In this document: positions 1 through 64,000 of the stretch, one piece after another
Layout: the number at the start of each line of letters is the position of its first letter
How positions within the stretch are numbered: position 1 is the stretch's first letter
Assembly: GCA_008632985.1 (NCBI GenBank)
Contig: QPGO01000013.1
Coordinates: 558,001 to 622,000 of the forward strand
Direction of reading: 5' to 3'
Source: Psammoneis japonica
Lineage: Eukaryota
DNA: 64,000 bases
Made by a program: the position numbers and the translations under genes
Notes under the pieces: generated by a model
What the model was told of the DNA's origin: nothing
Database searches by the model: none
Seen by the model: the letters and a program-made list of their open reading frames with translations, nothing else

Positions 1-2845
1 CATGCTGCTCCAAACCTGTGATCTTGGTTGGCTTGTGACGGGAACTTTCAGCACTTGGTTTGCTGTCTGGGACCCCATGCTCTTGGACCTTGCTCATCAT
101 CTCTGACCCTTCTTCCTTGCTCATCTTGGCCCGTGTTGACCTGCAAACTTGGAACAAGTGCTTGAGACAAGGGTCCAATCCCATGTGATGTCCCTCCATT
201 GCCAACTGGACACATGCACAGTGCACCCTCAATCCAATGAGTTTTTTCTCTTTGCAAAACACCATGTCTCCACTGACTGCAGGAGGAAACCAATCATTGA
301 TCAGTTGGTTTTCCAACACCCTGTCATGTTTTTCCAGATGAACTGCATCTGTCATTGTTTGCTCATCCCTGATGTTGAATGGCTCCCACACATGTGGTGG
401 CAGAGAGCACACACAAAATTCTTGGGAATCTGCAAGTCTTGTCTCCTGGCTTGCACCCAATCACTGTGGTGCAAGGCCGATGCTGCCAGGTGTGCAGCTG
501 CTCCACCACTTTCTGTTTGCTGAAACTGAAGATCAAAGCATCTCTGTCCAGGTGTTCATCAAAATGGATGCATCTGTTTCTCACAAATGTTTCCAAAAAA
601 TGCATCTCACCAGTGCTGTTGAAAGTCTTGCCATCTCACAGCAAAATGAAAATTGAATTTTTGATGGCCACAGCATGGCCCACTTTTGTCAAGCTCATGG
701 TGTGAATGGAGTGGCATGAAACTTGCCATGCACTCTCTGTGCAACCACTGCACTGGCTCAGCAGGCCTGTGCTTGTGCGCCAAAGCAAACCTTGGATCAC
801 CCATGTCACTGTGCATCTCTGTGCATGCATTGTCATCCACAATCACCTGTTGCAAAGTGTTTGTTGTGTGATGCCACATGCATTTCTTCACTTTGTCCAT
901 TTTCAAAAGATTTTTGTGTCAAGACAAGAAAAAAAACATGGTGAACAAGGCTTTCTGATTGTGCCAGGTTTTCCAGCTCAGGCAATTGCAGGCATTGGGA
1001 ACAGCACCCTGGCAACTCTGCCACAGTTTGTTTTTTGATGTTGTTCATCACTCTCCAGTGACAACTTGGCATTGTTGTTCTCTGTTGTGTTTCTTTTGCA
1101 GTCCAGCTGCATTTTGCAATTGTGGTTTTGTTGCCAGAGGGGCAGCAGTCATGATTTTTGCCAAACTCAAAATTTTGGTGGGGGGGCAGCAGCCACACCA
1201 TTTGCTTGTTTGAAAAATGTGGTGTCTCAATTTTCATGATTGAGGTGCGTTGTTTGTGTGTTCTGCATTTTGTGCAATGAATGACATTGAACATTCAAAA
1301 CTGTGCTTTTTTGTGTCAAATGTTGCTCAAATGGTGCATGAAATTTTGATCATCATTCTTCATTGTGTCATTTAATTTCCATTGAATTTGTGGTTGAATG
1401 AAATGCACTGTTGCCAAAATTGGTGACCCACAATTTGTCATCACCCTTGGTGACAAAAGGAGAAACAACATCATCAAATGGTTTGGAAACAAATTCTTTG
1501 TTGTCCAGGTGTGCTGGCACTCTGAAACATCATTGGCAGCTGGCCAAATGGCAGTGTCATGAGAAAGATGTGGCTCTCACACTTGTGCCACTGCACGATT
1601 GGATCTCAGTGGCCAGGGATTGTGTTGCAAGTCCACAAGACAAATGTGGCATTGGAGTGAGATCCCGTTGCAACCATTTCAACAGGAGGAGGGGCAAAGG
1701 TGGCTGGAAGAGGCAATGGCATCACCTGATTCTTTGGATTCTCTTGTTTGCAGCTGTTTGCCATGAGCATCTGTCAACTCATTGCCTGAAACACCACAAA
1801 TGCATTGAGAAAAGGAGAGTTTGCAGAGCAAACAAGCTCTGAGGTGATGTTAAAGACCAATTGGGAGGAAACATTTGCCGCAAATGGGGCAATCATTTCC
1901 TGCGGCAAAGGAAGGCATCATTGTTCATGCTGCAAACAGAGTGAGATGGAGATGTGTGGGAAGCAAAAATGAACAAAATGTGAGCCATGTGGCAAAAGCA
2001 ACACATGGCAGGTGACAAGATTGTTTTGGATGCAAGATCATTCCATGAATTAACACGCAAGATTGGTTGTCTTCACGCTGGTCTGCCGGGCTTGCACCAA
2101 GCAATTGGCAATTTAAGGCAAATCTGACTGGTCACAATGATGGAAACTTTGTCATGCTGGTGTGCATCTTAGATTTGTGCATGACCAGATGCTTGTTGCA
2201 TTTGTGATGGTTGCTTTGTTGTTTGATGCACATGGCACCCGCACAGCTGTGCTTTGTGCAACACATTGCTGCACTCTCAATGACAGACATTTTGTCATGC
2301 CAGAGTGCTCATCTTGGATTTGCATGACCAGATGCCATGAGCAACCACTTCCTGTTCTGAAACCAGAGCAGCTGAGAACATGCTTGTGTGATGGGCAGGT
2401 GCAGTTCTTTGAGGGGCAGCCAATTTCTTGTTTGCACTGAACAAAACACAGAGGAGCCACAAAAGATGCAGGAGGTCACACCCAGATGGCAAAATGGGCT
2501 TGAGTCAACATTGTGGCAAACAGAGCTGCTGGGCCATTGGCAGGGGCAAAAAAAGGAACAGGCAACATCTTTCAAACACCTGTGCTGGTCTCAAATTCTG
2601 CACTGACAACAGGAATCAAAGGCCTTTCACTCTGTTGCTGCCACAAAAAATGAGTGCTGGACCCACCCTCACTTGTTTGTGGTGGGGCAATGTGTTTCAA
2701 CTGACAGCCTTGCAGTCCGGCAGCTGGCCTCTGTGATGGTGGAGCAGTCACTTGCAGCAGAGAGAGAGGGATTGAATGGTTCATTCCAGAGAGCAGTTGA
2801 CGCCACCACCTGAATGAAAGAGATTGATGCAATCGCTTGTGATTT
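1..2845. other. TpA- and CpG-depleted, CA/TG-rich block (heavily mutated repeat-like DNA, family unidentified; runs off the window start)
   Basis: By-eye scan finds only 5 TpA in about 2.85 kb (1373, 1851, 2051, 2114 TTAA; 2170 TTAG) and few CpG. ORFs are Cys/His-rich and essentially lack Tyr. Confidence 0.85.
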
Positions 2846-3188
2846 GTAAACCAAGCGAGTTTGGATCCACAATGAGTTCCTTTGCAAGGAGTCAAATCAG
2901 GTGAATTCAATCGTCTTCCCGGCATCCTCCTCTCGCTAGAGAGAGTAGCTACTCTACTCTAGCAGTGTCTCCTTACAAAGTCCTGCAGTGCCAGGCTAGG
3001 AAAGGCGGTATATCAGTTTGAATCGATGTGGACTGCACAATAGTAGCAACATTAAAGCGACAGGTAAATGGTAATAATTAACATGAACTGCAAGTAAATG
3101 TATTGTGCATACATCACACCAATAATTAACTTCTCTCAAAGCCGGGCGCACAAGCTCTTTTCGTATCGACAGCGACCCGGCCTTCTGC

Positions 3189-6100
3189 CTAAGAAACCTC
3201 GCCGGTCGCAGACACACCCGTGACAACATCCTCAGCCTCGACACTGTCGGCTTCGTCCATTGCATCACTGAAAGCCTCAACTGGTTCATCTTCCATGCTT
3301 TGAGCACGTTCTAAACCTTCCTCAACTGCCGCTTCTTGATCCTTTTCTAGGCGGGCAGCCTCATCTAGACGATCCTCGACATCATAAAAGGCCACGCGCA
3401 ACGTGATGATCGTCATGGCACAAATAGCCATCCCCAACAGGAAACCAAATATTTCAGACATAGAGTCAAATCCATTAATGCAAGTGGCTGTCGAGCAACC
3501 AGCAACAACGAACGAACGGATGAGATGTGATGAAAAATAGTACGAGAATAGCCATCGAAGTACGTACTGCTATAGGCAATTCCAGTGTATATTGGGTTGA
3601 TTTTGTCGCAATTCATTGCCCGTGCAAGTTCGTACAAGCCGTCAACATACGCATTGTATTCTTCTTCAAGAAGATCTAAGGTTGAAAACACGTAATCTGT
3701 GTTGTTGCAGTCCACAAGCTCACGGTCAACATTTCTCAGGTCAACAATAAGGTCGTGAATCCCAATGATGACGGTTTCTATAGCTTTGAAAGCATCGAAC
3801 AGAATCTCAGGCTTGATATCTTTGTCACAACCCTGTGTCGACACAGTATCAAAAGGGGAAACTCGAATTGAGATGACAAGGTTCTGGCAGGACAAAGAAT
3901 GAGACTCTTGATTCGTACTTACGCGAACGTAATAGTTAATAAACTCGTCAAACGGCGGCTCCATATCTTCAATAATTCTAAGAACTTGGTTGTCCGGAGT
4001 GTCATAACAGAAATCAGCCGCGAGCGTTGCTCCAGTCGTTGCGATCGCTGACATTAAGTAAGCAATAAAGATGACAAAAATATACAACGGAATCGCAATT
4101 TTGCTGGCGCAGTCGTTGAATAATCTTGGAGTCTGCCTCTTCCAAGCTAAATACACACCAAACATAAAGATGATCGTCATTACATCGACCAGACAAACAA
4201 AGGCAATGGCAATAGGGAACAAAACTGAAGTGCTGATATCGTCCACCGTCTCTTCGACGCTCAAAATATCTTCATTCAGATTTGCCAGTGATCTGTTCAT
4301 TCTTATCGCTTCTGGCAAAAAGAAAACACTATCGTCGAGTGTGCGATTAATGTCAATCAAGTAACCGGTTCCATTTCCTTTGAACGCGTCGGTAATGTTG
4401 AGACCTGTCACATTGCTTAGGGCATCACCCGTATTGTTGCAATTGTCGACAAGAGCATTGATGAAAAGGATTCTTGCTTCTGTAGTCTGGTTCGATTGGA
4501 TAATAAAATCATGACAAGCCTTGTTGGCTGTTCCGATGAGGCTGCGGAGTTCCTAAACAAGGCAACAAAGTGTAAGAAAAGGGCGATGTGAGATTCATCG
4601 TCGATTCGTGGTGTGCATGCGCCAACACAAGTCACGCCTTACCGGCAAGCTTTGATCGGTTGACTCCAAAGTGTCGTAAATACCCTTGAATCCTAAACCA
4701 ATGAGCAGTCCAGAAAGGACGAGAAGAATAAAGCCAGCAACCAACACCGTAATGCGGATGCGTTTAAGCCTTGTTTCCACGCCAGGATTGCAGTTGCACT
4801 GCAATCGCTTGTACCACGGCTTGGTCTCTTCTTGTGCTTGAGGAAGATCATCAACGTCGTTTTCGGCAAGGTCTCCCGACTTGGATACATCAGCGGGAGA
4901 GTCGGTGTTCTTCGGGATATCTCCGGCAAACCAGATTAGTCTCTTTGATAACTTGAAGTAGAGTAGAAGACAAGCCCTATCGAGAACAACAAACCAAATC
5001 AACAACTGAGCACGAAGAAATCTCAGACACAACAATACGGCCAGACCAAAAAGAGAACCTACCAAACGAGCCAAAAGATCGCCATAACGACAAAGGAAGC
5101 CAAGAGACCAACGAGGTAGTCATTCTGTTTGTCTTCATCCCCAGAAGCAATGAGGTCAAACAAATCGTTGGTCTTTCCAAAACGGATGCCATTGTGGTTC
5201 CTTCGGATGGCTACCGAGTCAGAGAACGTCCTGGGCTTGAAATCAGGTGGAGGATCGGGGAATAGAATGCTTTCACCAGCAATGATGCTGTTGTGGACGC
5301 CCGTGTCTAAAATGACAACGTCATCGGGAAAGTCTGCAGCGGATATATTCATGGTCGGATCCAGAGCTAGAAAGATCCGTTTCCCCTGGTCGCACACATG
5401 ATCAACCTCAAACATGTTTACTGGAAGTTTCCATCTACCTTCTGTCAAGTTTCCAAACAAGTAGTAGTTGAGTCTTGAATGGAGAATATCAGTAAGAATG
5501 GAGGATCCCTGGGCTCCGCCGAGCGTCACGGATCCCTCCGCAATCTGCCAGAGGGCCTGCATCTGCCAAAAGCTGCCGTCTTCGGGAGGACCACCCCTAT
5601 GCACATCGTCCAAGTACTTGAAGATACGGTTCATGGCGTAGTTCGGGTTTGTCTGATTAGACCAGCAAGAGTACTTTCGGCTCACGCCGACCGACTCGAA
5701 TTCGTAGCCCGAACAGGAGTTTGTAGGGTCGTAGTTTGCAACCCAGCATTTTCCCCACACAGCCATAACAGCACCACCTCTAGGGAGTGCGGCTTTTTCC
5801 TTAGCCATATCGAGCGTCATGCCTTTGAGAGGCTTCGTGGTGTTGCACACTTCATCGTCAAAGTAGAAAATGCTTAGCTCCTCCAGCGCCTTCTTGGCTT
5901 CAGCGTCACACTGCTCCTTGAGTTCTTCAGTATCACCAGAGCACTTGCTAACTTCAGCAATCAATATCTCATCTGGGTTCTGGGCAGCCCAGTCAACCAT
6001 TTCCTTCATAGAGTCCTTGAAGAGGTAAGGAGCAATCACGCCTCCGTGATGCATCTGCAGACCGTCAGACTCTGTCAAGTACGGGCGCATATCGAATGCA

Positions 6101-6348
6101 CGAGCTCCGCATTCGATCTGTTCGGTGACGGTTCCAATCTGTGTCTTGGCCCAGGCAATTATCAGATTGTCGGGATCATCTTGGTTCGCATAGATATGGT
6201 CGTCACCGAGATATCCCATGGCTGTATCGTGTGTCATGATGAAGGGGACAGCATTGAGAGGAGTGTCGCCGGGGACAGGCTGTCCTGAGACTACCATACT
6301 GCCTCCTGAGAGCATCGACAATGCTAGGAGGCTTACTAGCGTTGTCAT
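3189..6348 (-). CDS. Multi-exon protein: signal peptide + PI-PLC X-domain-like phosphodiesterase fused to a multi-pass (tweety-like) membrane region
   Basis: FIMTHD...WAKTQ...EQIECGARAFDMRP...HHG motifs. GT-AG introns at 5062-4977 and 4642-4553 join ORF 5059..6348 in frame to 4595..5074 and 3413..4411. Later exons are approximate. Confidence 0.7.
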
Positions 6349-7097
6349 GGCTGAGATTTACACTTGTACTTGTTCACTTCTTTTCTTGTTGTCGCAATGT
6401 ACCATGTACCTGTAAATGCCGTCTGCTCAATTCTTTTTTTGATACACGATTGATCGCGCGGCAAGTTGACAACAGTACGGCAGGGCGACTACTGTTGCCT
6501 ACGTAGAACGTATTGTACTGTACAGTTTGTACTGGTGCATACGAGGCTGATGAGAACCTTGATGAGAACTCTACGTAACGCTGGATCTTTTTAGCGGTCG
6601 ATTTTATTTAGAGCTCGTAAATGTTTAAAAATAACCCGGATTCTTCGTACTAATGATGCGCGCGTACACCAGGTATGAAGGTTCGGGATCTCTCTAGAAT
6701 AACGACCGTAGACATGTCTGCAGCCAGTCAAACGCCAATTGTCGGCCTTTCCTGGAAAGTTGCGGCTTGTCTGCCACAAACAGTCCAATTTTGGCGAAAA
6801 CCAGCGGTTTGTCGAACATGACAACCGCGCCCAATGTGACAATTGGCGTTTGAAGGTTGACAAGTGCAGTTCACACAAAGGTCTGACAGCCCTGATGGGG
6901 GGCAGACACACACACAAGTGTTTGGAGGTGCTCAAATGCATCGCAAAATGACACGGGCGAAGTGCGAGCAAATTGTGGAATCACGAGCTGTTTGAAAAAA
7001 TGCCGCCAAACATCGATCCAGCCTCAAACATCAAATTTGACAGTCAAAATTTCAAATTCAACGGATGTTTGACCTTCATTGATGGACTTGACACAGC

Positions 7098-10000
7098 ATG
7101 GAGCGAAGTGATGTCACCTCGCGAACACCGTTGGCCATGTTGGACGACGCCAACAATGGCGACAATGGCGGTTCCAAATTGACGCCCATGAAACCCCCTG
7201 CCAAAAGAGCAAGAGTGGAGACTCGAGACCTCGCCTTTCTTGCGAGTGAGGAAGTGCAAGCAAAGAGATTGAGCGAGAAGACGTGCTGCAATTGCACCTT
7301 GGGGTCAACTTGCCAAACACATGCTTGTTCATGCTGCAAATGTGACCAACCATGTGCCAACTGTGTTTGCTTCCACAAATGCAAGAACAAGGAAGGACTC
7401 CCAACTTGTGGTGCAAGCGACAGGAACTCGGGTGAGAAGTCACGGAAACTTCCAACCTCCCCGGAAACCAGTCCACTTCAACCGAAAATTTGTCAACTCA
7501 TCAACGGCACCCCTGATGCTGCCAACAAACAAAACAAAAACAAGGCCAACACCAAAGCCAACAAAGAAAACATCGCACCCAATGATCAGAGGTGGACACT
7601 GACGAGGGCAAAACCGACGAGGAGGTCACTGCCACCACAAGGGACAGTGAGCGGTTGGAGGACAGATCGGGCTTGGAGGGAGCTGTCATTCCATCAATTG
7701 ATGACACCAATGCTGCACCCAATGACTTCAATTCAGAGAGGCAGAATGGATCATCTGCAAGTCATGTGGCAAAACATGTTGTCTGAGCAACGGCACTGAA
7801 CTGGATGGTGGAACATTGGACGACAAAACGTGGCAAGAGCACTGGCACCGGCTGATGCCCCACCCATCACAACGATGCAACGCACCAAATGGATCAGTTG
7901 GCAAATGATTCGTGACAATGTTGGCAGAGCTGCTTGATGGTGTCATGAGACGGAAGTGGAACTCGGAGAGGTTCATGGCATGTCAAACAGTCATTTCACA
8001 GTGAGACCGCAACGCAAAAGGAGCGAAAGAAATCAGAACCCTGCTCAGCATGCGCATGGACAATTGGGATGCGGGAAAGCACAAAATGCTGGTCCAGTCA
8101 ATGGAACGGCTGCTTGAAGCAAACCCAAAGACCAAACAGAGGGAGGAGACACCTGAGCAATGCGCCAAGACAATCAACAGAATGGCACTCCAAGGGAACC
8201 TGTGAGGAGTGGTTGGGTGCATTTCAGAACGTGAAAAAGGTGGAATTCTCTCACCAGATGATGTCGATGAAAAGACCAACAACACAGTGTTCAAGGTGCT
8301 TCAGAAGAAACATCCAGATTCAAGAATTCCGGACGAAGACCACTTTCACAAATTTGACGAAACACTGGAGCTTCAGGATGTCATTGTCACCGACGGTGCG
8401 ATCAAGACCGTCATTCGCAGACTGTCCGGAAGTGCAGGACTTGGCGGATCCGATGCCAACGCAGTGTCAGAATGGCTTCTCCGCCACACAAAAGCCAGTG
8501 GATTTCTTGGAGAAGCGTTGTGCATGTTCGCGAACTGACCAGCAAACAAATCGCCCCCATGGGCTGCCTGCCGTGCAATCATGGCGTGAAACGACTCATC
8601 ACGCTAGATGAAAACCTGGGCACATGCCCGGTCGGTGTGGGAGAGGTGTGGCAATGCGCCACCGCCAAAGCCATTCTCCTTGTTGCCAGAGCAGAGGCCA
8701 AAGAGGCTTGTGGGACAGACCAGCCATGCGCTGGACTGGAAGCAGGCATCGAAGGTGCCATCCATGTGATGAACATGCTCTGGGAACAAAACAAATTCGA
8801 AGACGACTGCGGATTTCTTTTCGTTGATGCCTCCAATGGGTTCAACAAAGAGAACAGGATTCCAATGTTGTGCAACACAAGGCACCTCTGGCCATCCGGT
8901 GCAAGGTTCACCTTCAACAGCCACAAGCATTGGAGCATCTTGGTCATCCGTGGTGACTTTGGAACTGCCTTCATCCTGCTCAGCAAAGAAGGTGTCACGC
9001 AGGGCAACCCACTTGACATGGCAGCATGTGGACTGGGCCTTCTTCCACCAGCCCGGGAGATGAATGACCGTTTCAAAGATGCGTTCACCCCTTGGTGTGC
9101 CAACGACTCTGCAGCAGCCGGGAACTTCGACATCCTCTGGGATTTTTTCTTGACGCTCCGAGCCAAAGGCCCCAAGCATGGATGCCACCCCACCGACAAC
9201 TCCAAAAACGTCCCAGTGGTGCCAGAACGCAACCTGGAAAATGCTGGAGCATGCTTTGGAGACCTCGGCTTCACTGTCAAATCTGGCAGCCGTTGCCTCG
9301 GAGGCTTTGTTGGAGAGACGGATGCACGTGACCGGTGGCCAACGGAAAAAGCCAAGTTGTGGACCTCGGTCGTCCAAGGACTTGCCAAAATCGTGATTAC
9401 CACCCCCAGACCACCTGTGCCAGTCTGCAGAAGTCCCTGCAACACCAGTGGCAACATGTCCAGCGTGCAGCAAAGGACTGTGGCAGTTCATTTGTGGAGG
9501 TGGAACACGCGACACAGTGCAACTTCCTGCCAGCGCTAATTGGCGAGACCTTGGCAGATGATGACCCAAGACCAGCCCCATCTGCCCCACCAATCAAATT
9601 CTCGGGACTGTCCATCCCTCATCCAATGGAGTCTGCAGCTCAAAACTTTCAAGCAAGTGCCTTCACGTGCTCCCACGTGATCGACTCACTGCGCGGCCGC
9701 TCTCAATTCTCCTCCGCAGTCCACAAGGACACCATGCGTGAAGTGAGACAGGCAGCAGCTGAACGGAAAGCCAAGGTGCACGAGGAGACCCTCAAATCAA
9801 TCCTCAGGACTCTGCCCGACCTCAAAGCCAGAGCTGTCAAGCGCAGCACCAAGACAGGCACATGTTTGTCAGCGCACCCTTCAACACTGAACGGCGCCAA
9901 ACTCTCATGCCAAGAGTTCCGGGATGTGCTCTTCTTTCGGCATGGCAGCACTCCATCGGATCTCCCAGAGCACTGTGATGGATGCAGATGCGAGTTCTCC

Positions 10001-10657
10001 ATGAACCACGCCCTTCAGTGCAAGAAGGGCAGCCTGGTCATCTCATGACATGATGAAGTCAAGGACAACCCAGGTGATCTAATCGGCAAGGCCTACAAAC
10101 CTTCCCACGTGCACAACGAACCTCTCATCAACCCCATTGGTTGCATCTTGGGAAGTCCAAGCACTGCCAACAGCTCCCCAGGCAACACTGACTCCAACAA
10201 GTCCAAAGATGGCGATCGTGGAGACCTTTTCGGCATGAGATTTTGGGATGGAAAGACAGACATGGTGACGGATGTTCGAATCCCTGACACGGATGCGAAG
10301 TCACACCTGTCCAAAACACCAGAAGAAGTCCTGGCACAACACGAACGTGAAAAAAAGTGCAAGCACCTCAAGCCCTGTCTTGAACAATGCCGTCATTTCA
10401 CCCCTTTTGCAGTGTCGTGCGACGGGCCACTTGGCAAAGAAGCCAAAGCGATGCTCCGCAAGATCGCGTCGAGACTGTCGGACAAATGGCAAAAGCCACA
10501 TTCGGAAGCATGCGGCTGCGTCAATGTGAGAATGAGCATCACCACAGTCCGAGCGACTCACCATTGCCTCAGGGGATCACACATTCCCACATCACAGACA
10601 AGCTCCAGGTGACCCCAGTGGGAAGATGGTGCAGGTCTGTCTCTCTGCAGACACTGA
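7098..10657 (+). mobile_element. Inactivated non-LTR retrotransposon, single ORF with RT + C-terminal restriction-like endonuclease (CRE-like)
   Basis: RT motifs: PVGVGEVW, AGIEGAIH, FVDASNGFN, EGVTQGNPL, WCAND (=WYADD), GSRCLGGFVG (=YLG). RLE region: CDGC...HALQCKKG, RGDL, DVRIPDTDAKS, FTPFAVSCDG, CLRGS. Broken by frameshifts and TGA stops. 3' UTR extends to about 10930. Confidence 0.9.
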
Positions 10658-10965
10658 AAAGGCCCACTCCGGACGGAATGCCCTCACCCAGACAAGATGC
10701 TGACCCACTGCCAAACAACACTGCAGATGCTCTAGCGACAAGATGATGACAACACCCTGACACACCAACTCCGGCACCAGAATGTTTTCAAAATTTAACA
10801 CGCACAGCAATCGAAACTTGGGCGTGACAACCACCCCCCACTCGCACGACTGCATTAACTGCACAATGCCCATTTTATCACTGCAGTTTGTTGGACATTT
10901 TAAATGACCACACATGACCATTTTTTAGATCTCCGGTTGTGTTTCATGTCAAGCAATGAATGCGG

Positions 10966-11510
10966 ACCAGAGAAAAGCGCAAGTGCCTCAAGCCCTGCCT
11001 TGAGCAACGTCACCAATTTGCTCCCTTTGTCACATCATTCGATGGACTGTTTGGCAAGGAAGCCAAGGCAGTGCTGTGCAGAATCTCTGCCAAACTGGCT
11101 GAGAAATGGCAAAAGCCATGTTCAGAGGTGTGCGGCCATGTCAATGCAAGAATGAGTGTCGCTGTGGTGTGGGCAACTCACCGTTGCCTCAGGGGATCAT
11201 GCATCCCTTTGTCCCCCAGATCAGCTCCAGATGTCCCCAATGGAAGGTTGGTGCTGGTCCATCCCTGTGCAAGCACTGGATGACCCCACATGGGCCAGAC
11301 CACTCATGCGGAAAGTGCACCAACCTGCTGCTCACAGAGACCATCAACATCATGCCAAGAAGACAACAAAAACCTGGCAACATGCTGGTTGCGGCACCAG
11401 AATCCATTCAAATCTCACGCGCACAGCTCACAAAAAACTGCGCCGACAACCGCCCCTTGCTTGCATGACTGCATTGACTGTGCAATGTCCACTTTTTCAT
11501 GTCAAACAAT
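10966..11510 (+). mobile_element. Second, 5'-truncated, diverged copy of the same retrotransposon family (RLE C-terminus + 3' UTR)
   Basis: REKRKCLKPCLEQRHQFAPFVTSFDGLFGKEAK...CLRGS aligns to 10346-10657 at an offset of about 620. 3' UTR segment 11453-11490 matches 10837-10872. Confidence 0.85.
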
Positions 11511-12327
11511 TCACACTCTGTCCATCCACACAACTGTTGAAGCATCTTCTGTGTGACCCAGAAAGAAGATCCCCAACCCGAACTTGCGAGCCTGCTGCAT
11601 GACCAAAACCCCCCTTCAGCAAAAAAAATGAACTTGCGCAGCTTGAAACTGGCTGCTGACCAAACAAATTAGCACCTCATGGACTGACCTGTTGACAGAG
11701 GCAAAAAGCCATTGTTCTCAATGCACTGTGTTGTTGGGAAGCCCTCATGTGTGGAGCACCTTTGCCCCATCAAAATTGCCGTCAAGGTCTTCGGGGGGGG
11801 GGGTTCCTCCCGCAGAAAGCATGCATTCAGGGGGGTTCACTGCACAGAATCAGTGCCAAGACTCTGTGGCACCAGTGAACCATGATGTGGCTCGGGAGGA
11901 TGTGTGCACAGAAATGCACACAGAGCTTGGCTGGGTCAGAAGGCAAAATGCCAACTTTGTTCTGCAGATGCAGCAGTGAGGGGCACTTTAAAAATCAAAT
12001 GAGCTGCCAAAATAAAGCACGCCTCTGTGCCAATGGATGTGACATTGCCGCAGATGTCTTGTTGTCTTTTGCATTTTTGCCGATGGTCTGCAGGGCAGTT
12101 TTTGTTGCACCATGAAGGCAAGGAACCACTTGATGGCTTGGGGCACCAACTGCACACAATGTGCATGATTTCACACAGCGAACCACTGCATGGTTCATGG
12201 TGGGAGTGGGGCCAGCCAGCAACTGTTTTGCATTGTGTGCAGACAGCATGCACCAGCAATGTGGGGTGCCACATGAGGATGTTGATGAGAACACGCCATG
12301 GATCTTTTGGTTCTCACTTTCACAATG

Positions 12328-12363
12328 CCCCCCCCCNNNNNNNNNCCCCCCCCCCCCCCCCCC
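12328..12363. repeat. Poly-C run containing a 9-N assembly gap (12337-12345)
   Basis: Directly visible. Confidence 0.95.
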
Positions 12364-14952
12364 TGTCCACACCCCTCCACTGTTGAAAGTGAAGATGAAC
12401 ATCAGAGCTCACAACATTGCTGGAAATTGACAAGGCATGCACTGCCAGTCAGGTGCAATTGCTCCCCCCAGCTCTTCCACCATGCAGCTCTTGCAGCAAC
12501 ATTGTTTGTTGGTGGTGGAGCTTCCCTGGGACCCCAGATGTGTGTTGTCACCCCAGGTGAAATGAGGCACACACATCCTTCTCCTGGGATCAGATTGTGT
12601 TGTCCTCTTTGCCCATCTTCCATTGACATGCATTTTGTGCAACAGCAAATCTGATGTGAATTTTGCCCCAATTTGTCATTGCATCTTTCACCAGATTTGT
12701 TCATTTTTGAAGATGGTCCACAATCTGTGTGCACTGGAGGAGGGTGTGCACAAGAACACAGCAATTTTGACATGGCCAGTGCAAAGCTCATGGACAACTG
12801 TGCATGATTGTTTCACATTTGAGAAAGCATTTTGCTGTGTCTTTCATTGCACCTGACTGCTTTTGAAAGAATGCCCATGATCTTCATCTCATGTGAAGAC
12901 ACCCCATGCAAAGAGAGTGGCAGAACTCTCTGGCTCTGATTTTTTTTTAAGAAAAAAAAACAAGAGAAATCTGTCTCATGCATGTGTTTGTTGTGCATCA
13001 CTGGCTGTCTCAAAGATTGGCTGATTTGCTGACGTGCATGCACAAGAGTCTTGAGTTGTTGATCACATGCACTGGTGGCAACACAGCAGTGCCATCAAAG
13101 TTTGACAGAAGTGGGTCAATTTGAGTCATTTGAAAGGCAGAGGCAACAACGCAGTGTCTTCAAAATTTCAGCTCCGGTTCAAGAAAAATGAGTCACACTT
13201 GCACCTGGCTGAGCTTCTCAATTGTCACCACACACAATCACAAAGCTGGGCAATGTTGCTCTTCTGTTCACACCAAAATTTGGCAAGTTGGTGCACTTCC
13301 CCATCAAAGCAAAAGCATCATCCACAGTGACTTTAAAGCAGTTTAAAAAGCCAGCTTGTCTTGAGAGGTGAGCATTGTGAAAAGCCCCACTGCACAGCCA
13401 AAGGGAGAGAAAAGGACACAAATGCCATGAGTGGAAAAGCTTGACAAAAGGCCTCACAAGCCAAAAAATCAATGTTGCTCCAAAAACACCATTGGGCTGA
13501 TTGCAGTCTTGTTTGCACTCTTGCTCCCACATCCCAGACATTCATTGGTTCCCAAATGCAGACAAGGTCATGGCAACTGCATGGCACTGTTTCTGGTGTG
13601 TGGTTTGCAATGCAGAGCATGAAAAAATGTCTTTGTTTTTTGGCTCAATTTTCTTGCATGGGTTTGGTGCCAAGTGTGCATCACATGCACAAGTGCACAG
13701 AAAACCTGATGATTTGTCATCCAAAAGTTTCTCACCTGGCATGAAAACATGCTCCCGCTTCAAGAGGCACACCTCTTTTGCTGTGTTGGCTCTCCCGTGA
13801 ATTGAAGAGTGCATCAAAGAAACAAGTGTGATTCCAGATCAGACGCATGACAACAAATTGAGTGGCAAGTGCAGGCACAGCTCTTGTGTGAAAACTGTTG
13901 CATGCCAGCAAAATGGGGTGGCTGTGGCAAAGTCAACTCAGGATCTTTGCTGTCTGCCAACAAGGTTGCTCAGCATTGTGACTCCACATGACCAGGATGT
14001 TGCACCCATTGCACCAACATGTCCTCTCTAAAGTGGTGGAAGATTGGGGTCATGTCCTGTGGTCTCCTTGCAACAACAGCTGGTTCCAGACTTTTCTGCC
14101 AGACCTTTGGAGCTTGCCAAACAACTTTTAGTTGCTGTGGCTGTTGAAAGAAAGACTTTCTTCTCTCTGGGATTAAAAAAGTGGTTTTTGATGACAAAGT
14201 GCTGCTCACCCACTGTTTGTCACCTGGCCTCTCAGGCACATTGAACAAAAAACAAACAAGAAGTGATGGCTGGACAAACAACAACAACAAGCACTGACCT
14301 CTGTGGCTTTTGATGGGAGTCCAAAAGAGCTGCCCTTCTTTTGGTGACACCTTTGCATTCTCTCCTTTGGTGCACCCTCAAAGAAACAACCAAAAATCAT
14401 CCCTGCTCCTCACCAAACCAACTGAGTTTCACTCCCAGATGTCTCGCAGCAAATCTTTCTCATCTTGGAGTGAGGTTTCTGGGTCTTTTGGAAGCAAGGG
14501 ATGCAACAATTTAAATTGAAAATGCTCTGTTCTGGAGAGAGTTGTGGATTTTTGTTTTCTTGCCAACAAAAGGGAGAGGACACACACACAAACACGCTGA
14601 CAAATTTTCTTGGCATCATCACAGAATTGTGCTTTTCTGCTGTTTGAGCTTGCTGCCATTGTGTTTTTGTGCTTGCGCAACTCAAAACACCACAGTGGCA
14701 CAGGTTGCTGTGCAAGTGTCTTGCGGTGCATGTTTTGTTCTTCTTGTTTTGGGCTGCAGCTGCAAGAAGTTCTGGTTGGCAGCATCAAAAAGCAAAGATT
14801 TTTTTGGTGCTAGAGAGCAGCTTTGTGAATGATTTGTTTTGCACTTTTGCATTTTCTCACATTCAAAAAGTGCTGCACAAGCAGTGTGAGAAGGGTTGAC
14901 AAAGAAGCAAAAATGGCACATTTGTGTCTAGCGGTGAGTTGAAAAAAGAGAG

Positions 14953-14978
14953 GAGAGAGAGAGAGAGAGAGAGAGAGA
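14953..14978. repeat. (GA)n microsatellite
   Basis: Directly visible, about 13 units. Confidence 0.9.
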
Positions 14979-15602
14979 CGTGTTTTTTCACAAACAACTG
15001 TGCAGTGCATGAGCAGCAAGCAGCAACAGACTCTTTTGACTGCTGGTGCTGGGAGAAACAATGCCCAATGTTTTGCCTTTCCAGCATCTGCCCAGGGAGG
15101 AAAAGACAGGAAGAGACACAGGGGGCAAGGAGGAGTCAGAAGGGTCAGCTGGCTGTTGCCATCAGCCATGATTGGAGAAGAAGCAACAAAAACCAGGCCA
15201 GAGAAGCAGCAAGGTAGTGTCAGCAAGCAATGGGTGCCCCCAGAAGGCAGGCATCATAAACATGGAGAAGTGGAGAAGGCACCTTGGTGTTGGTTGAAAG
15301 TGGACCATGTGTCAATTTGATTGTGCCCAGTGTGTTTTGAGGTGGTCTGTGCTTCTCTAGACCTGCCGGGTACAAGTAGATCAGGCCAAACTGCATGGCC
15401 AGATTCTGCGAGATGGGACCTGCTATCAGGTTCAGAATGACAGTCGGTCGAAAATTGACTCCGTTCGGTGACAGCATGACTTAGTGTTCTGACTAACAAT
15501 TAGATTGAAAAACTACTAAGATTACTCAGAACACACACAATACAACGGAGCTAGCTAAAGATGTCCTCGGATCGCCCCATGATAGCAAGGTCCACCACAT
15601 GC

Positions 15603-17792
15603 TCAGTGTCCGTTAGCAATTGCGGCGTTTTCAAACACGGGACGGGAGTTAAGGTCGGGAACCGATCCGGCCTTCTTGTAAAACTCAAAAAGGGCCTTAC
15701 CCTTGCTGACCACGTTGTCCTTGCTGAAACCAAAGTGCTTAAAGACTGCGCTACCGCTTCCAGAGAGACCAAAGCTCGTCATACCAATTTGAGCATGGCT
15801 AAACCTATGCCATCCGTGGACAGCTCCAGCCTCCACCGACAAGGTCGGAACGTTGCCTGGCAAGACAGACCGCTGGTAGGACTCGCTTTGCTCCAGAAAG
15901 ATCTCCTGACAGGGCATAGACACAACTTGTGTTGCAATCCCTGAGGCAGATAGCTCCTTTGCTGCTTCTACGCAAATACCCATTTCGCTTCCTGTCCCAA
16001 TCAGAACAAGCGCGGGATCGGACACTTCCACAGCCACGTATGCTCCATGGCTTGCCTTTTCAATCGAAGACGCTTCGATCGCGGGAACACCACTTCGTGA
16101 GCAGCAAATGACCGACGGAGTCGTGGTTTTGGTCAGTGCCATTTTATAGGACGCTGCCGTCTCATTCGAGTCAGCTGGACGGAAAACGTTGATGTTCGGC
16201 ATGGACCTTAAGCTCTCAAGTGTTTCAATCGGCTGATGAGTCGGCCCGTCCTCGCCAAGTCCAATGGAATCATGCGTCATGATGTAAATCACACCAAACC
16301 TCGAGAGCGCCGAGAGACGAATAGCTCCCGCGCAATACCCAACAAAGGTAAGAAAGGTAGCACAGAACGGACGGATACCACCGTACGCAAAGAGCCCATT
16401 GCAAACGGCTGCCATGCCGTGCTCACGGACACCAAACCGGAGGTAGCGACCATCCGGGCTGTCCTTCTGAAAGTCACCAGAGCACGCCAATGCCGTCAAG
16501 TTGGAAGGAGTCAAGTCAGCGCTACCACCAATCAGCTCTGGTAGGTCTGGCGCCAAGGCGTTGAGGCAAAAGTTACTAAACTTTCGAGTCGCCTGGTCCT
16601 TGTCTTTGCCAATCTCAAAGGTAGGTAGTTTTGAAAAGATGCCTTCAGGAAGTTCGTAGTTGAAGCGACGGGTAATCTCTGCCGCCTTGTCAGGATGCGC
16701 CGAAGCGTAATTCGAGTACAGAGCATCCCACTCCTTCTTCTTTGCTTCGCCCTTGGCGGTGCTCTCGGCGTACACATCCTTGACTTCTTGAGAAACGTCA
16801 AAGCTCTTGTCGGGATCAAGTCCGTAAGCTTCCTTGGTTCCACGCAAATCATCCACTCCAAGAGGTGCTCCGTGAGCACCTGCCGTGTTGGCCTTCCCTG
16901 GCGATCCATACCCAATCACAGTGGACACCTTGATGATGGAAGGCTTGTCTGTCACAGCCTTGGCAGCCTCCACAGCGGCACGGAGATCCTTGATGCCATC
17001 TGCGACATCGCCCACTGTCTGAACATGCCATCCGTAGGCTTCGTACCTCTTGGCAACATCTTCCGAGAAACTAAGATTGGTTTCGCCATCAATCGTGATC
17101 TTGTTGTCGTCGTACAACACAATGAGCTTTCCAAGGCCCAAGTGGCCGGCGAGAGAACTCGCCTCGGACGACACGCCCTCCTGCAAACATCCATCTCCAC
17201 AAATCACATAGGTGTAGTGATCAAAGACCTTGTACTCGGGAGTGTTATAGGTGGCTGAAAACTGCTTTTCAGCAATCGCCAAGCCGACAGCGTTCGAAAT
17301 ACCCTGTCCGAGAGGACCGGTGCAGACCTCAACGCCTGGAACATGAGCAATTGAAAGCTTAGCAACATCGTTTCTTGCAAAATTCACAAGCATAACAACA
17401 AATAGCCCCTTCAGAAACACGTACCATCCGTCGCAAACACTTCTGGATGTCCCGGAGTCTTACTTCCAAGCTTACGAAACTGCTTTGAGATCCTCAATCG
17501 TCACGTCATACCCACTCAAATGAAGCATGGTGTACTGAAGAGCACACGCATGGCCGTTGCTCAGGACGAACCGATCGCGATTCATCCACGTGGGGTCGGA
17601 CGCGCTGTAGTTCATGACTTGGTTCCATAGCAAGTGCGCCAAGGGAGCACATCCCATGGGAGCACCGGGATGTCCAGAGTTGGCAGCTTGAGGCTGATCG
17701 GCAGATACAGCACGGATCGTGTTGATGCACTTGAGCTCGAGATCCGAGCCGTCATACGTCTTGGGCTTTTTGGATGGCGGGGCAGATGTCAT
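15603..17792 (-). CDS. TKT: Transketolase, probably cytosolic
   Basis: [52 protein letters not shown]. Intron 17424-17336. One extra base near 17485 breaks the frame in this assembly. No targeting peptide. Confidence 0.95.
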
Positions 17793-18354
17793 GTTTCAAT
17801 GTTTTCGTCTCGTTAAGCAATGGGACTTTGCGGAATGTGTGAGTCGTAGTCTGTAGCCAGCTCGGCTTCAAACTTCCTACTGTACGCGCCTTTGACGTTC
17901 AACTGTTGCGTTTCGGAGATTCACAGCCGAAAGCAAGATGAATGATGCGCAAGCAGCTTGATGGCGGTCACCTGTGACTGGAGAGTTTTGGATTTTCGAT
18001 GTGGTTCAAGAGCCGTGGTATCAGTTTTGCGTAGATTTCTACATGGCGTCTTGGCGCGCATCCATCCGTGAAAAACACCAGCGGCTGAGAATCATAAACT
18101 AGCTTCATGGCTATAGATATCTATTACTAACTGACAGTATCTTTCACGGGCGATGGCAAGACGAATTTTATTTCAACCTTCGGATTTGAATATAATTTTA
18201 ATGAATTTGTTGGCGGGAAAGCAAATTTCCAAATTTCTCACAACGCGCACCGCAACGCTCACTCAACGTTCCTCCCATCACAAAAAACAAAAAAAATTCA
18301 AGGCTCAGCACAAGAACAGAGAAAAGCACTTGGTTCACCCTGACCTCCTTGAAA

Positions 18355-18912
18355 ATGAAACGTTTCAACATTATCGCCTTTCTTTTTCTTTTCGTTCTCG
18401 TAATCTTCCTGTCGATCGGTCTCGTAGCAAAACCGCGCAACAGAAATCTTCGCCGTCGTCGACGAGTCGAAAACACCAATCATCAACGACGTGACCAAGC
18501 GTACGAATACTTTTTCATTTCCAATCATGAAAGTTCCTCTTGTATGGCTCCTGTAGGAACCGAAAATGGTAGTGGCGTTTATCTGGGAGATTGTTCAAGC
18601 AACAATCAGGCCTGGAGGATTGATGAAAATGGTCGTATCCATCCTTATCTAGACGACAGTCTCTGCCTACAAGCCGGACATGGTGGAACGCTCCGCAATG
18701 GCTCCAAGATGAGAGTACACAAATGCGAACATGGTCAAGCTTTACAGAAATTTAACTGGGGTTTTGCCATCACTCCAGAGTCAAGTCCGGATTTGTGTCT
18801 TGTGAGCTCTGGCGCCAAGCGTCGAATCATCAACGAGGATCAAATTATCTTGAAACCCTGCCTGCGAATGGATACGGATCGCCTTTACTGGACCAGAGCT
18901 GTGATTTCGTAA
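18355..18912 (+). CDS. Secreted or membrane-anchored ricin-B (beta-trefoil) lectin-like protein
   Basis: Hydrophobic N-terminus. C...C..NQAW, SLCLQAG, C....LQKF, LCL repeats of QxW type. Confidence 0.7.
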   Translation: MKRFNIIAFLFLFVLVIFLSIGLVAKPRNRNLRRRRRVENTNHQRRDQAYEYFFISNHESSSCMAPVGTENGSGVYLGDCSSNNQAWRIDENGRIHPYLDDSLCLQAGHGGTLRNGSKMRVHKCEHGQALQKFNWGFAITPESSPDLCLVSSGAKRRIINEDQIILKPCLRMDTDRLYWTRAVIS

Positions 18913-19160
18913 CCATGGAAGAGTTAGAGGGACAGAGTGTAGAAACTGTAAACGAAATAGAGTGAATGCTGCTCATGATTGTGAGTCTCGTCCTACGTGG
19001 CGCAATCTTGAACCAGTGAGGCCATAGAATTTCATTTGATTAGTGTTGCTACTCGTGTGTCTCGAGATGATACGTCGATTGGCGATCTTAATTATCTACT
19101 CCTCAAGCGAAGTACCTTCCATCGACAACAAATTATACTCTGTCGTGAATTAAAAGTTCA

Positions 19161-20774
19161 TTATGATTCTTCAATAGTCTCAATCAGAGGTTGGTCTGAG
19201 GATTCGTCAATCAGAGGTTGCTCAGGGGCTTCGTCCAACAAAGGTTGCTGGGACAGGGATATCGCCTCATCCGATGATGCTTCATCATTTGCATGCTGTT
19301 CGGCGAGCCTTCTCCTTTGCCGTCTACTCCACCATCTACCACCTCTGCGTCTGGCTTGTGCCAAGGAGTTAACTACGGATTGATAAGCGTCGTACACGGC
19401 TGATGAGGTATTCCCGTCTTCTTCGTCCGGTCCTCCCTCTTGTACTTCCACAATGTCACCTGCTGCAGAGGAGAAGGACGACTCGTCGTCACTGACTTCC
19501 ACGCGTTCCAAAATGGCCTTACAAAGGGGACACGTTGAAGATCGCTCCGTCAGCCATTTTGTAATACAGGCACTATGAAACCCATGCCCACAAGGTAAAC
19601 TCCGAATTTTGTCGCCTTGTACATAATCGTCAAGGCAAATGGAGCAGTCATCTTGATGAGGAAGCAATACATACGGTGAAGTAGACGCCTGCTGCTCACT
19701 GTCTGACAGAGTGCACGTCAGCGTGTCCCCGTGACCCTCTTTTGCTTCGCTCGCACTCGCCATTAACGACATTAATGAATGGTTCGTATTGGTTCCACTG
19801 TACTCAATCTCAGGAATGAGAGTTTCGACTTCTTCCACCGTCAAACGTCTCCGCGGTGCCCTCGGAGCCCTGTCTCCCGTCTCGACATCTTCATTGAGTC
19901 GATTCACTTGATACGACAAAAGAAAGGAGCAGAGACAAGCACTCAGCATGAGCGACAGTCCCATCCAGAATACAACATTCTTTGCCAGTGGTGTGGCACT
20001 CCTGCCATCCAACAAGATGCGAGGCCCGCCGATAGATTCCACATCCGGAGACGCTGCCGCGTGCAAAAGCTCTGAGGATATGCAACAAGCAAAAAAGTGT
20101 GTAAGACTATTTGTCACCAATCATACAGGTTCATGGAAACAAGAGAAAAAGGCGTGGAAACGCTACATACCCATTCCATTCTTGTGAGACACAAACAAAA
20201 CTTTTATATCTACATCGTTGGACTCCAGGTTTCGCAACAAGGATTCTTCAATACTTTCCTCGTCAAGAACACCGTGTGGATGATGATGGTCAGTTTCATC
20301 AAAAATAATGAGATACCTCACAACACTGGAAGGCAACACATCGAATGCGGCAAATCGAGCCTTGGCAAAATCCGTACACTTGCCCTTGCTTGCCAAGAGC
20401 GCAACTACAACAGCAAAAGAAAACGTGAACGGTAGGAAAAGAGGGAGCTATGAGAAAAGCAGAGTCAACACAAAAAATCATGGACTTGGTTTGAAGCCCT
20501 TGTTACTCACCAGGCAGTCCATCGGAAGGAACCGTCACTGTGAAATTATGCCTTATAGGAGATGGGTTCTCTTCGGGACAGAGTTCCAAGTTTTCTGGAA
20601 AGTACTGCAATCGTGCCATGTACTCAAACCCCATACGAAACCGCGCTCCGATATGTTGTGAGGGATGGGAAATTATGCGTTCTCCCGTTCGACAATTGTG
20701 ATAGTGGCCTCTGTCAGAGCAATCGTCACGAGGACGAGCCATGCAAAGAATTTCCATTTCGGAGCAAACAACAT
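19161..20774 (-). CDS. PA-domain/TM/RING-H2 E3 ubiquitin ligase (RNF13/RMR-like)
   Basis: Signal peptide MLFAPKWKFFAWLVLVTIALTEA, PA-like LASKGKCTDFAKA, a TM helix, and RING-H2 CSICLDDY...LPCGHGFHSACITKWL...CPLC. Has introns and an apparent 1-nt deletion near 20688. Confidence 0.85.
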
Positions 20775-21532
20775 GCTGAGCGCTGAGCGGAACACGCTGG
20801 TATGTTTGTTTTGCTTCTTGAGACGCTTTCTCCTTTCTGAAAAATACTGCTTCTAACAATAAAACTCCTCTTTCTATGTGCTCCGATTAGGATGCTTCTC
20901 GCTTCCACCTTTGTGGTTTAATAAATGCAACACGCAGTTCTTTCAACAACTTCTTGTTCTTTCGGTTGTTATGTTGTGTGGTTTGTTCTTTGTTCGTGCA
21001 CTACAGCACGAGTTGCCGTGCCGGTATTCGTAGAATTCTACGTGAGTCCCGTACTGCCGCGTCACTTCTCTTTTTTCGCGGTGTGAAGTCGTGTCACGAA
21101 AAAATATCCTTTTTCCTCGTATACGAATGTTGGATGAAAACCAGAAACGACCACTACGACTAAAAGCTCAAAGCAAACATTTTGCCTATTAGCCCTATCA
21201 TACGAGTTTTAGTTTTTACAGTGTAGTAGTTGTTGTTGCTACTACTACTCTAGCTAGAGAGAGTAGCTATTCTAGAGAGTAGCTCACAGCCAGTGCGCTG
21301 TGCTGTCCTTATGTCTGCCTACGAAGCTAGCATTGCAAGCGGCTGCTGCTACCGTACTATACTATTTTGTCCCCTGCAAGGTCCACTGGCGGGTGCAATT
21401 CTCCAACCAATCTACGCCATTTACAAATGATGTCTACGCCACACCGGTTGCTATTCTGCGGATGTTCCATTCTCCGCCACGCATTGGAAATATAAACGGA
21501 AGAACGAACACTACGACTGAAAAAATGTTGGA

Positions 21533-24500
21533 TTATTCTGCGTTTCGCTCACACCCTTTCATGGCATCCATTTCCTTTCTGAGATCCTCAAGCTGGCTCT
21601 GCAGCATTTTGACCTCACGCTCTAGCTGCTCCTCCCGATTTCCTGAAAGTTTGTCATTTTTCTGTAATATTTGCAAGCTGGCGCGTCGGTTTTGGAGCGC
21701 CTTTCGGCGGTCTAGAGCCTCTTTCTTATTATTCTCCTCGTCGTCATCTTTGTCCTCGTCTTCCTTTAACATTTCGTCGATTTTGGTCATTTCTCGTTCC
21801 AGGGCATCACCAACAAATCGGACGCGATAGCGTCGCATCCATGGCATCAAGGCTAGTACAAACAAGAGACGCCAACATGAACCGGCGCGAGTGGCAAAGT
21901 CCTGGCGATACTTTAACTGGAGCATGTACATGACGCCAAGTCTCTCGAGATAGGGGTGCCGATGCGCTTCGTGGACTAGCAAGTCTTTACGGAACGCCAC
22001 GGGGTAGGCGTCCAAGTCTGCACGATTTTCAAAAGCAGGTGAGAGTTGGTAAAAAGTAGCATAATGACGCGCAGCAACCTAGCCAGTGGACTTACTGATG
22101 GGTCCAATCATGCCAGCTCCAGGAGCGAGAAAAGGTGTATCCAAGCGGCCTAAATACATTGCTGCTGCAAGCACTAGCTTACATGAACGAACCAGCATGT
22201 ATCCGGCAGAGAGGCCCAGGTTCCAGCACTCCAGAACGACATTCATGTAATTCGCAGGGGCAGGTTTCTTCCTATAGAAACCGGAATAGAATGAAGCCCG
22301 CAAGAGAATGAGAATAATCATCTTCAAGATTACCGTATGGAGGACGCCAATGATCTGCCCGATAAGTGTCAACGCAACGTTGCGAGTTTCCTGTCATATC
22401 GCAAGAATAGAGATCAGATAAGATGCAGACGTTTAGGGAGCCCATTTCCTTCAACAACAAAACAAATTCCAGGCCACTCACATGCCACACGATGAGAAAT
22501 ACAAGTCCGCCAACAATCAAAAAAAGCATTAATGCCGTGAACAGAGCTCCCCAGAACGTGCTTCCAACTAGGAGACTGGTCTGGTCGACTACACGCATCA
22601 GAGAGCACAGCGGAAGCGAAGTGTTAGCGTAAAGCCTCCCATGTTACTGTGCGCCACCATTTACGAGCGCAAAAATGCTCACCAGCGACCCGATGAACCA
22701 AGAATCCTCGACTGCGAAGGCTTGGAATTACACCACTACGAAACTGCAGGACGGTAGAAATAAAGGACGGAATGTATATCACAGAAATAGCGAATGTCCC
22801 TAAAATCCCTGCAATGATTCCAAAAGAAAATGACACTGAAACCCTACGAAACAAAAAACACAATAGGAACGTCAGTGTCGACCACACGCAAGGGCGTTTC
22901 TACCAAAGGCACTGGAAGCTCGAAAGTCCACTTACTCCCATCTGTTCACAAGTGCTTCCTGGTCTTCTGGAGTGCTATCTTCTACAGATTTAACAAGGTC
23001 CTCAATGTATAGGAGGGTAGATGTAAAAGCAAATATCTGGATCAGACAGACAACTAGCTGTGCTGCAACACAGGTCATAAGCCGATTGTGCAGCCAGACG
23101 CCTTCCTCCACAAAGATGGATTTGTTCCATAGCCGCTTCCATCCCCAGAACAAACCACCGACTCGCTCCGTCTGAAGCTCACGCATTTGAAAATTGACAA
23201 GGGCGATACTCTGGTGATTCGTCCGGCTAGTTCTTGCAGCTGCAGAACTGGAGTAGAGAGTGTGAGTGTAATTTTCCAATGCATTCTGAACCATCCGCGC
23301 GACCTTGAATGTTGCAGCCTGTTTGTTGTGACGTTCCATTTTCCGAATGCCGGCTGTGAAGAACACTCCGAGAATCCGCCATTTGCCCTTGAGGCGAGGC
23401 ATGTCAAATATTTCGCCGAAGAGTTGGAGAAGCTGCATAAAAATCAAGAGACAGCCTAGCGCGACTGACAAATAATAAGCCAGCTTGAGGGCGCCTTCGT
23501 CCTTTTCTGTATCAAAGAACGGTGTGCGAACTTCGTATACAAACGGAATGACAGTCAATCCCACCATGGCGGCAATTCCAATCAACAAACTGACAATCTC
23601 CAATCTCTTGGTACGCTTCAGGCTATTCCCGGCGCTGCCCAATACTATGTATGCACTTCCCAAAACGCTGAGTTGGAGAAAGATCACAAGCCAATTAACA
23701 ATGCCATTTGCGACACTGCACCCAAAGGAGTCGCCACAATCGATACGTCCAAAGTTGCTGTCGACATCGGTAAAGTAAGCAAAGTAGGTAACTACAAAGC
23801 AAGCCCATACAGTCACGGTAAATGTCTGCGATCGCACCGTGTCAGCAACAGAATCAATAGACGCTGCCGTGAACATGCGTTGACATGGTTGCTCTACTGC
23901 TTCGGCCGTCGTTGAACTTTGATCCCTGTTGCTTGCAGACGCCTCCACGTCATCCAAATCAGCCATTAGCGATCTCGACGCTTTTTGAGACAAACCCATT
24001 CCTTCATTTCTGATCAATGTCGGACGAAAAATTCCAACGTCTTCAAAATGAGTTGTAGCTTGCGCATCCCAGTTGGTCGAGTAGTGCTGCTTGACATCAG
24101 CCGTGAGAGCATGATGCATTGTTGCAGAATCCAGTAGCACTGGTGTTTCGTTCTGACCACCACTCGCATGCTCAATCATTTGATCTAGCAGCTCGTCGGG
24201 AGCATCGAATTCGCCATAACATTCCAAAATTGATCGCAAAAGGGAACGATTCAGTATTGGCGGATTATCTGTGTCGCCAATGTTCATGCTGCCACTCTGG
24301 TCGTTACTTAGGTTCGACATGCTATCCACATCGTTCATAATGACACTCATGATCTGTTCCATTAAGTCAGCTACATCCTCACTCTTTCCATCAACGTCTT
24401 TGCCCAGCAAATGCGGGATTAACAAAATCGCAACTACTTGGCACAGGTCCATCACGTCGTCGGTTTCTCCTTCAAATCTCCACATAAATTATCCAAAATT

Positions 24501-24780
24501 TCAGTCTGAATCATTTCGAGATCCACATTCAGTCCATGGCGAGACGAAAGATATGTCTGAATATCAACAGCTGTGAAAGTATAAGTAAAGTCATGGAGTG
24601 TAAGAGAATCGAAAACAGCATCACGACAACGACGACGCCATGATTCTCGGCTTTTCACGCACCGTTGATACTCCCATTTATTCGGAGGGATTTCTTCTCG
24701 GTTTGGTGCAAAGCACTAATGTACTCGAGTTCCTTCACATCAGCAGGAGCCCCAAGAGGTCTATCAAAGGCAATTGTCAT
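21533..24780 (-). CDS. Multi-exon multi-pass membrane protein, C-terminus weakly STRA6-like
   Basis: Chain of hydrophobic minus-strand ORFs (22932..24485, 22624..22887, 22272..22598, 22079..22372, 21533..22015) separated by GT-AG introns. Contains YLGRLDTPFL...DAYP..FRKDLL.HEAHRHP. Start is approximate. Confidence 0.6.
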
Positions 24781-25479
24781 GATGTTGGCCGGCACGAAGA
24801 AGAGTGAGCCTGCCAGGCCATGGGGGGGAAGCGACGGAAGAGGCGGAGAAAGAGAAAGAGAGAAGTAGTAGTTGCGTGCTTGTTGCCCCCAAAAAATGTT
24901 CCCGATACGCGGTGGGTAGGGCCCTATTCATACCCTCATTTTTGTAGGGCCCTAATGTTTCCCGGTTCTCGTTCTCGAGCGCGTGCCGAGTGCCGATGCA
25001 GTGTGATGTGATCGCCGGCTGCTCCTACCGGTACTCTCTCGCTAGCTACAGTAGAGAGTAGTAGAGCTAGAGAGTAGAGATACTCTATCTAGAATAAACT
25101 ACTGCCTGCACTACTACTAGGCACCTTCCTATCTGCTACCGGTACTATGTTGCAGTTGATCTGTGAAATAAGGTTCAGCTTTTAATCAAGCTGTACTCTC
25201 TAGCTAAAGAAGTTAATTTGTTTACCAGTAGTCCTGAGCATTAATGAAACCGCCCATCTTTTACGTTGAAATGAATACTCTCGCGGACTAGCGTATGTAA
25301 ATCTTTTCCTCTTCGAGTCGTTCCTTCCTTGCATGCTCAATGAGAGTTTTTGAGTTGTTGAAGCTCACCAACGAAGGCAACTGAGCTGGAGGTCGGAATG
25401 AATCCCTCCTGTTTTACCATAAACGTTATGAGCTCGCTCACTGAAAGATATGATCAACGAGAAAAGTCTAGACAGCCAC

Positions 25480-26811
25480 TTACCATTCCTTTCGATAGCC
25501 AATCAAAGCTTCCGCTTCCCAGTCAACGTGATCGTCGAGCCAGTCGACCATTCCTGCTGGTATTTCTCGCAGTGTCAATCGACGACGGCCCTTTCCTTTT
25601 GGAACATGAGATTGACCATGGATGACACCTGTTGTTGCACTACATCGTCGCTGTAGCCCTGTTAAACGTTCGATTTCTGATAGCAGAAACTCGGTCCCAT
25701 GGTCAACCAATGTTTCGTATTGCAATGGGACGTAAGCCAAAACCTTTTTCCAGTTGCTCACATTGATAAAATTTTCAATTTTTGCGGCACGCATATCTAC
25801 AACACTGTCAAAGGGTTTTCCACTTCCATCTTGGCGCAATTCGTAAATCGGATCCCACCCGGAAAAACCGATTGGGTTCTTTTGTACTCTTTCGTTTTGT
25901 TTGCAAAGAGGCATGGCATGATCTGATCGTATCGGAAATCATTTCGGCACACGTATCCCTCTGGAATTTTTCCTCCGTTCTTCTTCACCAATTCTAGATC
26001 TCTTTTTGGTCGCTTGGGCATGGTCCATGGCGTAGTGACAAACTCTTTCCACTTTTTCCTCACATGCTGAAAAGGGGAAAATAGTTAGCAACACAAAAGG
26101 GTGGGACGGTTGTGTACAGTAGGAGAGCCTCCAAAACTTACCGAAGGTGCATGGTGCGGCACTTTCTCATGGCTCTGTCCAATCATACGGATTTCGATTG
26201 ATAGCAAGCACTATTGTATCGTGTTTGACGCGGTCCTCATTTTCTTGAAAATCGTGCTTGTAGCGATGTAAGTAGCGCGTTGTCTGGAAAGTAATTGAAA
26301 AAGACAGAAGAGTCGTGAGTGTTCGGGTACGTCTGATGCAAAAGATACAATTCATGCAACGCTAAACACGCACGTTTAACATGGGGAAGCACTTCTGCAT
26401 TGTGGTTGTTATCCAATTTGACCCGACGTTTCGTTCACCTAAAATTGTAAAAGTTTTGACGTGTTTGCAAGACATTGACTTGAGTTTGTTTTGTTCCACA
26501 AATGCCTTCATCGAGCTTTCGGGTTGTACGTTCAAAGACGACGACGTCGACAAGACAGGGGCGATACCCATTTCCTCATCGTCGTCCGATAGAGGAAGGA
26601 AGTCGAAGAATAGGCCAGACATACGCGTCATGTAGGTCAAGATGACAAGAGTAGCTGTAATGAAAAAAGCTTTCGTTCCATGGCTTCGGATGTAGGAAGG
26701 TTTCCTTGGATTCTTGCTTGTCGTAAACGGGCCATCTGCTAACTTATCTCGCTGACAAGCAGTGGCGACTGGAGACAGGAACGGCCTTCCCTTAAGACGA
26801 AGATTGACCAT
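25480..26811 (-). CDS. Type II membrane protein, putative sulfotransferase-like fold (multi-exon)
   Basis: Single N-terminal TM, then ILGERNVGSNW (5'-PSB-like), RNPYDW (3'-PB-like) and LQYETLV. Apparent indels near 26162-26173. Confidence 0.55.
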
Positions 26812-27556
26812 TGCCTTGGGATTTTTGGTACAATACAGCGCTTTTTCTCGTCCCGCCACACAGAACAGTGAGAGATTTTGGAAGAATTTGCATCAAACAT
26901 ACCGTTTCCGTTGCTTTGTGAGGCTGGATTTCATGGGTCAGTCCTGATCGCCGTTTACGACTGTTTCTAAAATGATATAATCTATTCTCTCATACGTTCA
27001 TAAAAAGCTCTCTCTAAATATATTGGAAAATATTTGTATTAAGCAATGTATAAAGCTATTTGACGTTTCATTCATTATGTCCGTTTCATATCAAATTTGA
27101 ATGGAAGAACGGATTTCGGATTTTGCCTTGTGCCCGCGCGTTGGTGCGTGATCAGGTGTGCGTGCGTAGCGTGGCGTGCGTACTACGTGCGTGTCCAAAA
27201 CATCCGAATTAGCATCACCACCCAAACGGCATACAGTACAGACCAAGGATTTGGTACAGACAGTGGTGCCGTAGGTCTACTACGTCGCCCGAGACCCGAG
27301 GCGTGAAACTGAAATTATGGAAGTGGTAGATGCATCTCAGAATCTCTCGCTACTCTACCAAGCAATAGTTCAAAGATGAATTTATTCTAATCTCGGACCT
27401 ACAAGCCACTGCTACTGGACAGAGAGCTCTAACATCGGTGCTCATGAAACAGTTACAAACTGGAAAGGCGACAAGATTCTAAAATACAAATCTAAGGTAA
27501 CAATAGAGAGCCTCATTCATATACCATTTTAAAATACAATGTTCTAGAAGAAGGCT

Positions 27557-28811
27557 TTATCGCACTTCAAGACCAAGACCTTCTGATTTCTCCCTCAAGT
27601 TGTCTTGCATCTCGTTCACTTCATCATCGGTGAGACTGCGATCCATGGACCTGTAGGTGATTCGGTAGCACTTTGAGGTTCTGTTTGTCTTTGGATGCGT
27701 AAACTCGTCAATAATATCAATCTTCTCCACCAAATCACCGGCAACTCCCCGTGCCATTTCAAAAAAGTCATTCTCCACATAGTCCTCTGGCACCCAAAAG
27801 GCAATGTCCTTGTAGCACGGCGGGTACTTGCTGTAGGGCTTGAATTTAGTGATTTTTCCCGCGGTGAACTGCTTGTGAAAGCGTTCATCGTCGGTCCAAA
27901 AGAGCCGAATATCGGGAATTTCAAATAAAATCATGGCAAGACGTTCGAGTCCAAGACCAAAGGCCCAACCACTGCGATCGGGACGACCCGACATGTCCAA
28001 CACTCGGAATGAATGACACCGCATCCCAACACTTCCAACCATTCACCCTCATAGAGAATCTCACACTCAAAACTCGGTTCCGTAAAGGGAAAGTAATCTT
28101 CACTCCATTTCTTTTCAACGGGTCCAAACAAGTGATCCATGAGTCCCTCCAAACAGCCTTGAGATCATCGGCAATCATTTTGCATTCGGGTGATTCCAAC
28201 CACTCTTCTCTCGACAATCCGTCCGCACCCTTGAGCAATTCGGGATCAAACAACTTGACACCCTCGAGTTGATGAAAGGCGGGATAATGAGACGCATCAA
28301 TTTCATCCCGACGATACACATCGCCGGCACACAAAAAGCACTCGTACCCGTCTCGCAAATGCTGACTCTGATGAGCCGACGTGTGCGTTCGAAGCAACGT
28401 TTCGTCTGTAATGTAATACGTGTCGGATGGACTCCGGCCGGGGTGTTCGGGATGGATGCGCAAATCATCAAAGCATTGTGCCGTTGTGACGATTGGATCT
28501 TCCGCGGCAAACACGTGGTATTCTTCGGGAAGACTGGAGAAGTATTCTTGAATTTTAGCACGAATAATTCCAATGGGATGATTCTCCTTTTCGTGTAATC
28601 CGCGGCCCACCAGTTCGGCAATGTGACGGGGCACATTGTTGGCTGGATGGTCTGTTGTGTAGCGTTCGGGAATGGCATAGTCCGTCTTTTCTGCCGTAGC
28701 CGAACGAACTGCTGTTGTCGAGCGAGAAAAGGCGACGCGGGACGGTACAAAGGCAGCATTTGGGACTGCCATGGCAAGCATTGCCAGGAAGGAACAAGCC
28801 GATACTCTCAT
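27557..28811 (-). CDS. Organellar monomeric phenylalanyl-tRNA synthetase (FARS2-type), with a plastid-type targeting peptide
   Basis: [55 protein letters not shown] and a C-terminal FDX-ACB domain. NAA-FVP cleavage motif. Two apparent 1-nt deletions (about 28157 and 28003). Confidence 0.93.
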
Positions 28812-29366
28812 GATTACAGGTAGTAACGATAACGACTACAACGTAAGATTTATGATGTTGGTCAGCAAAGCAACCACCACAGCACAGAAAAAGATGATGC
28901 GGATCAGATTTCGCATGCATGTTTGTGGCGGGAAATGATGAGTCACGACGCAAAAAACGTCATCCCGTCTCCACCAATCAGAATCCATTTTATACAGTAC
29001 TCCATGCGTTTAAGCTAAAATATTGTATTTACCCTTTCGTTATGTATAACTTAATAATAAAAAGCTAAATCCATGAAAAAGTCTATACCGTTTATGTACC
29101 ATAGACTACATAAACCTACGTGAGCTTCGATCTTTGCAATTTTTGCACGACAAAAAACAAAAAGCAACATAACACAAGGTTCGCACTCTTCGACAATGAC
29201 GGCGTGAGACATCCTGCAACCAATAAGTCACCTCTATTTGAATCCAAACATCAAGAATCTCTGTTGTCAAATTATTAAAAAACATCGCTTGGAGTTTCTA
29301 TCGCAAAACATATCGAGTCAAGTGCCGAGTCTTGCGCGAGGTCCTTCTTTTGTTGTTGTGCATAGC

Positions 29367-30778
29367 ATGTTGCAAAACAACTCCTCGTCCAAGGACGAAC
29401 CATCCTTGATATCATTGCATTCCGATAATGACGAATTGGAGATCCAATACAATCGGCCTTGAAATTGGAGATTTAGAAGAGGTGATGATTTTGACGACGA
29501 CGATCACTCCTCGTTTGCCTCGGACACTGTGGTGGGAGACGAAGAAGAACCCCGATTTTTGGACCCTCCACATCGACACGACGACGACAACGATATTGTT
29601 GCACCCGAGAGTGATCAAATTTACCAAACAACAGTGGAATTGCATGAGTTGGAAGCAATCATTGAAGCACCCTGTGATTTGCCTGCCGAATATGTGCTTC
29701 GAGTCGATCTTGGGGATGGACGAACGCTCGTGACGCAAATTGTAAGTTTCTGAACAAGAGTCTTTTTCAGAGTATAAACGATGTCGACCTGAGAGATACA
29801 AGCTGTTTTATCTTTAGAGTTTGAATCTAACATTGTCTCTTTACAATTATATAGCCGTTTGGTGGTGTCGAAAAGGGTGATTGTTTTACAGCCATGTACC
29901 GCATACACGGTCGACCGGCACCCAAGAAAAAGCGGCGACGGGATTTGTTTCATCGTCAAGAGGAACAAGCCGTCTTTGGTTGGCGTCCCGCAACAAGTCA
30001 TTGGAAATCGTCGTTATTTTCGTGTTTTGAATTTGGTCCCTGTCATCCAAGCTGTCTTGGTGCATGCTGTTGCCACTGCAGTAAGTCGTGGTTTGTTGTG
30101 TGTTGTGTTCGATTTCGGGCTCAATATCTCAACTCTCTTGTGCTACTCCTTTTTGCTGTTTTTGTTTCCTTATTATCACGCTCAGTTTTGCTATCTCAAG
30201 TCATGAATCGAATGAATTTAAATTGGTATGGACGACGACAATCCTCACAACCGCTATCGAGGAGATGGTCACTGGCTCGTGATACCTTTACCTTGTTAGT
30301 TTTGATTTTTACTGCCTATTATACAATACTGGTTTTGTTGGATGCCATTTCAATTAAAGCTTTGAATGATGAATTGAAACAAGAAGAAAAGGCGAAACAT
30401 CATCATCAACAAGGTGACAGTGTACTCTACAATGTCGTGGCGATTCGGATTGGTGTTGCTCTGGTGTTTTCACTCTTTTTTGTTTGGCTCTTGGCACGCA
30501 CCCGACGAGCGGTTCGAGATCACTATCGAATACCACCGTCCGCAACAAGTGATTGTTGCGTGTCGTGTTGTTGTCCCGTCTGTGTCTTGTCGCAGTTGGC
30601 ACGACAGACTGCCGACTATCACCGACAAACGGCAACGTGGTGCACCGATACAGGAGTTTGCGACGATGCGCGCTATGGCAATGTCAGTCGAGAAGAAGAA
30701 GAAGAAAACATGGCGACGCCAGATATTGAAGAAATGTTTCGAGATGAGGACGATGATGCTGAAATTGAAATTGTGTAA
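29367..30778 (+). CDS. PLAC8/Cys-rich membrane protein (multi-exon; 5' part uncertain)
   Basis: WKSSLFSCF...SCLGACCC and RRAVRDHYRIP...DCCVSCCCPVCVLSQLARQ are PLAC8 hallmarks. Confidence 0.75.
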
Positions 30779-31713
30779 TTAGTAGAAAAGAAGCTCTAAT
30801 CCATATGCCTGGTCTAGACTACGGGTAGGGGGTGCATCGATGAAAAAAGTGTGAATGAGAGCCTAGACTCCACCAGCAATTCCTCCTGCCCTGAGACTCA
30901 AAATTGTAGATTCATTCTTACGGTACGCTCTAGAGATGATTTCGCAAGCATGACGGTGAAGAAAATCAATAGAACTGAGTGATCTCTCGTTTCTCCGCAA
31001 CTCGCATAGGTCTTGGTTATAGTCTGGATTGGTCGTGAAGGAGACAAGGAAACGAGAAGAAACCGCTCCGATACTCTAGAGAGAGGATACTGGATGTTGT
31101 GTCCAACTATTGTTTTAAAAACGCATTGTTCGGGCATCCGCACTTCTCAGCTACGGTAGAGAGCCCAATGTGTTTCAGCCATTTTGGTTCGTTCCCCGCA
31201 AGAAGAGAATTCAAGTGCAGGAAGATGATGCAGTGAACAGATTACCATTTGATTGTATGGGAGACAATGAGGCTGGCTACTTACTGGAGGGAAGGAAAGA
31301 AAAAGTGACGAGAAAGGAAACACTCAGACAATGTCGTGTTGTACCTACAGTACGGTACTGTAGTCGTAACTCGAGACATTAGTTACTGTATTATTGAGTA
31401 GGCATTCCCGAGAACTTGGGGCAATATTCAATTACACTACTTTATCGAGTCCAGCAAGAAAAAGACATTTACGAAGGCACCGGCAATTGTTGACAGGCGA
31501 AACGAGAAGTCATATGTCATTCAACATTAAGACTAAAAGACCATACTAATCCCGAAAAGCCAAAAGAACAACGACAAATGTTTATCTCAGTAGGATTCTA
31601 CAAGTATAATACCAGTTCTGCGGTGGTTCACAAAAACCCATGATTCAACCCTGTCCGATTTTTCGCTTCACTTTTTCTCCGTCCACGTGCTCACAATTTC
31701 ACAATCTGTAATC

Positions 31714-32448
31714 ATGAAACTCCCTCTCGCATTGATTTCCCTTGTTGCCTTCTCTGTTTCCGCAGAGGCTCTCGACGCTGTTGCGACTGGCGGTGGGCTG
31801 AGGGGGCTATCCTACTACCACGAGAAAGAAGAAGGCGAGGACAAGGTCAAGCCTGGCAAACCAGAAAAGCCGGGACGTCCGCTCAAGCCCGGAAAGCCGG
31901 GAAGGCCCTTGAAGCCTGGAAAACCTGGAGGAAAGCCCGATAAGCCGGGACGTCCGTACAAGCCAGGAAAGCCCGACAAGCCGGGACGTCCTGAACACCC
32001 TGGCAAGCCCGCAGAGAAACCTGAAAAGCCAGGACGCCCTGAACATCCTGGTAGGCCAGGCAAGCCTGACAAGCCCGGACGCCCCGAGCGCCCTGGAAAG
32101 CCTGCATACCCTGGCAAGCCTGTGGAGAAACCTGAGAAACCTGAGAAACCGGGACGTCCTGAACACCCTGGCAAGCCTTCTGAGAAACCTGACAAGCCAG
32201 GACGCCCAGAACATCCTGGCAAACCCGGCAAACCTGACAAGCCAGGACGCCCTGAGCGCCCAGGAAAGCCCGCATACCCTGGCAAGCCTGCTGAGAAACC
32301 TGAGAAACCGGGACGTCCTGAACACCCTGGCAAGCCTGCTGAGAAACCTGAGAAACCGGGACGTCCTGAACATCCTGGCAGGCCGGACAAGCCTGATAAG
32401 CCCGGACGCCCCGAGCGCCCAGAAAAGCCTGCGCATTACTATCCGTAG
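31714..32448 (+). CDS. Secreted Pro/Lys/Gly/Glu-rich repetitive protein
   Basis: Signal peptide MKLPLALISLVAFSVSAEA, an LRGL motif, then about 200 aa of XXP triplets (KPGKPEKPGRPEHP). Third-position variation between repeats supports the + frame. Confidence 0.85.
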   Translation: MKLPLALISLVAFSVSAEALDAVATGGGLRGLSYYHEKEEGEDKVKPGKPEKPGRPLKPGKPGRPLKPGKPGGKPDKPGRPYKPGKPDKPGRPEHPGKPAEKPEKPGRPEHPGRPGKPDKPGRPERPGKPAYPGKPVEKPEKPEKPGRPEHPGKPSEKPDKPGRPEHPGKPGKPDKPGRPERPGKPAYPGKPAEKPEKPGRPEHPGKPAEKPEKPGRPEHPGRPDKPDKPGRPERPEKPAHYYP

Positions 32449-32672
32449 AGAGACAAGAAGCTATCCAATGCTGTAGCATCATGCTGCTAGTAGTTGAATC
32501 ATAACGTGCTCACGACATGTTGTACGATCCCTTACTATGCTTGTTCGTTGTGTCGATAATTGCTTCGAGAAGGAAGATAACGTGTAACAGAAACAGTTTA
32601 CAGTGTTTCCTTCTGCATTCCTTGTGGAAGTAGTTAGGCCTGCGAAATTCCTTTCCCAAATCCTGTACTACC

Positions 32673-32902
32673 TTCACACACATCATGTCTCTCAAATTTC
32701 ATGATCAAGGAAGATTACACTCAAGAGCAAGCACCAGAATGCTGGTAAACAATCTTCCGCAAAGGACTGCTAAGCGTAGGTTACGTGTTCACACACATCA
32801 TGTCTCTCAAATTTCATGATCAAGGAAGATTACACTCAAGAGCAAGCACCAGAATGCTGGTAAACAATCTTCCGCAAAGGACTGCTAAGCGTAGGTTACG
32901 TG
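32673..32902. repeat. Perfect tandem duplication, 2 x 115 bp
   Basis: ttcacacacatcatg...gtaggttacgtg at 32673-32787 and 32788-32902. Confidence 0.9.
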
Positions 32903-33131
32903 TCGAACTTTCGCAACCACACGCCGTTGATTTGTTGGCAAAACTCTTGCTTTGGGAAGCCGAGAACCGATGGACGAGACTTGGCTATCAGTAAAGCTAA
33001 TGGGTGTTTCAATCCTTCTTTTGCACATATTCCGACTTGATCTGGCTGGAATGGTAATTTCCTACCAGTCTGGGCAACTGGTGGAGGGTCTACCCGAAGG
33101 ACGCTACTCTCTAACCAGTACTGTACATCAC

Positions 33132-34406
33132 TTACTCGTAAAGAGAGCTTTTTGATTTTGTCTCGTCTAGCCTTTTTAGCTCTCCAGGCACTTGTACGCC
33201 ATACTTTGACGCCAAAGCCTTGAGCGTCGTGGCGACGGGTGCGTGCAGTAGAATCCCTTTTTCAGCAGCGTCTCGCTCAAATTCTCGTTCCGGATCACCC
33301 GCCACTAGAGGATTTCCCGGAAGTGATCGCATCCGATTCAGATAGTCTTGCAAACGGCGTGTGAACCCAGGAGTGAATCGATTGGGATCAATCAAAACAA
33401 AGCAGTGTCCATAATTGAGAGGACCATCTCGTGAAATTGTCCAAGGATAAATATCGGGGCCGACCGATGCGCCACTCAAGACTGAACACAAGATCTCTAC
33501 AAACATTCCGAGACCGTAACCCTTGTATCCTGCCGTCTCTTCGGCGCCACCCAATGGATACAGTCCACCAAACTTGCAAATTTCCTCACCGTCCGTGCAA
33601 TCGTTTCCGTGCCGATCCAATCCCCACCCCACTGGAACCGGCTTGTTTATTCGATCCATGACTTCAATCTTTCCAATTGGCACAGTCGTTGTGGCCATGT
33701 CGAGCTGAAAGCTTTCTCCTTCGTTGTCAGCAGGCGCCATGAAACAGAATGGGTTGGTTCCGAGACCACGAACACTTGATCGAGTGGGGACCGCAATTGG
33801 ACTTGTATTGGTAAAGGACATTCCCATGTAACCCTTGTCGAGCGCTATTTTCGCCCAATACCCTGCCGCACCATAATGGTTGCTGGAATGACACGTCACC
33901 ACGGCAACTCCAAATGTTTCCACAAGCTCCAGTCCAACCGTCATGGCCAATTTCGAAGTGACGGCACCGAGTCCATTCATGCCATGGACAACCGCGCAAC
34001 ACCCGTCACGCTTTTCCACGATGGGTATAGCGGTGGCATTGACAAGTCCGGCTCGGATTTCATTGACGTACGTGTCGGTTCGATTGGCTCCGTGCGAAGG
34101 AATGCCTCGTGCATCGGCGTACAACAAGACATGAGCCACCAACCGAGCATTGTCTTGACTGCCACCCGCTCCCTTGATGAGAATGTCTGCCACAAAATCA
34201 TTCAGCTTGTCGCGATTTATACGAATGGTGGTGTTGTCGTTGTCATCGGAGAGACCCACTCGCACTGCATGGGCGGACGACTCGTTTTTCGTTTTTGCAT
34301 CCTTCAAGCATTTTCCAAAAATACGTTGATAGACTACGGGTATGACCAGACCAATCGCAACTCCGACGCCAACAGCAATGCTCGTCGACACTGATGAGCG
34401 GCTCAT
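33132..34406 (-). CDS. Ldh_2 family (type 2 malate/L-lactate dehydrogenase-like) oxidoreductase with an N-terminal TM anchor
   Basis: ADARGIPSHG, SNHYGAAGYW, GTNPF, LDMATT, YKGYGLG. Start chosen at MSRSS. Confidence 0.9.
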   Translation of the reverse strand: MSRSSVSTSIAVGVGVAIGLVIPVVYQRIFGKCLKDAKTKNESSAHAVRVGLSDDNDNTTIRINRDKLNDFVADILIKGAGGSQDNARLVAHVLLYADARGIPSHGANRTDTYVNEIRAGLVNATAIPIVEKRDGCCAVVHGMNGLGAVTSKLAMTVGLELVETFGVAVVTCHSSNHYGAAGYWAKIALDKGYMGMSFTNTSPIAVPTRSSVRGLGTNPFCFMAPADNEGESFQLDMATTTVPIGKIEVMDRINKPVPVGWGLDRHGNDCTDGEEICKFGGLYPLGGAEETAGYKGYGLGMFVEILCSVLSGASVGPDIYPWTISRDGPLNYGHCFVLIDPNRFTPGFTRRLQDYLNRMRSLPGNPLVAGDPEREFERDAAEKGILLHAPVATTLKALASKYGVQVPGELKRLDETKSKSSLYE

Positions 34407-34780
34407 TTTTATTGGAGAGAGACTGCTCATACAGTGCAGTGGCAACCCCACACTTTGGGCCCTACTACGACACGAGTTGACGACGGGCCCTGGAACGAAA
34501 ACGTGAGCGGCCCAGCCCAAAGAGCCCAGAATTTTTGAAAATTTGGATTGGGCACGCGCGCGCATGACGTCATCGTGTACATTTCTACGTACAGTACGCT
34601 GTTTGCCGCCAACGCCCGCCACGAGAAACGATGACACAGAACAAAATGAAATGCCTGCGGAGGTCGTCAGCATTTGCAACAGAACTAAGACGCAAAGAGG
34701 ATTACAATATCGGCACGTTACGATAGGAGAGGAAGAATCTAACGCTCATAAAGTTAAGCTTCAGCACCAGTTTTTTTCAA

Positions 34781-36516
34781 ATGAAGCGGCCGTTTCTGTT
34801 GGCCTCGTTGGCCGTGCTTGTTCATCACGTTGCCGCCTTTACACACACGACATCATTGGTGCACCACAAACAAATGAGAATGAACCCATCAAGGCGATTC
34901 GATCCCACTAAAACAACTTCCAGAACCGAGTCTTCCACCCAATTACAACTGTCAACTTCGTCGCTCATCTCGACAGTTGCTTCCCGCTGGGAGCAATTAC
35001 TGTATTGGCAGGAGTGGTGCTGATTCACGAGGTGAGTCTGATTTGCTTTCCATGACTCAGTTTCTCCTTCGACTAAAATTTTTATCTCTATTTTTCTCTC
35101 AGGCTGGCCATTATCTTGCGGCAAAAAGCTTTGGTATTAGTGTGGAAGAATTCAGCGTTGGCGTGGGTCCCAAACTGGCCGGTGTTACCGCACGCAATGG
35201 CGAGGAATTCAGTCTTCGTGCCTTGCCCTTGGGTGGCTATGTCCGATTTCCCGAAAATTACAATGTCACCTTGGTGCGGCAACAAGAGGAAGAATTAATG
35301 GAGGCAAAACGATTGGCTCGAGAGCAAAACAAAAAGAAAGACTCGGGATTTGTTGGATTTTCGATGTTTGGAAATAACAAGAAAAAACTGGAACAGGAGC
35401 GACTTGAAAAGGAACAAAAAGAAAGAGAAGAGCGCAACAAATCTTGGTGGGCGAGAGCGTTTAAGAATAGCAAGCGCAACAAAAAGGCGAAAAAAGAGGA
35501 TCTACCGAAATCGGTCGAGATTGATTATTACGACGATCCAAATCTGTTGCAGAATCGTCCTTGGGTTCAGCGTGCGGCCGTCCTGAGCGGCGGCATTTTC
35601 TTTAATTTTATCTTGGCCTTTCTTTGCTTTTTTGGCGAAATTACCGTTGGCAATGGCTTGCCTCATCCCGTTGTCGAAACGGGCGCGGTTGTGGCATCGT
35701 TGCGTCCCGACAGTCCATCCCAAAACATTCTGCAGCCAGGAGACGTAATCATGGGAATCAACGGTAAGTTATGGAACGAGGAGCTCTTTTTTCATGGTTG
35801 CTCTGAATATGTATGACATTTCAATCTAACTTTTGTCTGTGATTACAATCACAGGTGCCTCGGTGACCAAGGCGTCTAGTATTGGAAGTTCTCAAAGCGC
35901 CATTTCGGACCTAATTGATGACATTCGTGCTACTCCAACAGGAGATTCTATCGATCTGCTGGTAAAGCGTCCCAAGCAAGCAGATATCATTGACATTGTT
36001 GTAAAACCTAGACCAATGTCCACGCAAGGACCTCAGAGCATAGGAATCATGCTTGCTCCAAATTATATTTGCACCGATGTGATTCGCACAAACTCCATTC
36101 GGGAGGCATCAGTCTATGCTGGACAAGCCGTGGGAGAATTGACGTCTGAAACGACTGGTGCGCTCATGAGATTCTTTGGCCAGTTAATTTTAAACAGTGG
36201 TTCTGCGCCGTCTGGACAAATGTCGGGTCCCATTGGCCTCATTCGGACCGGGAGTGAGGTGGTTTCCAAAAATGACATCAGCGCTGTTGTTACCTTTGCG
36301 GCTGCTGTTTCCATCAATCTGGCAGTCATTAACGCCTTGCCTCTGCCGGCCCTTGATGGTGGACAGCTCGTGTTTGTTTTAGCGGAAGCCGTGACAAAGA
36401 GAAAACTTGATCAACAGGTTCAGGAAACAATCACAGCCTACACCTTGCTATTCTTACTCTTGGTGAGCGTCGGAACGGCTGTCGGTGATGTGGAATCTAT
36501 AATTTTTGCAAGATAA
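34781..36516 (+). CDS. Plastid-targeted M50 (RseP/site-2) membrane zinc metalloprotease
   Basis: VAA-F signal, HE|AGH split by an intron, FSVGVGP, LPLGGYVRF, a PDZ-like region, SGPIG, NALPLPALDGG. Apparent 1-nt deletion near 34984. Confidence 0.9.
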
Positions 36517-36890
36517 GCAATAGAATACGTACTCTGCTACCCAAAGACAACAATCACTTCGTCTTAAAAAGAGACATCCGCACAAATAGTTCGTACCTGG
36601 CAAAAGTCAACTATGATACTGTACGAGGAAGAGTAACGTAAAATCATTATCTTTCTGGTGAAGGTGGTGCGACACCTCGAGAGGACCGCAAGGAGTTATC
36701 GGGCGAGAGTGCTACTGTATCCCAGCCTCTCTAGAGATTAGAGCGAGAAGCCTGATATCGAGTAGGATACGTTTATGCTAAAACACATTGTCTAATGCAC
36801 GTTATCTACCATCTAACACCGTGAACTACTCTAACTGCGATGTCCAGTGGGGTCGTCACCCTGGATTCAGGATCGACCGCCGATGGTGAT

Positions 36891-39800
36891 TTAGGCACAA
36901 CCGCCGTGACGTGCAAACTCTCGAACAGATACAAACGTTATCTGAGGTCTCTCTCCTTCGCCTACGACAATCTCTCGTTTCAGAGCGTCCTCCCAGGAAC
37001 CGCTAATGTCTTCAAACTTATCAAGCAAATGACAGACCTTGCCAGTACCTTCAAGCTCTTCCAAAAACCTTGCAAACGAAGTGAAGTCGTGGGGACGTAT
37101 CATGCCCTCTTCCTTGTTCGACAAGTTCAATTCCACAACTGGAAGGGAAGAGCAAAGGTCCTCTAGAAACTCGGTTGACGACTCAACAACATCAGCTGGA
37201 ATCACTGGCATGGGGTAGCCAAACATGCGAGCACTTCGTGACATTGAGTTCCACGACATTGCCAACTTGATGCCAGTCGAGCAAGACTTGGCTCCAAACA
37301 TGGCGATCATCTGTGCCCTATCGAGGTACTTTTCAATTGGGATCTGATAGGTAATCACTGGTTCAAGTGTCCAGCCACACAATAGTTGGAGGTACAAGCA
37401 TTCTTCCTTTTTCCCCGTTACCTTGCTTAGTGCCATTTTCAACACGTTCTTGCTTGGGGATGCTGGGCTTCCGGTCGGGTCTTCCACGCGGGCAGATGCC
37501 CAAGCAAGTAACTTCTGAGCCCTTTCCAGCCGAGTTTGAAACTGTGACGCGCCGCCATCCTGAGGAGCAGAACGATCTGTTTTGAATTGCCGAAAGTCTT
37601 GTTCGTTTATAAACTGAAAAACAAAGGGACAATTGACAGTTTCGACGTCTGTGAGTACAGCAGGCGTAATGCTCGCCAGGTTGCGAACATTTCCATTTTC
37701 GCGCAAGCTGCCTTTTTCTAATTCGCTGACAATGGTTCGCCACGACTCTGGCCGATCAGATGGCGCTGGTTGGAGTAAAAGCTGCAAAAGAAGCTTGATT
37801 CTCTCCCATCCTTGATCGTTGGGTACCATCTGCAACGCTTTCCTCATATCGTTTGTGTCCCACGCAGCAATCTTTCCCAGTTCTTCATCATCGACAACGT
37901 CATCAGTCCCGTCGACTCGAAATAGCTTCTTGTTTGTACAGAGTTCATAAAGACACGCTCCAAAGCCCCACATGTCATACTGGCTTTGCGCAACGACGAG
38001 CTCCGGCGCATGATGGATTTGAGATTTTTCGTCTTCTCCAGTGATTCGGTCGATTTCTTTCTGAATAAATGGGCGGTACTCAGGTGGAGCGTTCTCGAGC
38101 ATAGTTTCTAATTCCTCAAGCTTCTCGCCAATGCTAATCGAGGACGCTTCGCCGTCGGTCGAACCCTCACTCAAGCTGTCGCCCTTTGATAGTCCGTGGT
38201 ACTCAACCAGTGCTTGCTCCGGCGGCAGATATCCAGATCTGTTGTGCGGTCCCGAATCGTCAAGTACGGTGCCAACGACGGCTGCACTGTCTAGATCAAT
38301 AGCTCGAAAGTCCGTTCCGTTCTCAAGAGCCACAAAGTTGCGTGGCTGGACGTCCTGGTGGACAATGCCGCAATCATCGTTTAGAAACTGAAGGCATCTT
38401 GCCATGCTGATGCCAGCATGAAGAACGTGAAAAAGGTTCTTTCCACAAATGTCCTGGTGGGAAATGAAATCACCGAGGTCATCACCACCCCCACCATCCA
38501 TGACCATTAAATGGTTTATCTTTAACCGTTCTTGGGTGTCATCGCAAGGATTGAGATAAAGCAAATGATCGAATTTTGCAAGGTCACGGGACAACTCTTT
38601 TCGAAAGTAGACGTTTGGAATCTTTCGGAGTTGCTCCTCGTGCTTCGTGCCAGTGGTATAGGCTGCTCTAATTCTCGCAACAAATGGGCTCCCATCTTCC
38701 TCTGAGTTGTCCAAAATGTATTGACGGTTCTGGATTTCGCGAGCAAAGGAGTCCTCGTCAGCCTCAAACTTAAGAGCGACTCTTTCCTCTACTTTCCTTC
38801 CGTCACCATCGGGACTAGGCACAAGCTCAGTCCCAAACATGACAACGCAATGATATGACCGGTGTTTTGGTCTCTCATTTCTGTCGATTCGATACTTTCC
38901 CATGAATCTGCCGTACTCCTCACCCCACAGCTTGAGCTTCTCTGAACTGTTCGAAAGCTTTGCGCGATCGGCTACCCTCCGCATGGTTTCATCCAACACA
39001 ACACTAACGGATCGAAACGAAACAGTCGATTTCTTGGTATCTTGGCAGGTAATCGTTATCAAGTTGTCCTTGTTACCTTTCATTAGCTTCCCCTTCTGTT
39101 CCTCGACGATTTGAAAAATTATGTTGGACGCTTCAACGTTATCAATATCCGCCAATAGTTCAAGCAGAGTCCAGCCTGGAATGTGCTCGTGATTCAAATC
39201 AATTTCTGGCATCATGCTGGCTTGGCATTCCTCGAGGCCGCCAGATTGATCAAACAGCGAGAAAAACATCTGAAGAGGGACGGGTCTCTGAGTTGTACAG
39301 AGTTTCTTCAGAGGACGGCCATCACGAATTCCCTTCATCAACAGTTGTAGGCGATAGCCCGTGTCATCGCACACAAGTGAGGCAAAATCATTGCCTCCAA
39401 GACAAAGACTGATTAGAAAACTGATCGGACTCAATCCAGCAACATCTTCGACTTCGCCCGCTTCTGGGTATCTTTCAATTATCATCTTCAACATGCTGGT
39501 GTCGATATCGATTTGCTGCCTTGTAGCTTCAGCTCTTGCGTCCTTATCATAAATCAGACGCAAATGGATCATTAGGGGAGTGAACCCTTTGGCATCTCGT
39601 ACGCTTGCTGCGTAAGGCCACGCTTCAAGCATTGCCTTTATAATCTCAATGGGGGCACTCTTAAGAGTCCGTATCGCAACGGGGTTGATCCAAGATTGTC
39701 TTGCATTTCAACTGCAGGAGGATACGCCACTAGAACCGCCATGATAGAACTGACGGAAACCCCTTTTTCCATGCCGACAAAAAGGGGCGACATTCCGTCC

Positions 39801-40774
39801 TTGTCCTGCATACCTGCAGCCTCGGGAAAGGCTTCCATGATGATTCCAATAGTCTCCGGCGGAGCACCGTAACCCATACTCCAATGGAGCGCCGTATAAC
39901 CATTTGTATCCCTCGCTTCGGCTCCTTGAGGATAAGCTTCTAAAACCACCCTGACAGTATCCGGAGGCAAACCTTTCTCAATGCAAAGAAAAAGCGGGGT
40001 GCGACCAAAATTGTTTTTGATCGATGCCGCTTCCGGGTATGCAGCCACCAGCGCCTCAATTGCTTGTGTTGACGCTTTGTTTTCAATAGCTCTATAGAGA
40101 GGGAACTTTCCATCGTGGAATTCCATCTTGGCCGCGCTTGGGTAGACGTCTAGAATGGCCTGGACTGCATCTCCCGACGCTCCATTCTGTACAGCCGCGT
40201 GCAGGGGTGTCATCCCATTGCCATCTTCCAACTCAGTAGCCTTGGGATACGCATCCAAAATGGCTTGGATGGCATCAGGAGGGGCGTCCTTTTTCATGCA
40301 CAAATGAAGTGGTGTTCTCAAATCAGAATCCACTGCTTTCGCCGACTGAGGTCTTGCCTTGAGAACAAATTTAATGGCTTCACCAGAGACTCTCCCATAA
40401 TGAATGGCCAAATGTAGATAAGTCCTTCCACTGTCATCAATTGCTTTTGCTGCTGAAGGGTACGCGTCCAACAACTCTTTGATGGCATCAGCGGGTGCTC
40501 CTTCCTGTAATCCCAAATCAAGGGGTGTATGACCATTGTTGTCAACCACGTCAGCAGCTTTGGGATACACTGCCATTACAGCTTGGACGGCACTGCCAGA
40601 AGCGCCATATTTCATTCCATAGTGCAGTGGCGTCCAACCCGAGCGGTCATCCTTTTCCTTGGCAAGTCCAGAATCCGATTGGGCCAACTCGTGTATCTTT
40701 TCAATCGACGACGGAGGCCAGTCTTGGTGCTCCTCTCTGCCCGCCATGATTTTATGCAAGTCGTTGACACCCAT
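36891..40774 (-). CDS. Ankyrin-repeat + atypical protein kinase-like protein
   Basis: About 10 GxTPLH-type repeats (39638..40885) continue, after a 1-nt shift near 39661, into ORF 36891..39632 with VALKF, HQDVQPRN, IDLD, GYLPPE and YDMWGFG. Confidence 0.8.
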
Positions 40775-41470
40775 GATTTCTAAAGAGAAAGAGCCTCTAT
40801 GGGAAACCTTCTTCCCTACGATCTGTTCGTGAATCACAGCTTTGATGACGACGCGAGCGTCCAGCAAAGAAAAAATGTGGCTCACACTCGCGGATTCGAT
40901 GCCTCTTCAAAAAGTCATTTTGTGGGGTCACAAACACCAAAAAAGTGACAGTAAATAATCCATCCTAAATGTCCGAATATTTAACATTTATTTATAGACA
41001 TACGTGCTCTCATTTGATCGATCTATCAATCCTTCACCTCCGCATGTATTATTTGAAATGAAGTGTTCCGAGTGACCGCAGGACCACTCTCACTCGAAAC
41101 TTAGCTGAAGTCTATTCAACGCGACATACACTCGCTCTCTAGCAAAGTAGGAAGAATCCGTAACCGTAAACCACAGTAGCTAAGCAGATGTTGGATTACT
41201 GAGCCTGTGTAGAGTGACCCACTAGCTAGCTCTGTTTTCTGGATTGCGGATCTCGAATTTTCGCGTAGCCTCGGCAGTAATGGCCATAAGAAGTACCGAA
41301 CACGATTAAGTCTGCTCTAGACACGGCATTTCAAACGCCGTACACGAAAGATATACACGATAATAAAGATCACACATTGATGGAAAGACTCTAATTTGCC
41401 TCTCTAGAGTAATTGTTGTAAACTCCGTCGCGGAGCCCCGTTGTACATGCAGTTAGTCGTCGGTATATCC

Positions 41471-42358
41471 TCAAAACAGCACAATTAGCCATCCCAAAAA
41501 GATGTAAAAGAAGAATACCGGAAAGACCGCCAAGGCACGACGCGATGATTTAATGTACATTCCAATAAACACCACAGCCGCTCGAGTCGCCCAGAGAAAT
41601 CCGAGTCCAATCCACAAAAAGTCCAGATACCAAAAATGCACCAACCGACAAAGACCCACCACGAGCGCTGCAACCGTCATGGGAAAGACACTGTATCCCA
41701 AGACACAAACGGATTGGAAAAAGGAAATGGTCGATCCCAGCAATTGAGCATTGACCGTGATTATGCACGACCCGAGCCATACGGCACAAAAGACAGACGC
41801 AAACACGGCGGATGCTTGATGAGTGGGTGCTTTGAAACTGAGCAACATGGATAGCGTTAAACAAATCAAGAGCGGGCCCCTATGAATACACATTGTAGGA
41901 AGAAAGCGTTGATTAGAAGGTTGCGGGACAAGTCCTGAGCAGCGTAAGCACTATGCTACGAGCTCCAAAACAGACGTATAAAGAGCTAAAACTAGCAAAA
42001 AGATGCATGACACTCACCACAAGTCCCAATCACGCAAATGATCCAGAACAATACGTTGATTTTCCGTCAATTCCACTTCATCGCTCTCGGATTGAGAAAT
42101 GGCCATGTACCCAAACGCCGACGAATACCGATCCAACGGTCTCATGACTACTTTGAGTTTCAGCATGACGGCTCGTACATCTCGCATGATGGTTTCCCTC
42201 ACTGGCTCATCGAGTGTACTAAAGGGCTGTAGCAGAATGTTTTGAACGTCCCCATCCGATATTTCTGGCGGTCGCTTTTGTTCCAATGGATCGGCCCAGG
42301 GCGGTGTCGCAGAGGAGTTTGCCGATGCGGTTGTTGCTGGCGGAGGTGCGCTTGTCAT
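41471..42358 (-). CDS. Yip1-domain Golgi membrane protein (YIPF6/Yip4-like)
   Basis: STLDEPVRETIMRD, LRDWDLW|GPL across one intron, FFQSVCVLGY, 5 TM helices. Confidence 0.9.
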
Positions 42359-43904
42359 TTTCGGTATTTTCTGTTCCTTCAGCTAATCTATACTCAAAGC
42401 TGAGACAATAAAGGAGACAAACGGTGGCAGAGATGATTTCTGTGGTCTGTGGAATCAAAGGCAGCGGAGCCAACACAAAAAGGCACCGTCTTTGTCGCAA
42501 CGCTTTGTTTCGCGGTTTGCTTCGTGCTTCGTAACGCCACGCAGATTTTGTACCGGTAGCGAGATGTACGGGTGTAGGTTTGATATGCATGTGGGGGTGG
42601 AAAAAGACTGCTTTTCGAACATTAATGGTATTCAGTAATTAAGAAATATTAATACAAAATTTCCCCGCCACCTCAATCAATTCTCCCTCCGACACGGCCT
42701 GTCCGCTGTCCAGTATCTCCAACGCCCAAAAAAACACGAAAACAAGAACGTCGCAACGTTGTCGCTGACAATGATGTGAGGTGGACCCGAGCTATCTTAC
42801 AGCACTGTTCCCGCTTCCACGGACGCTGTCATGAAGGATGCAAGAAAGAAGGAGAAACAGATGATGAAAGAACGAGAGCAGAAAAAAGTGAGTCTCGCGC
42901 GTGCACTTGACACGAGCACGCACCATTTACTAGGCCTTCGCCCCTGCTACATGGGTAGAAAGTTTTCCAAACGAGTGCAACAAAAAGACTACCATTTTCC
43001 TCTTGTGCAGGCACAGACAATGTGTTTTTTCTGTACTTTAGGACTGGGTAGTATGGCTCTTGAACTATCAGGGCGCATGCTTGAATCATGAGTGCGAAGC
43101 CATAAACTGGGAGCTACAAGTACAGTATATTATTGAGGAGAAATCGATTTGTGTCTGTTGACTAGCTTAAAAATCAGCTTGTTGCTCACGAAGCTTTTTT
43201 TGCTGTAGTCATGCCGCTTGCGATTTGCGATAGTTTCAAGAGGTCATTCGATGGAGTGCTGGGAGTTGAGAGAGGAACAGTTCATGGCAGACGAAGTGAT
43301 GTGATTCTCTCTGCGCTGTGTTTGCAACGACTTGCTGCGAACGGAATGCGCAGCTGGACTCTCTTTAGGAAAAATGCTGCTACTAGTGCTACTGGCCGTG
43401 TCGATTGATATCTGTGTGCCATCCATCATTTTCGAATGGCAGTGGTGTCATCATACCGGTAGCACCTTCTTTGAGAATAGTGATGCAACGTTTCGAGATG
43501 TTGCTGCTGCAATCGCAAGACATGAGAGCAAGATATCATTGTACAGTAGATTGGAAACAAGGAAGGAGCTGTTGCGATGAGGAACAGCTTGAAACTCTGC
43601 ATCGATTGAAGATGTCAGATATATGTCGTGACGGACAGGCAGCGTCTGTAGTTATGTCCGAATGGCGGGAAATTAGGCACGAATCATCAAGTCGCGTTTG
43701 GTCGCGTCTCAAAATATTTGTCAAAAGCTTGCTTCCAAGCCGACCCATGCGCGAACTTATTGTTGGACCTCATCTTGCCGTAGAACCTTACGCCTATCGG
43801 GTCTCGTTGGACACTGGACAGGGAAGAATGGTGAACGACTCCTTCCCTGCAAAATTGCCAAGCAAATCTCAATTTACAAAAAATCAGCCCAGAAAGTTCG
43901 AACG

Positions 43905-46159
43905 ATGAAGCTCGTTGGCAAGGAAGGTCTCCTCCTTCTTGCATTGACTTTTTGTCACTCGGAAAGTGTGAGTATATAACAAGAACGATTACTGTAATCG
44001 TTGTAACGTCCCTTTTCTTTGTTGAAGCATTCTATAGGGTTTGCTAACTTACTGTTGCTATCCAATTTTCTCTCGACGATTCACACCAGAAATGCGAGAA
44101 TGCCAACGGAATCCTAAAATCTGCCGGAGATTGCGCTGTTTTGATGCTTTCCAGGAAAGGGAAGAAGAAAGTAATTGTGAATGGGAACGGGTCGGAAAAT
44201 GGGGCTGTCTTGTCTGGAGATGTTTGTGTTGCAGCCAGTGGTGCACTCGAAAGCATCGGTAAAGGGGCTATTGATGGTAACTCAATCTTTGAACCGAAAG
44301 CAACTGCATCTGGCGACGTTGAAGATTTCACGACGGGTACCGTGAAGCTAAATGCTGATCTGTCGGATAAGGTCCAAGACGCTGTTGCTGCGTCAAGATT
44401 TCTTGGCAAGAAGCAATGCACCGTGACGTTATCTTCCCTGCCCGATGTGCTAGATTTGAGAAAGTACGGCAAAAGAAATGTTTATATCTGCACCAGTGGT
44501 GTCCTCAAAGTCACTTCAGATGTAACCGTGAAAGGTGGAAACAAAAACAAGGCCATTTTCAACATAAAAGGTGGCTTAATGACTGAAAAAGTCAAGATTT
44601 TGGGCGCAGGATCTATCGATCCAGAAAGTATTATCTGGAACGTTCAGAGCGGAGATATTGACGTGAGAGATAGTGAGTTGGACGGAAGTATCCTTGGCAT
44701 CAGAAGCAAGGTGGACCTGGTTCAATCCGAGGTCAATGGACAGGTGATCTCCGGCTCTGTGATCCGCCTTTTGTCGGGCTCGGCTGTGAATTGTAATGCG
44801 CCCCCATCGCCAAGTCCAAGCCCGACTGGCGCTGTTGCAAATGGACCCAGAGCGGTGAAACCTTCATCTATCAAAGTTCAAGCGAAGTATTGGGGAACGA
44901 CTTCAGACACAGGAAACCAGAATTCTCCTGTGGCCATTGGAAATCTTCTGTATTTCGTCAGTCAGAAAGAAGGAATCATCTACTACAGCACGCCGTCAAG
45001 AAATTCCACTCTACGGAAATTATTTGACGCTGATGAAGATAAAGGCCTTAAGATTTGGGACGCCGAAGATTCTGCAGGTAAGAGAAAAGAGGAGAAAGTT
45101 ATCAACATTGCTGGAAATATGAAGGACAAGAGATCTGTCTACGTCGGCTTCACCACAACTAGCCGCCCAACGAAGGTTAAGGTTTATGATATGCCTGTGC
45201 TCCCAGGCATATGTTGTGAGGATAAAAGATTCGTAGAAGACCTGTATCGTTTGAAGCCGGTGCCTGTATACCGAATAATCTACAAGTTTCGTATCAAGGG
45301 TAGCTACAAAAATGGCAACAGGCGCTTAACCAACCCCGAACCAATCTTAGCATTTGAGATGCAAGATAATCACCTCGCAGGAGGCATGGTCGGTTTGCCT
45401 GATGGGCGCCTTTTGTTTGCAACGGGAGATGCGCTGCCTTGGAGTGACGGCGATTCTGCGCCCCAAGACGATTCGTCTCACCTCAGCAAGCTTCTAATCA
45501 TCGACCCTAACAAAAAGACATTTGAGGTAGCCGCCAAAGGAATTCGCAATGTTCAGCATATTGAATATCATGCCACGGACAAGAACCAGCTACTGTTTTC
45601 GGACATTGGAGGACGTGTTGCAGAGGAAGTCAATATCGTATCAGTGTCAGACCTTTTGGATACCACCACCATCGAGAACTTTGGATGGGGTCGTAATGCG
45701 GACAAAAAAGCCCGGGAAGGCACATTTTATATTTCCTATGCACCTCCACAAACAATTGCTGGCGCTCCTTATGAAGGCGATGCACCTATTCCTGAGACTG
45801 GCTTTATCCAGCCCCATGCTCAATACAATCGAGATGAAACTGATCCATTTGTCGCGATATCCGGACCCGTGACGGCTACCAAGCAATTTGGAAGTCTCAC
45901 TACTTTGTTTGGGGACCTTCGAAGTGGAAAATTGTTTGGAACAATTGATGGACTAGAAACTACGGATGCGACTGTCTATGAACTGAACTTGGTGGATGAA
46001 TTTAATAAACCAACCAGCTTGGAAACTCTTGCAGGCGGTCGTCCGGATCCTCGCTTTTTTCGATCGCCAAGTGGACATGCCATGGTTCTCCTCGAGGCTA
46101 CTGGAGACTATTACCAGCTTTCTGTCGTTGAAACGAGTGCGGAGGAAAAACAAGGATAG
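43905..46159 (+). CDS. Secreted protein: choice-of-anchor-A/ice-binding-like beta-helix + PSPSP linker + glucose/sorbosone dehydrogenase-like beta-propeller
   Basis: A signal-peptide exon at 43905 splices in phase 0 to ORF 44141. Motifs: IIWNV...LDGSILG...VNGQVISG; NHLAGG...PDGRLLFATGD, GIRNVQ, EEVN, NFGWG. Confidence 0.65.
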
Positions 46160-46369
46160 CTATGTGGGAGGAATGTTTCGCTCCGCTTGGAAACTTCGTC
46201 AATGGCATTGGGAACATCGCCACCATTTTGTCATTCCAGAGAAAAATGCTTGTCACGACCATCCGGCACTCTAATTGATAGTCCGCTACAAAATCCATCC
46301 ATTGACATATTAGCGCAGATCACTCCCGACTTCCCCTCTCAAGTCGCTTTCCTTTCGCCCACACCCAGG

Positions 46370-46668
46370 TAGATAGGGCTCTACCACTACACGTACTACT
46401 AGTACAATTGGGCCTACGTTAGCTGACGACTGCTACTGTACTCTAGCTAGCTAGAGGCGAAGGTGCGAGCTGTACAGTCTACAGTACTTTGCTCTCTAGA
46501 GTACTCTAGACGCGAGCTAGAGTAGCTACTCTAGCGAATGCTCCTATGGCCATCGAAAGTAGCCCTCTCCCCTGCCTCCTCTCTAGAGTAGAGAGGATAG
46601 GATACCGGTAGGCCTACAAGTGACTACAGTTGGTATAGAAAGTGCTGAGCACTCTAGGGCCCTCTTTA

Positions 46669-46703
<35 letters not shown>

Positions 46704-46750
46704 ACTACTACTAGGGCCCTACTACTACTACTCTAGCTAGAGGAGCTATT
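46370..46750. repeat. Low-complexity CTA/TAG/AGAG-rich intergenic tract with (CT)n and (CTA)n microsatellites
   Basis: Dense ctctagag, ctagctag and tactactac motifs directly visible. Confidence 0.8.
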
Positions 46751-47030
46751 CTCTATGCTGTGAATAATAGAGCAGCAGCAAAAGTAGGCGTGTCGATTGG
46801 TTCCACGTGTAAAGCGTGGGCCATGCTTCGACGAGCTTTTGCGACGGGGAATTTTCTGTCGAGCCTCGAATCAATCTCGAGACTCGAGACGTGTTTGCGA
46901 TGTGAAAAGAAAAGAGGCGAAAGGAATGCATCAACCTTTATAACATCGACAAAGCGACAATTGAGCGATATAGAAGTCATTCTCTACGAGATCTCTAAAT
47001 GGTATATTGTTGCATTGTAGGGCCTAGATT

Positions 47031-49637
47031 ATGCAGAATGAAAAGAATCATCAGAAGGGTAGTAGCACGAGCATTGAAGATGTAGACGAGAACAGCACGA
47101 GCGACAGCGACGATGATAGCGAGGAGAAGGAAGGTCCTCCACGGGGATCCTTTTGGGACAGCACTTCAGATGCTTTCAATACACCAAATCGAGAATCAAT
47201 TTATCATGTTAAGCAGAGAGAAACTCAACGAAAAGGTGCTCCCCCGCTCTCGAGTGACACGAGGCAACACTCGTTTGTATTCATGGGAGGTGAAAGTTCA
47301 GATAAACAACAGCGACCGGGATTCTCGCCAGCTGATCCAAATGGACCGTCATCTCCTGGTGCTCCTCCTCCAGTAGTAAGTACAGAGAATGAACGACAAA
47401 TCCTTCTGCTAATGCTTTTGGCCCAAGTATGTGCCTTACATGATCCAACACCGAGAACCTTTACGGTTCATGTCTTGGAGCTGTTTGAACGCGGCATATT
47501 AGATCGGGAGTCCATACGCTTCTTGTTTGATTATGGCTTGGTTCCATCTCTACCAGCTCCTACCGCTATCACTGCTTCTGCTGCTACTACATCACCGACG
47601 AAATCAACCAAAGCAAAACCAACACCGACCACTCCGACATCAGCTGAAACTGTCCAGGACACGGAAGGCGCAGTCGTTCCGTATGCTCCAGCCGACCAAG
47701 AGGAGTTTAATCGTGCCTTGCGTCGATCGCAAGAAGCATCTGCAATCCGAAGTCACCTAGCACACCACCACAGCGATCCTTCCCTAACAACTACGGAACA
47801 GAACGTTTTGTCACCTACATCTGTGGCACGGACCAGCCAAGGCTCAGCCTCACCGCGATCTTCATCATGGGCTGCCAAACACTTTCCACTTTCGCTAAGT
47901 CGGTATCAACGAGAGTTCAGAGAGGATCGACTTGTTGCGAGCGGTTCCTTTGGACAAGTATTTTGTGCTACAAAGCTCATGGACGGACGCAAATATGCCG
48001 TCAAAAAGGTTATATTCTCTGCAACGGGATACTCCAGCGACAGCGTTACAAAAGTGCTACGAGAAGTTCTCTGCTTGGCACAGTGTGACCATGTTCATTG
48101 TGTTCGGTATTACAATTCATGGTTAGAGCCCAGTTGGATGACGGGACAAAACACGTCGTCCGCGGCAACGATTCGACAACAAGAACAGCAACTCTTGATG
48201 GATATGGAACGCGTTTCTGCCAATAACAACCCTCAAGGTAAATCAACACAGAGACCGAAAAGGCCAAGCAGACGATTTTCGTTTGACAACAATGGCTGTG
48301 GGAGTGACGATGACATATTCAGCTACTACAATGATCCCGAAGGCAGCGACAGTGACTATAGTGAATGGACCTGCGACATGAGCCGGGGAACGCATCACAG
48401 AGGAAACTACGGGCCAAATGATTTCAGCGAATGGGGATACTCACTCGACGATTCAGTAGTTGGGAGGCGGAGCCAAAACAAGAATGCAGGGCAAAACGCA
48501 AAGCGAAAATCACAGACTCAACAGCAACAGTCAGCGTACAAGTATGAGATTTGCATGTATATTCAGATGGAACTTTGTGGCTCTACCACTTTGGCAGATT
48601 GGATTCAGCATCGTAATCTAACCAAACCCTCAGTGGAGGAGCGTGTCAGCAAGGCGCTGGTCATCTTTCGCCAGATTTGTTGTGGACTTGCACATGTTCA
48701 TTCGAAATCCATACTTCATCGAGACTTGAAGCCTGCCAACGTCTTGAAGAGTCTCGACGACGACGACGAGATCTTTAAGATTTGTGATTTTGGTTTGGCG
48801 AAGTCGCTATGCACAGCCACCCAAGGTGAACAGCGGGTGGTGTGGACTGACACCGGAGATGATACCAAAGGTAGTCCGAGCAAGCGACTTACAAGTCCAA
48901 CCAAGTCACTCGCAATGGTCGCACAAGGGCCGGCACAGTTTCCTTCACCACCATTGTTTGGCGCGAATCAGGATGATCCGCATTTGTTAACGGCGGGCAT
49001 TGGAACAGCATCCTATGCTGCCCCTGAGCAAATACAATCTCGGAGGTACGGTCCTGAAGCTGATATTTTCAGCATGGGTTTGATTCTCTTGGAGCTATTT
49101 TGCTGTTTCGATACGCAACACGAGCGCTTAGATACCTTCCAGGATTGTCGCCGTGGTAAGGTCCCATCTTGGATTACTGAGGATTATCCGGTCGTAGCTT
49201 CAACTATTCTGGCTTGTTGTAATTCGTCCCCGAAGTCACGTCCAACCGCCCAGGCGCTTTTGGATTCAGACTTGTGGTCTTTGTTAGATGAACGGAGCGA
49301 CGATCGAAAGATCAGCAAAGAAGGCGACAAAAGCGAGAAACATGTCAAAGAGGCTGATGAGAAGCAGCACACAGACGACACCGTACAATGTCTGCAAGAC
49401 CAGCTGAAGGAACAACAGATGGAACTTGAGAATCAACGATTAACCATTGCAGAAAAAGACCGTATGATCCATCAGCTGCGACGAGAAATGGAAGAATTAA
49501 AAGTAGGAGCGGGAAAAAGAAACGGTGTCGGAGACAGGAGTCATGTTGTTGTCGATCCTTCGGCTGCCAGGGAAATGGACACACCCCAAATCCGAGATGC
49601 GACCGAGTCACACTCGAGCGATGAAGATGACTACTAG
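47031..49637 (+). CDS. eIF2-alpha kinase (HRI/GCN2/PERK family, HRI-like)
   Basis: SRYQREF, GSFGQV, YAVKK, HCVRYYNSW, a long insert, MYIQMELC, HRDLKPAN, DFGL, GTASYAAPE and a C-terminal coiled coil. Confidence 0.88.
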   Translation: MQNEKNHQKGSSTSIEDVDENSTSDSDDDSEEKEGPPRGSFWDSTSDAFNTPNRESIYHVKQRETQRKGAPPLSSDTRQHSFVFMGGESSDKQQRPGFSPADPNGPSSPGAPPPVVSTENERQILLLMLLAQVCALHDPTPRTFTVHVLELFERGILDRESIRFLFDYGLVPSLPAPTAITASAATTSPTKSTKAKPTPTTPTSAETVQDTEGAVVPYAPADQEEFNRALRRSQEASAIRSHLAHHHSDPSLTTTEQNVLSPTSVARTSQGSASPRSSSWAAKHFPLSLSRYQREFREDRLVASGSFGQVFCATKLMDGRKYAVKKVIFSATGYSSDSVTKVLREVLCLAQCDHVHCVRYYNSWLEPSWMTGQNTSSAATIRQQEQQLLMDMERVSANNNPQGKSTQRPKRPSRRFSFDNNGCGSDDDIFSYYNDPEGSDSDYSEWTCDMSRGTHHRGNYGPNDFSEWGYSLDDSVVGRRSQNKNAGQNAKRKSQTQQQQSAYKYEICMYIQMELCGSTTLADWIQHRNLTKPSVEERVSKALVIFRQICCGLAHVHSKSILHRDLKPANVLKSLDDDDEIFKICDFGLAKSLCTATQGEQRVVWTDTGDDTKGSPSKRLTSPTKSLAMVAQGPAQFPSPPLFGANQDDPHLLTAGIGTASYAAPEQIQSRRYGPEADIFSMGLILLELFCCFDTQHERLDTFQDCRRGKVPSWITEDYPVVASTILACCNSSPKSRPTAQALLDSDLWSLLDERSDDRKISKEGDKSEKHVKEADEKQHTDDTVQCLQDQLKEQQMELENQRLTIAEKDRMIHQLRREMEELKVGAGKRNGVGDRSHVVVDPSAAREMDTPQIRDATESHSSDEDDY

Positions 49638-50027
49638 TAGACTAACTCCTAATACTGCAGTAGACGTATAACATAGAGCATGCCTAACCCCCTCTCTCTG
49701 TCGGTAGAATACCTTGGCTACATCCGACAACATGTTCTACCGGTATTTCCTGCAGAAGACTGATTTTGTGAGCGTGGAAAAGACAGGACAGATGTACAGA
49801 CAGAGTTTTTTATTCTTTTCCGACAATGGATAAGTAAGATATAATAATAAAACCTTCAACGATGAATACGAAAAACCTACGACGATGTATATCTTTTATA
49901 TCTAAATTCAAATTCGGCGGTTGGGAAAAATCAACGGGAAAAGCCAAACACAAAGACGCACCATCATCCTTCCGTTCTTTATCAGCGTCGTCGAGCATTT
50001 TATAACACGGAGACAGTGTCGATAACA

Positions 50028-53000
50028 ATGGAGGCGCAAGGCGAAACAGCATCAAAAAATATACTGCTTGATTTGTGGGCGTTGCTCTTGTGGCTCGGAA
50101 CGTTCCAGCAGTTCTCGGCCGAGTTTGTTCGTGACGAGAATGTGAGCGAAAGCGAAATGAACACGATACTAAACGACCCGGCGTTTGTAGAGTAAGTTAA
50201 AATGAATACTACTTTCTATATTGGGTATGTGGAACTCGAGAAATCTCATGCCGTGTCCGTTTTGTATTGAAAACCTTGAAGGGCCCTGGTGAACATTGCC
50301 GAAGAAGTTTGTCAAAAGAGCTCAAGCGATCTTGGTGATCAGAGTACTATCATGTGGCAAAAGGTTCATCGTATTATCTCATCGATAGCCTCGGCTCCGG
50401 CTCTGGAGAACGCCAGCTTCGACACCGAACCAAGCAACGAAAGAAAATTTGCCCTCATGTGCTGCTTGCTTGGTTTTGCGGTAAACAAACGCTGCCCAGA
50501 GCAAGGCACGTATGTTGGAAAAATAAGAGGAATGAGCCTTACAGCACAACGGAGGATCATGACTATTATCGGAAATGTAGGTGTCGTTGCCCACCAGGAC
50601 GCCAAAACATTGAAACCAGAGTTACCATCCGAGGGGAGTGCAGTGCGTCGAAAGCACGACGAAGCTTTTGAATCAAAAGACGCTGAACAGTCTGATACAA
50701 CACCTTCCAAGAAGCACAAAGACAGCGAAGATACCTCAAGTGTTGAAGATGCATATACACCGGATACAGTAGACTCGGCCGCAGAACGAGCAATGGAGCG
50801 GCTTCGAGAGCAAAACACGGATCTCCAGAAGAGGCTACAATCCAGCGAACAACGCGAAGAAGAACTCGGAGAAAAATTGCAATCGGTAGAAGCTGAGCAC
50901 AAAAAGTCAATGATAAAGGTCGAGTCTGCTGCTCTGCGAAGGGAAGAAGAAATTCGAGAGGAGCTTATGGCAGAGGTGGCAACTTTGAAGGCAAAAGTCG
51001 AAGATCTAACCTCACGCGAAGAGGACGAGACTAGTTCGCAAGAGAAGCTACAAGCTCTTCAAGATGAAATCGAGGTTCTGCAGCACAACAAAGTAGCGCT
51101 TGTACAGGCGGAAGAAAAGATCCGAAACTATCAAGATCGTTTGGAGCAGAATGAGAACATCAAGGCCGCTCTCAAACGCGAAGAGGAAGCCCACGCCAAG
51201 TCTGTCGAGGATTATTTGCGCGTTGAGAATGAGCTCAAAGTCCTACAACCTTTGAAAAAACAGCTTGAAGAGTACAAAGCTAGGGCAGTTGATGCAGAGG
51301 TCAAACTTGAAGAATGTCGAGATGACTTGAAACGAATGGAAAGTATGAGCCAAACGCTTGATAGTGCTAAGAAAGATCTCGAGAAAGGAGCCAGAATTCG
51401 CGAAGAGGAAGTCGAGGAATTGAGACATCGTTTGTGTCAGGAAGGAGAAAGAGAAGAAGGTGGTCAAGGCATTGGTGAAGGCATGAGGTGAGTTCTAGTT
51501 GATTTTTTTCTCATTACGAATTTCCGTTATTGTTGCTAAAATTATGCATTTGTTTGACATGCAGCGAGCTCAACCCTGTTCTGAAAGAAGAACTGATGCG
51601 TTTACGCAACGAAAACGACCAGCTTCGAGCCTTTGCAGCGAAGAGAGAAGATGACGCGGTTCAGAAACTTGAAGAGAAGCTGGATGACAAGGAGCGACTC
51701 TCCGTTCGGTACAAGGAGCGATTTCTAGATACCAAGTCTCAACTTGAACAAACTCAGACTAAACTCACCGATGCTATCCAGCGTGAAGAACAACTGAAAC
51801 TTGACGTTGCTGACTGGACCAAGAAATTCAACGACACAACGGAGCTCGCAACTGAATACAAAAGAGAGTTGGATATGACGGTGTCCGTCTTGGAAGAGAC
51901 TCAACCATTGCTCGTTGATGCCAAACTCGAAGTACAGGAGCTACAACAAGAGATTCAAGGTTGGATAGCCACGAATGAAGAAGCGAATCAATCTATTCAG
52001 AACCTAAACGATCTATTGGAAACAACCAAGGCTACTTTGGAAGAACGGGAACAAGATCTTTTGGCTTCGCAGGAAAGAGAGGTTAATCTCATTCGGGATG
52101 TGTCAGAATGGACGGACAAGGCGAATGGAGCAGAGGAACGTGCTAATGATGTACACCAGGAGCTCGAATGTACTCAGGCTATTTTAGAAGAGACCCAACA
52201 CGCTTTACGTAACGCCGAAGAAGAAGTTACGTCCTTGGAAGTGACGGTATCAGACTTGAAGTCGAACGTTGTAACACTTGAAACCACTCTGGCGGAAGAA
52301 ACGAAGCGGAGGGACGATGATGCCAAGGCCGCACGCAAGCTACTAGAAAGAACAGTTCAAGATCTGAAAGAAGTGGCAAGCAAAGAGTTGGAGAAACAAA
52401 AGAAAGAAGGAAGCACCACAATTGAGCATGAGAGAAAACGGTTTGAGAACGAGCTGTCAGACAAGGCCGCAGAGTTCGTTGCTCTTGAAAAGAAATGCGA
52501 ACAGGAAGTGCAGGATGCAAAACAGACTTCGTCCGAGACGATCGCTGCATTGCAGCAGAAAAATGAAAAGGAAATAGCAGCGTTGATCGAAACGCATAAG
52601 AATGACGTGGACAAACTGGCGCAAGAGTCTTCGGACGAACAGGATCGACTTGTACGAAAAGGCCGTGGAATGCTCAGTGACGTCAAACGGGACGCAAAAG
52701 AAAAGCAGCAAGAACTAGAATCTGAAATTCAGGAGTTGGCCGATACGGTTGCTAAATTGAAGGAGAAGAATATCGATGTGGTGCAGAAAGCCAAGGAGAA
52801 GTTCTCTAACTACAAGAAGCAATTACAGGTTGCGGACGGAAAAATAAGCGAGCTCTCGTACGAAAAACAAGAGTTGGAGGACACCGTTAAGCACAAGGAG
52901 CGAGAAATGTTCACTCTGCGGGAAGAAAGCGAAACCTACAGACGTCAACTTGGGAGTCGTTACGGAGCCGACGGAAAGACACAACACCAGCTTGAAGCTC

Positions 53001-53698
53001 TTCAAAAGGAATTCAATGCAGTGCTGGAAGAGAACCGGGCCTTGAAGGCAAGACTGAAAGGCGCAAACCTGAATCTTTACGACCAAGGCACCATCGAGAG
53101 TAGCAACCCTGGGGGTGCATCATATGCCGCTGGAACCGTAAGGCGATCAACCATCGCGCAACTTCGTGAGGAGTACGAGGCCAGGATTCAAGTGCTCAAT
53201 GACGAGAAGCGTGAGCTGGTGATGAGGAACTCTGCAGCAATGACCGATGTACAGAGAGCGGAGCATAGAGCTTGGGAGTCCGATGCGAAAGTTTCTAAAC
53301 TGAGAGATGAATTGACGACAGCAAAGCTTGCTCTTGAGCGCGTTCAGCAAAGCTCTGAACATACGGATGCGTCCTTGGAAATGAATGACCTTCTCGAGAA
53401 AACAGATACTCCATCAGAGAAGAAATCCGTCCCATCAGATACGCAGAAGGTTTTATCAGTTTTGTCCCCTAATCGGCAACGAGCGACTCCAGCGCAGCAG
53501 GTTGCAAAGAGGAAGACAGCGACTCCGCAGCCGCTACTTCCTATTGATGTCTATTCCCTTGATCCGGCTACGGTCGCGGAGAGGACGTCTTCGCGAAAGA
53601 AAACAGACAGTACGAAGAAACTCGTTCCAACTCTCATGGATCAAGCAACCCTCGGTGATACTGCCCCCGAAGGCCAGCAGGAATGTCAGCAGAGCTAG
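50028..53698 (+). CDS. HOOK-like coiled-coil protein (3 exons)
   Basis: LLGFAVN..CPEQGTYVGKI...AQRRIMTII resembles the HOOK N-terminus, and ELNPVLKEELMRLRNEN resembles the HOOK spindly-box region. Long coiled coil. Confidence 0.7.
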
Positions 53699-53999
53699 GT
53701 ACTGTATCTTTTTGGTGGGAAAGCGGGAAGGACCGACATCATGTATTTCAAGGGTTCACGATTGTTCGTGTTATCGGTCGCCTACCACAAATCAGATTTG
53801 CATAATTATGGAAGCGCTCATCTGTTAGAGAGACGGCGATAGTTATAGGCCAAAAGCCAATAGGAGCAACGTCAAACTAACCTCTCTAGCTAGTGAGCAC
53901 TTTATAACTGGGATCATAGCATGCATGACCAATGTAATGTGAGACTAGAGCATATCGTTGTCAGCAGCAAACATGTGGCATCTGTCTCTAATGTCTTCA

Positions 54000-55384
54000 T
54001 CAAAGCTCTTGCTTCTCCGAAGAAGCGGTTCCTTCCTTCTCCCTACTGGTATTACTTGCGTGCCCTCCTTTTTGCATACTGCCGTAAAGCAGCGTCAGGT
54101 TTATTCTGCGATTTTCGTATCCTTTTCGAAACTTGAAAGTATCAGTGTGATGGAACAAAGCGGAATCAAAAATGACGGCCCTGTTCTGCAAGTGTGGTAC
54201 AGTGACATTGGCATAGTTGGAAGGCTTCAAAAGTTCCTCCATGACTTTATCTGTATCTGTATTATACTTTTCAAAATCCCAGTCATCTACTCGTACAGCA
54301 AATATAATAATGGTTCAAAACAGGACACGCGACAAAAGACGAGATGAGTTGGCAAGACGATACCAGCTGCACCAGGGTACACTCTAAGTTTCTCACCTGG
54401 TGGCTTTGTGGTAAAAATAACGAGACCGCCACTGTTGGGGTCTAAGTTGGCCTCGTCTGGAGTTATCCAGAGATTTACATTTACCGCTGCTTGATCGGCA
54501 TGGGTGTTGATTCCGGTGTACTCGGAATCGTACTTGTATGCCCATAGGTATTTTAACGGATGATCCTTCATAATGTTTGGGAGGGCTCTGTGAAGCTCAA
54601 AGGCCAGTTTCAACAACACTCGATCGTATAGTCCATCGTCAATGTAAGCCCCGACGTACCCACCAAACTTCTTTGGCATTTTTGTTTGATACCAAACGGT
54701 ACTCTCCATCAAGACTTGGCGAATTCGATCTAAGGCTTCACTTGATAAAATGTCATCTACAACTACAACCCCAGGAGTGTGGTGCTTTGGATCCTTGCCG
54801 AACCATTGACTTTCAATCTTGCCGAGATCCAAGTCCGGATTCAACAGGGGAATAGTCGATCCATCCGGTCGAAATTCATCTATTGATGTATGATGCAACG
54901 CCTTGTTGTAAATCTCTAGGATACCTGCGTTGACGTCAGCTTGTGAAAAGGCGTACAATCCGTGCGTTTGTTCCAATTCTTCGAGCGGCGGTATGTTTTT
55001 CAAAACAGATTCATACACTGGAATCACCACGTCTCTGAGAAACGTGGCCTTTTCTGCATCGACATTCTTGAGCCGCTTTACGAGATAGTGCGCTTGTTCC
55101 AAGTCTGCTTTCAATTTGTAAGCTGTCGTATAGGTCGAACCTCCACCTCTTGCAATCAAGGTCTGCGGCAATGGGACCCTCTCTTCCTCACCTCTTGACG
55201 GATTTCGTTCGGACCGCGCAAACACATTTGCCAATGCCCAGTGCAAGCCATCCAAGTCGCCTTGCTGAAAGAAGTACGCAATGTCGTCACTGTCAAGCAG
55301 TGGAGGAAATTCAACCTCTTCTTCCGAAACAATGGAATGCAAAAAACAGTACCAAATCAACAGCACAATTCTCAAGGCCTTCAT
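54000..55384 (-). CDS. Secreted 2OG-Fe(II) oxygenase-like protein (2 exons)
   Basis: Signal peptide, WAYKYD...HAD..VNVNLWIT, NRAVIFDSALFHHT...RRINLT (HxD...H...R). Confidence 0.75.
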
Positions 55385-55752
55385 TGTTGTTCCTTGAGCT
55401 CTTGTCTTTGACAACATCAAGACTCAAGACTCGTTTCCCCACACGCCCACACGAGAAAGCAAGAGATGAAAGATCGTGAAAGCCGGATGCACATGATTTT
55501 TTTTGACAAAGTACGTCAACCTCCGGGTCTCTCTAATTGTTTCGGGGTATTTGAGTTAGTCGAAGGGGTCATAACTTCAAAGTAGCCGTTTACTATTGCC
55601 CCACCATACGGAAAGCTCACTCGTACATTTCTACATATGGAAACACTCGGTACAAAACTGCCGTTCTGTTTTCCCGAACTTTTCTGCCGTCCGCCGACGT
55701 CGTGCACTTTTTTATTCTCGAGCTCACGTCAAAAACGCGATCGCTCCATGAT

Positions 55753-57549
55753 ATGACGAGCGCTTCGGGTCTTGAACACATTAGCGCAAAACTCCACGAC
55801 TACATAATGACACCTCGTAATGTCAAAAGACAAGCGAGTATAGATGATACCACGGATCGAGAGGAAATGGAGATTTATTCATCCGCAGAAGAAGAAGCTG
55901 CAGGGTCATTATCGCTGAAGCGAGCTCATGCGGCCAGCGGCCAGAATGAGCTAAAGGGCACATCTCACAAAGAAAAGTTCCAACTCATGCTGGAGAAACT
56001 AACGTTATACAAGGAAGAACACGGGAATTGTCTCGTGCCCTATGGAGGTCAGGACGCGTATCTGGCTAGATGGGTGGGCCGTATGAGGCTTCTGAAAGAG
56101 AAGGAGAAGCTACCGCAAGATCGAATCGACAAACTAAATGCTATAGGATTCGTCTGGCAAGTAAAGCATAAAACGACGTGGGACGAAATGTACGAGCGCT
56201 TATGCGAGTTCAAAAAGAAAAACGGGCACGTGATGGTGCCTCAAAAGTACAAAGACGATCCGAGTCTAGGTGAGCTCAGTCTCGTTTTTGCACACGTTGT
56301 AGTGTGTTTTCTTCTTAGCGCTCACACCTCGTCTCGTTTGACAGGACGGTGGGTCGATACTCAGCGAGAAGGGAAGGCTCGTCGTATTACTCCAGAGCAA
56401 AAACAAAAACTGGATGATATTGGCTTTGTGTGGTCAGCACTTAATCAATCATGGGATGCCATGTTTGACGAGTTGTGCGCCTACAAGGAGGAGTTTGGCG
56501 ACTGCAACGTGACTCAACGATATACGCAGAACCCGAAACTGGGGCGATGGGTAAGTGTTACAACAGTAATTATTTGCTTTTGTACTGCTCAAGTTCGTGG
56601 ATAAAATTTGTAAAACCATTGTTTCGCTTTTCTCACCTGTTTTCCTTGTCTCTCTCGGCATACGGTACGGTAGGTCAAGAACCAACGATTACGCAAAGAC
56701 TGTTTGTCGGATGACCGTATCGCCCGTCTCAACTCTATTGGTTTCAAGTGGAGGCGCGCACACAAGAGTTTTGATGATGAGGAGTTGGAACTTTGGGAAA
56801 GCATGTGCGACAAGCTTACTGCGTACTTTGAAAAGCACGGTAACTGCAACGTTGGCAAGAGAAGCGAGCTTGGCATGTGGAGCAGGAACCAACGCTTGAA
56901 GAAGCACACACTGACCAATGAACAGATTGAACGCCTCGACGAGATGGGGTTCGTCTGGGATATCGATGCGAAAGATGCCCAAGGGGGGAAACAAAAACAT
57001 CGAACGAGAAGAAAGCCTGAAGTACGTAACGAAGCGTGGGACAGGGTTTTTACGAGGCTTTGCGAATACAAGCTTGAGCATGGAAACTGTCTTGTCCCTG
57101 TGGGTTGGCCAGGAGATCCTGAATTGGCGGCCTGGGTGCGATTCCAACAGGCGAACAAGGCGAAATTGACTGACACTCAAATTGAGCGACTCGATTCAAT
57201 TGGTTTCGTATGGGATTTCAACGAGAGCAATATGCCAAATGCCATGGCTGGTAATAGGTTAGGACAACTATTTCAAGCCCAACAAGCAGCTCAACTGCTA
57301 GGCGCCATGTCTCGGCAGCGACCGCTACCACCGCCCCCGCCGCAAATGTCAAGCGCTTTTGCTGGTCTTTCTTGGCAGAATTCCATGTTGAACCAGCAAC
57401 GACAACAGCAAGAAGAGAGACATCCGTGGGATCATCCATCGAGTAGCTCAATGCCGGTGCAGCAGCTTGTTACCACCCGACAACTTAGAGCCATAACAGG
57501 CCAAAATCCCGACGATGAGTCATCCAATTGGACCTCGGGTTGGGAATGA
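55753..57549 (+). CDS. Helicase-associated (HA) repeat protein, paralog 1 (5 HA repeats, Gln-rich tail)
   Basis: Repeated W..M...L..YK...G.C.VP...L..WV..QR...L..IGFVW. Introns at about 56270-56344 and 56551-56673. Confidence 0.88.
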
Positions 57550-58189
57550 GATCATGGTTCTACTTCAACTCCGGAACGTGGAAGGGGATTCCAATTATTA
57601 GATTGAGGAGAGGATGATTCGGCTTTCAGGGCAAAGCTGATGCTATCTTAGACACTTCGTCACAGAAGGTCCTCACTTTGCACATGACGCACTATACGCA
57701 TTGATAGCAAGTCTCATACCAGCAACTACCACGCTTGTTCATGGTGGAGGACACGATCCTTCCTCCGTGACTTAGAAATCGTTGTGTGCGTAATTCATAT
57801 TATAAACAATTCTTGTAGGGGTAACGTAGCTTTCTTCGCATCTCTTTGACTTCCGGATTGGCCCGGTTTCGCCATCGCTAGAGATTTTCGAGAGCGTGGC
57901 TATTTCTGCTCTGCTACTTCACAAGGCATGTCGTCTGCTGAATAGAGTTTTGCTTGAGTGTGTCGACTATGACCACCAACGGCTGTTGAATATCTCTGCG
58001 GTAGGATTAGAGGCGTTTGGTGTCGATTCAGACTATCATAAGTGAGTGTTCGCTTTCGTTCCACTCAATCGGCACCAAGCCACAGCCAATCCATAAACTA
58101 GAGAAAGAGGTTCACCAAACACGAAAAATCATTGGTTTACATTCATACTCAGACTACCAATAGTAGGCTACGACTACGTGCTATGTGAC

Positions 58190-59410
58190 TCCCCAAATCA
58201 CAAAGAGGATGCCTTCAATGGGCTTCGTCAATCAAAATTTCTTCCTCCCAGGAGTCAAAATTTTCTTCGAAGCCCACGTCCTCGTCATGGTCATCATCTT
58301 CCAAATCGTCAAAGCCCTCCGGTTTTTTACCGTCGTTCAAAACCTGGTGAACGAGCGCCGTGTCTTGGGCTGAAATCTGTTTGAGAACAGGTGACAAAGC
58401 TGCACGGAGGTCATCTCACCCAAAACCATCTGACCCAGCAGAACATGGTGGCGTGTTTTGGGAGGAAAGTTCTTGGCGACAAAGTCTTGCAGTTTGGCCA
58501 AATTTTCATTGAAAAGGCGATTCGAGTGGTGAACTTCTTTGGCTGTCTGGGTGTTCAAATGAATGTGAAGATACGGGAGTTCCATGACTTTGCCACCAGC
58601 AACGTTGATGAAGCGCCCGCGGATTCATTGTCGCAATGCGTGATGAGCAAAACAACAGAGCTCACATGATGGCCTGTGGCACCGGAATTTCTGATCTTCC
58701 AAATGCAGTCTGGTCCCATGAAAGGCTTTAGCACTTCCATGCCTGGACAAGGGACAAGGCACAGTCAAGTCGAGGATCCATTGTCAATCATCGCGTTTGG
58801 GTGAGAGACACACCGGCAAAAGAACTCACTGAGCTTGGCGCACAAAGAAGCACTTTTTGTGGTTTCACATGGCAATGGCTTTGATGTGTGGGGGCAGCAA
58901 ACTGGCTCATAGATTAACTGCAGCATGGGGACTCGCTTCTTCCTCATTTGTCTTTTTCCTGGCACTCACATTGCTTTCTTTTTGTGGTGTTGAAAGCCTT
59001 TTGGACTTGAACACAAGCAATCGGGTTGCAGGAGCTGGAGATGGAATGTGAGTGCATTCAATTGGGTTTGCTTGCAGTGGCAGGGAAAGGCAGCTGGGGG
59101 CCATGGCGAGATGAGCGTTGCTGGCGTTCGCGGTTTTTTACAGGTGCCAGATGCCAGAAGCCAAGTCTCTCACTCTCTCTCCGGCTGCACAGGCGCACAG
59201 CTCAAACGTGCACCAGTCGAAGCACACATGTTCATGTGCACATGAAGAGCAGCATGAAGACACACCGCTTGTGTACTCTGTGCATTGACATAAATGTTCA
59301 ATGATGCGAACACCGGTTCACAGATTCTTCACAGAATGTGAATGGCGACATTTGCAATTTGGAATTTGCCGGATCGATCGATTTTCTGTGCGTGCGATGA
59401 TGACATCATC
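58190..59410. other. Small partially TpA-depleted island (degraded minus-strand gene or element)
   Basis: About 8 TpA in about 1.2 kb while CpG remains common. Only fragmented ORFs. Confidence 0.6.
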
Positions 59411-59792
59411 ATTTATCCAGAAGAAAGTTCTGGAATGTCTGACTGTCACTATCAAAAAATAACAGAGATCGTTCTGACGTAGGTTTTAGCATTCGCTTTA
59501 AAGTACTTATATGTGCATTCCAAATTGTAACCTTAAGCTCCGAATAAATTGGATTTCGCTGAAAATCGTTAGTCCGTTGGGTGGTTGAAGGGAGAGCGAT
59601 CAAAAAACAACCAAAACAAAGACCTGCGATCGGTCACATGACCCACGATCGCACTCTCTCTTCGCTTTCATTTTTATGTTGCATGAGCAGAAATCATTTT
59701 ACAGCTTTCACCTCACAGCTATCCATCAGGCTCTCCTCAAACCGACTCTGTACAACCTACTGAAACCAATACACTCTCTTGACTAGAGTACA

Positions 59793-61323
59793 ATGACGAA
59801 ACTATCAAAGAAACGGAGGCATTCGACTGCGTCTCCACTCCGCGACCCAAGTCGTACGAAACAAAAGAAGAAAACCCAGAAAACCACGACTCACGATGAC
59901 GAAATGCTGGAGCGACTTGTACAATACAAGGAAGAGTATGGCGACTGCCGCGTGCCGGTCCGATGGACAGTTGACCCTGCTCTGGGCAAATGGGTTAGTC
60001 AGAGACGAAAACTAAAGGAACAGAAGAAGCTTTCGCAAGACCAAATTGACAAGCTCGACGCGTTGGGCTTTGTCTGGGTGACGCGACAACGATTCTCGTG
60101 GGATGAAATGTTTGAGCGACTAGTCAAGTTCAAGGAGAAGAATGGGCATTGTCTGGTGCCTCAACAATACCGAGAGGATCCTCGTTTGGGTGAGTGCTGT
60201 TGTTGTTCGTGCATGAGCTTTCTGCTCGTCCTTGGCTCACATTTTCATTCTTGTTTCATACTGCCCCATAGGACGATGGGTCTTTACACAGCGAGACAAC
60301 AAGGAGTACCGCACAGACTCTCAAATGAAGCGACTTGAAGAAATCGGCTTTGTTTGGTCTTGCCAGCAGGACAGCTGGGACCAAATGTTTAACCAGCTGG
60401 TTCAATACAAGGCCACCTACGGGGACTGCAACGTGACTCAATACGATCCACAGCACCGCAAGCTGGCAACGTGGGTCAAGAATTTACGATTGCGACGAGA
60501 CCACTTGTCGGATGATCGTGTGGCTCGTCTAGACGAAATTGGGTTTATTTGGTGTCTCAAGAAGAAACAAGCGCGAGATGAGTGGGATCGACTGTACAAG
60601 CAACTCAAGCTGTTCAAAGGGAAGAACGGGAATTGCCGTGTTACGGGAAATGGTGAATTGGCTAGGTGGATCAAGGGCCACCGAGTCAACAAGGAGAAAC
60701 TCACGATGGAGCAAGTCAAGCGACTCGACTCGATTGGGTTTGAGTGGGGCGTTCCCGTACGGTCAAGTGCAGCTACCGCTCCCAAGGGGGAGCGTGCCTC
60801 GAGCCGCACGGCAAGCGAAAAGAGTTACGGAACACAGAGCTCGGGGAAAAGTGTACCGCCCAACGACTCGGAAGAAGGAAGTGGGGCGTCCAGTGCCGTT
60901 GGTGATAATCCCCTTGTAGGAGGGGACCATGCTGCCATGGCTCGTTTGCTGCAACTGCAGCAACAAGCCGTTCCAAACTTGGCAGCGGCGGCGTTTGGTG
61001 GTGTCACGGCGCATCAAGCTACATTGCCGTCTGTTGGTGCTATGGGCGTCGTCCCTTCCGACGACCACTACTATCAATTGGCAGCCATGCAACCCCAATC
61101 CTTGCTCCTTCAAGCGCGTCAACAGCAACTGTTGTTGAATCACGAATTGCAAAAGCAGCAACTCCTCGCTGCTGCTGCTCAACAGCGCAACATGGCGCTG
61201 TCTTCGGCTCCTCCCTTTATGCCTACTAATGCATCCATCCATCAACGCAACACGAGCTATGGCGATCCCAACTTTGCTTCGTTTGGGCAAAAGACAATGC
61301 CTCAAGACAAGGACAAGTACTAG
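59793..61323 (+). CDS. Helicase-associated (HA) repeat protein, paralog 2 (4 HA repeats, Gln/Ala-rich tail)
   Basis: Same HA motifs. One intron at about 60190-60271, in the same position as intron 1 of paralog 1. Confidence 0.88.
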
Positions 61324-61616
61324 TGCTTTCAGCGCCAAGTGTAAGCATACAGGTATATTGTAGCTATTCATTTACATATGGGATTGTACTCTACTGGTCT
61401 GTCTTTCACTAGAGAGTGTCATGTCTTGCTACAAACACTTTGGAGCTCATAGGTTCTAATACACGCTGGTCCTAGCATAGGCTCAACCTATGGTCCTCTA
61501 TTACTAGCTACACTCCAGAGAGAGTGCGCCAGAGGAAGAATTTCTACCGGAAGTAAAACTTGGTGTCGAAAGAAAATGAGATGTGTTGTCGTTCATGGTG
61601 TGATGGAGACTATCTA

Positions 61617-64000
61617 TGATGTGTCATTCACTCCCCCGTGTCAGAGGTTTTGTGACATTGTCATTTTGTCGACACAGTTGACGATGGCAGACAGGAGTCT
61701 TTGGCAAATCCTTTCCTGCATGTCTTGTCACAGATTTCATCGCAGAAATCTGCACGAAGATTGTGCTGCTTGTGTTGGCATGTGTTTGGCAACATGCACA
61801 GTTTTCTCACAACTGCCTTGCACTTCTGTCATTTGCCATTGCAGCCACATGCACCATTCCCAGAGAGCATGTTTTTGGAGGCCAGAGGCAGCCGTTTGTT
61901 CAGCACATTGAAGATCATGTTGGGCAAGACAGAAACCTGGATGTGTTGATTGGAGATGTGGCCAGCACACTCACATCACTGCCTTCACAATGGCAGTGTC
62001 TTTTGCTGAAGTCAAGTGCACCAAAGTTGTTTGATGCTGACAATGGGAGGGCACAAGCAGTGCTGCACATGATGCCATTCTTGGGCTGGACAAAAATGCA
62101 CTCTGCTCCTTGTTTGACCATGTGAAACTTGCAGAGTCCAACAAACAGAGTGGTGATGGTTTGCAGCATGGAGTCAAGTGTCCAGGAAGCACCCATGCCT
62201 GAAGACATGGTGAGAGTTTGAACTTCAATTTTGACATGCACCATGCAAGAGGGATTGTGTCACAGCAGCAGCAGAAAAAGGCATTCTGTCAAGGAAGTCA
62301 AGAACAGAAAAAGAGTGTGCAGGCCAGTTTGGTCGACAACTCCAGTGCAGGCTGTGGCCTGCAGTGAGTGGGTCCAGCCTCTCCTTGAGGAAGTGCAGCC
62401 TTGCAACACAGTGACTGCCAAAGAAGAGAAGGAGCAGGAGCAAGAGGAGAAAAGTGAAGACAACAAAGTCTCAGAAGAGAGCACAGTTGAAGCACTGTCA
62501 CAGCCACCAGCAACAACAACCAATGAATCCAGATGTCCAGAACTTGCCAAACTGGTCACCCCTGGTGTGATCTTTGACAACAAAGCAGCAAGTGCCTGGC
62601 AAGGTGCTGGAGCAGGTGCTCATCAACACAAAAAGAAGGATGCTGTGCATGGAGAACTCACATGTGTGGTCCAGAACAAGAAGTGAGCAAGGTTGCTTGT
62701 GTTGCCAAATGCCACCAACAATGACAAGCTCCAAAATGCTTTCTTCAAGAAGACTGTCATGGAGAGCATCAGCAGGAGTTGAGAGTGGCTGCAAGATTGT
62801 TGCTGAGTTCACCATTGGACTCATGTCTGATTGCAAACCATCAACAATGTTGGCCAGCACAAAGGTCCTAAAAACAGATCATGTCTGCAACCTGATGGTG
62901 CTCTAGACACCAGGGTGACAAGGAAGACTGTGTCTGTGTCTTGTTGCGCCCAAGCTGGCAAAAAAGGACCAGCTGGTGGCCCACTCTGGTGTGCAGGTGT
63001 GAGCACAATGGCTGCAAATGTCATCAAGCAGGCCATGCTGTGGAGAGAAAGACCTTGGGCTTGACTCTCAGAAAAGAAAAAGGGCAACACTTTTGTGAGC
63101 AAGCAGGAGACCACTTGGGGCACATGCTGGGGCTCACTGTGCTGGCTTTGTTGCATTGCAGCTGGAGGGAGAGAGCCAGGGGAAGTTTCACATTGCTGCA
63201 ATCATGAAATGCAAGGGGCAAGCATGTGATGCCATGAAAAAACAGTGGTCACATTTGAAAAAATTTGTTGCTGTGGTTCAGAGCTGAAATGTGCTTGACA
63301 AGAAGCCTGTGTTTTGATTCAGTGCTCATCCTTCATTGCAAAGGGGCAGCTTTTTGCAATTGACCAAATCAGCAAAGTGGGAAACCAGACTCAAGAAAAT
63401 TTGGTGTTGCAGCAATGTGTGGGCTCTTGACAAAATGACCCCTGCACTGGCAAAGCAGCAGGAGACAACAATGAGTGAAACATTCTTCATTTCTGTGCAC
63501 ACACATGGTCAGTTGTTTTGTTGCTCATTGGCTGGAGCATGCCAACAATTTGATTTGTTCATTTGTCAACTGTGGTGCACACTTTGCAATTTTGCTCTCT
63601 TGTGATGTTTGCTTCTGCCCTGGCAATGTTTGGCATTTGGTGCATGCTCTTGTTTCATGCTCTCATTTCATTGACTTTGCCCCCTCTTTTCTTAAGACAT
63701 TGTCCTGCCACCTCTTGCAGTCTGTTCTGCATCTCAGTGTTCTTGGCTGTGCTGCTTTTCATTGTGTGTGAGATGCAAGACAGCAATCCCTGACAGAAGA
63801 CAGCAGAGAAGTTGTCAGTTTGGCACTTTTTGTTTGGCAAGCATGGCACAATGCTGCTGTTTCTGCTTGCCTGTGTGCAGTGTTGCAGCACTTTGTTTCT
63901 TGTTCTTGGCTGTTTTTGTCAACTTGTCTGAGTTTCAAGAACAAAAAAAGGCAAAAAAGTGTCAACTTGTTTGTTTGCCACAAGCTTCCTGCTCCTTCGT
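61617..64000. other. TpA- and CpG-depleted block (heavily mutated repeat-like DNA; runs off the window end)
   Basis: Only 3 TpA seen in about 2.4 kb (62869 CTAA, 62904 CTAG, 63693 TTAA). CpG is nearly absent after about 61900. Confidence 0.85.

Follow-up and report, generated by a model that had tools for sequence, protein, structure and literature searches.

What has removed the dinucleotide TpA from parts of this Psammoneis japonica window, the whole 64,000-nucleotide stretch of DNA analysed here, and why do the few TpA sites left there lie in so narrow a range of contexts? An earlier note on this DNA had reported that the survivors are mostly YTAR and never RTAY, and a full census bears this out. 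In the three strongly depleted blocks scored (1-2900, 6700-15250 and 61620-64000; per-block TpA observed/expected ratios, O/E, of 0.018-0.047) 35 TpA remain, comprising 27 YTAR (TTAA 14, CTAG 5, TTAG 4 and CTAA 4), eight half-sites and no RTAY. Four of the half-sites are interior to the blocks (TTAC 9398, CTAC 10094, TTAT 10876 and ATAA 12013) and four lie at their borders (GTAA 2847, ATAA 6700, GTAG 6709 and GTAG 15215). The 48.8 kb of ordinary DNA in the window contains 1995 TpA (RTAY 575, RTAR 531, YTAY 533, YTAR 356), with YTAR and RTAY constituting 18% and 29% respectively, and it differs from the depleted blocks both in YTAR (27/34 vs 356/1995, Fisher test p=2e-14) and in RTAY (0/34 vs 575/1995, p=2e-5), one border site being left out of these tests, which used 34 of the 35 sites. 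As the target preference proposed in that note implies, the YTAR bias is absent from ordinary DNA outside long ORFs (YTAR 166/808, RTAY 208/808) and depletion is not uniform across NTAN contexts: among 1271 de-duplicated 500-bp tiles from this genome's loci, a non-random genome sample gathered by transposon and gene searches, the 636 with TpA O/E <0.15 hold 49 RTAY, 246 RTAR, 244 YTAY and 616 YTAR.

Table 1. Features of the window, with positions numbered from its first nucleotide.
Feature	Position	Strand	Remarks
Old repeat block	1..2900	.	TpA and CpG both erased; O/E TpA 0.028, CpG 0.11
Survivors in block 1..2900	YTAR 1373, 1851, 2051, 2114, 2170; border GTAA 2847		
TpA-free repeat fragment	6716..7043	.	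Zero TpA; 85% match to locus L037
Non-LTR retrotransposon copy	7044..10880	+	TpA erased, CpG partly kept
Reverse transcriptase YADD-type motif	9093..9107	+	Tyr codon is TGT (Cys) in the window copy
Another, related element, partial (3' piece)	10952..11500	+	70-82% matches, same non-LTR family
Older block, TpA and CpG erased	11500..15250	.	O/E TpA 0.045, CpG 0.15 (11001-15250)
Control: ordinary gene-rich DNA, not hypermutated	15301..58150	.	TpA O/E 0.59, without YTAR bias
Fourth, weaker block, absent from the earlier note	58190..59400	.	Reduced TpA; most CpG retained
Old repeat block, TpA and CpG erased	61620..64000	.	O/E TpA 0.018, CpG 0.07
YTAR survivors in block 61620..64000	62869, 62904, 63693		

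The depleted blocks are mostly repeats, as recognized outside 11500-15250, 58190-59400 and 61620-63250, and host genes are spared (Table 1). The leftmost block has 46 matches elsewhere in the genome (identity 65-97%, mostly 65-77%), and the rightmost has 75 across 63250-64000 and none across 61620-63250; block 11500..15250 has no match among the loci retrieved from this genome. The fourth block retains eight TpA including one RTAY (O/E TpA 0.10, CpG 0.67). Genes recognized by Pfam in the control region encode a transketolase, whose named relatives are diatoms, RING and PLAC8 proteins, kinases and HA-domain proteins. Contigs from a public run, which may be the source sample, reproduce parts of the 7791-14938 block, each to within 0-1 differences. 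The same run contains spliced contigs over the two flanking genes and almost none over the TpA-free block, an observation we do not count as evidence.

The non-LTR copy is organized as a reverse transcriptase, then a cluster of cysteines and histidines, and finally an end resembling an endonuclease, which from its motifs we take to be of the restriction-like type. Pfam and PDB searches with the degraded non-LTR ORF gave no reverse transcriptase match; RVT_1-bearing clusters are matched by the ORF of copy L040 with a score of 0.97. Forty-six other copies or fragments, 69-88% identical, could be aligned, and all are TpA-poor (0-22.5 per kb) even at CpG of ~60 per kb. The Tyr codon of the YADD-type motif is an RTAY site, and across 28 copies it reads TAC in 3, CAY in 14, TGY in 10 and otherwise in 1, the two strands having been changed about equally. 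Column-wise polarization within this family gives a TG share of ~0.57 at YTAY and 0.36 at RTAR, but is weak because all copies are already mutated; families with unmutated copies were used instead, and the direction is the same.

Unmutated and mutated copies were compared in the hit tracts of five LTR-retrotransposon families, where the changes are almost exclusively TpA to TpG and TpA to CpA. Among 2605 reference-TpA observations, 1087 have become TG, 934 CA and 8 CG, with 576 unchanged, and TpA in tracts (n=5060) show 1962 A>G changes and 25 transversions, such that 99% of changes are transitions. Along each copy, TG and CA are interleaved at roughly equal frequency. Paired LTRs differ from each other as well, and mutation therefore follows insertion: 14 LTR pairs have 274 differences at TA/TG/CA/CG steps and 36 elsewhere, and the 308 site pairs with a reference TpA include 77 in which one LTR reads TG and its partner CA, and 74 in which a single LTR has changed. 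Inheritance from one mutated ancestor is rejected, since concordance of outcomes averages 0.63 (350 pairs) with 0.56 given by 4-mer context alone. Separately, Copia copies that are 99% identical include one with a fresh tract (L109), which suggests recent activity.

The context of the change identifies the favored strand. Survival of TpA, scored in mutated against unmutated copies, is 5% at RTAY, 24% at RTAR, 20% at YTAY and 48% at YTAR. Because TAY and RTA are reverse complements, YTAR survival alone cannot separate the A of TAY from the A of RTA as the changed base; product direction does so and assigns it to TAY, with 749 changes at YTAY and RTAR on the TAY strand vs 314 on the RTA strand (215 vs 73 with 57 ties when each reference site is counted once). 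This supports the proposal in the earlier note that the A of TAY is changed and TAR is a weaker substrate. RTAY is lost first and YTAR last because the former offers two good targets and the latter none. The preference is modest, 2-4-fold: relative to A at +1, the rates are 3.9 for C (3.2-5.2), 3.8 for T (2.9-5.1) and 1.6 for G (1.3-2.1) by bootstrap over 618 sites, and the order of Y over R is the same in 4/4 families fitted. Change is also slower if the third base before the A is T or the second base after it is A. The order of contexts is the same at all three codon positions. Selection on protein is rejected as an explanation, Tyr codons being lost (25/344 survive). Off-motif A>G changes are rare (CA 0.025, AA 0.014, GA 0.007; the order of CA over AA is weak, the two being level in a larger Gypsy set, at 0.024 vs 0.023 and 0.020 vs 0.020) and are also more frequent before C or T, with TA being changed ~27 times as often as AA (0.388 vs 0.014) and ~15-fold over CA.

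Mutation is confined to sharply bounded domains where CpG also decays faster. Between an unhit island and a hit copy of the same stretch, A>G at TpA is 0.041 vs 0.419 and CpG transitions are 0.009 vs 0.049 (p=2e-10), with other C>T at 0.0094 vs 0.0083, i.e. equal. Gene conversion is rejected as the source of the islands, because within them neither transversions nor C>T outside CpG are reduced. The islands of one element are spared despite many copies of the same stretch, which does not favor simple homology dependence. DNA flanking most retrieved elements is likewise TpA-poor. TpA survival has no consistent trend with distance to the nearest CpG, and TpA is nearly gone in non-LTR copies that kept most CpG. 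Lightly hit copies have 34 pairs of changes within 15 bp vs ~13 expected, 26/34 on the same strand; strand coordination is absent from heavily hit tracts (0.513 vs 0.499 +/- 0.010).

Jointly, it is highly probable that A:T pairs at TpA are changed to G:C after insertion on either strand, giving TG or CA, that changed sites are no longer targets, so that TpA drains away, and that TAY is changed 2-4 times faster than TAR, within sharp domains of faster CpG decay. Our overall reading, with a probability of roughly 0.55, is that a host enzyme system including a deaminase mutates silenced repeat DNA in place. The mutated domains would be silent chromatin marked by 5-methylcytosine, in which adenine in briefly single-stranded DNA may be deaminated to hypoxanthine, presumably by a TadA/ADAT2-type deaminase, with hypoxanthine fixed as G at replication; the predicted outcome is destruction of transposon proteins, including Tyr to Cys or His in the catalytic motif. 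The features expected of such an enzyme, a pyrimidine on both sides of the changed A and transitions only, are seen here, and a deaminase, which the earlier note put forward as a candidate, is the mutator that we narrowly favor. The genome encodes an ADAT2 gene and an organellar-type TadA; searches with PF00383, PF14437 and PF02137 recovered only single housekeeping-type genes and no dedicated deaminase, and ADAT3 was not identified among them. Aligned mouse and yeast ADAT2 chains likewise have Asn at the position of TadA D108, and this residue is thus no mark of a DNA editor.

A less likely mutator is an error-prone Y-family polymerase resembling Pol iota or eta that would close short gaps in silent repeats, such as those arising in repair following 5-methylcytosine deamination, and place G opposite a template T right after T. 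The genome encodes one protein resembling Pol iota and two resembling Pol eta. Short patches would fit the clustering of changes on one strand within 15 bp, which suits gap-filling as well as it does deamination, and the overlap with CpG decay. However, the WA motif of Pol eta and the mixed error spectra of both polymerases predict AA changes near the TA rate and many transversions, whereas AA is ~27-fold below TA and transversions number 25 against 1962 transitions; the lack of a consistent CpG-distance trend and the near absence of TpA where CpG is mostly kept also count against it. The Pol eta phase of antibody somatic hypermutation yields A-to-G and T-to-C transitions (PMC9858799). The diatom process resembles this phase in that A>G is favored after T and in its short clusters, and differs in that AA is hardly hit and transversions are ~1%. 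The context order fits a TadA-derived editor better than polymerase eta.

More doubtful still is a modified base in repeats, either an oxidized T in R-T-A or a methylated A in T-A-Y, that mispairs or is converted, with the context being that of the modifying enzyme. The chemical event may be on the A or on its paired T as far as sequence can say, and the both-strand, domain-wide, all-or-none pattern resembles an epigenetic mark. Against this, an exon-wise search of the genome, whose blank result is weak, gave no TET/JBP match, and TAC is hit as fast as TAT, which does not fit ApT-specific 6mA. Pre-insertion A-to-I editing of retrotransposon RNA or cDNA is most improbable: two ADAT1/ADAR-domain genes are present, but TG and CA are interleaved about equally per copy, LTR pairs are discordant as TG vs CA, and element-flanking DNA is mostly TpA-poor too. 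We give just as little credence to there being no A>G process at all (repeat-induced point mutation, RIP, as CA>TA, in TpA-rich copies, CpG decay alone, protein selection or an assembly artefact), for although the TpA-poor blocks have lost CpG too, whose decay also yields TG and CA, the polarized comparisons contradict it, Tyr codons are lost, the public-run contigs match (if from a run that may be the source sample), and the TpA-rich Gypsy copy has the best reverse transcriptase score and a TpA O/E of 0.93, like 12/12 metagenome relatives of its pol (0.68-1.02, some with CpG O/E 0.14-0.28), a set with unnamed hosts from a search that favors intact copies and says little about other diatoms.

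The rewriting of nearly every TA to TG or CA in the transposon copies of this diatom, fastest before C or T, would be the fingerprint of a DNA-mutating enzyme so far reported in one unrelated alga only. Laboratory adenine editors were evolved from a tRNA enzyme, and natural A-to-G change across transposons would suggest that cells have their own DNA adenine deaminase or some unknown mutator. The flanking preferences (~3.8 for C or T at +1, 1.6 for G and 1 for A, with T at -3 and A at +2 each lowering the rate) provide a fingerprint for testing candidate enzymes. TpA hypermutation also inflates LTR-based age estimates, and its elimination of TAA and TAG stop codons leaves dead elements with long open frames. 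TpA erasure in diatoms was unreported in our literature search, subscription journals being mostly outside its scope.

Among known systems, RIP in fungi cripples repeats in place by C>T and is linked to DNA methylation. The diatom process is similar in its dinucleotide-specific transitions that cripple repeats in place and its presumed tie to methylated silent DNA, but RIP creates TpA by C>T whereas A>G removes it, and here C>T outside CpG is equally frequent in hit and unhit DNA while TpA falls. Among engineered editors, a variant of TadA-8e has YA as its motif and prefers YAY to YAR, and ABE8e itself showed no motif preference (PMC12528748). ABE8e-YA and ABE3.1 resemble the diatom process in A>G on DNA, a pyrimidine before A and YAY over YAR, and differ in being engineered, Cas9-guided and broad for YA, with TA ~15-fold over CA in the diatom.

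The closest known system is that of Bigelowiella natans, a chlorarachniophyte rather than a diatom, in which integrated NCLDV and virophage DNA undergoes TpA hypermutation (Mettrop et al., bioRxiv 10.64898/2026.01.13.699255). According to the preprint's main text, changes there are likewise TpA>TpG and TpA>CpA only, on both strands and region-limited, TpA-poor clusters are enriched in transposon domains, and ADAT2 is the proposed candidate (bioRxiv 10.64898/2026.01.13.699255). The words 'trinucleotide', 'context', 'CpG' and 'diatom' are absent from that main text, which gives no flanking context; comparing the context measured here with the 231 Bigelowiella mutations would indicate whether there is one shared system or not. 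Tentatively, and with the odds somewhat against it, a natural editor of adenine in DNA may be common to diatoms and chlorarachniophytes, namely a deaminase of the TadA/ADAT2 type, recruited to methylated silent chromatin, that would act in eukaryotic genome defence as RIP of reverse polarity, T-A-Y to T-G-Y, and leave a lasting map of silencing. The ongoing Bigelowiella rate, ~1000-fold above background in some lines only, comes from mutation-accumulation lines (bioRxiv 10.64898/2026.01.13.699255, main text), whereas that in the diatom is inferred from copies; and, as far as the preprint's main text goes, near-completeness on retrotransposon families, a quantified preference for TAY, sharply bounded unhit islands and CpG decay in the same domains are features of the diatom only.

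The TpA-poor DNA of the window is the product of a real, enzyme-like A:T>G:C mutation process that is directed at repeats and shows a T-A-Y preference that can be quantified. TG and CA are raised to 1.4–2.0 in the TpA-poor blocks, parts of which are made up of interspersed repeats. All 47 of the 47 aligned copies of the window's non-LTR retrotransposon are TpA-poor, including those with ~60 CpG per kb, showing that TpA is lost first and not by way of CpG decay. The genome is eukaryotic and 91.4 Mb in length.

Features of the window discussed in the text
Feature	Position	Strand	Remarks
Strongly TpA-depleted block	1–2900		TpA observed/expected within the 0.018–0.047 range of the three strong blocks
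Strongly TpA-depleted block	6716–15250		TpA observed/expected within the same range
Strongly TpA-depleted block	61620–64000		TpA observed/expected within the same range
Weaker fourth TpA-poor block	58190–59400		TpA low, CpG kept; between HA-domain genes; possibly targeted recently
Non-LTR retrotransposon	7044–10880
Non-LTR element, A/T-rich 3' tail	10733–10926		6 of 35 surviving TpA bunched here
Transketolase	15603–17420		Named relatives are diatoms
Pro/Lys/Glu-rich tandem repeat within a gene; exact 115-bp duplication	31857–32432; 32673–32903		
Open reading frame	44141–46159	+	Weak match to an ice-binding-like adhesive domain

Searches for Copia and Gypsy reverse transcriptases (RT; 30 loci fetched from 150 matches in each) yielded families holding both unmutated and mutated copies, and the mutated copies differ from a natural unmutated copy mainly by TA>TG and TA>CA, intermixed along their length. 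In hit tracts, where at least 55% of neighbouring TpA are changed, 2605 observations comprise 1087 TG, 934 CA, 8 CG and 576 unchanged TA. The two LTRs of an element are identical when inserted, and in 14 LTR pairs 274 differences lie in TA/TG/CA/CG steps versus 36 elsewhere. Among 308 site pairs at which the unmutated LTR has TpA, 77 carry TG in one LTR but CA in its partner, 74 show a change in only one of the two, 124 are changed alike, 31 are unchanged and two are unscorable. The change therefore occurs on chromosomal DNA, after insertion and on both strands. Within the LTRs of loci L166–L183 a change confined to the 5' LTR is seen at 56 TpA site pairs and one confined to the 3' LTR at 18, these sites being non-independent and the reference itself a 3' LTR. 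Tyrosine codons of pol are still intact in 25 of 344 cases, and there is thus no sign of restraint by protein function. Among the RT matches listed for the genome, most fall within long open frames, and any stops that interrupt the matches are mostly TGA, because TAA and TAG have been erased; dead elements consequently appear intact.

The earlier note held that surviving TpA are mostly YTAR and never RTAY, and the three strong blocks bear this out, with 35 TpA of which 27 are YTAR, eight are half-sites (RTAR or YTAY; four at block borders) and none is RTAY. The 1995 TpA of the window's ordinary DNA comprise 575 RTAY, 531 RTAR, 533 YTAY and 356 YTAR (p=2e-14 for YTAR enrichment in the blocks), and the bias is not general in ordinary DNA, only 166 of 808 TpA outside long ORFs being YTAR. 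The predicted order RTAY < RTAR = YTAY < YTAR is also seen (49, 246, 244 and 616) in 636 TpA-poor tiles, drawn from 1271 tiles of fetched loci that sample the genome non-randomly. Survival in hit tracts is 37/736, 122/500, 175/863 and 242/506 in the same order, or 0.049, 0.214, 0.202 and 0.467 when each reference site (680 in all) contributes a single count.

Survival cannot distinguish the A of TAY from the A of RTA, since a single site reads as TAY on one strand and as RTA on the other. Where a site is asymmetric, the product falls on the TAY strand in 749 versus 314 cases, as expected if, as proposed, the A of TAY is the changed base and TAR a weaker target. Counted by site, the figures are 215 versus 73 with 57 ties, and the bias is present in four of five families, the fifth having only 11 cases (6 versus 5). 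A two-strand hazard model of 2402 observations (TATA overlaps and TA>CG left out) gives rates relative to A of 3.9 for C, 3.8 for T and 1.6 for G at +1; 2.5, 1.9 and 1.5 at +2; 0.8, 0.53 and 0.65 at −2; and 0.56, 0.34 and 0.8 at −3. These rates make TTTAAA the most resistant site; the most frequent survivor in the window is TTTAAA (5/33). Outside the TpA motif A>G is also raised in hit tracts, with the same +1 pyrimidine preference.

Compared with one reference, 31 Gypsy copies, picked by similarity or RT score in a manner favouring unhit sequence, include nine hit throughout, three lightly hit and 19 with an unhit island. The islands are 0.6–1.9 kb long with sharp borders, mostly over the gag end, protease and RT start. 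They recur at the same place in independently mutated copies (3100–4100 of locus L165 and the matching part of L166–L172, L174, L178 and L179), with further islands at about 3860–5175. Over the same stretch, island and hit copies have TpA A>G of 0.041 versus 0.419, CpG transitions of 0.009 versus 0.049, other C>T of 0.0094 versus 0.0083 and transversions of 0.0047 versus 0.0020. The islands are of the same age as their flanks and are free of the TpA and CpG processes alike. The mutator would act in CpG-methylated silent chromatin; in Phaeodactylum, loss of DNMT5a is reported to deplete methylation and release young transposons (10.1101/2021.06.11.447926). Lightly hit DNA has an excess of changes ≤15 bp apart (34 versus ~13 expected), mostly on the same strand (26/34, p=0.003). 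Strand coordination is absent from heavily hit tracts, as expected with many separate small events.

Changes at TpA in tracts are near-pure transitions (1962 A>G versus 25 transversions), and this together with the pyrimidine on each side of the A fits deamination as the chemical step, to which we give slightly better than even odds (about 0.55). A TadA-8e variant is described as preferring YAY over YAR, its parent having no preference (PMC12528748). The genome encodes ADAT2, an organellar-type TadA, a dCMP deaminase, RibD and another two zinc deaminases, besides two ADAT1/ADAR-domain genes (L204/L205, C79; and L203, C40), the labels beyond ADAT2 and Pfam names being interpretive. None of those found by profile search looks specialised; the enzyme searches used known profiles exon by exon, which a divergent enzyme would escape. 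Locus L155 (313–1785, − strand) joins a zinc-dependent deaminase domain to a 2OG-Fe(II) dioxygenase. That a Y-family polymerase is the mutator seems less likely; Pol iota- and eta-like genes are also encoded in the genome. The polymerase at L198 (1192–2355, − strand) has Pol iota as its best solved relatives (E 2e-26), not kappa or eta. A modified base as the target is less probable still, no TET/JBP match being found in the genome with known profiles, exon by exon. Fungal RIP is rejected as the identity of the diatom process because its polarity is opposite.

No report of TpA erasure in diatoms was found in the literature searched, no look-alike window is listed in other genomes, and none of 12 metagenome sequences related to the Gypsy element is erased. 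The same dinucleotide change has been measured in Bigelowiella natans (bioRxiv 10.64898/2026.01.13.699255), and the diatom process operates similarly, a likeness in mode that does not imply sameness of system. Flanking context, CpG and diatoms do not figure in the main text of that preprint as far as it was available. This kind of process is already known from one preprint, and the diatom form has a measured T-A-Y preference.

Follow-up and report, generated by a model that had tools for sequence, protein, structure and literature searches.

What has removed one dinucleotide from part of a diatom chromosome, and by what route? A 64,000-nucleotide stretch of the Psammoneis japonica genome (contig QPGO01000013.1, positions 558,001 to 622,000), here called the window, contains transposon-derived DNA that is almost devoid of TpA, for which an initial annotation had proposed hypermutation of TpA to TpG or CpA. 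Our analysis makes it likely that this DNA is a cluster of dead mobile elements, nearly all of whose TpA has become TpG or CpA through in-place, host-directed editing of the kind described in Bigelowiella natans.

Loss of TpA from 6711–15340

Dinucleotide counting revealed 25 TA in 6711–15340 (observed/expected, O/E, 0.05) and none across 6710–8604, counts that match those of the initial annotation, which had placed the empty stretch at 6711–8604. TG (854, O/E 1.82) and CA (970, O/E 1.59) were in excess, with TG/CA counts of 338/439 and 491/490 in two sub-blocks. As had been claimed, AA, AT and TT were not lost: their O/E values of 1.22, 0.83 and 1.32 are close to those of the whole window (1.17, 0.89 and 1.17), and altogether 12 dinucleotides were near whole-window values. 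The rise in CpA at the expense of TpA, and a GC content of 52.4% in the element against 46.6% in the left flank, agree with the earlier statement that the direction is opposite to that of fungal RIP. CG was counted 217 times (O/E 0.40); this CpG depletion in the same DNA had not been stressed before.

The longest TA-free gap extends from 6709 to 8605 (1896 bp). In a gene-bearing control region (16000–57500), 1685 TA gaps had a mean length of 24.6 bp and a maximum of 231 bp, and the chance of a gap of at least 1896 bp at this mean spacing is, by our own arithmetic, about e^-77. The left edge is sharp, with normal TpA density up to 6709 (TA at 6695, 6700 and 6709, then none). A 432-aa ORF of ordinary TpA content flanks the block on this side (5059–6357, minus strand), while its right-hand limit is a transketolase gene (15603–17459, minus strand), also with ordinary TpA (O/E 0.45–0.6).

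Composition further confirmed three other TpA-poor blocks that had been mentioned earlier. A second TpA-free and CpG-free block (1–2846) runs off the start of the window and retains 5 TpA, all in YTAR context, and a third (61616–64000) runs off its end and retains 3, likewise all in YTAR. The weaker one, at 58183–59273, is short and partly depleted, with 6 TpA in 1.1 kb and a CpG O/E of about 0.67. Its identification as an HA-domain pseudogene was considered and rejected.

An R2-like retroelement within the block

A near full-length, hypermutated copy of a single-ORF, R2-like non-LTR retroelement occupies 6710–10660 (plus strand), as delimited by tblastn, paralogue contigs and TA positions. 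Within it, tblastn and homologue alignment revealed the remains of an ORF of about 1100 aa (7275–10654, plus strand) with a predicted Cys-rich N-terminus, reverse transcriptase and C-terminal domain. Twelve homologues (tblastn) cover this region in three frames, with frameshifts near 8586–8592 and 9401–9410 and six in-frame stops, all TGA. By sequence similarity the element is R2-like, and its predicted reverse transcriptase is of the non-LTR type: RVT_1 was detected in homologue P0001 at 31 bits (Pfam cut-off 29.6), and the solved-structure matches of the family profile were R2 proteins only (E 3.5e-6, profile positions 424–572). The homologues also share a conserved C-terminal Cys/His and RHN...D...K pattern, which may resemble the R2-type zinc knuckle and restriction-like endonuclease domain; no profile or structure match extended over it. 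No terminal repeats were found. R2-like elements insert site-specifically; the insertion site in the window is not rDNA.

A stretch with 6 TpA (10661–10971; TpA at 10733–10926, five of the six in YTAR) separates this element from a second copy of the same family (10972–11278, plus strand), which is 5'-truncated, comprises the C-terminal part and has lost both TpA and CpG. Alignment by blastn matched 10353–10656 to 10973–11278 at 70.6% identity, and tblastn placed residues 994–1077 of P0001 at 10972–11278.

The DNA that follows (11279–15340) is TpA-free and nearly CpG-free (CpG O/E 0.06–0.2), carries no family assignment and probably represents what is left of older mobile elements. An assembly gap of 9 N (12337–12345) and a (GA)n run near 14950–14980 lie within it. 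In Pfam searches, none of its 35 ORFs reached the curated cut-off of its family, the 19 ORFs of 1–2846 gave no match, and 61616–64000 gave sub-threshold matches only. Mobile-element identity is assignable for only 4.3 kb of the 8.6-kb block (6710–11278), and since all 83 ORFs taken from 11280–15350 and from the three further blocks fell short of the curated Pfam cut-off of their families, the term selfish DNA is an assumption for the TpA-poor DNA outside 6710–11278. No deaminase or other candidate gene for the process was found among the genes of the 64-kb window, as already noted in the initial annotation.

Copy number was assessed from contigs built from the reads of run X1, whose platform is not on record and which may be the assembly's own data, so that it is not independent proof. 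Exact contigs were obtained for 8100–8481, 10612–11007, 11358–12336 and 12346–14938, with 0–1 differences and a depth of 51–70 (51–65 for the last two), compared with 55–66 in the flanking genes. Half-depth bubbles were absent from the read-built contigs over TpA-free sequence. Paralogue contigs begin to match at 6710, where depth rises to 500–3500 against 55–66 in the flanks, and 6600–11400 is multi-copy at this depth. In contrast, 12346–14938 is fully TpA-free yet at single-copy depth, counting contigs at least 80% alike in this one run. The proposal that the process is restricted to repeats is hence not established, and the B. natans target is single-copy as well (10.64898/2026.01.13.699255).

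Direction and specificity of the substitutions

The substitution spectrum was derived from protein homologues about 50% identical and from a single pair of paralogous stretches of 300 bp. Of 12 conserved Tyr columns the element kept none, six having become Cys (TGY), five His (CAY) and one Phe (TTT), while conserved residues other than Tyr were kept at 39–93%. Among 508 conserved columns, 141 replacements were found: 37 fit a single TpA to TpG or CpA step, 29 are of CpG type (R>C, R>H and R>stop among them), and 4 are other A:T>G:C changes. In 79 pooled environmental relatives, by comparison, 5873 replacements comprised 2.5% of TpA type, 5.5% of CpG type and 6.0% of other A:T>G:C changes. The A:T>G:C transitions of the element are all but confined to TpA. 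These data uphold the earlier claims of Tyr replacement by Cys or His and of a mutational, TpA-specific loss on both strands, with TG and CA products inside a single copy.

Runs tests on the order of TG and CA gave z values of −1.4 to +1.2 in all five blocks, indicating no strand tracts. Relative to the relatives, the element gained 57.6 TG+CA per kb and lost 50.8 TA+CG per kb, and 10972–15340 gained 85.6 and lost 83.1 per kb, so that gain and loss are roughly equal. The two copies in the window differ by 15 adjacent CA/TG swaps among 45 adjacent double differences and by 13 further sites with CG in one and TG or CA in the other. Comparison with paralogue contigs gave 4 TG/CA swaps among the 40 differences listed of 1161; at one site (9455), TA in the paralogues corresponds to CA in the window. 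The swaps show that the outcome, TG or CA, was settled independently in different copies.

The depletion is foreign to the element family. All 79 of the environmental relatives have TpA O/E values of at least 0.20 (0.20–0.92, median 0.58), and at nine near-invariant Tyr columns they carry Tyr in 553 of 609 cells, while the window retains it at none of the nine. Four sub-families of the relatives showed no TpA-specific excess. Their ordinary TpA content and retained Tyr contradict the TpA-free state as a native composition of the family, which was accordingly rejected.

CpG decay and flank bias

CpG depletion varies between blocks (O/E 0.02–0.6), being mild in 7000–10500 (about 0.6) and severe in 11500–15000 and both end blocks (below 0.2). 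In the element, 5 TpA are left in 6710–10660 where about 140 are expected from the TA density of the relatives (less than 4%), compared with about 72% of the expected CpG. In this youngest copy the two processes can therefore be told apart, TpA disappearing roughly ten times faster than CpG. The slower CpG loss is probably ordinary 5-methylcytosine decay. Such decay (CpG to TpG or CpA) yields the same products, and CpG depletion with a matching gain of TpG and CpA is present in the blocks, but unlike the process seen there it is unable to remove TpA.

The surviving TpA are biased in context: 29 of 39 lie in YTAR, against a background of 17% (p = 7.5e-15). In the three TpA-poorest relatives, RTAY accounts for 3/30, 1/24 and 1/39 of TpA, against 27% in the pooled set. 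RTAY is lost first and YTAR last, an apparent T-A-Y target that reflects a relative and not an absolute preference. Two of the five Tyr>His changes have a 5' pyrimidine, and in the young element the two products differ little in density (14.8 against 12.5 per kb).

Proposed editing in place and its alternatives

In the blocks, the loss is specific to TpA, affects both strands, approaches saturation and is confined, with a sharp left edge. The proposed mechanism is that A:T>G:C transitions at TpA would occur site by site on either strand, most likely in place after insertion, with an enzyme as the presumed agent, targets that may be chosen by chromatin state or small RNAs, and a putative role in defence. 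A TadA/ADAT-fold adenine deaminase would be our first choice of enzyme, tentatively and at somewhat under an even chance.

Because TpA is palindromic, an adenine deaminase is one candidate reading of these data and a thymine-directed change fits them equally. In the latter, the thymine of 5'-TpA would be modified, for example to a hydroxymethyl-uracil type base by a TET/JBP-like oxygenase, and would mispair with G or be mis-repaired, giving T>C in place. A>G after T on one strand is T>C before A on the other, and the flank bias would fit R-T-A just as well. In dinoflagellates, hydroxymethyl-uracil is concentrated at TpA and TpC. We nevertheless regard this origin as unlikely: modified thymines are generally weakly mutagenic, in contrast to the approximately 97% conversion in the element, and the authors of the B. 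natans preprint found an ADAT2-like candidate, itself only a proposal (10.64898/2026.01.13.699255).

The sharp edge at the 5' end of the element, where the TpA-free zone opens exactly at the start of the paralogue contigs (6709/6710) and does not leak into the flank, would also suit editing before or during integration. RNA or first-strand cDNA, or both, would then be deaminated at UA or TA in the course of retrotransposition, much as in restriction by ADAR or APOBEC, and copies would arrive already mutated; editing at each insertion would also make copies differ in product at a given site. Several observations render this improbable. Both products occur in one copy without strand tracts (8 Cys and 5 His over the two copies), and conversion of about 97% is far more than one passage of editing typically achieves. 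TpA is just as absent from some 4 kb of non-coding DNA at single-copy depth and from three blocks in which no retroelement is recognisable, and CpG decay in the same blocks is graded with apparent age, as for resident DNA. The B. natans mutations arose de novo in integrated single-copy viral DNA (10.64898/2026.01.13.699255).

No dedicated system would be needed if the pattern arose incidentally in methylated heterochromatin, through biased repair (a T:G glycosylase fixing G:C, for instance) or through GC-biased gene conversion between repeats; the direction of change is indeed A:T to G:C, and the region differs from genes in base chemistry, as its CpG decay shows. This explanation is very doubtful, as AA, AT and TT are undepleted and only 4 of the 141 replacements are A:T>G:C outside TpA, compared with 37 at TpA. 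Gene conversion bias has no known preference for any dinucleotide and is not known to eliminate one altogether. That sequencing, base-calling or polishing went wrong at modified bases is barely credible, even though the sole run containing the sequence may be that of the assembly, because read-built contigs repeat up to 2.6 kb of TpA-free sequence at flank-like depth, fixed TG/CA alternatives differ between paralogues, and the ORF shows amino-acid changes to match, together with frameshifts and TGA stops; a native family composition is equally remote given the 79 relatives.

Relation to known systems

RIP of ascomycete fungi converts CpA to TpA, raising TpA and lowering GC, depends on duplication and leaks into flanks. 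It shares with the present case a heavy, transition-only, dinucleotide-specific mutation of mobile-element copies that inactivates ORFs and leaves genes intact. Here, in contrast, the left edge of the block is sharp. Both multi-copy (6600–11400) and single-copy-depth DNA (12346–14938) are TpA-poor.

The deamination chemistry of ADAR, APOBEC, TadA and ADAT enzymes would yield A>G. TadA and ADAT act on A34, always after U33, which would give a built-in T-A motif, and the natural TadA site, U-A-C, would suit the T-A-Y bias; ADARs are metazoan. A preference of ADAR for a 5' U is stated in the B. natans preprint (10.64898/2026.01.13.699255). Restriction by ADAR or APOBEC is strand-biased and incomplete, while in the window TGY and CAY occur in the same ORF, with both strands affected to saturation.

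The initial annotation knew of no description of such a process. This does not hold: in a 2026 preprint, Mettrop et al. measured hypermutation of TpA to TpG or CpA in viral DNA integrated in B. natans mutation-accumulation lines, at a de novo rate of about 6e-7 per site per generation, and reported that RT and DDE domains are enriched in clusters poor in TpA, proposing an ADAT2-type deaminase (10.64898/2026.01.13.699255). Both systems share the dinucleotide target and its products, attack on both strands, normal adjoining host DNA, long-term clusters poor in TpA and rich in TpG and CpA, and a direction opposite to the usual G:C>A:T bias. They differ in host (a diatom, Stramenopila, against a chlorarachniophyte, Rhizaria), in assigned target (a retrotransposon against a giant-virus or virophage insert) and in extent, depletion being near-total in the window (O/E 0.02–0.05) against a Rho of 0.45 in the B. 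natans NCLDV region. The CpG decay and YTAR flank bias seen here are mentioned nowhere in the preprint text, and the B. natans rate was measured de novo, whereas our pattern is known from sequence alone. Given the matching signature, we read the block as what such editing leaves when it has run its course. The phenomenon is thus already described, but a literature search found no report of it for diatoms.

Significance

Since neither TAA or TAG stops nor Tyr codons survive in TpA-free regions, gene and transposon finders will misread them. A natural DNA adenine deaminase, if real, would be the counterpart of laboratory adenine base editors and of interest to base editing. The first report of a mutator that targets A:T>G:C changes to selfish DNA dates from as late as 2026 and concerns one chlorarachniophyte; if our reading is true, the saturated end state in a diatom means that the process is not confined to that lineage. 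We further suggest, as a conjecture that may well prove wrong, that diatoms and chlorarachniophytes share an old enzymatic defence by DNA editing, possibly SAR-wide, which would convert TpA to TpG or CpA in chromatin-marked selfish DNA site by site and on both strands alike, would prefer T-A-Y and would proceed to saturation at some ten times the pace of methyl-CpG decay, its editor being a DNA adenine deaminase derived from a tRNA A34 deaminase or a member of an unrecognised deaminase family. The T-A-Y/YTAR bias, the site-by-site action on both strands and the roughly ten-fold rate advantage over CpG decay constrain the enzyme. Diatoms, which dominate ecologically, are also open to genetic manipulation, so that knockouts of candidate editors would be feasible.

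TpA loss in the window

Dinucleotide counts over positions 6711–15340 gave 25 TpA (observed/expected ratio, O/E, 0.05), with none between 6711 and 8604. Both counts agree exactly with the initial annotation, which had proposed hypermutation of TpA to TpG or CpA in transposon DNA from the sequence alone. TpG (854, O/E 1.82) and CpA (970, O/E 1.59) were enriched over the same interval. AA, AT and TT had O/E values of 1.22, 0.83 and 1.32, near those of the window as a whole (1.17, 0.89 and 1.17), so the pattern is not a general shift in GC content, in line with the initial annotation. The longest stretch without TpA spans 1896 bp, between 6709 and 8605. In a gene-bearing control (16000–57500), successive TpA were on average 24.6 bp apart, the largest of 1685 gaps measuring 231 bp; from this spacing, the chance of a 1896-bp gap is approximately e^-77. 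The left edge of the block is abrupt, with TpA at 6695, 6700 and 6709 and none directly after. Three further TpA-poor blocks, also previously reported, are present at 1–2846, 61616–64000 and, more weakly, 58183–59273. CpG is depleted too, a point given no emphasis before, with O/E of approximately 0.6 in 7000–10500 and below 0.2 in 11500–15000 and both end blocks.

The block contains a decayed retroelement

The longest frame (8358–9539), used as a protein query, retrieved 62 longer relatives with identity up to 51%, several of them carrying RVT_1, and tblastn with twelve relatives covered 7275–10654 on the + strand in three frames. The element ORF is interrupted by frameshifts near 8586–8592 and 9401–9410 (+ strand, tblastn) and by six in-frame stops on the + strand, every one TGA. 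The match of paralogue contigs starts at 6710, and their summed depth over 6600–11400 is 500–3500, compared with 55–66 in the flanks; together with the tblastn coverage, this places the element at approximately 6710–10660. A second, 5'-truncated copy lies at 10972–11278. Searched against solved structures, the family profile matched only R2 retrotransposon proteins (E 3.5e-6, in the reverse transcriptase (RT) region), one homologue passed the Pfam RVT_1 cut-off, and a search for terminal repeats of the element found none; on these three features it is called a putative R2-like non-LTR retroelement. Pfam analysis of the element's own broken ORFs returned no RT at E ≤ 0.01, the RT being recognised through homologues alone. 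The family is also present in Cyclotella and Thalassiosira.

Elsewhere in the TpA-poor DNA (11280–15350 and the three remaining blocks), none of 83 ORFs had a credible Pfam match; hits to DmmA-like_C, Med5 and DUF5545, all under curated cut-offs, were rejected as chance. Nine N at 12337–12345 fall within a G/C homopolymer, with run contigs ending at 12336 and 12346 on either side, and this gap is probably a homopolymer impassable for reads.

Flanking genes

The best named relatives of the flanking transketolase are raphid pennate diatoms (Seminavis, Nitzschia, Mayamaea and Fistulifera, 65–69% identity), and for a second window gene the sole named relatives are Chaetoceros. Together with the occurrence of the element family in Cyclotella and Thalassiosira, these relatives place the host among the diatoms. 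The transketolase ORF (15603–17459) begins at Transketolase_N profile position 101; the ~100 residues before that point either were missed or must be encoded by an exon further upstream. Genes carrying repeated HA (helicase-associated, PF03457) domains, three paralogues in all, occupy 55555–61323. The partly TpA-depleted block 58183–59273 sits between the second and third of these; its origin as a decayed HA-domain gene copy was rejected, as tblastn gave no match between 57213 and 59898. Adjacent + strand ORFs of 403 aa (weak HOOK match) and 731 aa at 50280–53698 both match single diatom proteins of ~1068 aa with PF05622, and are probably one Hook-like gene split by an intron or stop. The window also contains a perfect 116-bp tandem duplication (32673–32788 = 32788–32903) and 86–88% diverged repeats (31855–32432) within an ORF (31594–32448) that has no Pfam match.

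Direction and specificity of the mutations

Conserved Tyr columns were defined by Tyr in at least 75% of at least eight aligned homologues. Tyr was kept at 0 of the 12 such columns and was replaced by Cys (TGY) at six, His (CAY) at five and Phe at one, so that the Tyr to Cys or His change noted in the initial annotation holds at 11 columns; retention of other conserved residues in the window was 39–93%. Pooling both copies gave 0 of 14 Tyr kept, with eight Cys, five His and one other. Across 508 conserved columns there were 141 replacements, including 37 explained by a single TpA>TpG/CpA step, 29 by CpG>TpG/CpA and only four by other A:T>G:C changes. The excess is thus specific to TpA, contrary to the refuting condition set in the initial annotation, a spectrum in which TA->TG/CA does not exceed other transitions. 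The same rule applied to 5873 replacements pooled from 79 relatives gave 2.5% TpA-type, 5.5% CpG-type and 6.0% other A:T>G:C. Measured against relatives, which stand in for the ancestor, gain and loss were in rough balance: the gain of TG+CA per kb was 57.6 versus a TA+CG loss of 50.8 for the element, and 85.6 versus 83.1 for 10972–15340. From these substitutions, TpA loss is mutational, TpA-specific and acts on both strands.

The 79 relatives, loci from a scan of metagenome contigs, had TpA O/E of 0.20–0.92 (median 0.58), with only one (0.20) below 0.3; no intact, equally TpA-free member, which would have spoken against the earlier claim, occurs among them. Like the intact relatives, ordinary genes in 16000–57000 already have low TpA, with O/E of approximately 0.4–0.8, for which either a weak spill-over of the process across the genome or plain avoidance of TpA may be responsible. 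Nine Tyr columns are invariant or nearly so; their 609 aligned cells held 553 Tyr, 14 Cys and 5 His, and the window kept 0 of 9. On this comparison, the TpA-free state is evidently not native to the element family. Four sub-families of relatives, polarised by majority rule, showed no TpA-specific transition excess. Only three relatives (L019, L048 and L069; TpA O/E 0.30, 0.20 and 0.32) seem partly affected. In L019 (1904 bases), Cys or His stands at four of eight conserved Tyr positions, and TpA-type changes account for 7 of 35 replacements, CpG-type changes for none.

Independent copies and read support

An alignment of the two in-window copies over 331 columns shows 108 differences, 79 of them transitions. 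CA<->TG swaps make up 15 of their 45 adjacent double differences, a further 13 places have CG in one copy and TG or CA in the other, and the same codon is His in one and Cys in the other where homologues have Tyr. Between the window and paralogue contigs, transitions account for 905 of 1149 differing places; among the 40 of 1161 differences listed, there are at least four TG<->CA swaps, and site 9455 is CA in the window and TA in other copies. The element copies were, by this pattern, hit independently.

Contigs from sequencing run X1 match 8100–8481, 10612–11007, 11358–12336 and 12346–14938 with 0–1 differences, reproducing the TpA-free sequence and speaking against a basecalling artefact, with the limit that X1, whose platform has no record, is perhaps the assembly's own data. 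The stretch is little or not at all represented in runs X2 and X3. The depth of these contigs (51–70) equals that of the flanking genes, with no half-depth alternatives, and this agreement at single-copy depth argues against a modified base read differently on each strand. At ≥80% likeness, 12346–14938 is at single-copy depth yet TpA-free, so a multi-copy state does not explain everything.

Rate, sequence context and candidate chemistry

The young element retains five of ~140 expected TpA, versus ~72% of expected CpG, so that, assuming both losses are first-order, TpA disappeared at roughly 10 times the rate of CpG decay in this DNA. No strand-coordinated TG or CA tracts were found in any of the five blocks (runs tests, z −1.4 to +1.2), a test of limited power because about half of TG/CA was pre-existing; sites appear to have been converted one by one.

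Surviving TpA in four blocks lie mostly in YTAR (29 of 39, versus 17% background; p = 7.5e-15). An island of six TpA at 10733–10926, between the two element copies, has five in YTAR (TTAA, CTAG, TTAG), and may be a refractory context and not unmutated host DNA. In L019, L048 and L069, the TpA-poorest relatives, YTAR makes up 38–43% versus 21%, and RTAY is the rarest class (3/30, 1/24 and 1/39, versus 27% pooled). This flank order fits an A best edited in a T-A-Y context, since RTAY would present such a site on each strand and YTAR on neither. The preference is relative, with a 5' pyrimidine at two of five Tyr>His changes. Product asymmetry is clear in the older blocks alone, where it is confounded by CpG decay. 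NTGC is the most enriched tetranucleotide and NTGA the least, and YTGY+RCAR exceed YCAY+RTGR in old blocks; this excess is no more than suggestive, being confounded by CpG decay and measured from a baseline that is not the true ancestor.

For the editor, an attractive candidate is an adenine deaminase with the tRNA-deaminase fold; tRNA A34 is always preceded by U33, and bacterial TadA acts at U-A-C. TpA being a palindrome, the same data would be explained equally well by a modification directed at its thymine in place of adenine deamination.

Precedent and interpretation

The initial annotation knew of no description of such a process. The same phenomenon has been reported in mutation-accumulation lines of Bigelowiella natans, in which two integrated viral regions take 231 of 302 nuclear point mutations, at ~6e-7 mutations per site per generation, nearly all A>G or T>C and every such change on TpA (Mettrop et al., bioRxiv 2026, 10.64898/2026.01.13.699255). 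That genome has 124 clusters poor in TpA and rich in TpG+CpA, RT and DDE domains are enriched in its TpA-poor coding sequences, and an ADAT2-like deaminase is the proposed editor; the preprint text makes no mention of diatoms, CpG or wider sequence context (10.64898/2026.01.13.699255). A full-text literature search, its coverage excluding most subscription journals, found no account of diatom transposons losing TpA. The observation is upheld, and so is part of its earlier interpretation (TpA specificity and action on both strands), but its novelty is not: the phenomenon is real and unusual, yet known from another lineage. Relative to B. natans, the present case adds a diatom host, a retrotransposon target, near-total erasure of TpA, a rate of TpA loss relative to CpG decay, and a flank preference.

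Editing in transit, during retrotransposition, would account for the sharp edge coinciding with the element boundary, but is disfavoured, with low probability, because TpG and CpA products both occur within one copy, conversion is near-complete, unidentifiable single-copy DNA is TpA-free too, and the B. natans mutations arose de novo in resident DNA (10.64898/2026.01.13.699255). The block is probably a diatom counterpart of the B. natans case: TpA-directed hypermutation of selfish DNA, of the same kind, that has reached its saturated end state and is laid over a slower decay of CpG. The state of the three partly affected relatives suggests the same process at work elsewhere, in other organisms or populations.

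Follow-up and report, generated by a model that had tools for sequence, protein, structure and literature searches.

TpA loss in sharply bounded zones of a Psammoneis japonica contig: a candidate TA-specific hypermutation acting on both strands

The window analysed here, that is, the whole stretch of DNA under study, comprises 64,000 nucleotides of Psammoneis japonica (assembly GCA_008632985.1, contig QPGO01000013.1, positions 558,001 to 622,000 of the forward strand). Introns of 80-90 nt of the GT..AG type and HA-domain genes, both in keeping with a diatom, are found in it, together with a PI-PLC-like gene, a transketolase gene, two adjacent retroelement copies and several zones with hardly any TpA. 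The features discussed below are the following.

1..2850, no strand assigned: left zone, devoid of TA and CG and continuing beyond the left end of the window (TA 0-3, CG 1-4, CA and TG 52-71 per 500 bases).
6710..10965, plus strand: copy A, a degraded, near full-length retroelement with reverse transcriptase, spread over three frames with in-frame stops and almost TA-free.
9183..9185, plus strand: Tyr codon of the reverse transcriptase catalytic box, WYADD in the homologue consensus and WCAND (TGC) in the window; the column is Tyr in 10/10 homologues.
10046..10048, plus strand: in-frame TGA at an Arg of the homologues (RHNE motif; ...RHNE/RHDE...), an example of CpG decay (CGA>TGA).
10346..10612, plus strand: coding part of the conserved C-terminal domain of copy A (EKK.KYL ... 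CLRGSR), the block of the preliminary description, from the homologue alignment.
10966..11510, plus strand: copy B, a fragment from the family of copy A, truncated at its 5′ end and reduced to the C-terminal domain and 3′ UTR; TA 0.
11511..15300, no strand assigned: older zone, almost without TA and CG and with no coding sequence that could be recognised, from 500-base counts and TA and CG positions.
58190..59410, minus strand: degraded relative of P0198, a hypothetical protein of 263 aa (tblastn); TA is depleted and CpG retained.
61620..64000, no strand assigned: right zone, devoid of TA and CG and continuing beyond the right end of the window (TA 0-2, CG 0-1 per 500 bases).

The intact homologue P0003 aligns by tblastn with copy A over residues 106-1191 (7275-10651, three frames), and with copy B only over residues 1092-1172 (10972-11223). 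The 5′ end of copy A is placed at 6710/6723, where contigs of other copies lose similarity and end loosely, and the open reading frames 9332-10048 and 10049-10612 are in fact one frame with the TGA between them. A Pfam search of the window's own element pieces did not find the reverse transcriptase; RVT_1 in P0003 scores 23.4 bits, under the cut-off of 29.6, and P0001 and P0011 have no RVT_1 match. When a profile of nine intact relatives is used, the best and only solved-structure matches are three R2 retrotransposon protein chains (E 9e-7 to 1e-4), in the reverse transcriptase region. Downstream of this region a Cys/His motif (CDGC...H...C), RHNE and an acidic motif (D.I.DVR.TD) can be recognised by eye. 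The element would resemble the R2/CRE-type non-LTR retrotransposons with a restriction-like endonuclease, both for the R2 structure matches and for these putative motifs, and also for the arrangement of a 5′-truncated copy in tandem with a full-length one; it differs from them in its conserved C-terminal domain (KYL...FTPFV...CLRGSR), which matches no Pfam family.

The preliminary description of this locus had proposed that the two copies, at an offset of 620, record opposite outcomes of the same ancestral TA sites, CA in one copy and TG in the other. All the pairs that it quoted are found in place, namely 10364 CAC/10984 TGC, 10427 CCA/11047 CTG, 10499 CAT/11119 TGT, 10508 GCA/11128 GTG and 10517 TGC/11137 CAT in the coding block, 10862 CA/11481 TG and 10856 TA/11475 TG in the 3′ UTR, and 10580 CAC/11200 TGC at CLRGS-R. 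The repeat itself is genuine (family D1, 235 nt, 71% identity), with a second block at offset 619, and a MAFFT alignment of copies A and B gives a mean column identity of 78%. Over the whole alignment the copies differ by 133 transitions and 58 transversions and show 27 reciprocal CA/TG column pairs (15 CA/TG and 12 TG/CA), some of which may be due to chance, as the alignment is poor in the middle of the UTR; in addition, there are 22 pairs of CG versus CA or TG and 2 TA/TG pairs. In the ungapped coding block (10353-10612 versus 10973-11232), 260 bases with 87 differences contain 13 reciprocal pairs, against 3.0 +/- 1.6 (maximum 10) under a null in which the number and type of substitutions are fixed and their positions randomised; a count of 13 was not attained in any of 5000 simulations. 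The changes seen in this block are mostly T>C in copy A and mostly A>G in copy B. The near-total reciprocity of the pairs is accounted for in part by the fact that discordant outcomes alone are visible, and in part by this opposite local strand bias.

The ancestry of the sites can be read from protein homologues. Specifically, copy A encodes His, Pro, His, Ala and Cys at the five coding columns listed above, and 196 database homologues (about 190-196 sequences per column) carry Tyr, Leu, Tyr, Val and Tyr/Phe: Tyr 168 at site 1 (10364), Leu 115 and Met 38 at site 2 (10427), Tyr 157 at site 3 (10499), Val 108, Thr 38 and Ile 18 at site 4 (10508), and Tyr 104 and Phe 50 at site 5 (10517). These are the residues that TA ancestors were expected to restore. 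The residues that CG codons would have left in intact homologues (Arg, Pro or Ala) are nearly absent, with Arg 1, Pro 1, Arg 1, Ala 7 and Arg 0 at the five sites in this order; the ancestral state was TA, and the check set by the preliminary description came out in its favour. Judged by homologue residues, 9 of the 13 reciprocal pairs of the coding block fit a TA ancestor and 3 a CG ancestor, and 1 stays open. At the DNA level, 24 dinucleotide columns are TA in at least half of the relatives (up to 13 sequences); the window has TG at 10 of them, CA at 5, TA at none and other dinucleotides at 9. The family is not natively TA-free, since 64 metagenome loci that encode relatives have a TA observed/expected ratio of 0.30-0.84, these loci having been found with Tyr-containing peptide patterns, so that hypermutated copies are excluded by design and the set serves as unmutated controls only. 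The coding DNA of 12 close relatives contains 23 TA per kb, against 1.7 in the window element.

The loss is not restricted to the two copies. TpA is nearly absent from sharply bounded zones (1-2850, 6710-15300 and 61620-64000) and partially depleted at 58190-59410; the zones hold 33 TA in 13.8 kb, and about 565 would be predicted at the frequency of the flanks, with flanks or distant relatives standing in for the true ancestors. In other words, the pattern recognised at first in copies A and B holds, and the scope given to it was too narrow, as TpA loss is domain-wide over about 14 kb. The limits of the zones are abrupt. The boundary of the left zone falls between 2847 and 2937, and the last dense TA before the right zone is at 61615; at the left edge of copy A, the last TA of the flank is at 6709 and the next one at 8605, with none between, so that TA density passes at 6709/6710 from 12 per 105 bases to zero. 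Copy A contains 11 TA and 180 CG in 4256 bases, and copy B 0 TA and 13 CG in 545 bases. In density, copy A has 2.6 TA per kb, down from about 41, and still 42 CG per kb. Moreover, TA, CG, CA and TG add up to a constant 237-243 per kb whether in the flanks, in copy A or in the old zones, as predicted by an interconversion of these dinucleotides by transitions. The TpA/ApT ratio is 0.05 in copy A, 0.00 in copy B and 0.045 in the old zones versus 0.65 in the flanks, and (CpA+TpG)/(ApC+GpT) is 1.61-2.08 in the copies and old zones versus 1.22 in the flanks. The observed/expected ratio of CG is 0.61 in copy A, 0.35 in copy B and 0.03-0.10 in the old zones.

The few TA that survive are not a random sample of sites. 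Retention depends on context, with 59% for TTAA, 18% for CTAG, 17% for CTAA/TTAG and 0-4% for the remaining contexts, and in the old zones 19 of the 22 surviving TA lie in the protected YTAR contexts, in which, given the context frequencies, a TA arising anew from CA or TG would lie in only about 20% of cases. The old zones show no large CA/TG skew in 500-base counts. A search of 87 open frames of the TA-free zones against Pfam found no transposon or other credible family: an HA domain match at 60217-61320 belongs to a normal gene, and the three further hits are weak and under their cut-offs, the one at 11511-15300 being DmmA-like_C in the ORF at 14866-15135 (24.2 bits, cut-off 27.4). Likewise, comparison of the window with itself detected no similarity of the old zones to each other or to the element, and Rfam gave 0 matches over the whole window. 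The segment at 58190-59410, with TA 8, CG 49, CA 118 and TG 116 in 1221 bases, is a second case, unrelated in sequence, of the signature of copy A; the seven aligned Tyr of P0198 correspond to His 2, Cys 2, Phe 2 and Tyr 1. Neither the frames at 58.2-59.1 kb nor P0198 itself has a Pfam match.

The specificity of the process can be appreciated in the 478 conserved columns of copy A. None of the 12 conserved Tyr is kept (Cys 6, His 5, Phe 1), while other residues are retained overall at 75-90%, for example Phe 17/20, His 10/11, Asn 9/10, Cys 9/10, Lys 18/23 and Asp 20/26. Away from TA, the second codon position shows A>G in 3 of 112 columns, versus 6 of 12 at Tyr, and the first codon position shows T>C in none of about 60. 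Leu changed to Pro(CCA) in 8 of 60 cases; these eight Leu(CTA)>Pro(CCA) changes have a 5′ C, which excludes a strict RTA rule for T>C. With respect to strand, the gain of CA in copy A is about twice that of TG when compared with its relatives. The outcomes at Tyr, in order along the copy, are C H C C C C C H H H H (C), and 15 columns with a TA majority form 5 runs versus 7.7 expected (z about -1.6); the CA/TG order in the A/B alignment, part of which is unreliable, forms 9 runs versus 14.3 (z about -2.1). For strand-coordinated tracts in copies A and B these runs are no more than suggestive; Leu>Pro T>C events that fall within the apparent TG tract, and the lack of a large CA/TG skew in the old zones, speak against them.

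Part of the CA/TG differences has another origin. The preliminary description had itself warned that a CA/TG pair can also derive from CG, as at CLRGS-R (CAC/TGC), and this caveat was well placed: that column is Arg in 151 of 167 homologues. Furthermore, about 26 CGN codons of Arg show 8 changes of CpG type (to Cys, His or stop), including the CGA>TGA at 10046, and the old zones are nearly CG-free. Taken to its limit, this would mean that methyl-CpG decay alone, a process met with in the methylated transposons of many eukaryotes, explains the locus, with every pair coming from CG, as the three CG-fitting pairs of the coding block would also have it. The chance that this is so is practically negligible. 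Tyr codons contain no CG and yet all of the conserved ones are lost, TA retention in copy A is 5% versus 69% for CpG (about 95% of TA lost, about 70% of CpG left), and the homologue residues at the five sites speak for TA; Tyr loss, TA and CG densities and homologue residues together rule out CpG decay as sole explanation. Two further candidates were considered and discarded by argument. Pol-eta-like WA mutagenesis secondary to CpG deamination is rejected as AA is spared and TA loss is saturated with a CpG loss of about 30%; GC-biased gene conversion is rejected because CG>CA/TG goes the opposite way.

The repeat status of the family is documented by sequencing reads. In run X1, 1609 contigs lie on the window at an identity of at least 80%, and the summed depth is 650-2900 over the element versus about 66 in the flanks; the family of copies A and B is high-copy in this run, the one DNA run containing it. 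The older zone at 11511-15300 is at about single-copy depth (about 57-72) from 12521 on. Copies in run X1 differ at 913 transition and 248 transversion places, and reciprocal doublets against other copies are found at 6903/4, 7341/2, 9217/8 and 9438/9, in a table that lists the best-supported differences only. In the RNA-like run X2, a spliced contig spans 3059-6423 and next to nothing covers the element, which is not evidence of silence. An interruption of 9 N is present within a poly-C run at 12337-12345. It could be argued from this gap that the pattern is a sequencing or assembly artefact, such as systematic miscalls at modified bases, all the more so because read confirmation comes from a single sample, run X1, which is probably the source of the assembly itself. 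This explanation is nevertheless very improbable: contigs of run X1 show 0-1 differences from the window over 2067-6619, 10612-11007, 11358-12336 and 12346-14938, the copies carry frameshifts, stops and many non-YR differences besides, and the Tyr-to-His/Cys signature recurs in independently predicted database proteins. Among 197 homologous proteins, 11 show His or Cys at no fewer than two of the three Tyr columns, and 5 lack Tyr altogether.

The reading that we favour, with a probability of roughly 0.55, is a hypermutation from A:T to G:C that is specific for TA, is directed at repeats and operates on both strands, to which a slower CpG decay is added. The TA ancestry of the sites, the extent of the loss, its context preference, the abrupt limits and the repeat nature of the family are established. 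At TpA, a T->C change would give CA and an A->G change TG, the two being the same A:T>G:C transition on opposite strands. As TA is self-complementary, each site has two outcomes, so that copies hit independently would differ, CA versus TG, at about half of the shared sites. The removal of TA is far quicker than CpG decay and prefers sites in the order TAY >> TAG > TAA, which leads to the best survival for TTAA, and it halts sharply at the borders of what appears to be repeat-derived DNA. Deamination of methyl-CpG would afterwards slowly strip CG, leaving CA and TG as the sole pyrimidine-purine steps in old zones. With regard to the encoded proteins, the purge deletes every Tyr codon, including that of the reverse transcriptase catalytic box, and turns Leu(CTA) into Pro; given that it creates no new stop codons, long Tyr-free open frames persist.

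When this happens in the life of an element is a separate matter. The preliminary description held that each copy mutated after insertion and on either strand. The involvement of both strands is borne out; as to the timing, the RNA or cDNA could instead have been changed before integration. In that case, retrotransposition itself would be the step at which TA sites of the element RNA or first-strand cDNA are deaminated, much as ADAR or APOBEC act on retroelements; the copies would arrive already mutated and the chromosome would be left unaffected later. Such an origin would agree with a TA-free zone that starts exactly at the 5′ end of the element, with retroelement copies being the clearest cases, with copies A and B having been saturated independently, and with the twofold sense-strand excess of CA in copy A, as expected from minus-strand cDNA deamination. 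It is all the same unlikely. One and the same copy is changed on both strands, with five Tyr>His and six Tyr>Cys, and RNA editing alone cannot yield a sense T>C. The purge extends over 3.8 kb of adjoining DNA that does not belong to the family (11511-15300), mostly at single-copy depth, and it is found in two other zones and in the unrelated degraded gene at 58190-59410. In addition, AA is untouched and a 3′ pyrimidine is preferred; TA-only targeting and a 3′ pyrimidine preference are unlike the neighbour preferences of ADAR. Finally, the concentration of the surviving TA of the old zones in protected contexts suggests that newly arising TA are still being removed. On these grounds, hypermutation probably acts on chromosomal DNA in place and repeatedly.

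As far as the chemistry is concerned, an enzymatic deamination of adenine to inosine, which is read as G, by a deaminase with a 5′-T preference is a tentative proposal, one that we would not yet bet on. Its main alternative is a modification of thymine that mispairs with G. In its general form, this would be a region-limited bias due to DNA base modification and to no dedicated deaminase: for example, the thymine of TpA would be converted into 5-hydroxymethyl- or 5-formyl-uracil in silenced chromatin, with T>C on one strand or the other as the result. A preference for TpA is known from the thymine hypermodification of dinoflagellates, and kinetoplastids have base J. The outcome would be the same as for adenine deamination, with both strands affected, sharp limits and persistence in old zones, and yet the rate needed is extreme, about 8 times that of CpG loss in the same element, which makes this explanation distinctly unlikely.

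Going one step further, the TA-specific hypermutation might be an undescribed genome defence, a sort of 'RIP in reverse', that recognises repeated or silenced DNA and turns practically every TpA, in the order TAY >> TAG > TAA, into TpG or CpA by means of an enzyme, on either strand. Its likely agent would be an adenine deaminase that works on DNA and descends from the tRNA-deaminase fold; over evolutionary time it would erase all Tyr codons and TATA-like and AATAAA-like signals of transposons, and it would not be confined to a single lineage of marine eukaryotes, as suggested by related Tyr-free open frames in public metagenomes. We regard this broader scenario as possible, at somewhat less than even odds. 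If the proposed removal of TpA is real, it would represent a second, chemically distinct eukaryotic way of killing transposons and a natural DNA (or cDNA) adenine-directed mutator, relevant to the enzymology of base editing. It would also account for the long open frames poor in stops, and for the 'hypothetical proteins' devoid of Tyr, that occur in algal assemblies and metagenomes, and would offer a simple dinucleotide index for locating ancient repeats in such genomes. Moreover, it could be put to the test right away, by knocking out deaminases, by introducing transgenes in repeated form and by calling modifications on native DNA.

Known mutators of repeated DNA include repeat-directed hypermutation in fungi (RIP, C>T) and the editing of retroelements in mammals by APOBEC and ADAR. 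The closest likeness is with ascomycete RIP, that is, transition hypermutation of repeated DNA with sharp edges, a dinucleotide preference, action on both strands and copies saturated until dead. Confinement to repeated DNA with sharp limits, as in RIP, applies here to the element family. The direction is opposite. RIP converts CpA/TpG into TpA (C:G>T:A), raising TpA and AT content and making stops, with TpA/ApT exceeding about 0.89 and (CpA+TpG)/(ApC+GpT) staying under about 1.03; in the window both indices are inverted, homologues give the direction TA>CA/TG (A:T>G:C), and no new stops arise. RID-related DNMT4 genes, whose function is given as unknown, are described in many diatoms (PMC9998398).

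The decay of methyl-CpG in silenced transposons shares its products, TG and CA, with the pattern seen here, and is active in the zones of the window too: CG>TG/CA changes and an under-representation of CG are both observed. It explains only the CG-derived minority of the pairs and cannot alter TA, the loss of which is nearly complete in copy A.

ADAR hyper-editing and APOBEC3 activity in mammals likewise produce clusters of a single transition in retroelement copies, A-to-I giving A>G, and adenosine deaminases favour a 5′ U/T neighbour. Here, by contrast, both strands are affected, only TA is hit, with a 3′ pyrimidine and at about 95% of sites, and DNA outside the family is involved. The A>G restricted to the sense strand that is typical of ADAR is not what copy A displays, since its sense-strand changes include the eight Leu>Pro (T>C) next to both kinds of Tyr replacement; nor does it display promiscuous editing of A, given the scarcity of A>G outside TA and a TA retention that is mostly 0-4%. 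A further analogy is offered by the tRNA adenosine deaminases TadA and ADAT2/3, which naturally act on an A that follows a U (U33-A34 of the anticodon loop). This U-A substrate matches the strict 5′-T observed here, and TAY resembles the UAC of tRNA-Arg; these enzymes, like the A-to-I mRNA editing of the fungal sexual stage, differ in that they act on loops of RNA and cause no heritable change of DNA. Our literature search found no description of TA>CA/TG hypermutation of repeats, and the TA-purging pattern is apparently undescribed. It would be set apart from the known systems by its confinement to repeat-derived DNA, by a pace faster than that of methyl-CpG decay and by a sequence motif of its own.

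Two adjacent copies of a retroelement family differ from each other by reciprocal CA/TG pairs:

6710..10965 (+): copy A, degraded, near full-length retroelement with reverse transcriptase
10966..11510 (+): copy B, 5′-truncated fragment of the same family

The preliminary description had traced these differences to ancestral TA sites, with protein conservation assigning the ancestor, and the triplets it quoted are all found in the sequence at the positions given. They fall in a direct repeat (10353-10587 and 10973-11207, offset 620) of 71% ungapped identity, and the 3′ UTR ends of the copies repeat at offset 619. In this repeat, copy A forms the 3′ end of an element that is almost full-length but broken. 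The intact homologue P0003 (1191 aa) matches this element over 7275-10651, using three different frames, and an in-frame TGA at 10046 takes the place of the Arg of the RHNE motif; copy B matches only the last 80 residues of P0003 (10972-11223). When compared with solved structures, the reverse transcriptase profile of the element matches R2 retrotransposon proteins only (E 9e-7). Between the end of the A/B similarity and copy B lies an 85-base spacer (10881-10965) with two TA (10901 TTAA, 10926 TTAG) and a CCGG, which may be either the copy A 3′ UTR tail or target DNA.

The whole MAFFT alignment of the two copies contains 133 transitions and 58 transversions. Of its column pairs, 27 are reciprocal CA/TG, 22 set CG against CA or TG, and 2 set TA against TG. 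Since its central UTR is poorly aligned, the ungapped coding block was tested by itself. Its 260 bases hold 87 differences and 13 reciprocal pairs, against a mean of 3.0 ± 1.6 when the same substitutions are randomly placed, and 13 was reached in 0 of 5000 simulations. The CA/TG reciprocity between the copies is real and beyond chance.

To assign the ancestral state, 196 homologous proteins, gathered by two word-indexed searches and one exhaustive HMMER search, were aligned to the profile of the C-terminal domain.

Homologue residues at the five named columns, with the counter-residue expected from a CG codon
K-Y-L: Tyr 168, His 18, Cys 3; counter-residue Arg 1
DG-L: Leu 115, Met 38, Val 15, Ile 12; counter-residue Pro 1
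P-Y-S: Tyr 157; counter-residue Arg 1
x-V-C: Val 108, Thr 38, Ile 18; counter-residue Ala 7
G-Y-V: Tyr 104, Phe 50; counter-residue Arg 0

Arg, Pro and Ala are thus nearly absent, and the CLRGS-R site, singled out beforehand as a CG site, carries Arg in 151 of 167 homologues. Moreover, when each of the 13 pairs is scored by which ancestor yields the homologue residue, TA is favoured at nine (10364, 10399, 10413, 10428, 10499, 10509, 10517, 10537, 10545) and CG at three (10527, 10580, 10590), while 10543 favours neither. The TA reading therefore stands, as does the observation behind it; the scope proves far larger than two copies, and the proposal that each copy mutated after insertion is unproven.

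The direction of the change emerges when copy A is set against 12 intact homologues over 478 columns of at least 75% conservation. None of the 12 conserved Tyr is kept, with 6 now Cys (TGY), 5 His (CAY) and 1 Phe; the Tyr of the RT catalytic box at 9183 is one of those lost (WCAND versus WYADD), and copy B has Cys at both conserved Tyr columns. Other residues are largely retained (Phe 17/20, His 10/11, Asn 9/10, Cys 9/10, Lys 18/23, Asp 20/26). Outside TA, A>G at second codon positions is found in 3 of 112 columns and T>C at first positions in none of about 60; Leu>Pro via CCA affects 8 of 60 columns, and CpG-type changes 8 of about 26 CGN Arg codons. The DNA of up to 13 close relatives was compared too: where half of them or more carry TA (24 dinucleotide columns), the window has TG 10, CA 5, TA 0 and other 9. 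The change is a near-complete, TA-specific conversion of A:T to G:C on both strands.

Judging from its relatives, the family is not TA-free by nature. Coding DNA of twelve close relatives has 23 TA per kb, against 1.7 here, and 64 metagenome loci coding for relatives, found by Tyr-containing peptide patterns to which mutated copies are invisible, have TA observed/expected of 0.30-0.84, with at least 3 TA in every 500-base window.

In the whole window, observed/expected ratios are 0.47 for TA, 1.26 for CA and 1.31 for TG. According to 500-base counts and exact positions, the TA deficit is uneven and confined to sharply bounded zones:

1 to about 2850: TA 0-3 and CG 1-4 per 500 bases over 1-2500
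6710 to about 15300: zone including both copies
58190-59410: partial zone
about 61620 to 64000: zone at the right end

For comparison, 500 bases of genic background contain about 20 TA and 27 CG, and the boundary bin of the left zone (2501-3000) has TA 8 and CG 7. At the second zone, 6605-6709 holds 12 TA, the next lies only at 8605, and 6710-15257 counts just 25. Altogether, the three main zones (13.8 kb) contain 33 TA where the flanks predict 565. In the 4256 bases of copy A there are just 11 TA and 180 CG (42 per kb; flanks 55), whereas the older zones (1-2850, 11511-15300, 61620-64000) have lost both; CpG loss is the slower. The summed density of the four pyrimidine-purine dinucleotides nevertheless stays constant (flanks 237 per kb, copy A 243, old zones 241), as predicted by interconversion through transitions. 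Decay of CpG alone is refuted by the Tyr loss, by the loss of TA with CG remaining and by the homologue residues at the five columns. As to other features of these zones, ApT observed/expected is 0.56 in the 2-kb bin 14001-16000 and 0.62 in 62001-64000, about 0.9 elsewhere, and a long poly-C run at 12330-12365 is broken by 9 N (12337-12345).

The TA that survive are not random in context, 27 of 33 being YTAR.

Retention of TA contexts relative to the flanks
TTAA: 59%
CTAG: 18%
CTAA/TTAG: 17%
all other classes: 0-4%

Whichever strand is read, sensitivity falls in the order TAY >> TAG > TAA; put differently, a 5′ purine favours T>C. This is a preference and not a rule, because eight CTA>CCA changes have a 5′ C.

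Read data bear on whether the pattern is an artefact. The DNA run X1, the sole holder listed (one sample), contains 85% of the words sampled from 6500-11600 and is probably the source of the assembly. Its contigs show 0-1 differences from the window over 2067-6619, 10612-11007, 11358-12336 and 12346-14938, with ends at 12336 and 12346 flanking the 9-N gap. Although this read support comes from a non-independent sample, an artefact is unlikely, as X1 contigs reproduce the window and the Tyr signature recurs in database proteins. The element family is high-copy, since its summed depth is 650-2900 versus about 66 in the flanks, and 1609 X1 contigs fall on 2000-17000 at 80% identity or more; TA loss is associated with this family. 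Depth is single-copy from about 12.5 kb to 15.3 kb. Family copies in X1 differ at 913 transition and 248 transversion places, and the 40 best-supported differences listed include four reciprocal adjacent doublets: the window has CA and other copies TG at 6903/4, the reverse at 7341/2, 9217/8 and 9438/9. Other-copy contigs lose similarity at 6710 and 6723, which places the 5′ end of the element right where the TA-free zone begins.

The partial zone 58190-59410 (1221 bases; TA 8, CG 49, CA 118, TG 116) is a frame-shifted relative of the hypothetical protein P0198 (263 aa), for which no Pfam family was found, and seven aligned Tyr of P0198 appear there as His 2, Cys 2, Phe 2 and Tyr 1. Among 197 database proteins, 11 have His/Cys at two or more of three Tyr columns and 5 lack Tyr wholly (median of the rest 2.3%); several Tyr-depleted ones, such as P0015, keep Arg codons. 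On account of this zone and these proteins, the purge is not specific to this locus, and probably not to this family. 'Hypothetical proteins' of the family with little or no Tyr and His/Cys at Tyr columns are P0015, P0046, P0073, P0082, P0112, P0135, P0140 and P0193; at the three columns P0082 and P0193 are all-His and P0073 all-Cys, a sign that outcomes in other copies may be strand-wise.

Several neighbouring sequences were also recorded:

3059-6423 (-): expressed gene, unaffected, about 200-300 bases from a purged zone on each side; spliced contig in X2, a run behaving like RNA, with five exons and four introns of 80-90 nt (GT..AG ends); last exon a 432-aa PI-PLC-X-like open frame (5059-6357)
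31855-32432: tandem repeats, units 86-88% identical, forming a Pro/Gly/Ser-rich repetitive open frame
32673-32903: exact 116-base tandem duplication (100% identity), TA and CG normal; either the purge spares some local duplications or this one arose very recently
56102-56274 and 60022-60194: paralogous pieces, 70% identical, TA content normal
60217-61320 (+) (E 1e-35), 56674-57546 (+) and 59787-60335 (+): helicase-associated (HA) domain genes (Pfam PF03457)

If one clock is assumed for copy A, retention of 5% for TA and 69% for CGN makes TA loss about 8 times faster than that of methyl-CpG. Because such a rate is hard to reconcile with spontaneous decay, an enzymatic, targeted process would remove TA. 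Action in place on chromosomal DNA is favoured, with a probability of roughly 0.6, because TA is also purged from adjoining DNA outside the family, from other zones and from a degraded gene of no relation to it, because one copy is changed on both strands, and because 19 of the 22 surviving TA of the old zones sit in protected contexts. By context frequencies, only about one in five TA arising anew from CA or TG would be expected to be YTAR, and this suggests that new TA in the old zones is continually removed. Editing of RNA or cDNA before integration would fit the exact 5′ boundary of the TA-free zone, and also the sense strand of copy A having gained about twice as many CA as TG, but it accounts neither for changes on two strands nor for the non-family zones. 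The reciprocal look of the coding block arises because local strand bias is opposite in the two copies (over 9941-10590, mostly T>C in copy A and A>G in copy B); long strand-wise tracts may occur, with weak statistical support. Adenine deamination to inosine would be the simplest route to A>G, and a strict 5′-T requirement recalls tRNA adenosine deaminases; alternatively, a modified thymine mispairing with G would have the same sequence outcome.

In full-text literature searches, judged largely on abstracts, hypermutation of repeats by TA>CA/TG was nowhere described. As background, a paper on DNA methyltransferases of diatoms reports that many of these algae have RID-related DNMT4 genes, whose function is unknown (PMC9998398). 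The process resembles RIP in being repeat-directed and saturating, yet it is not RIP, as the RIP indices are inverted here (TpA/ApT 0.05, substrate index 1.6-2.1), and it differs from ADAR or APOBEC editing in the strands used, the sequence context and the extent. The most apt description is an inverse-RIP-like purge, by a putative enzyme, that strips TpA from DNA derived from repeats; it would represent a new form of repeat-directed hypermutation.
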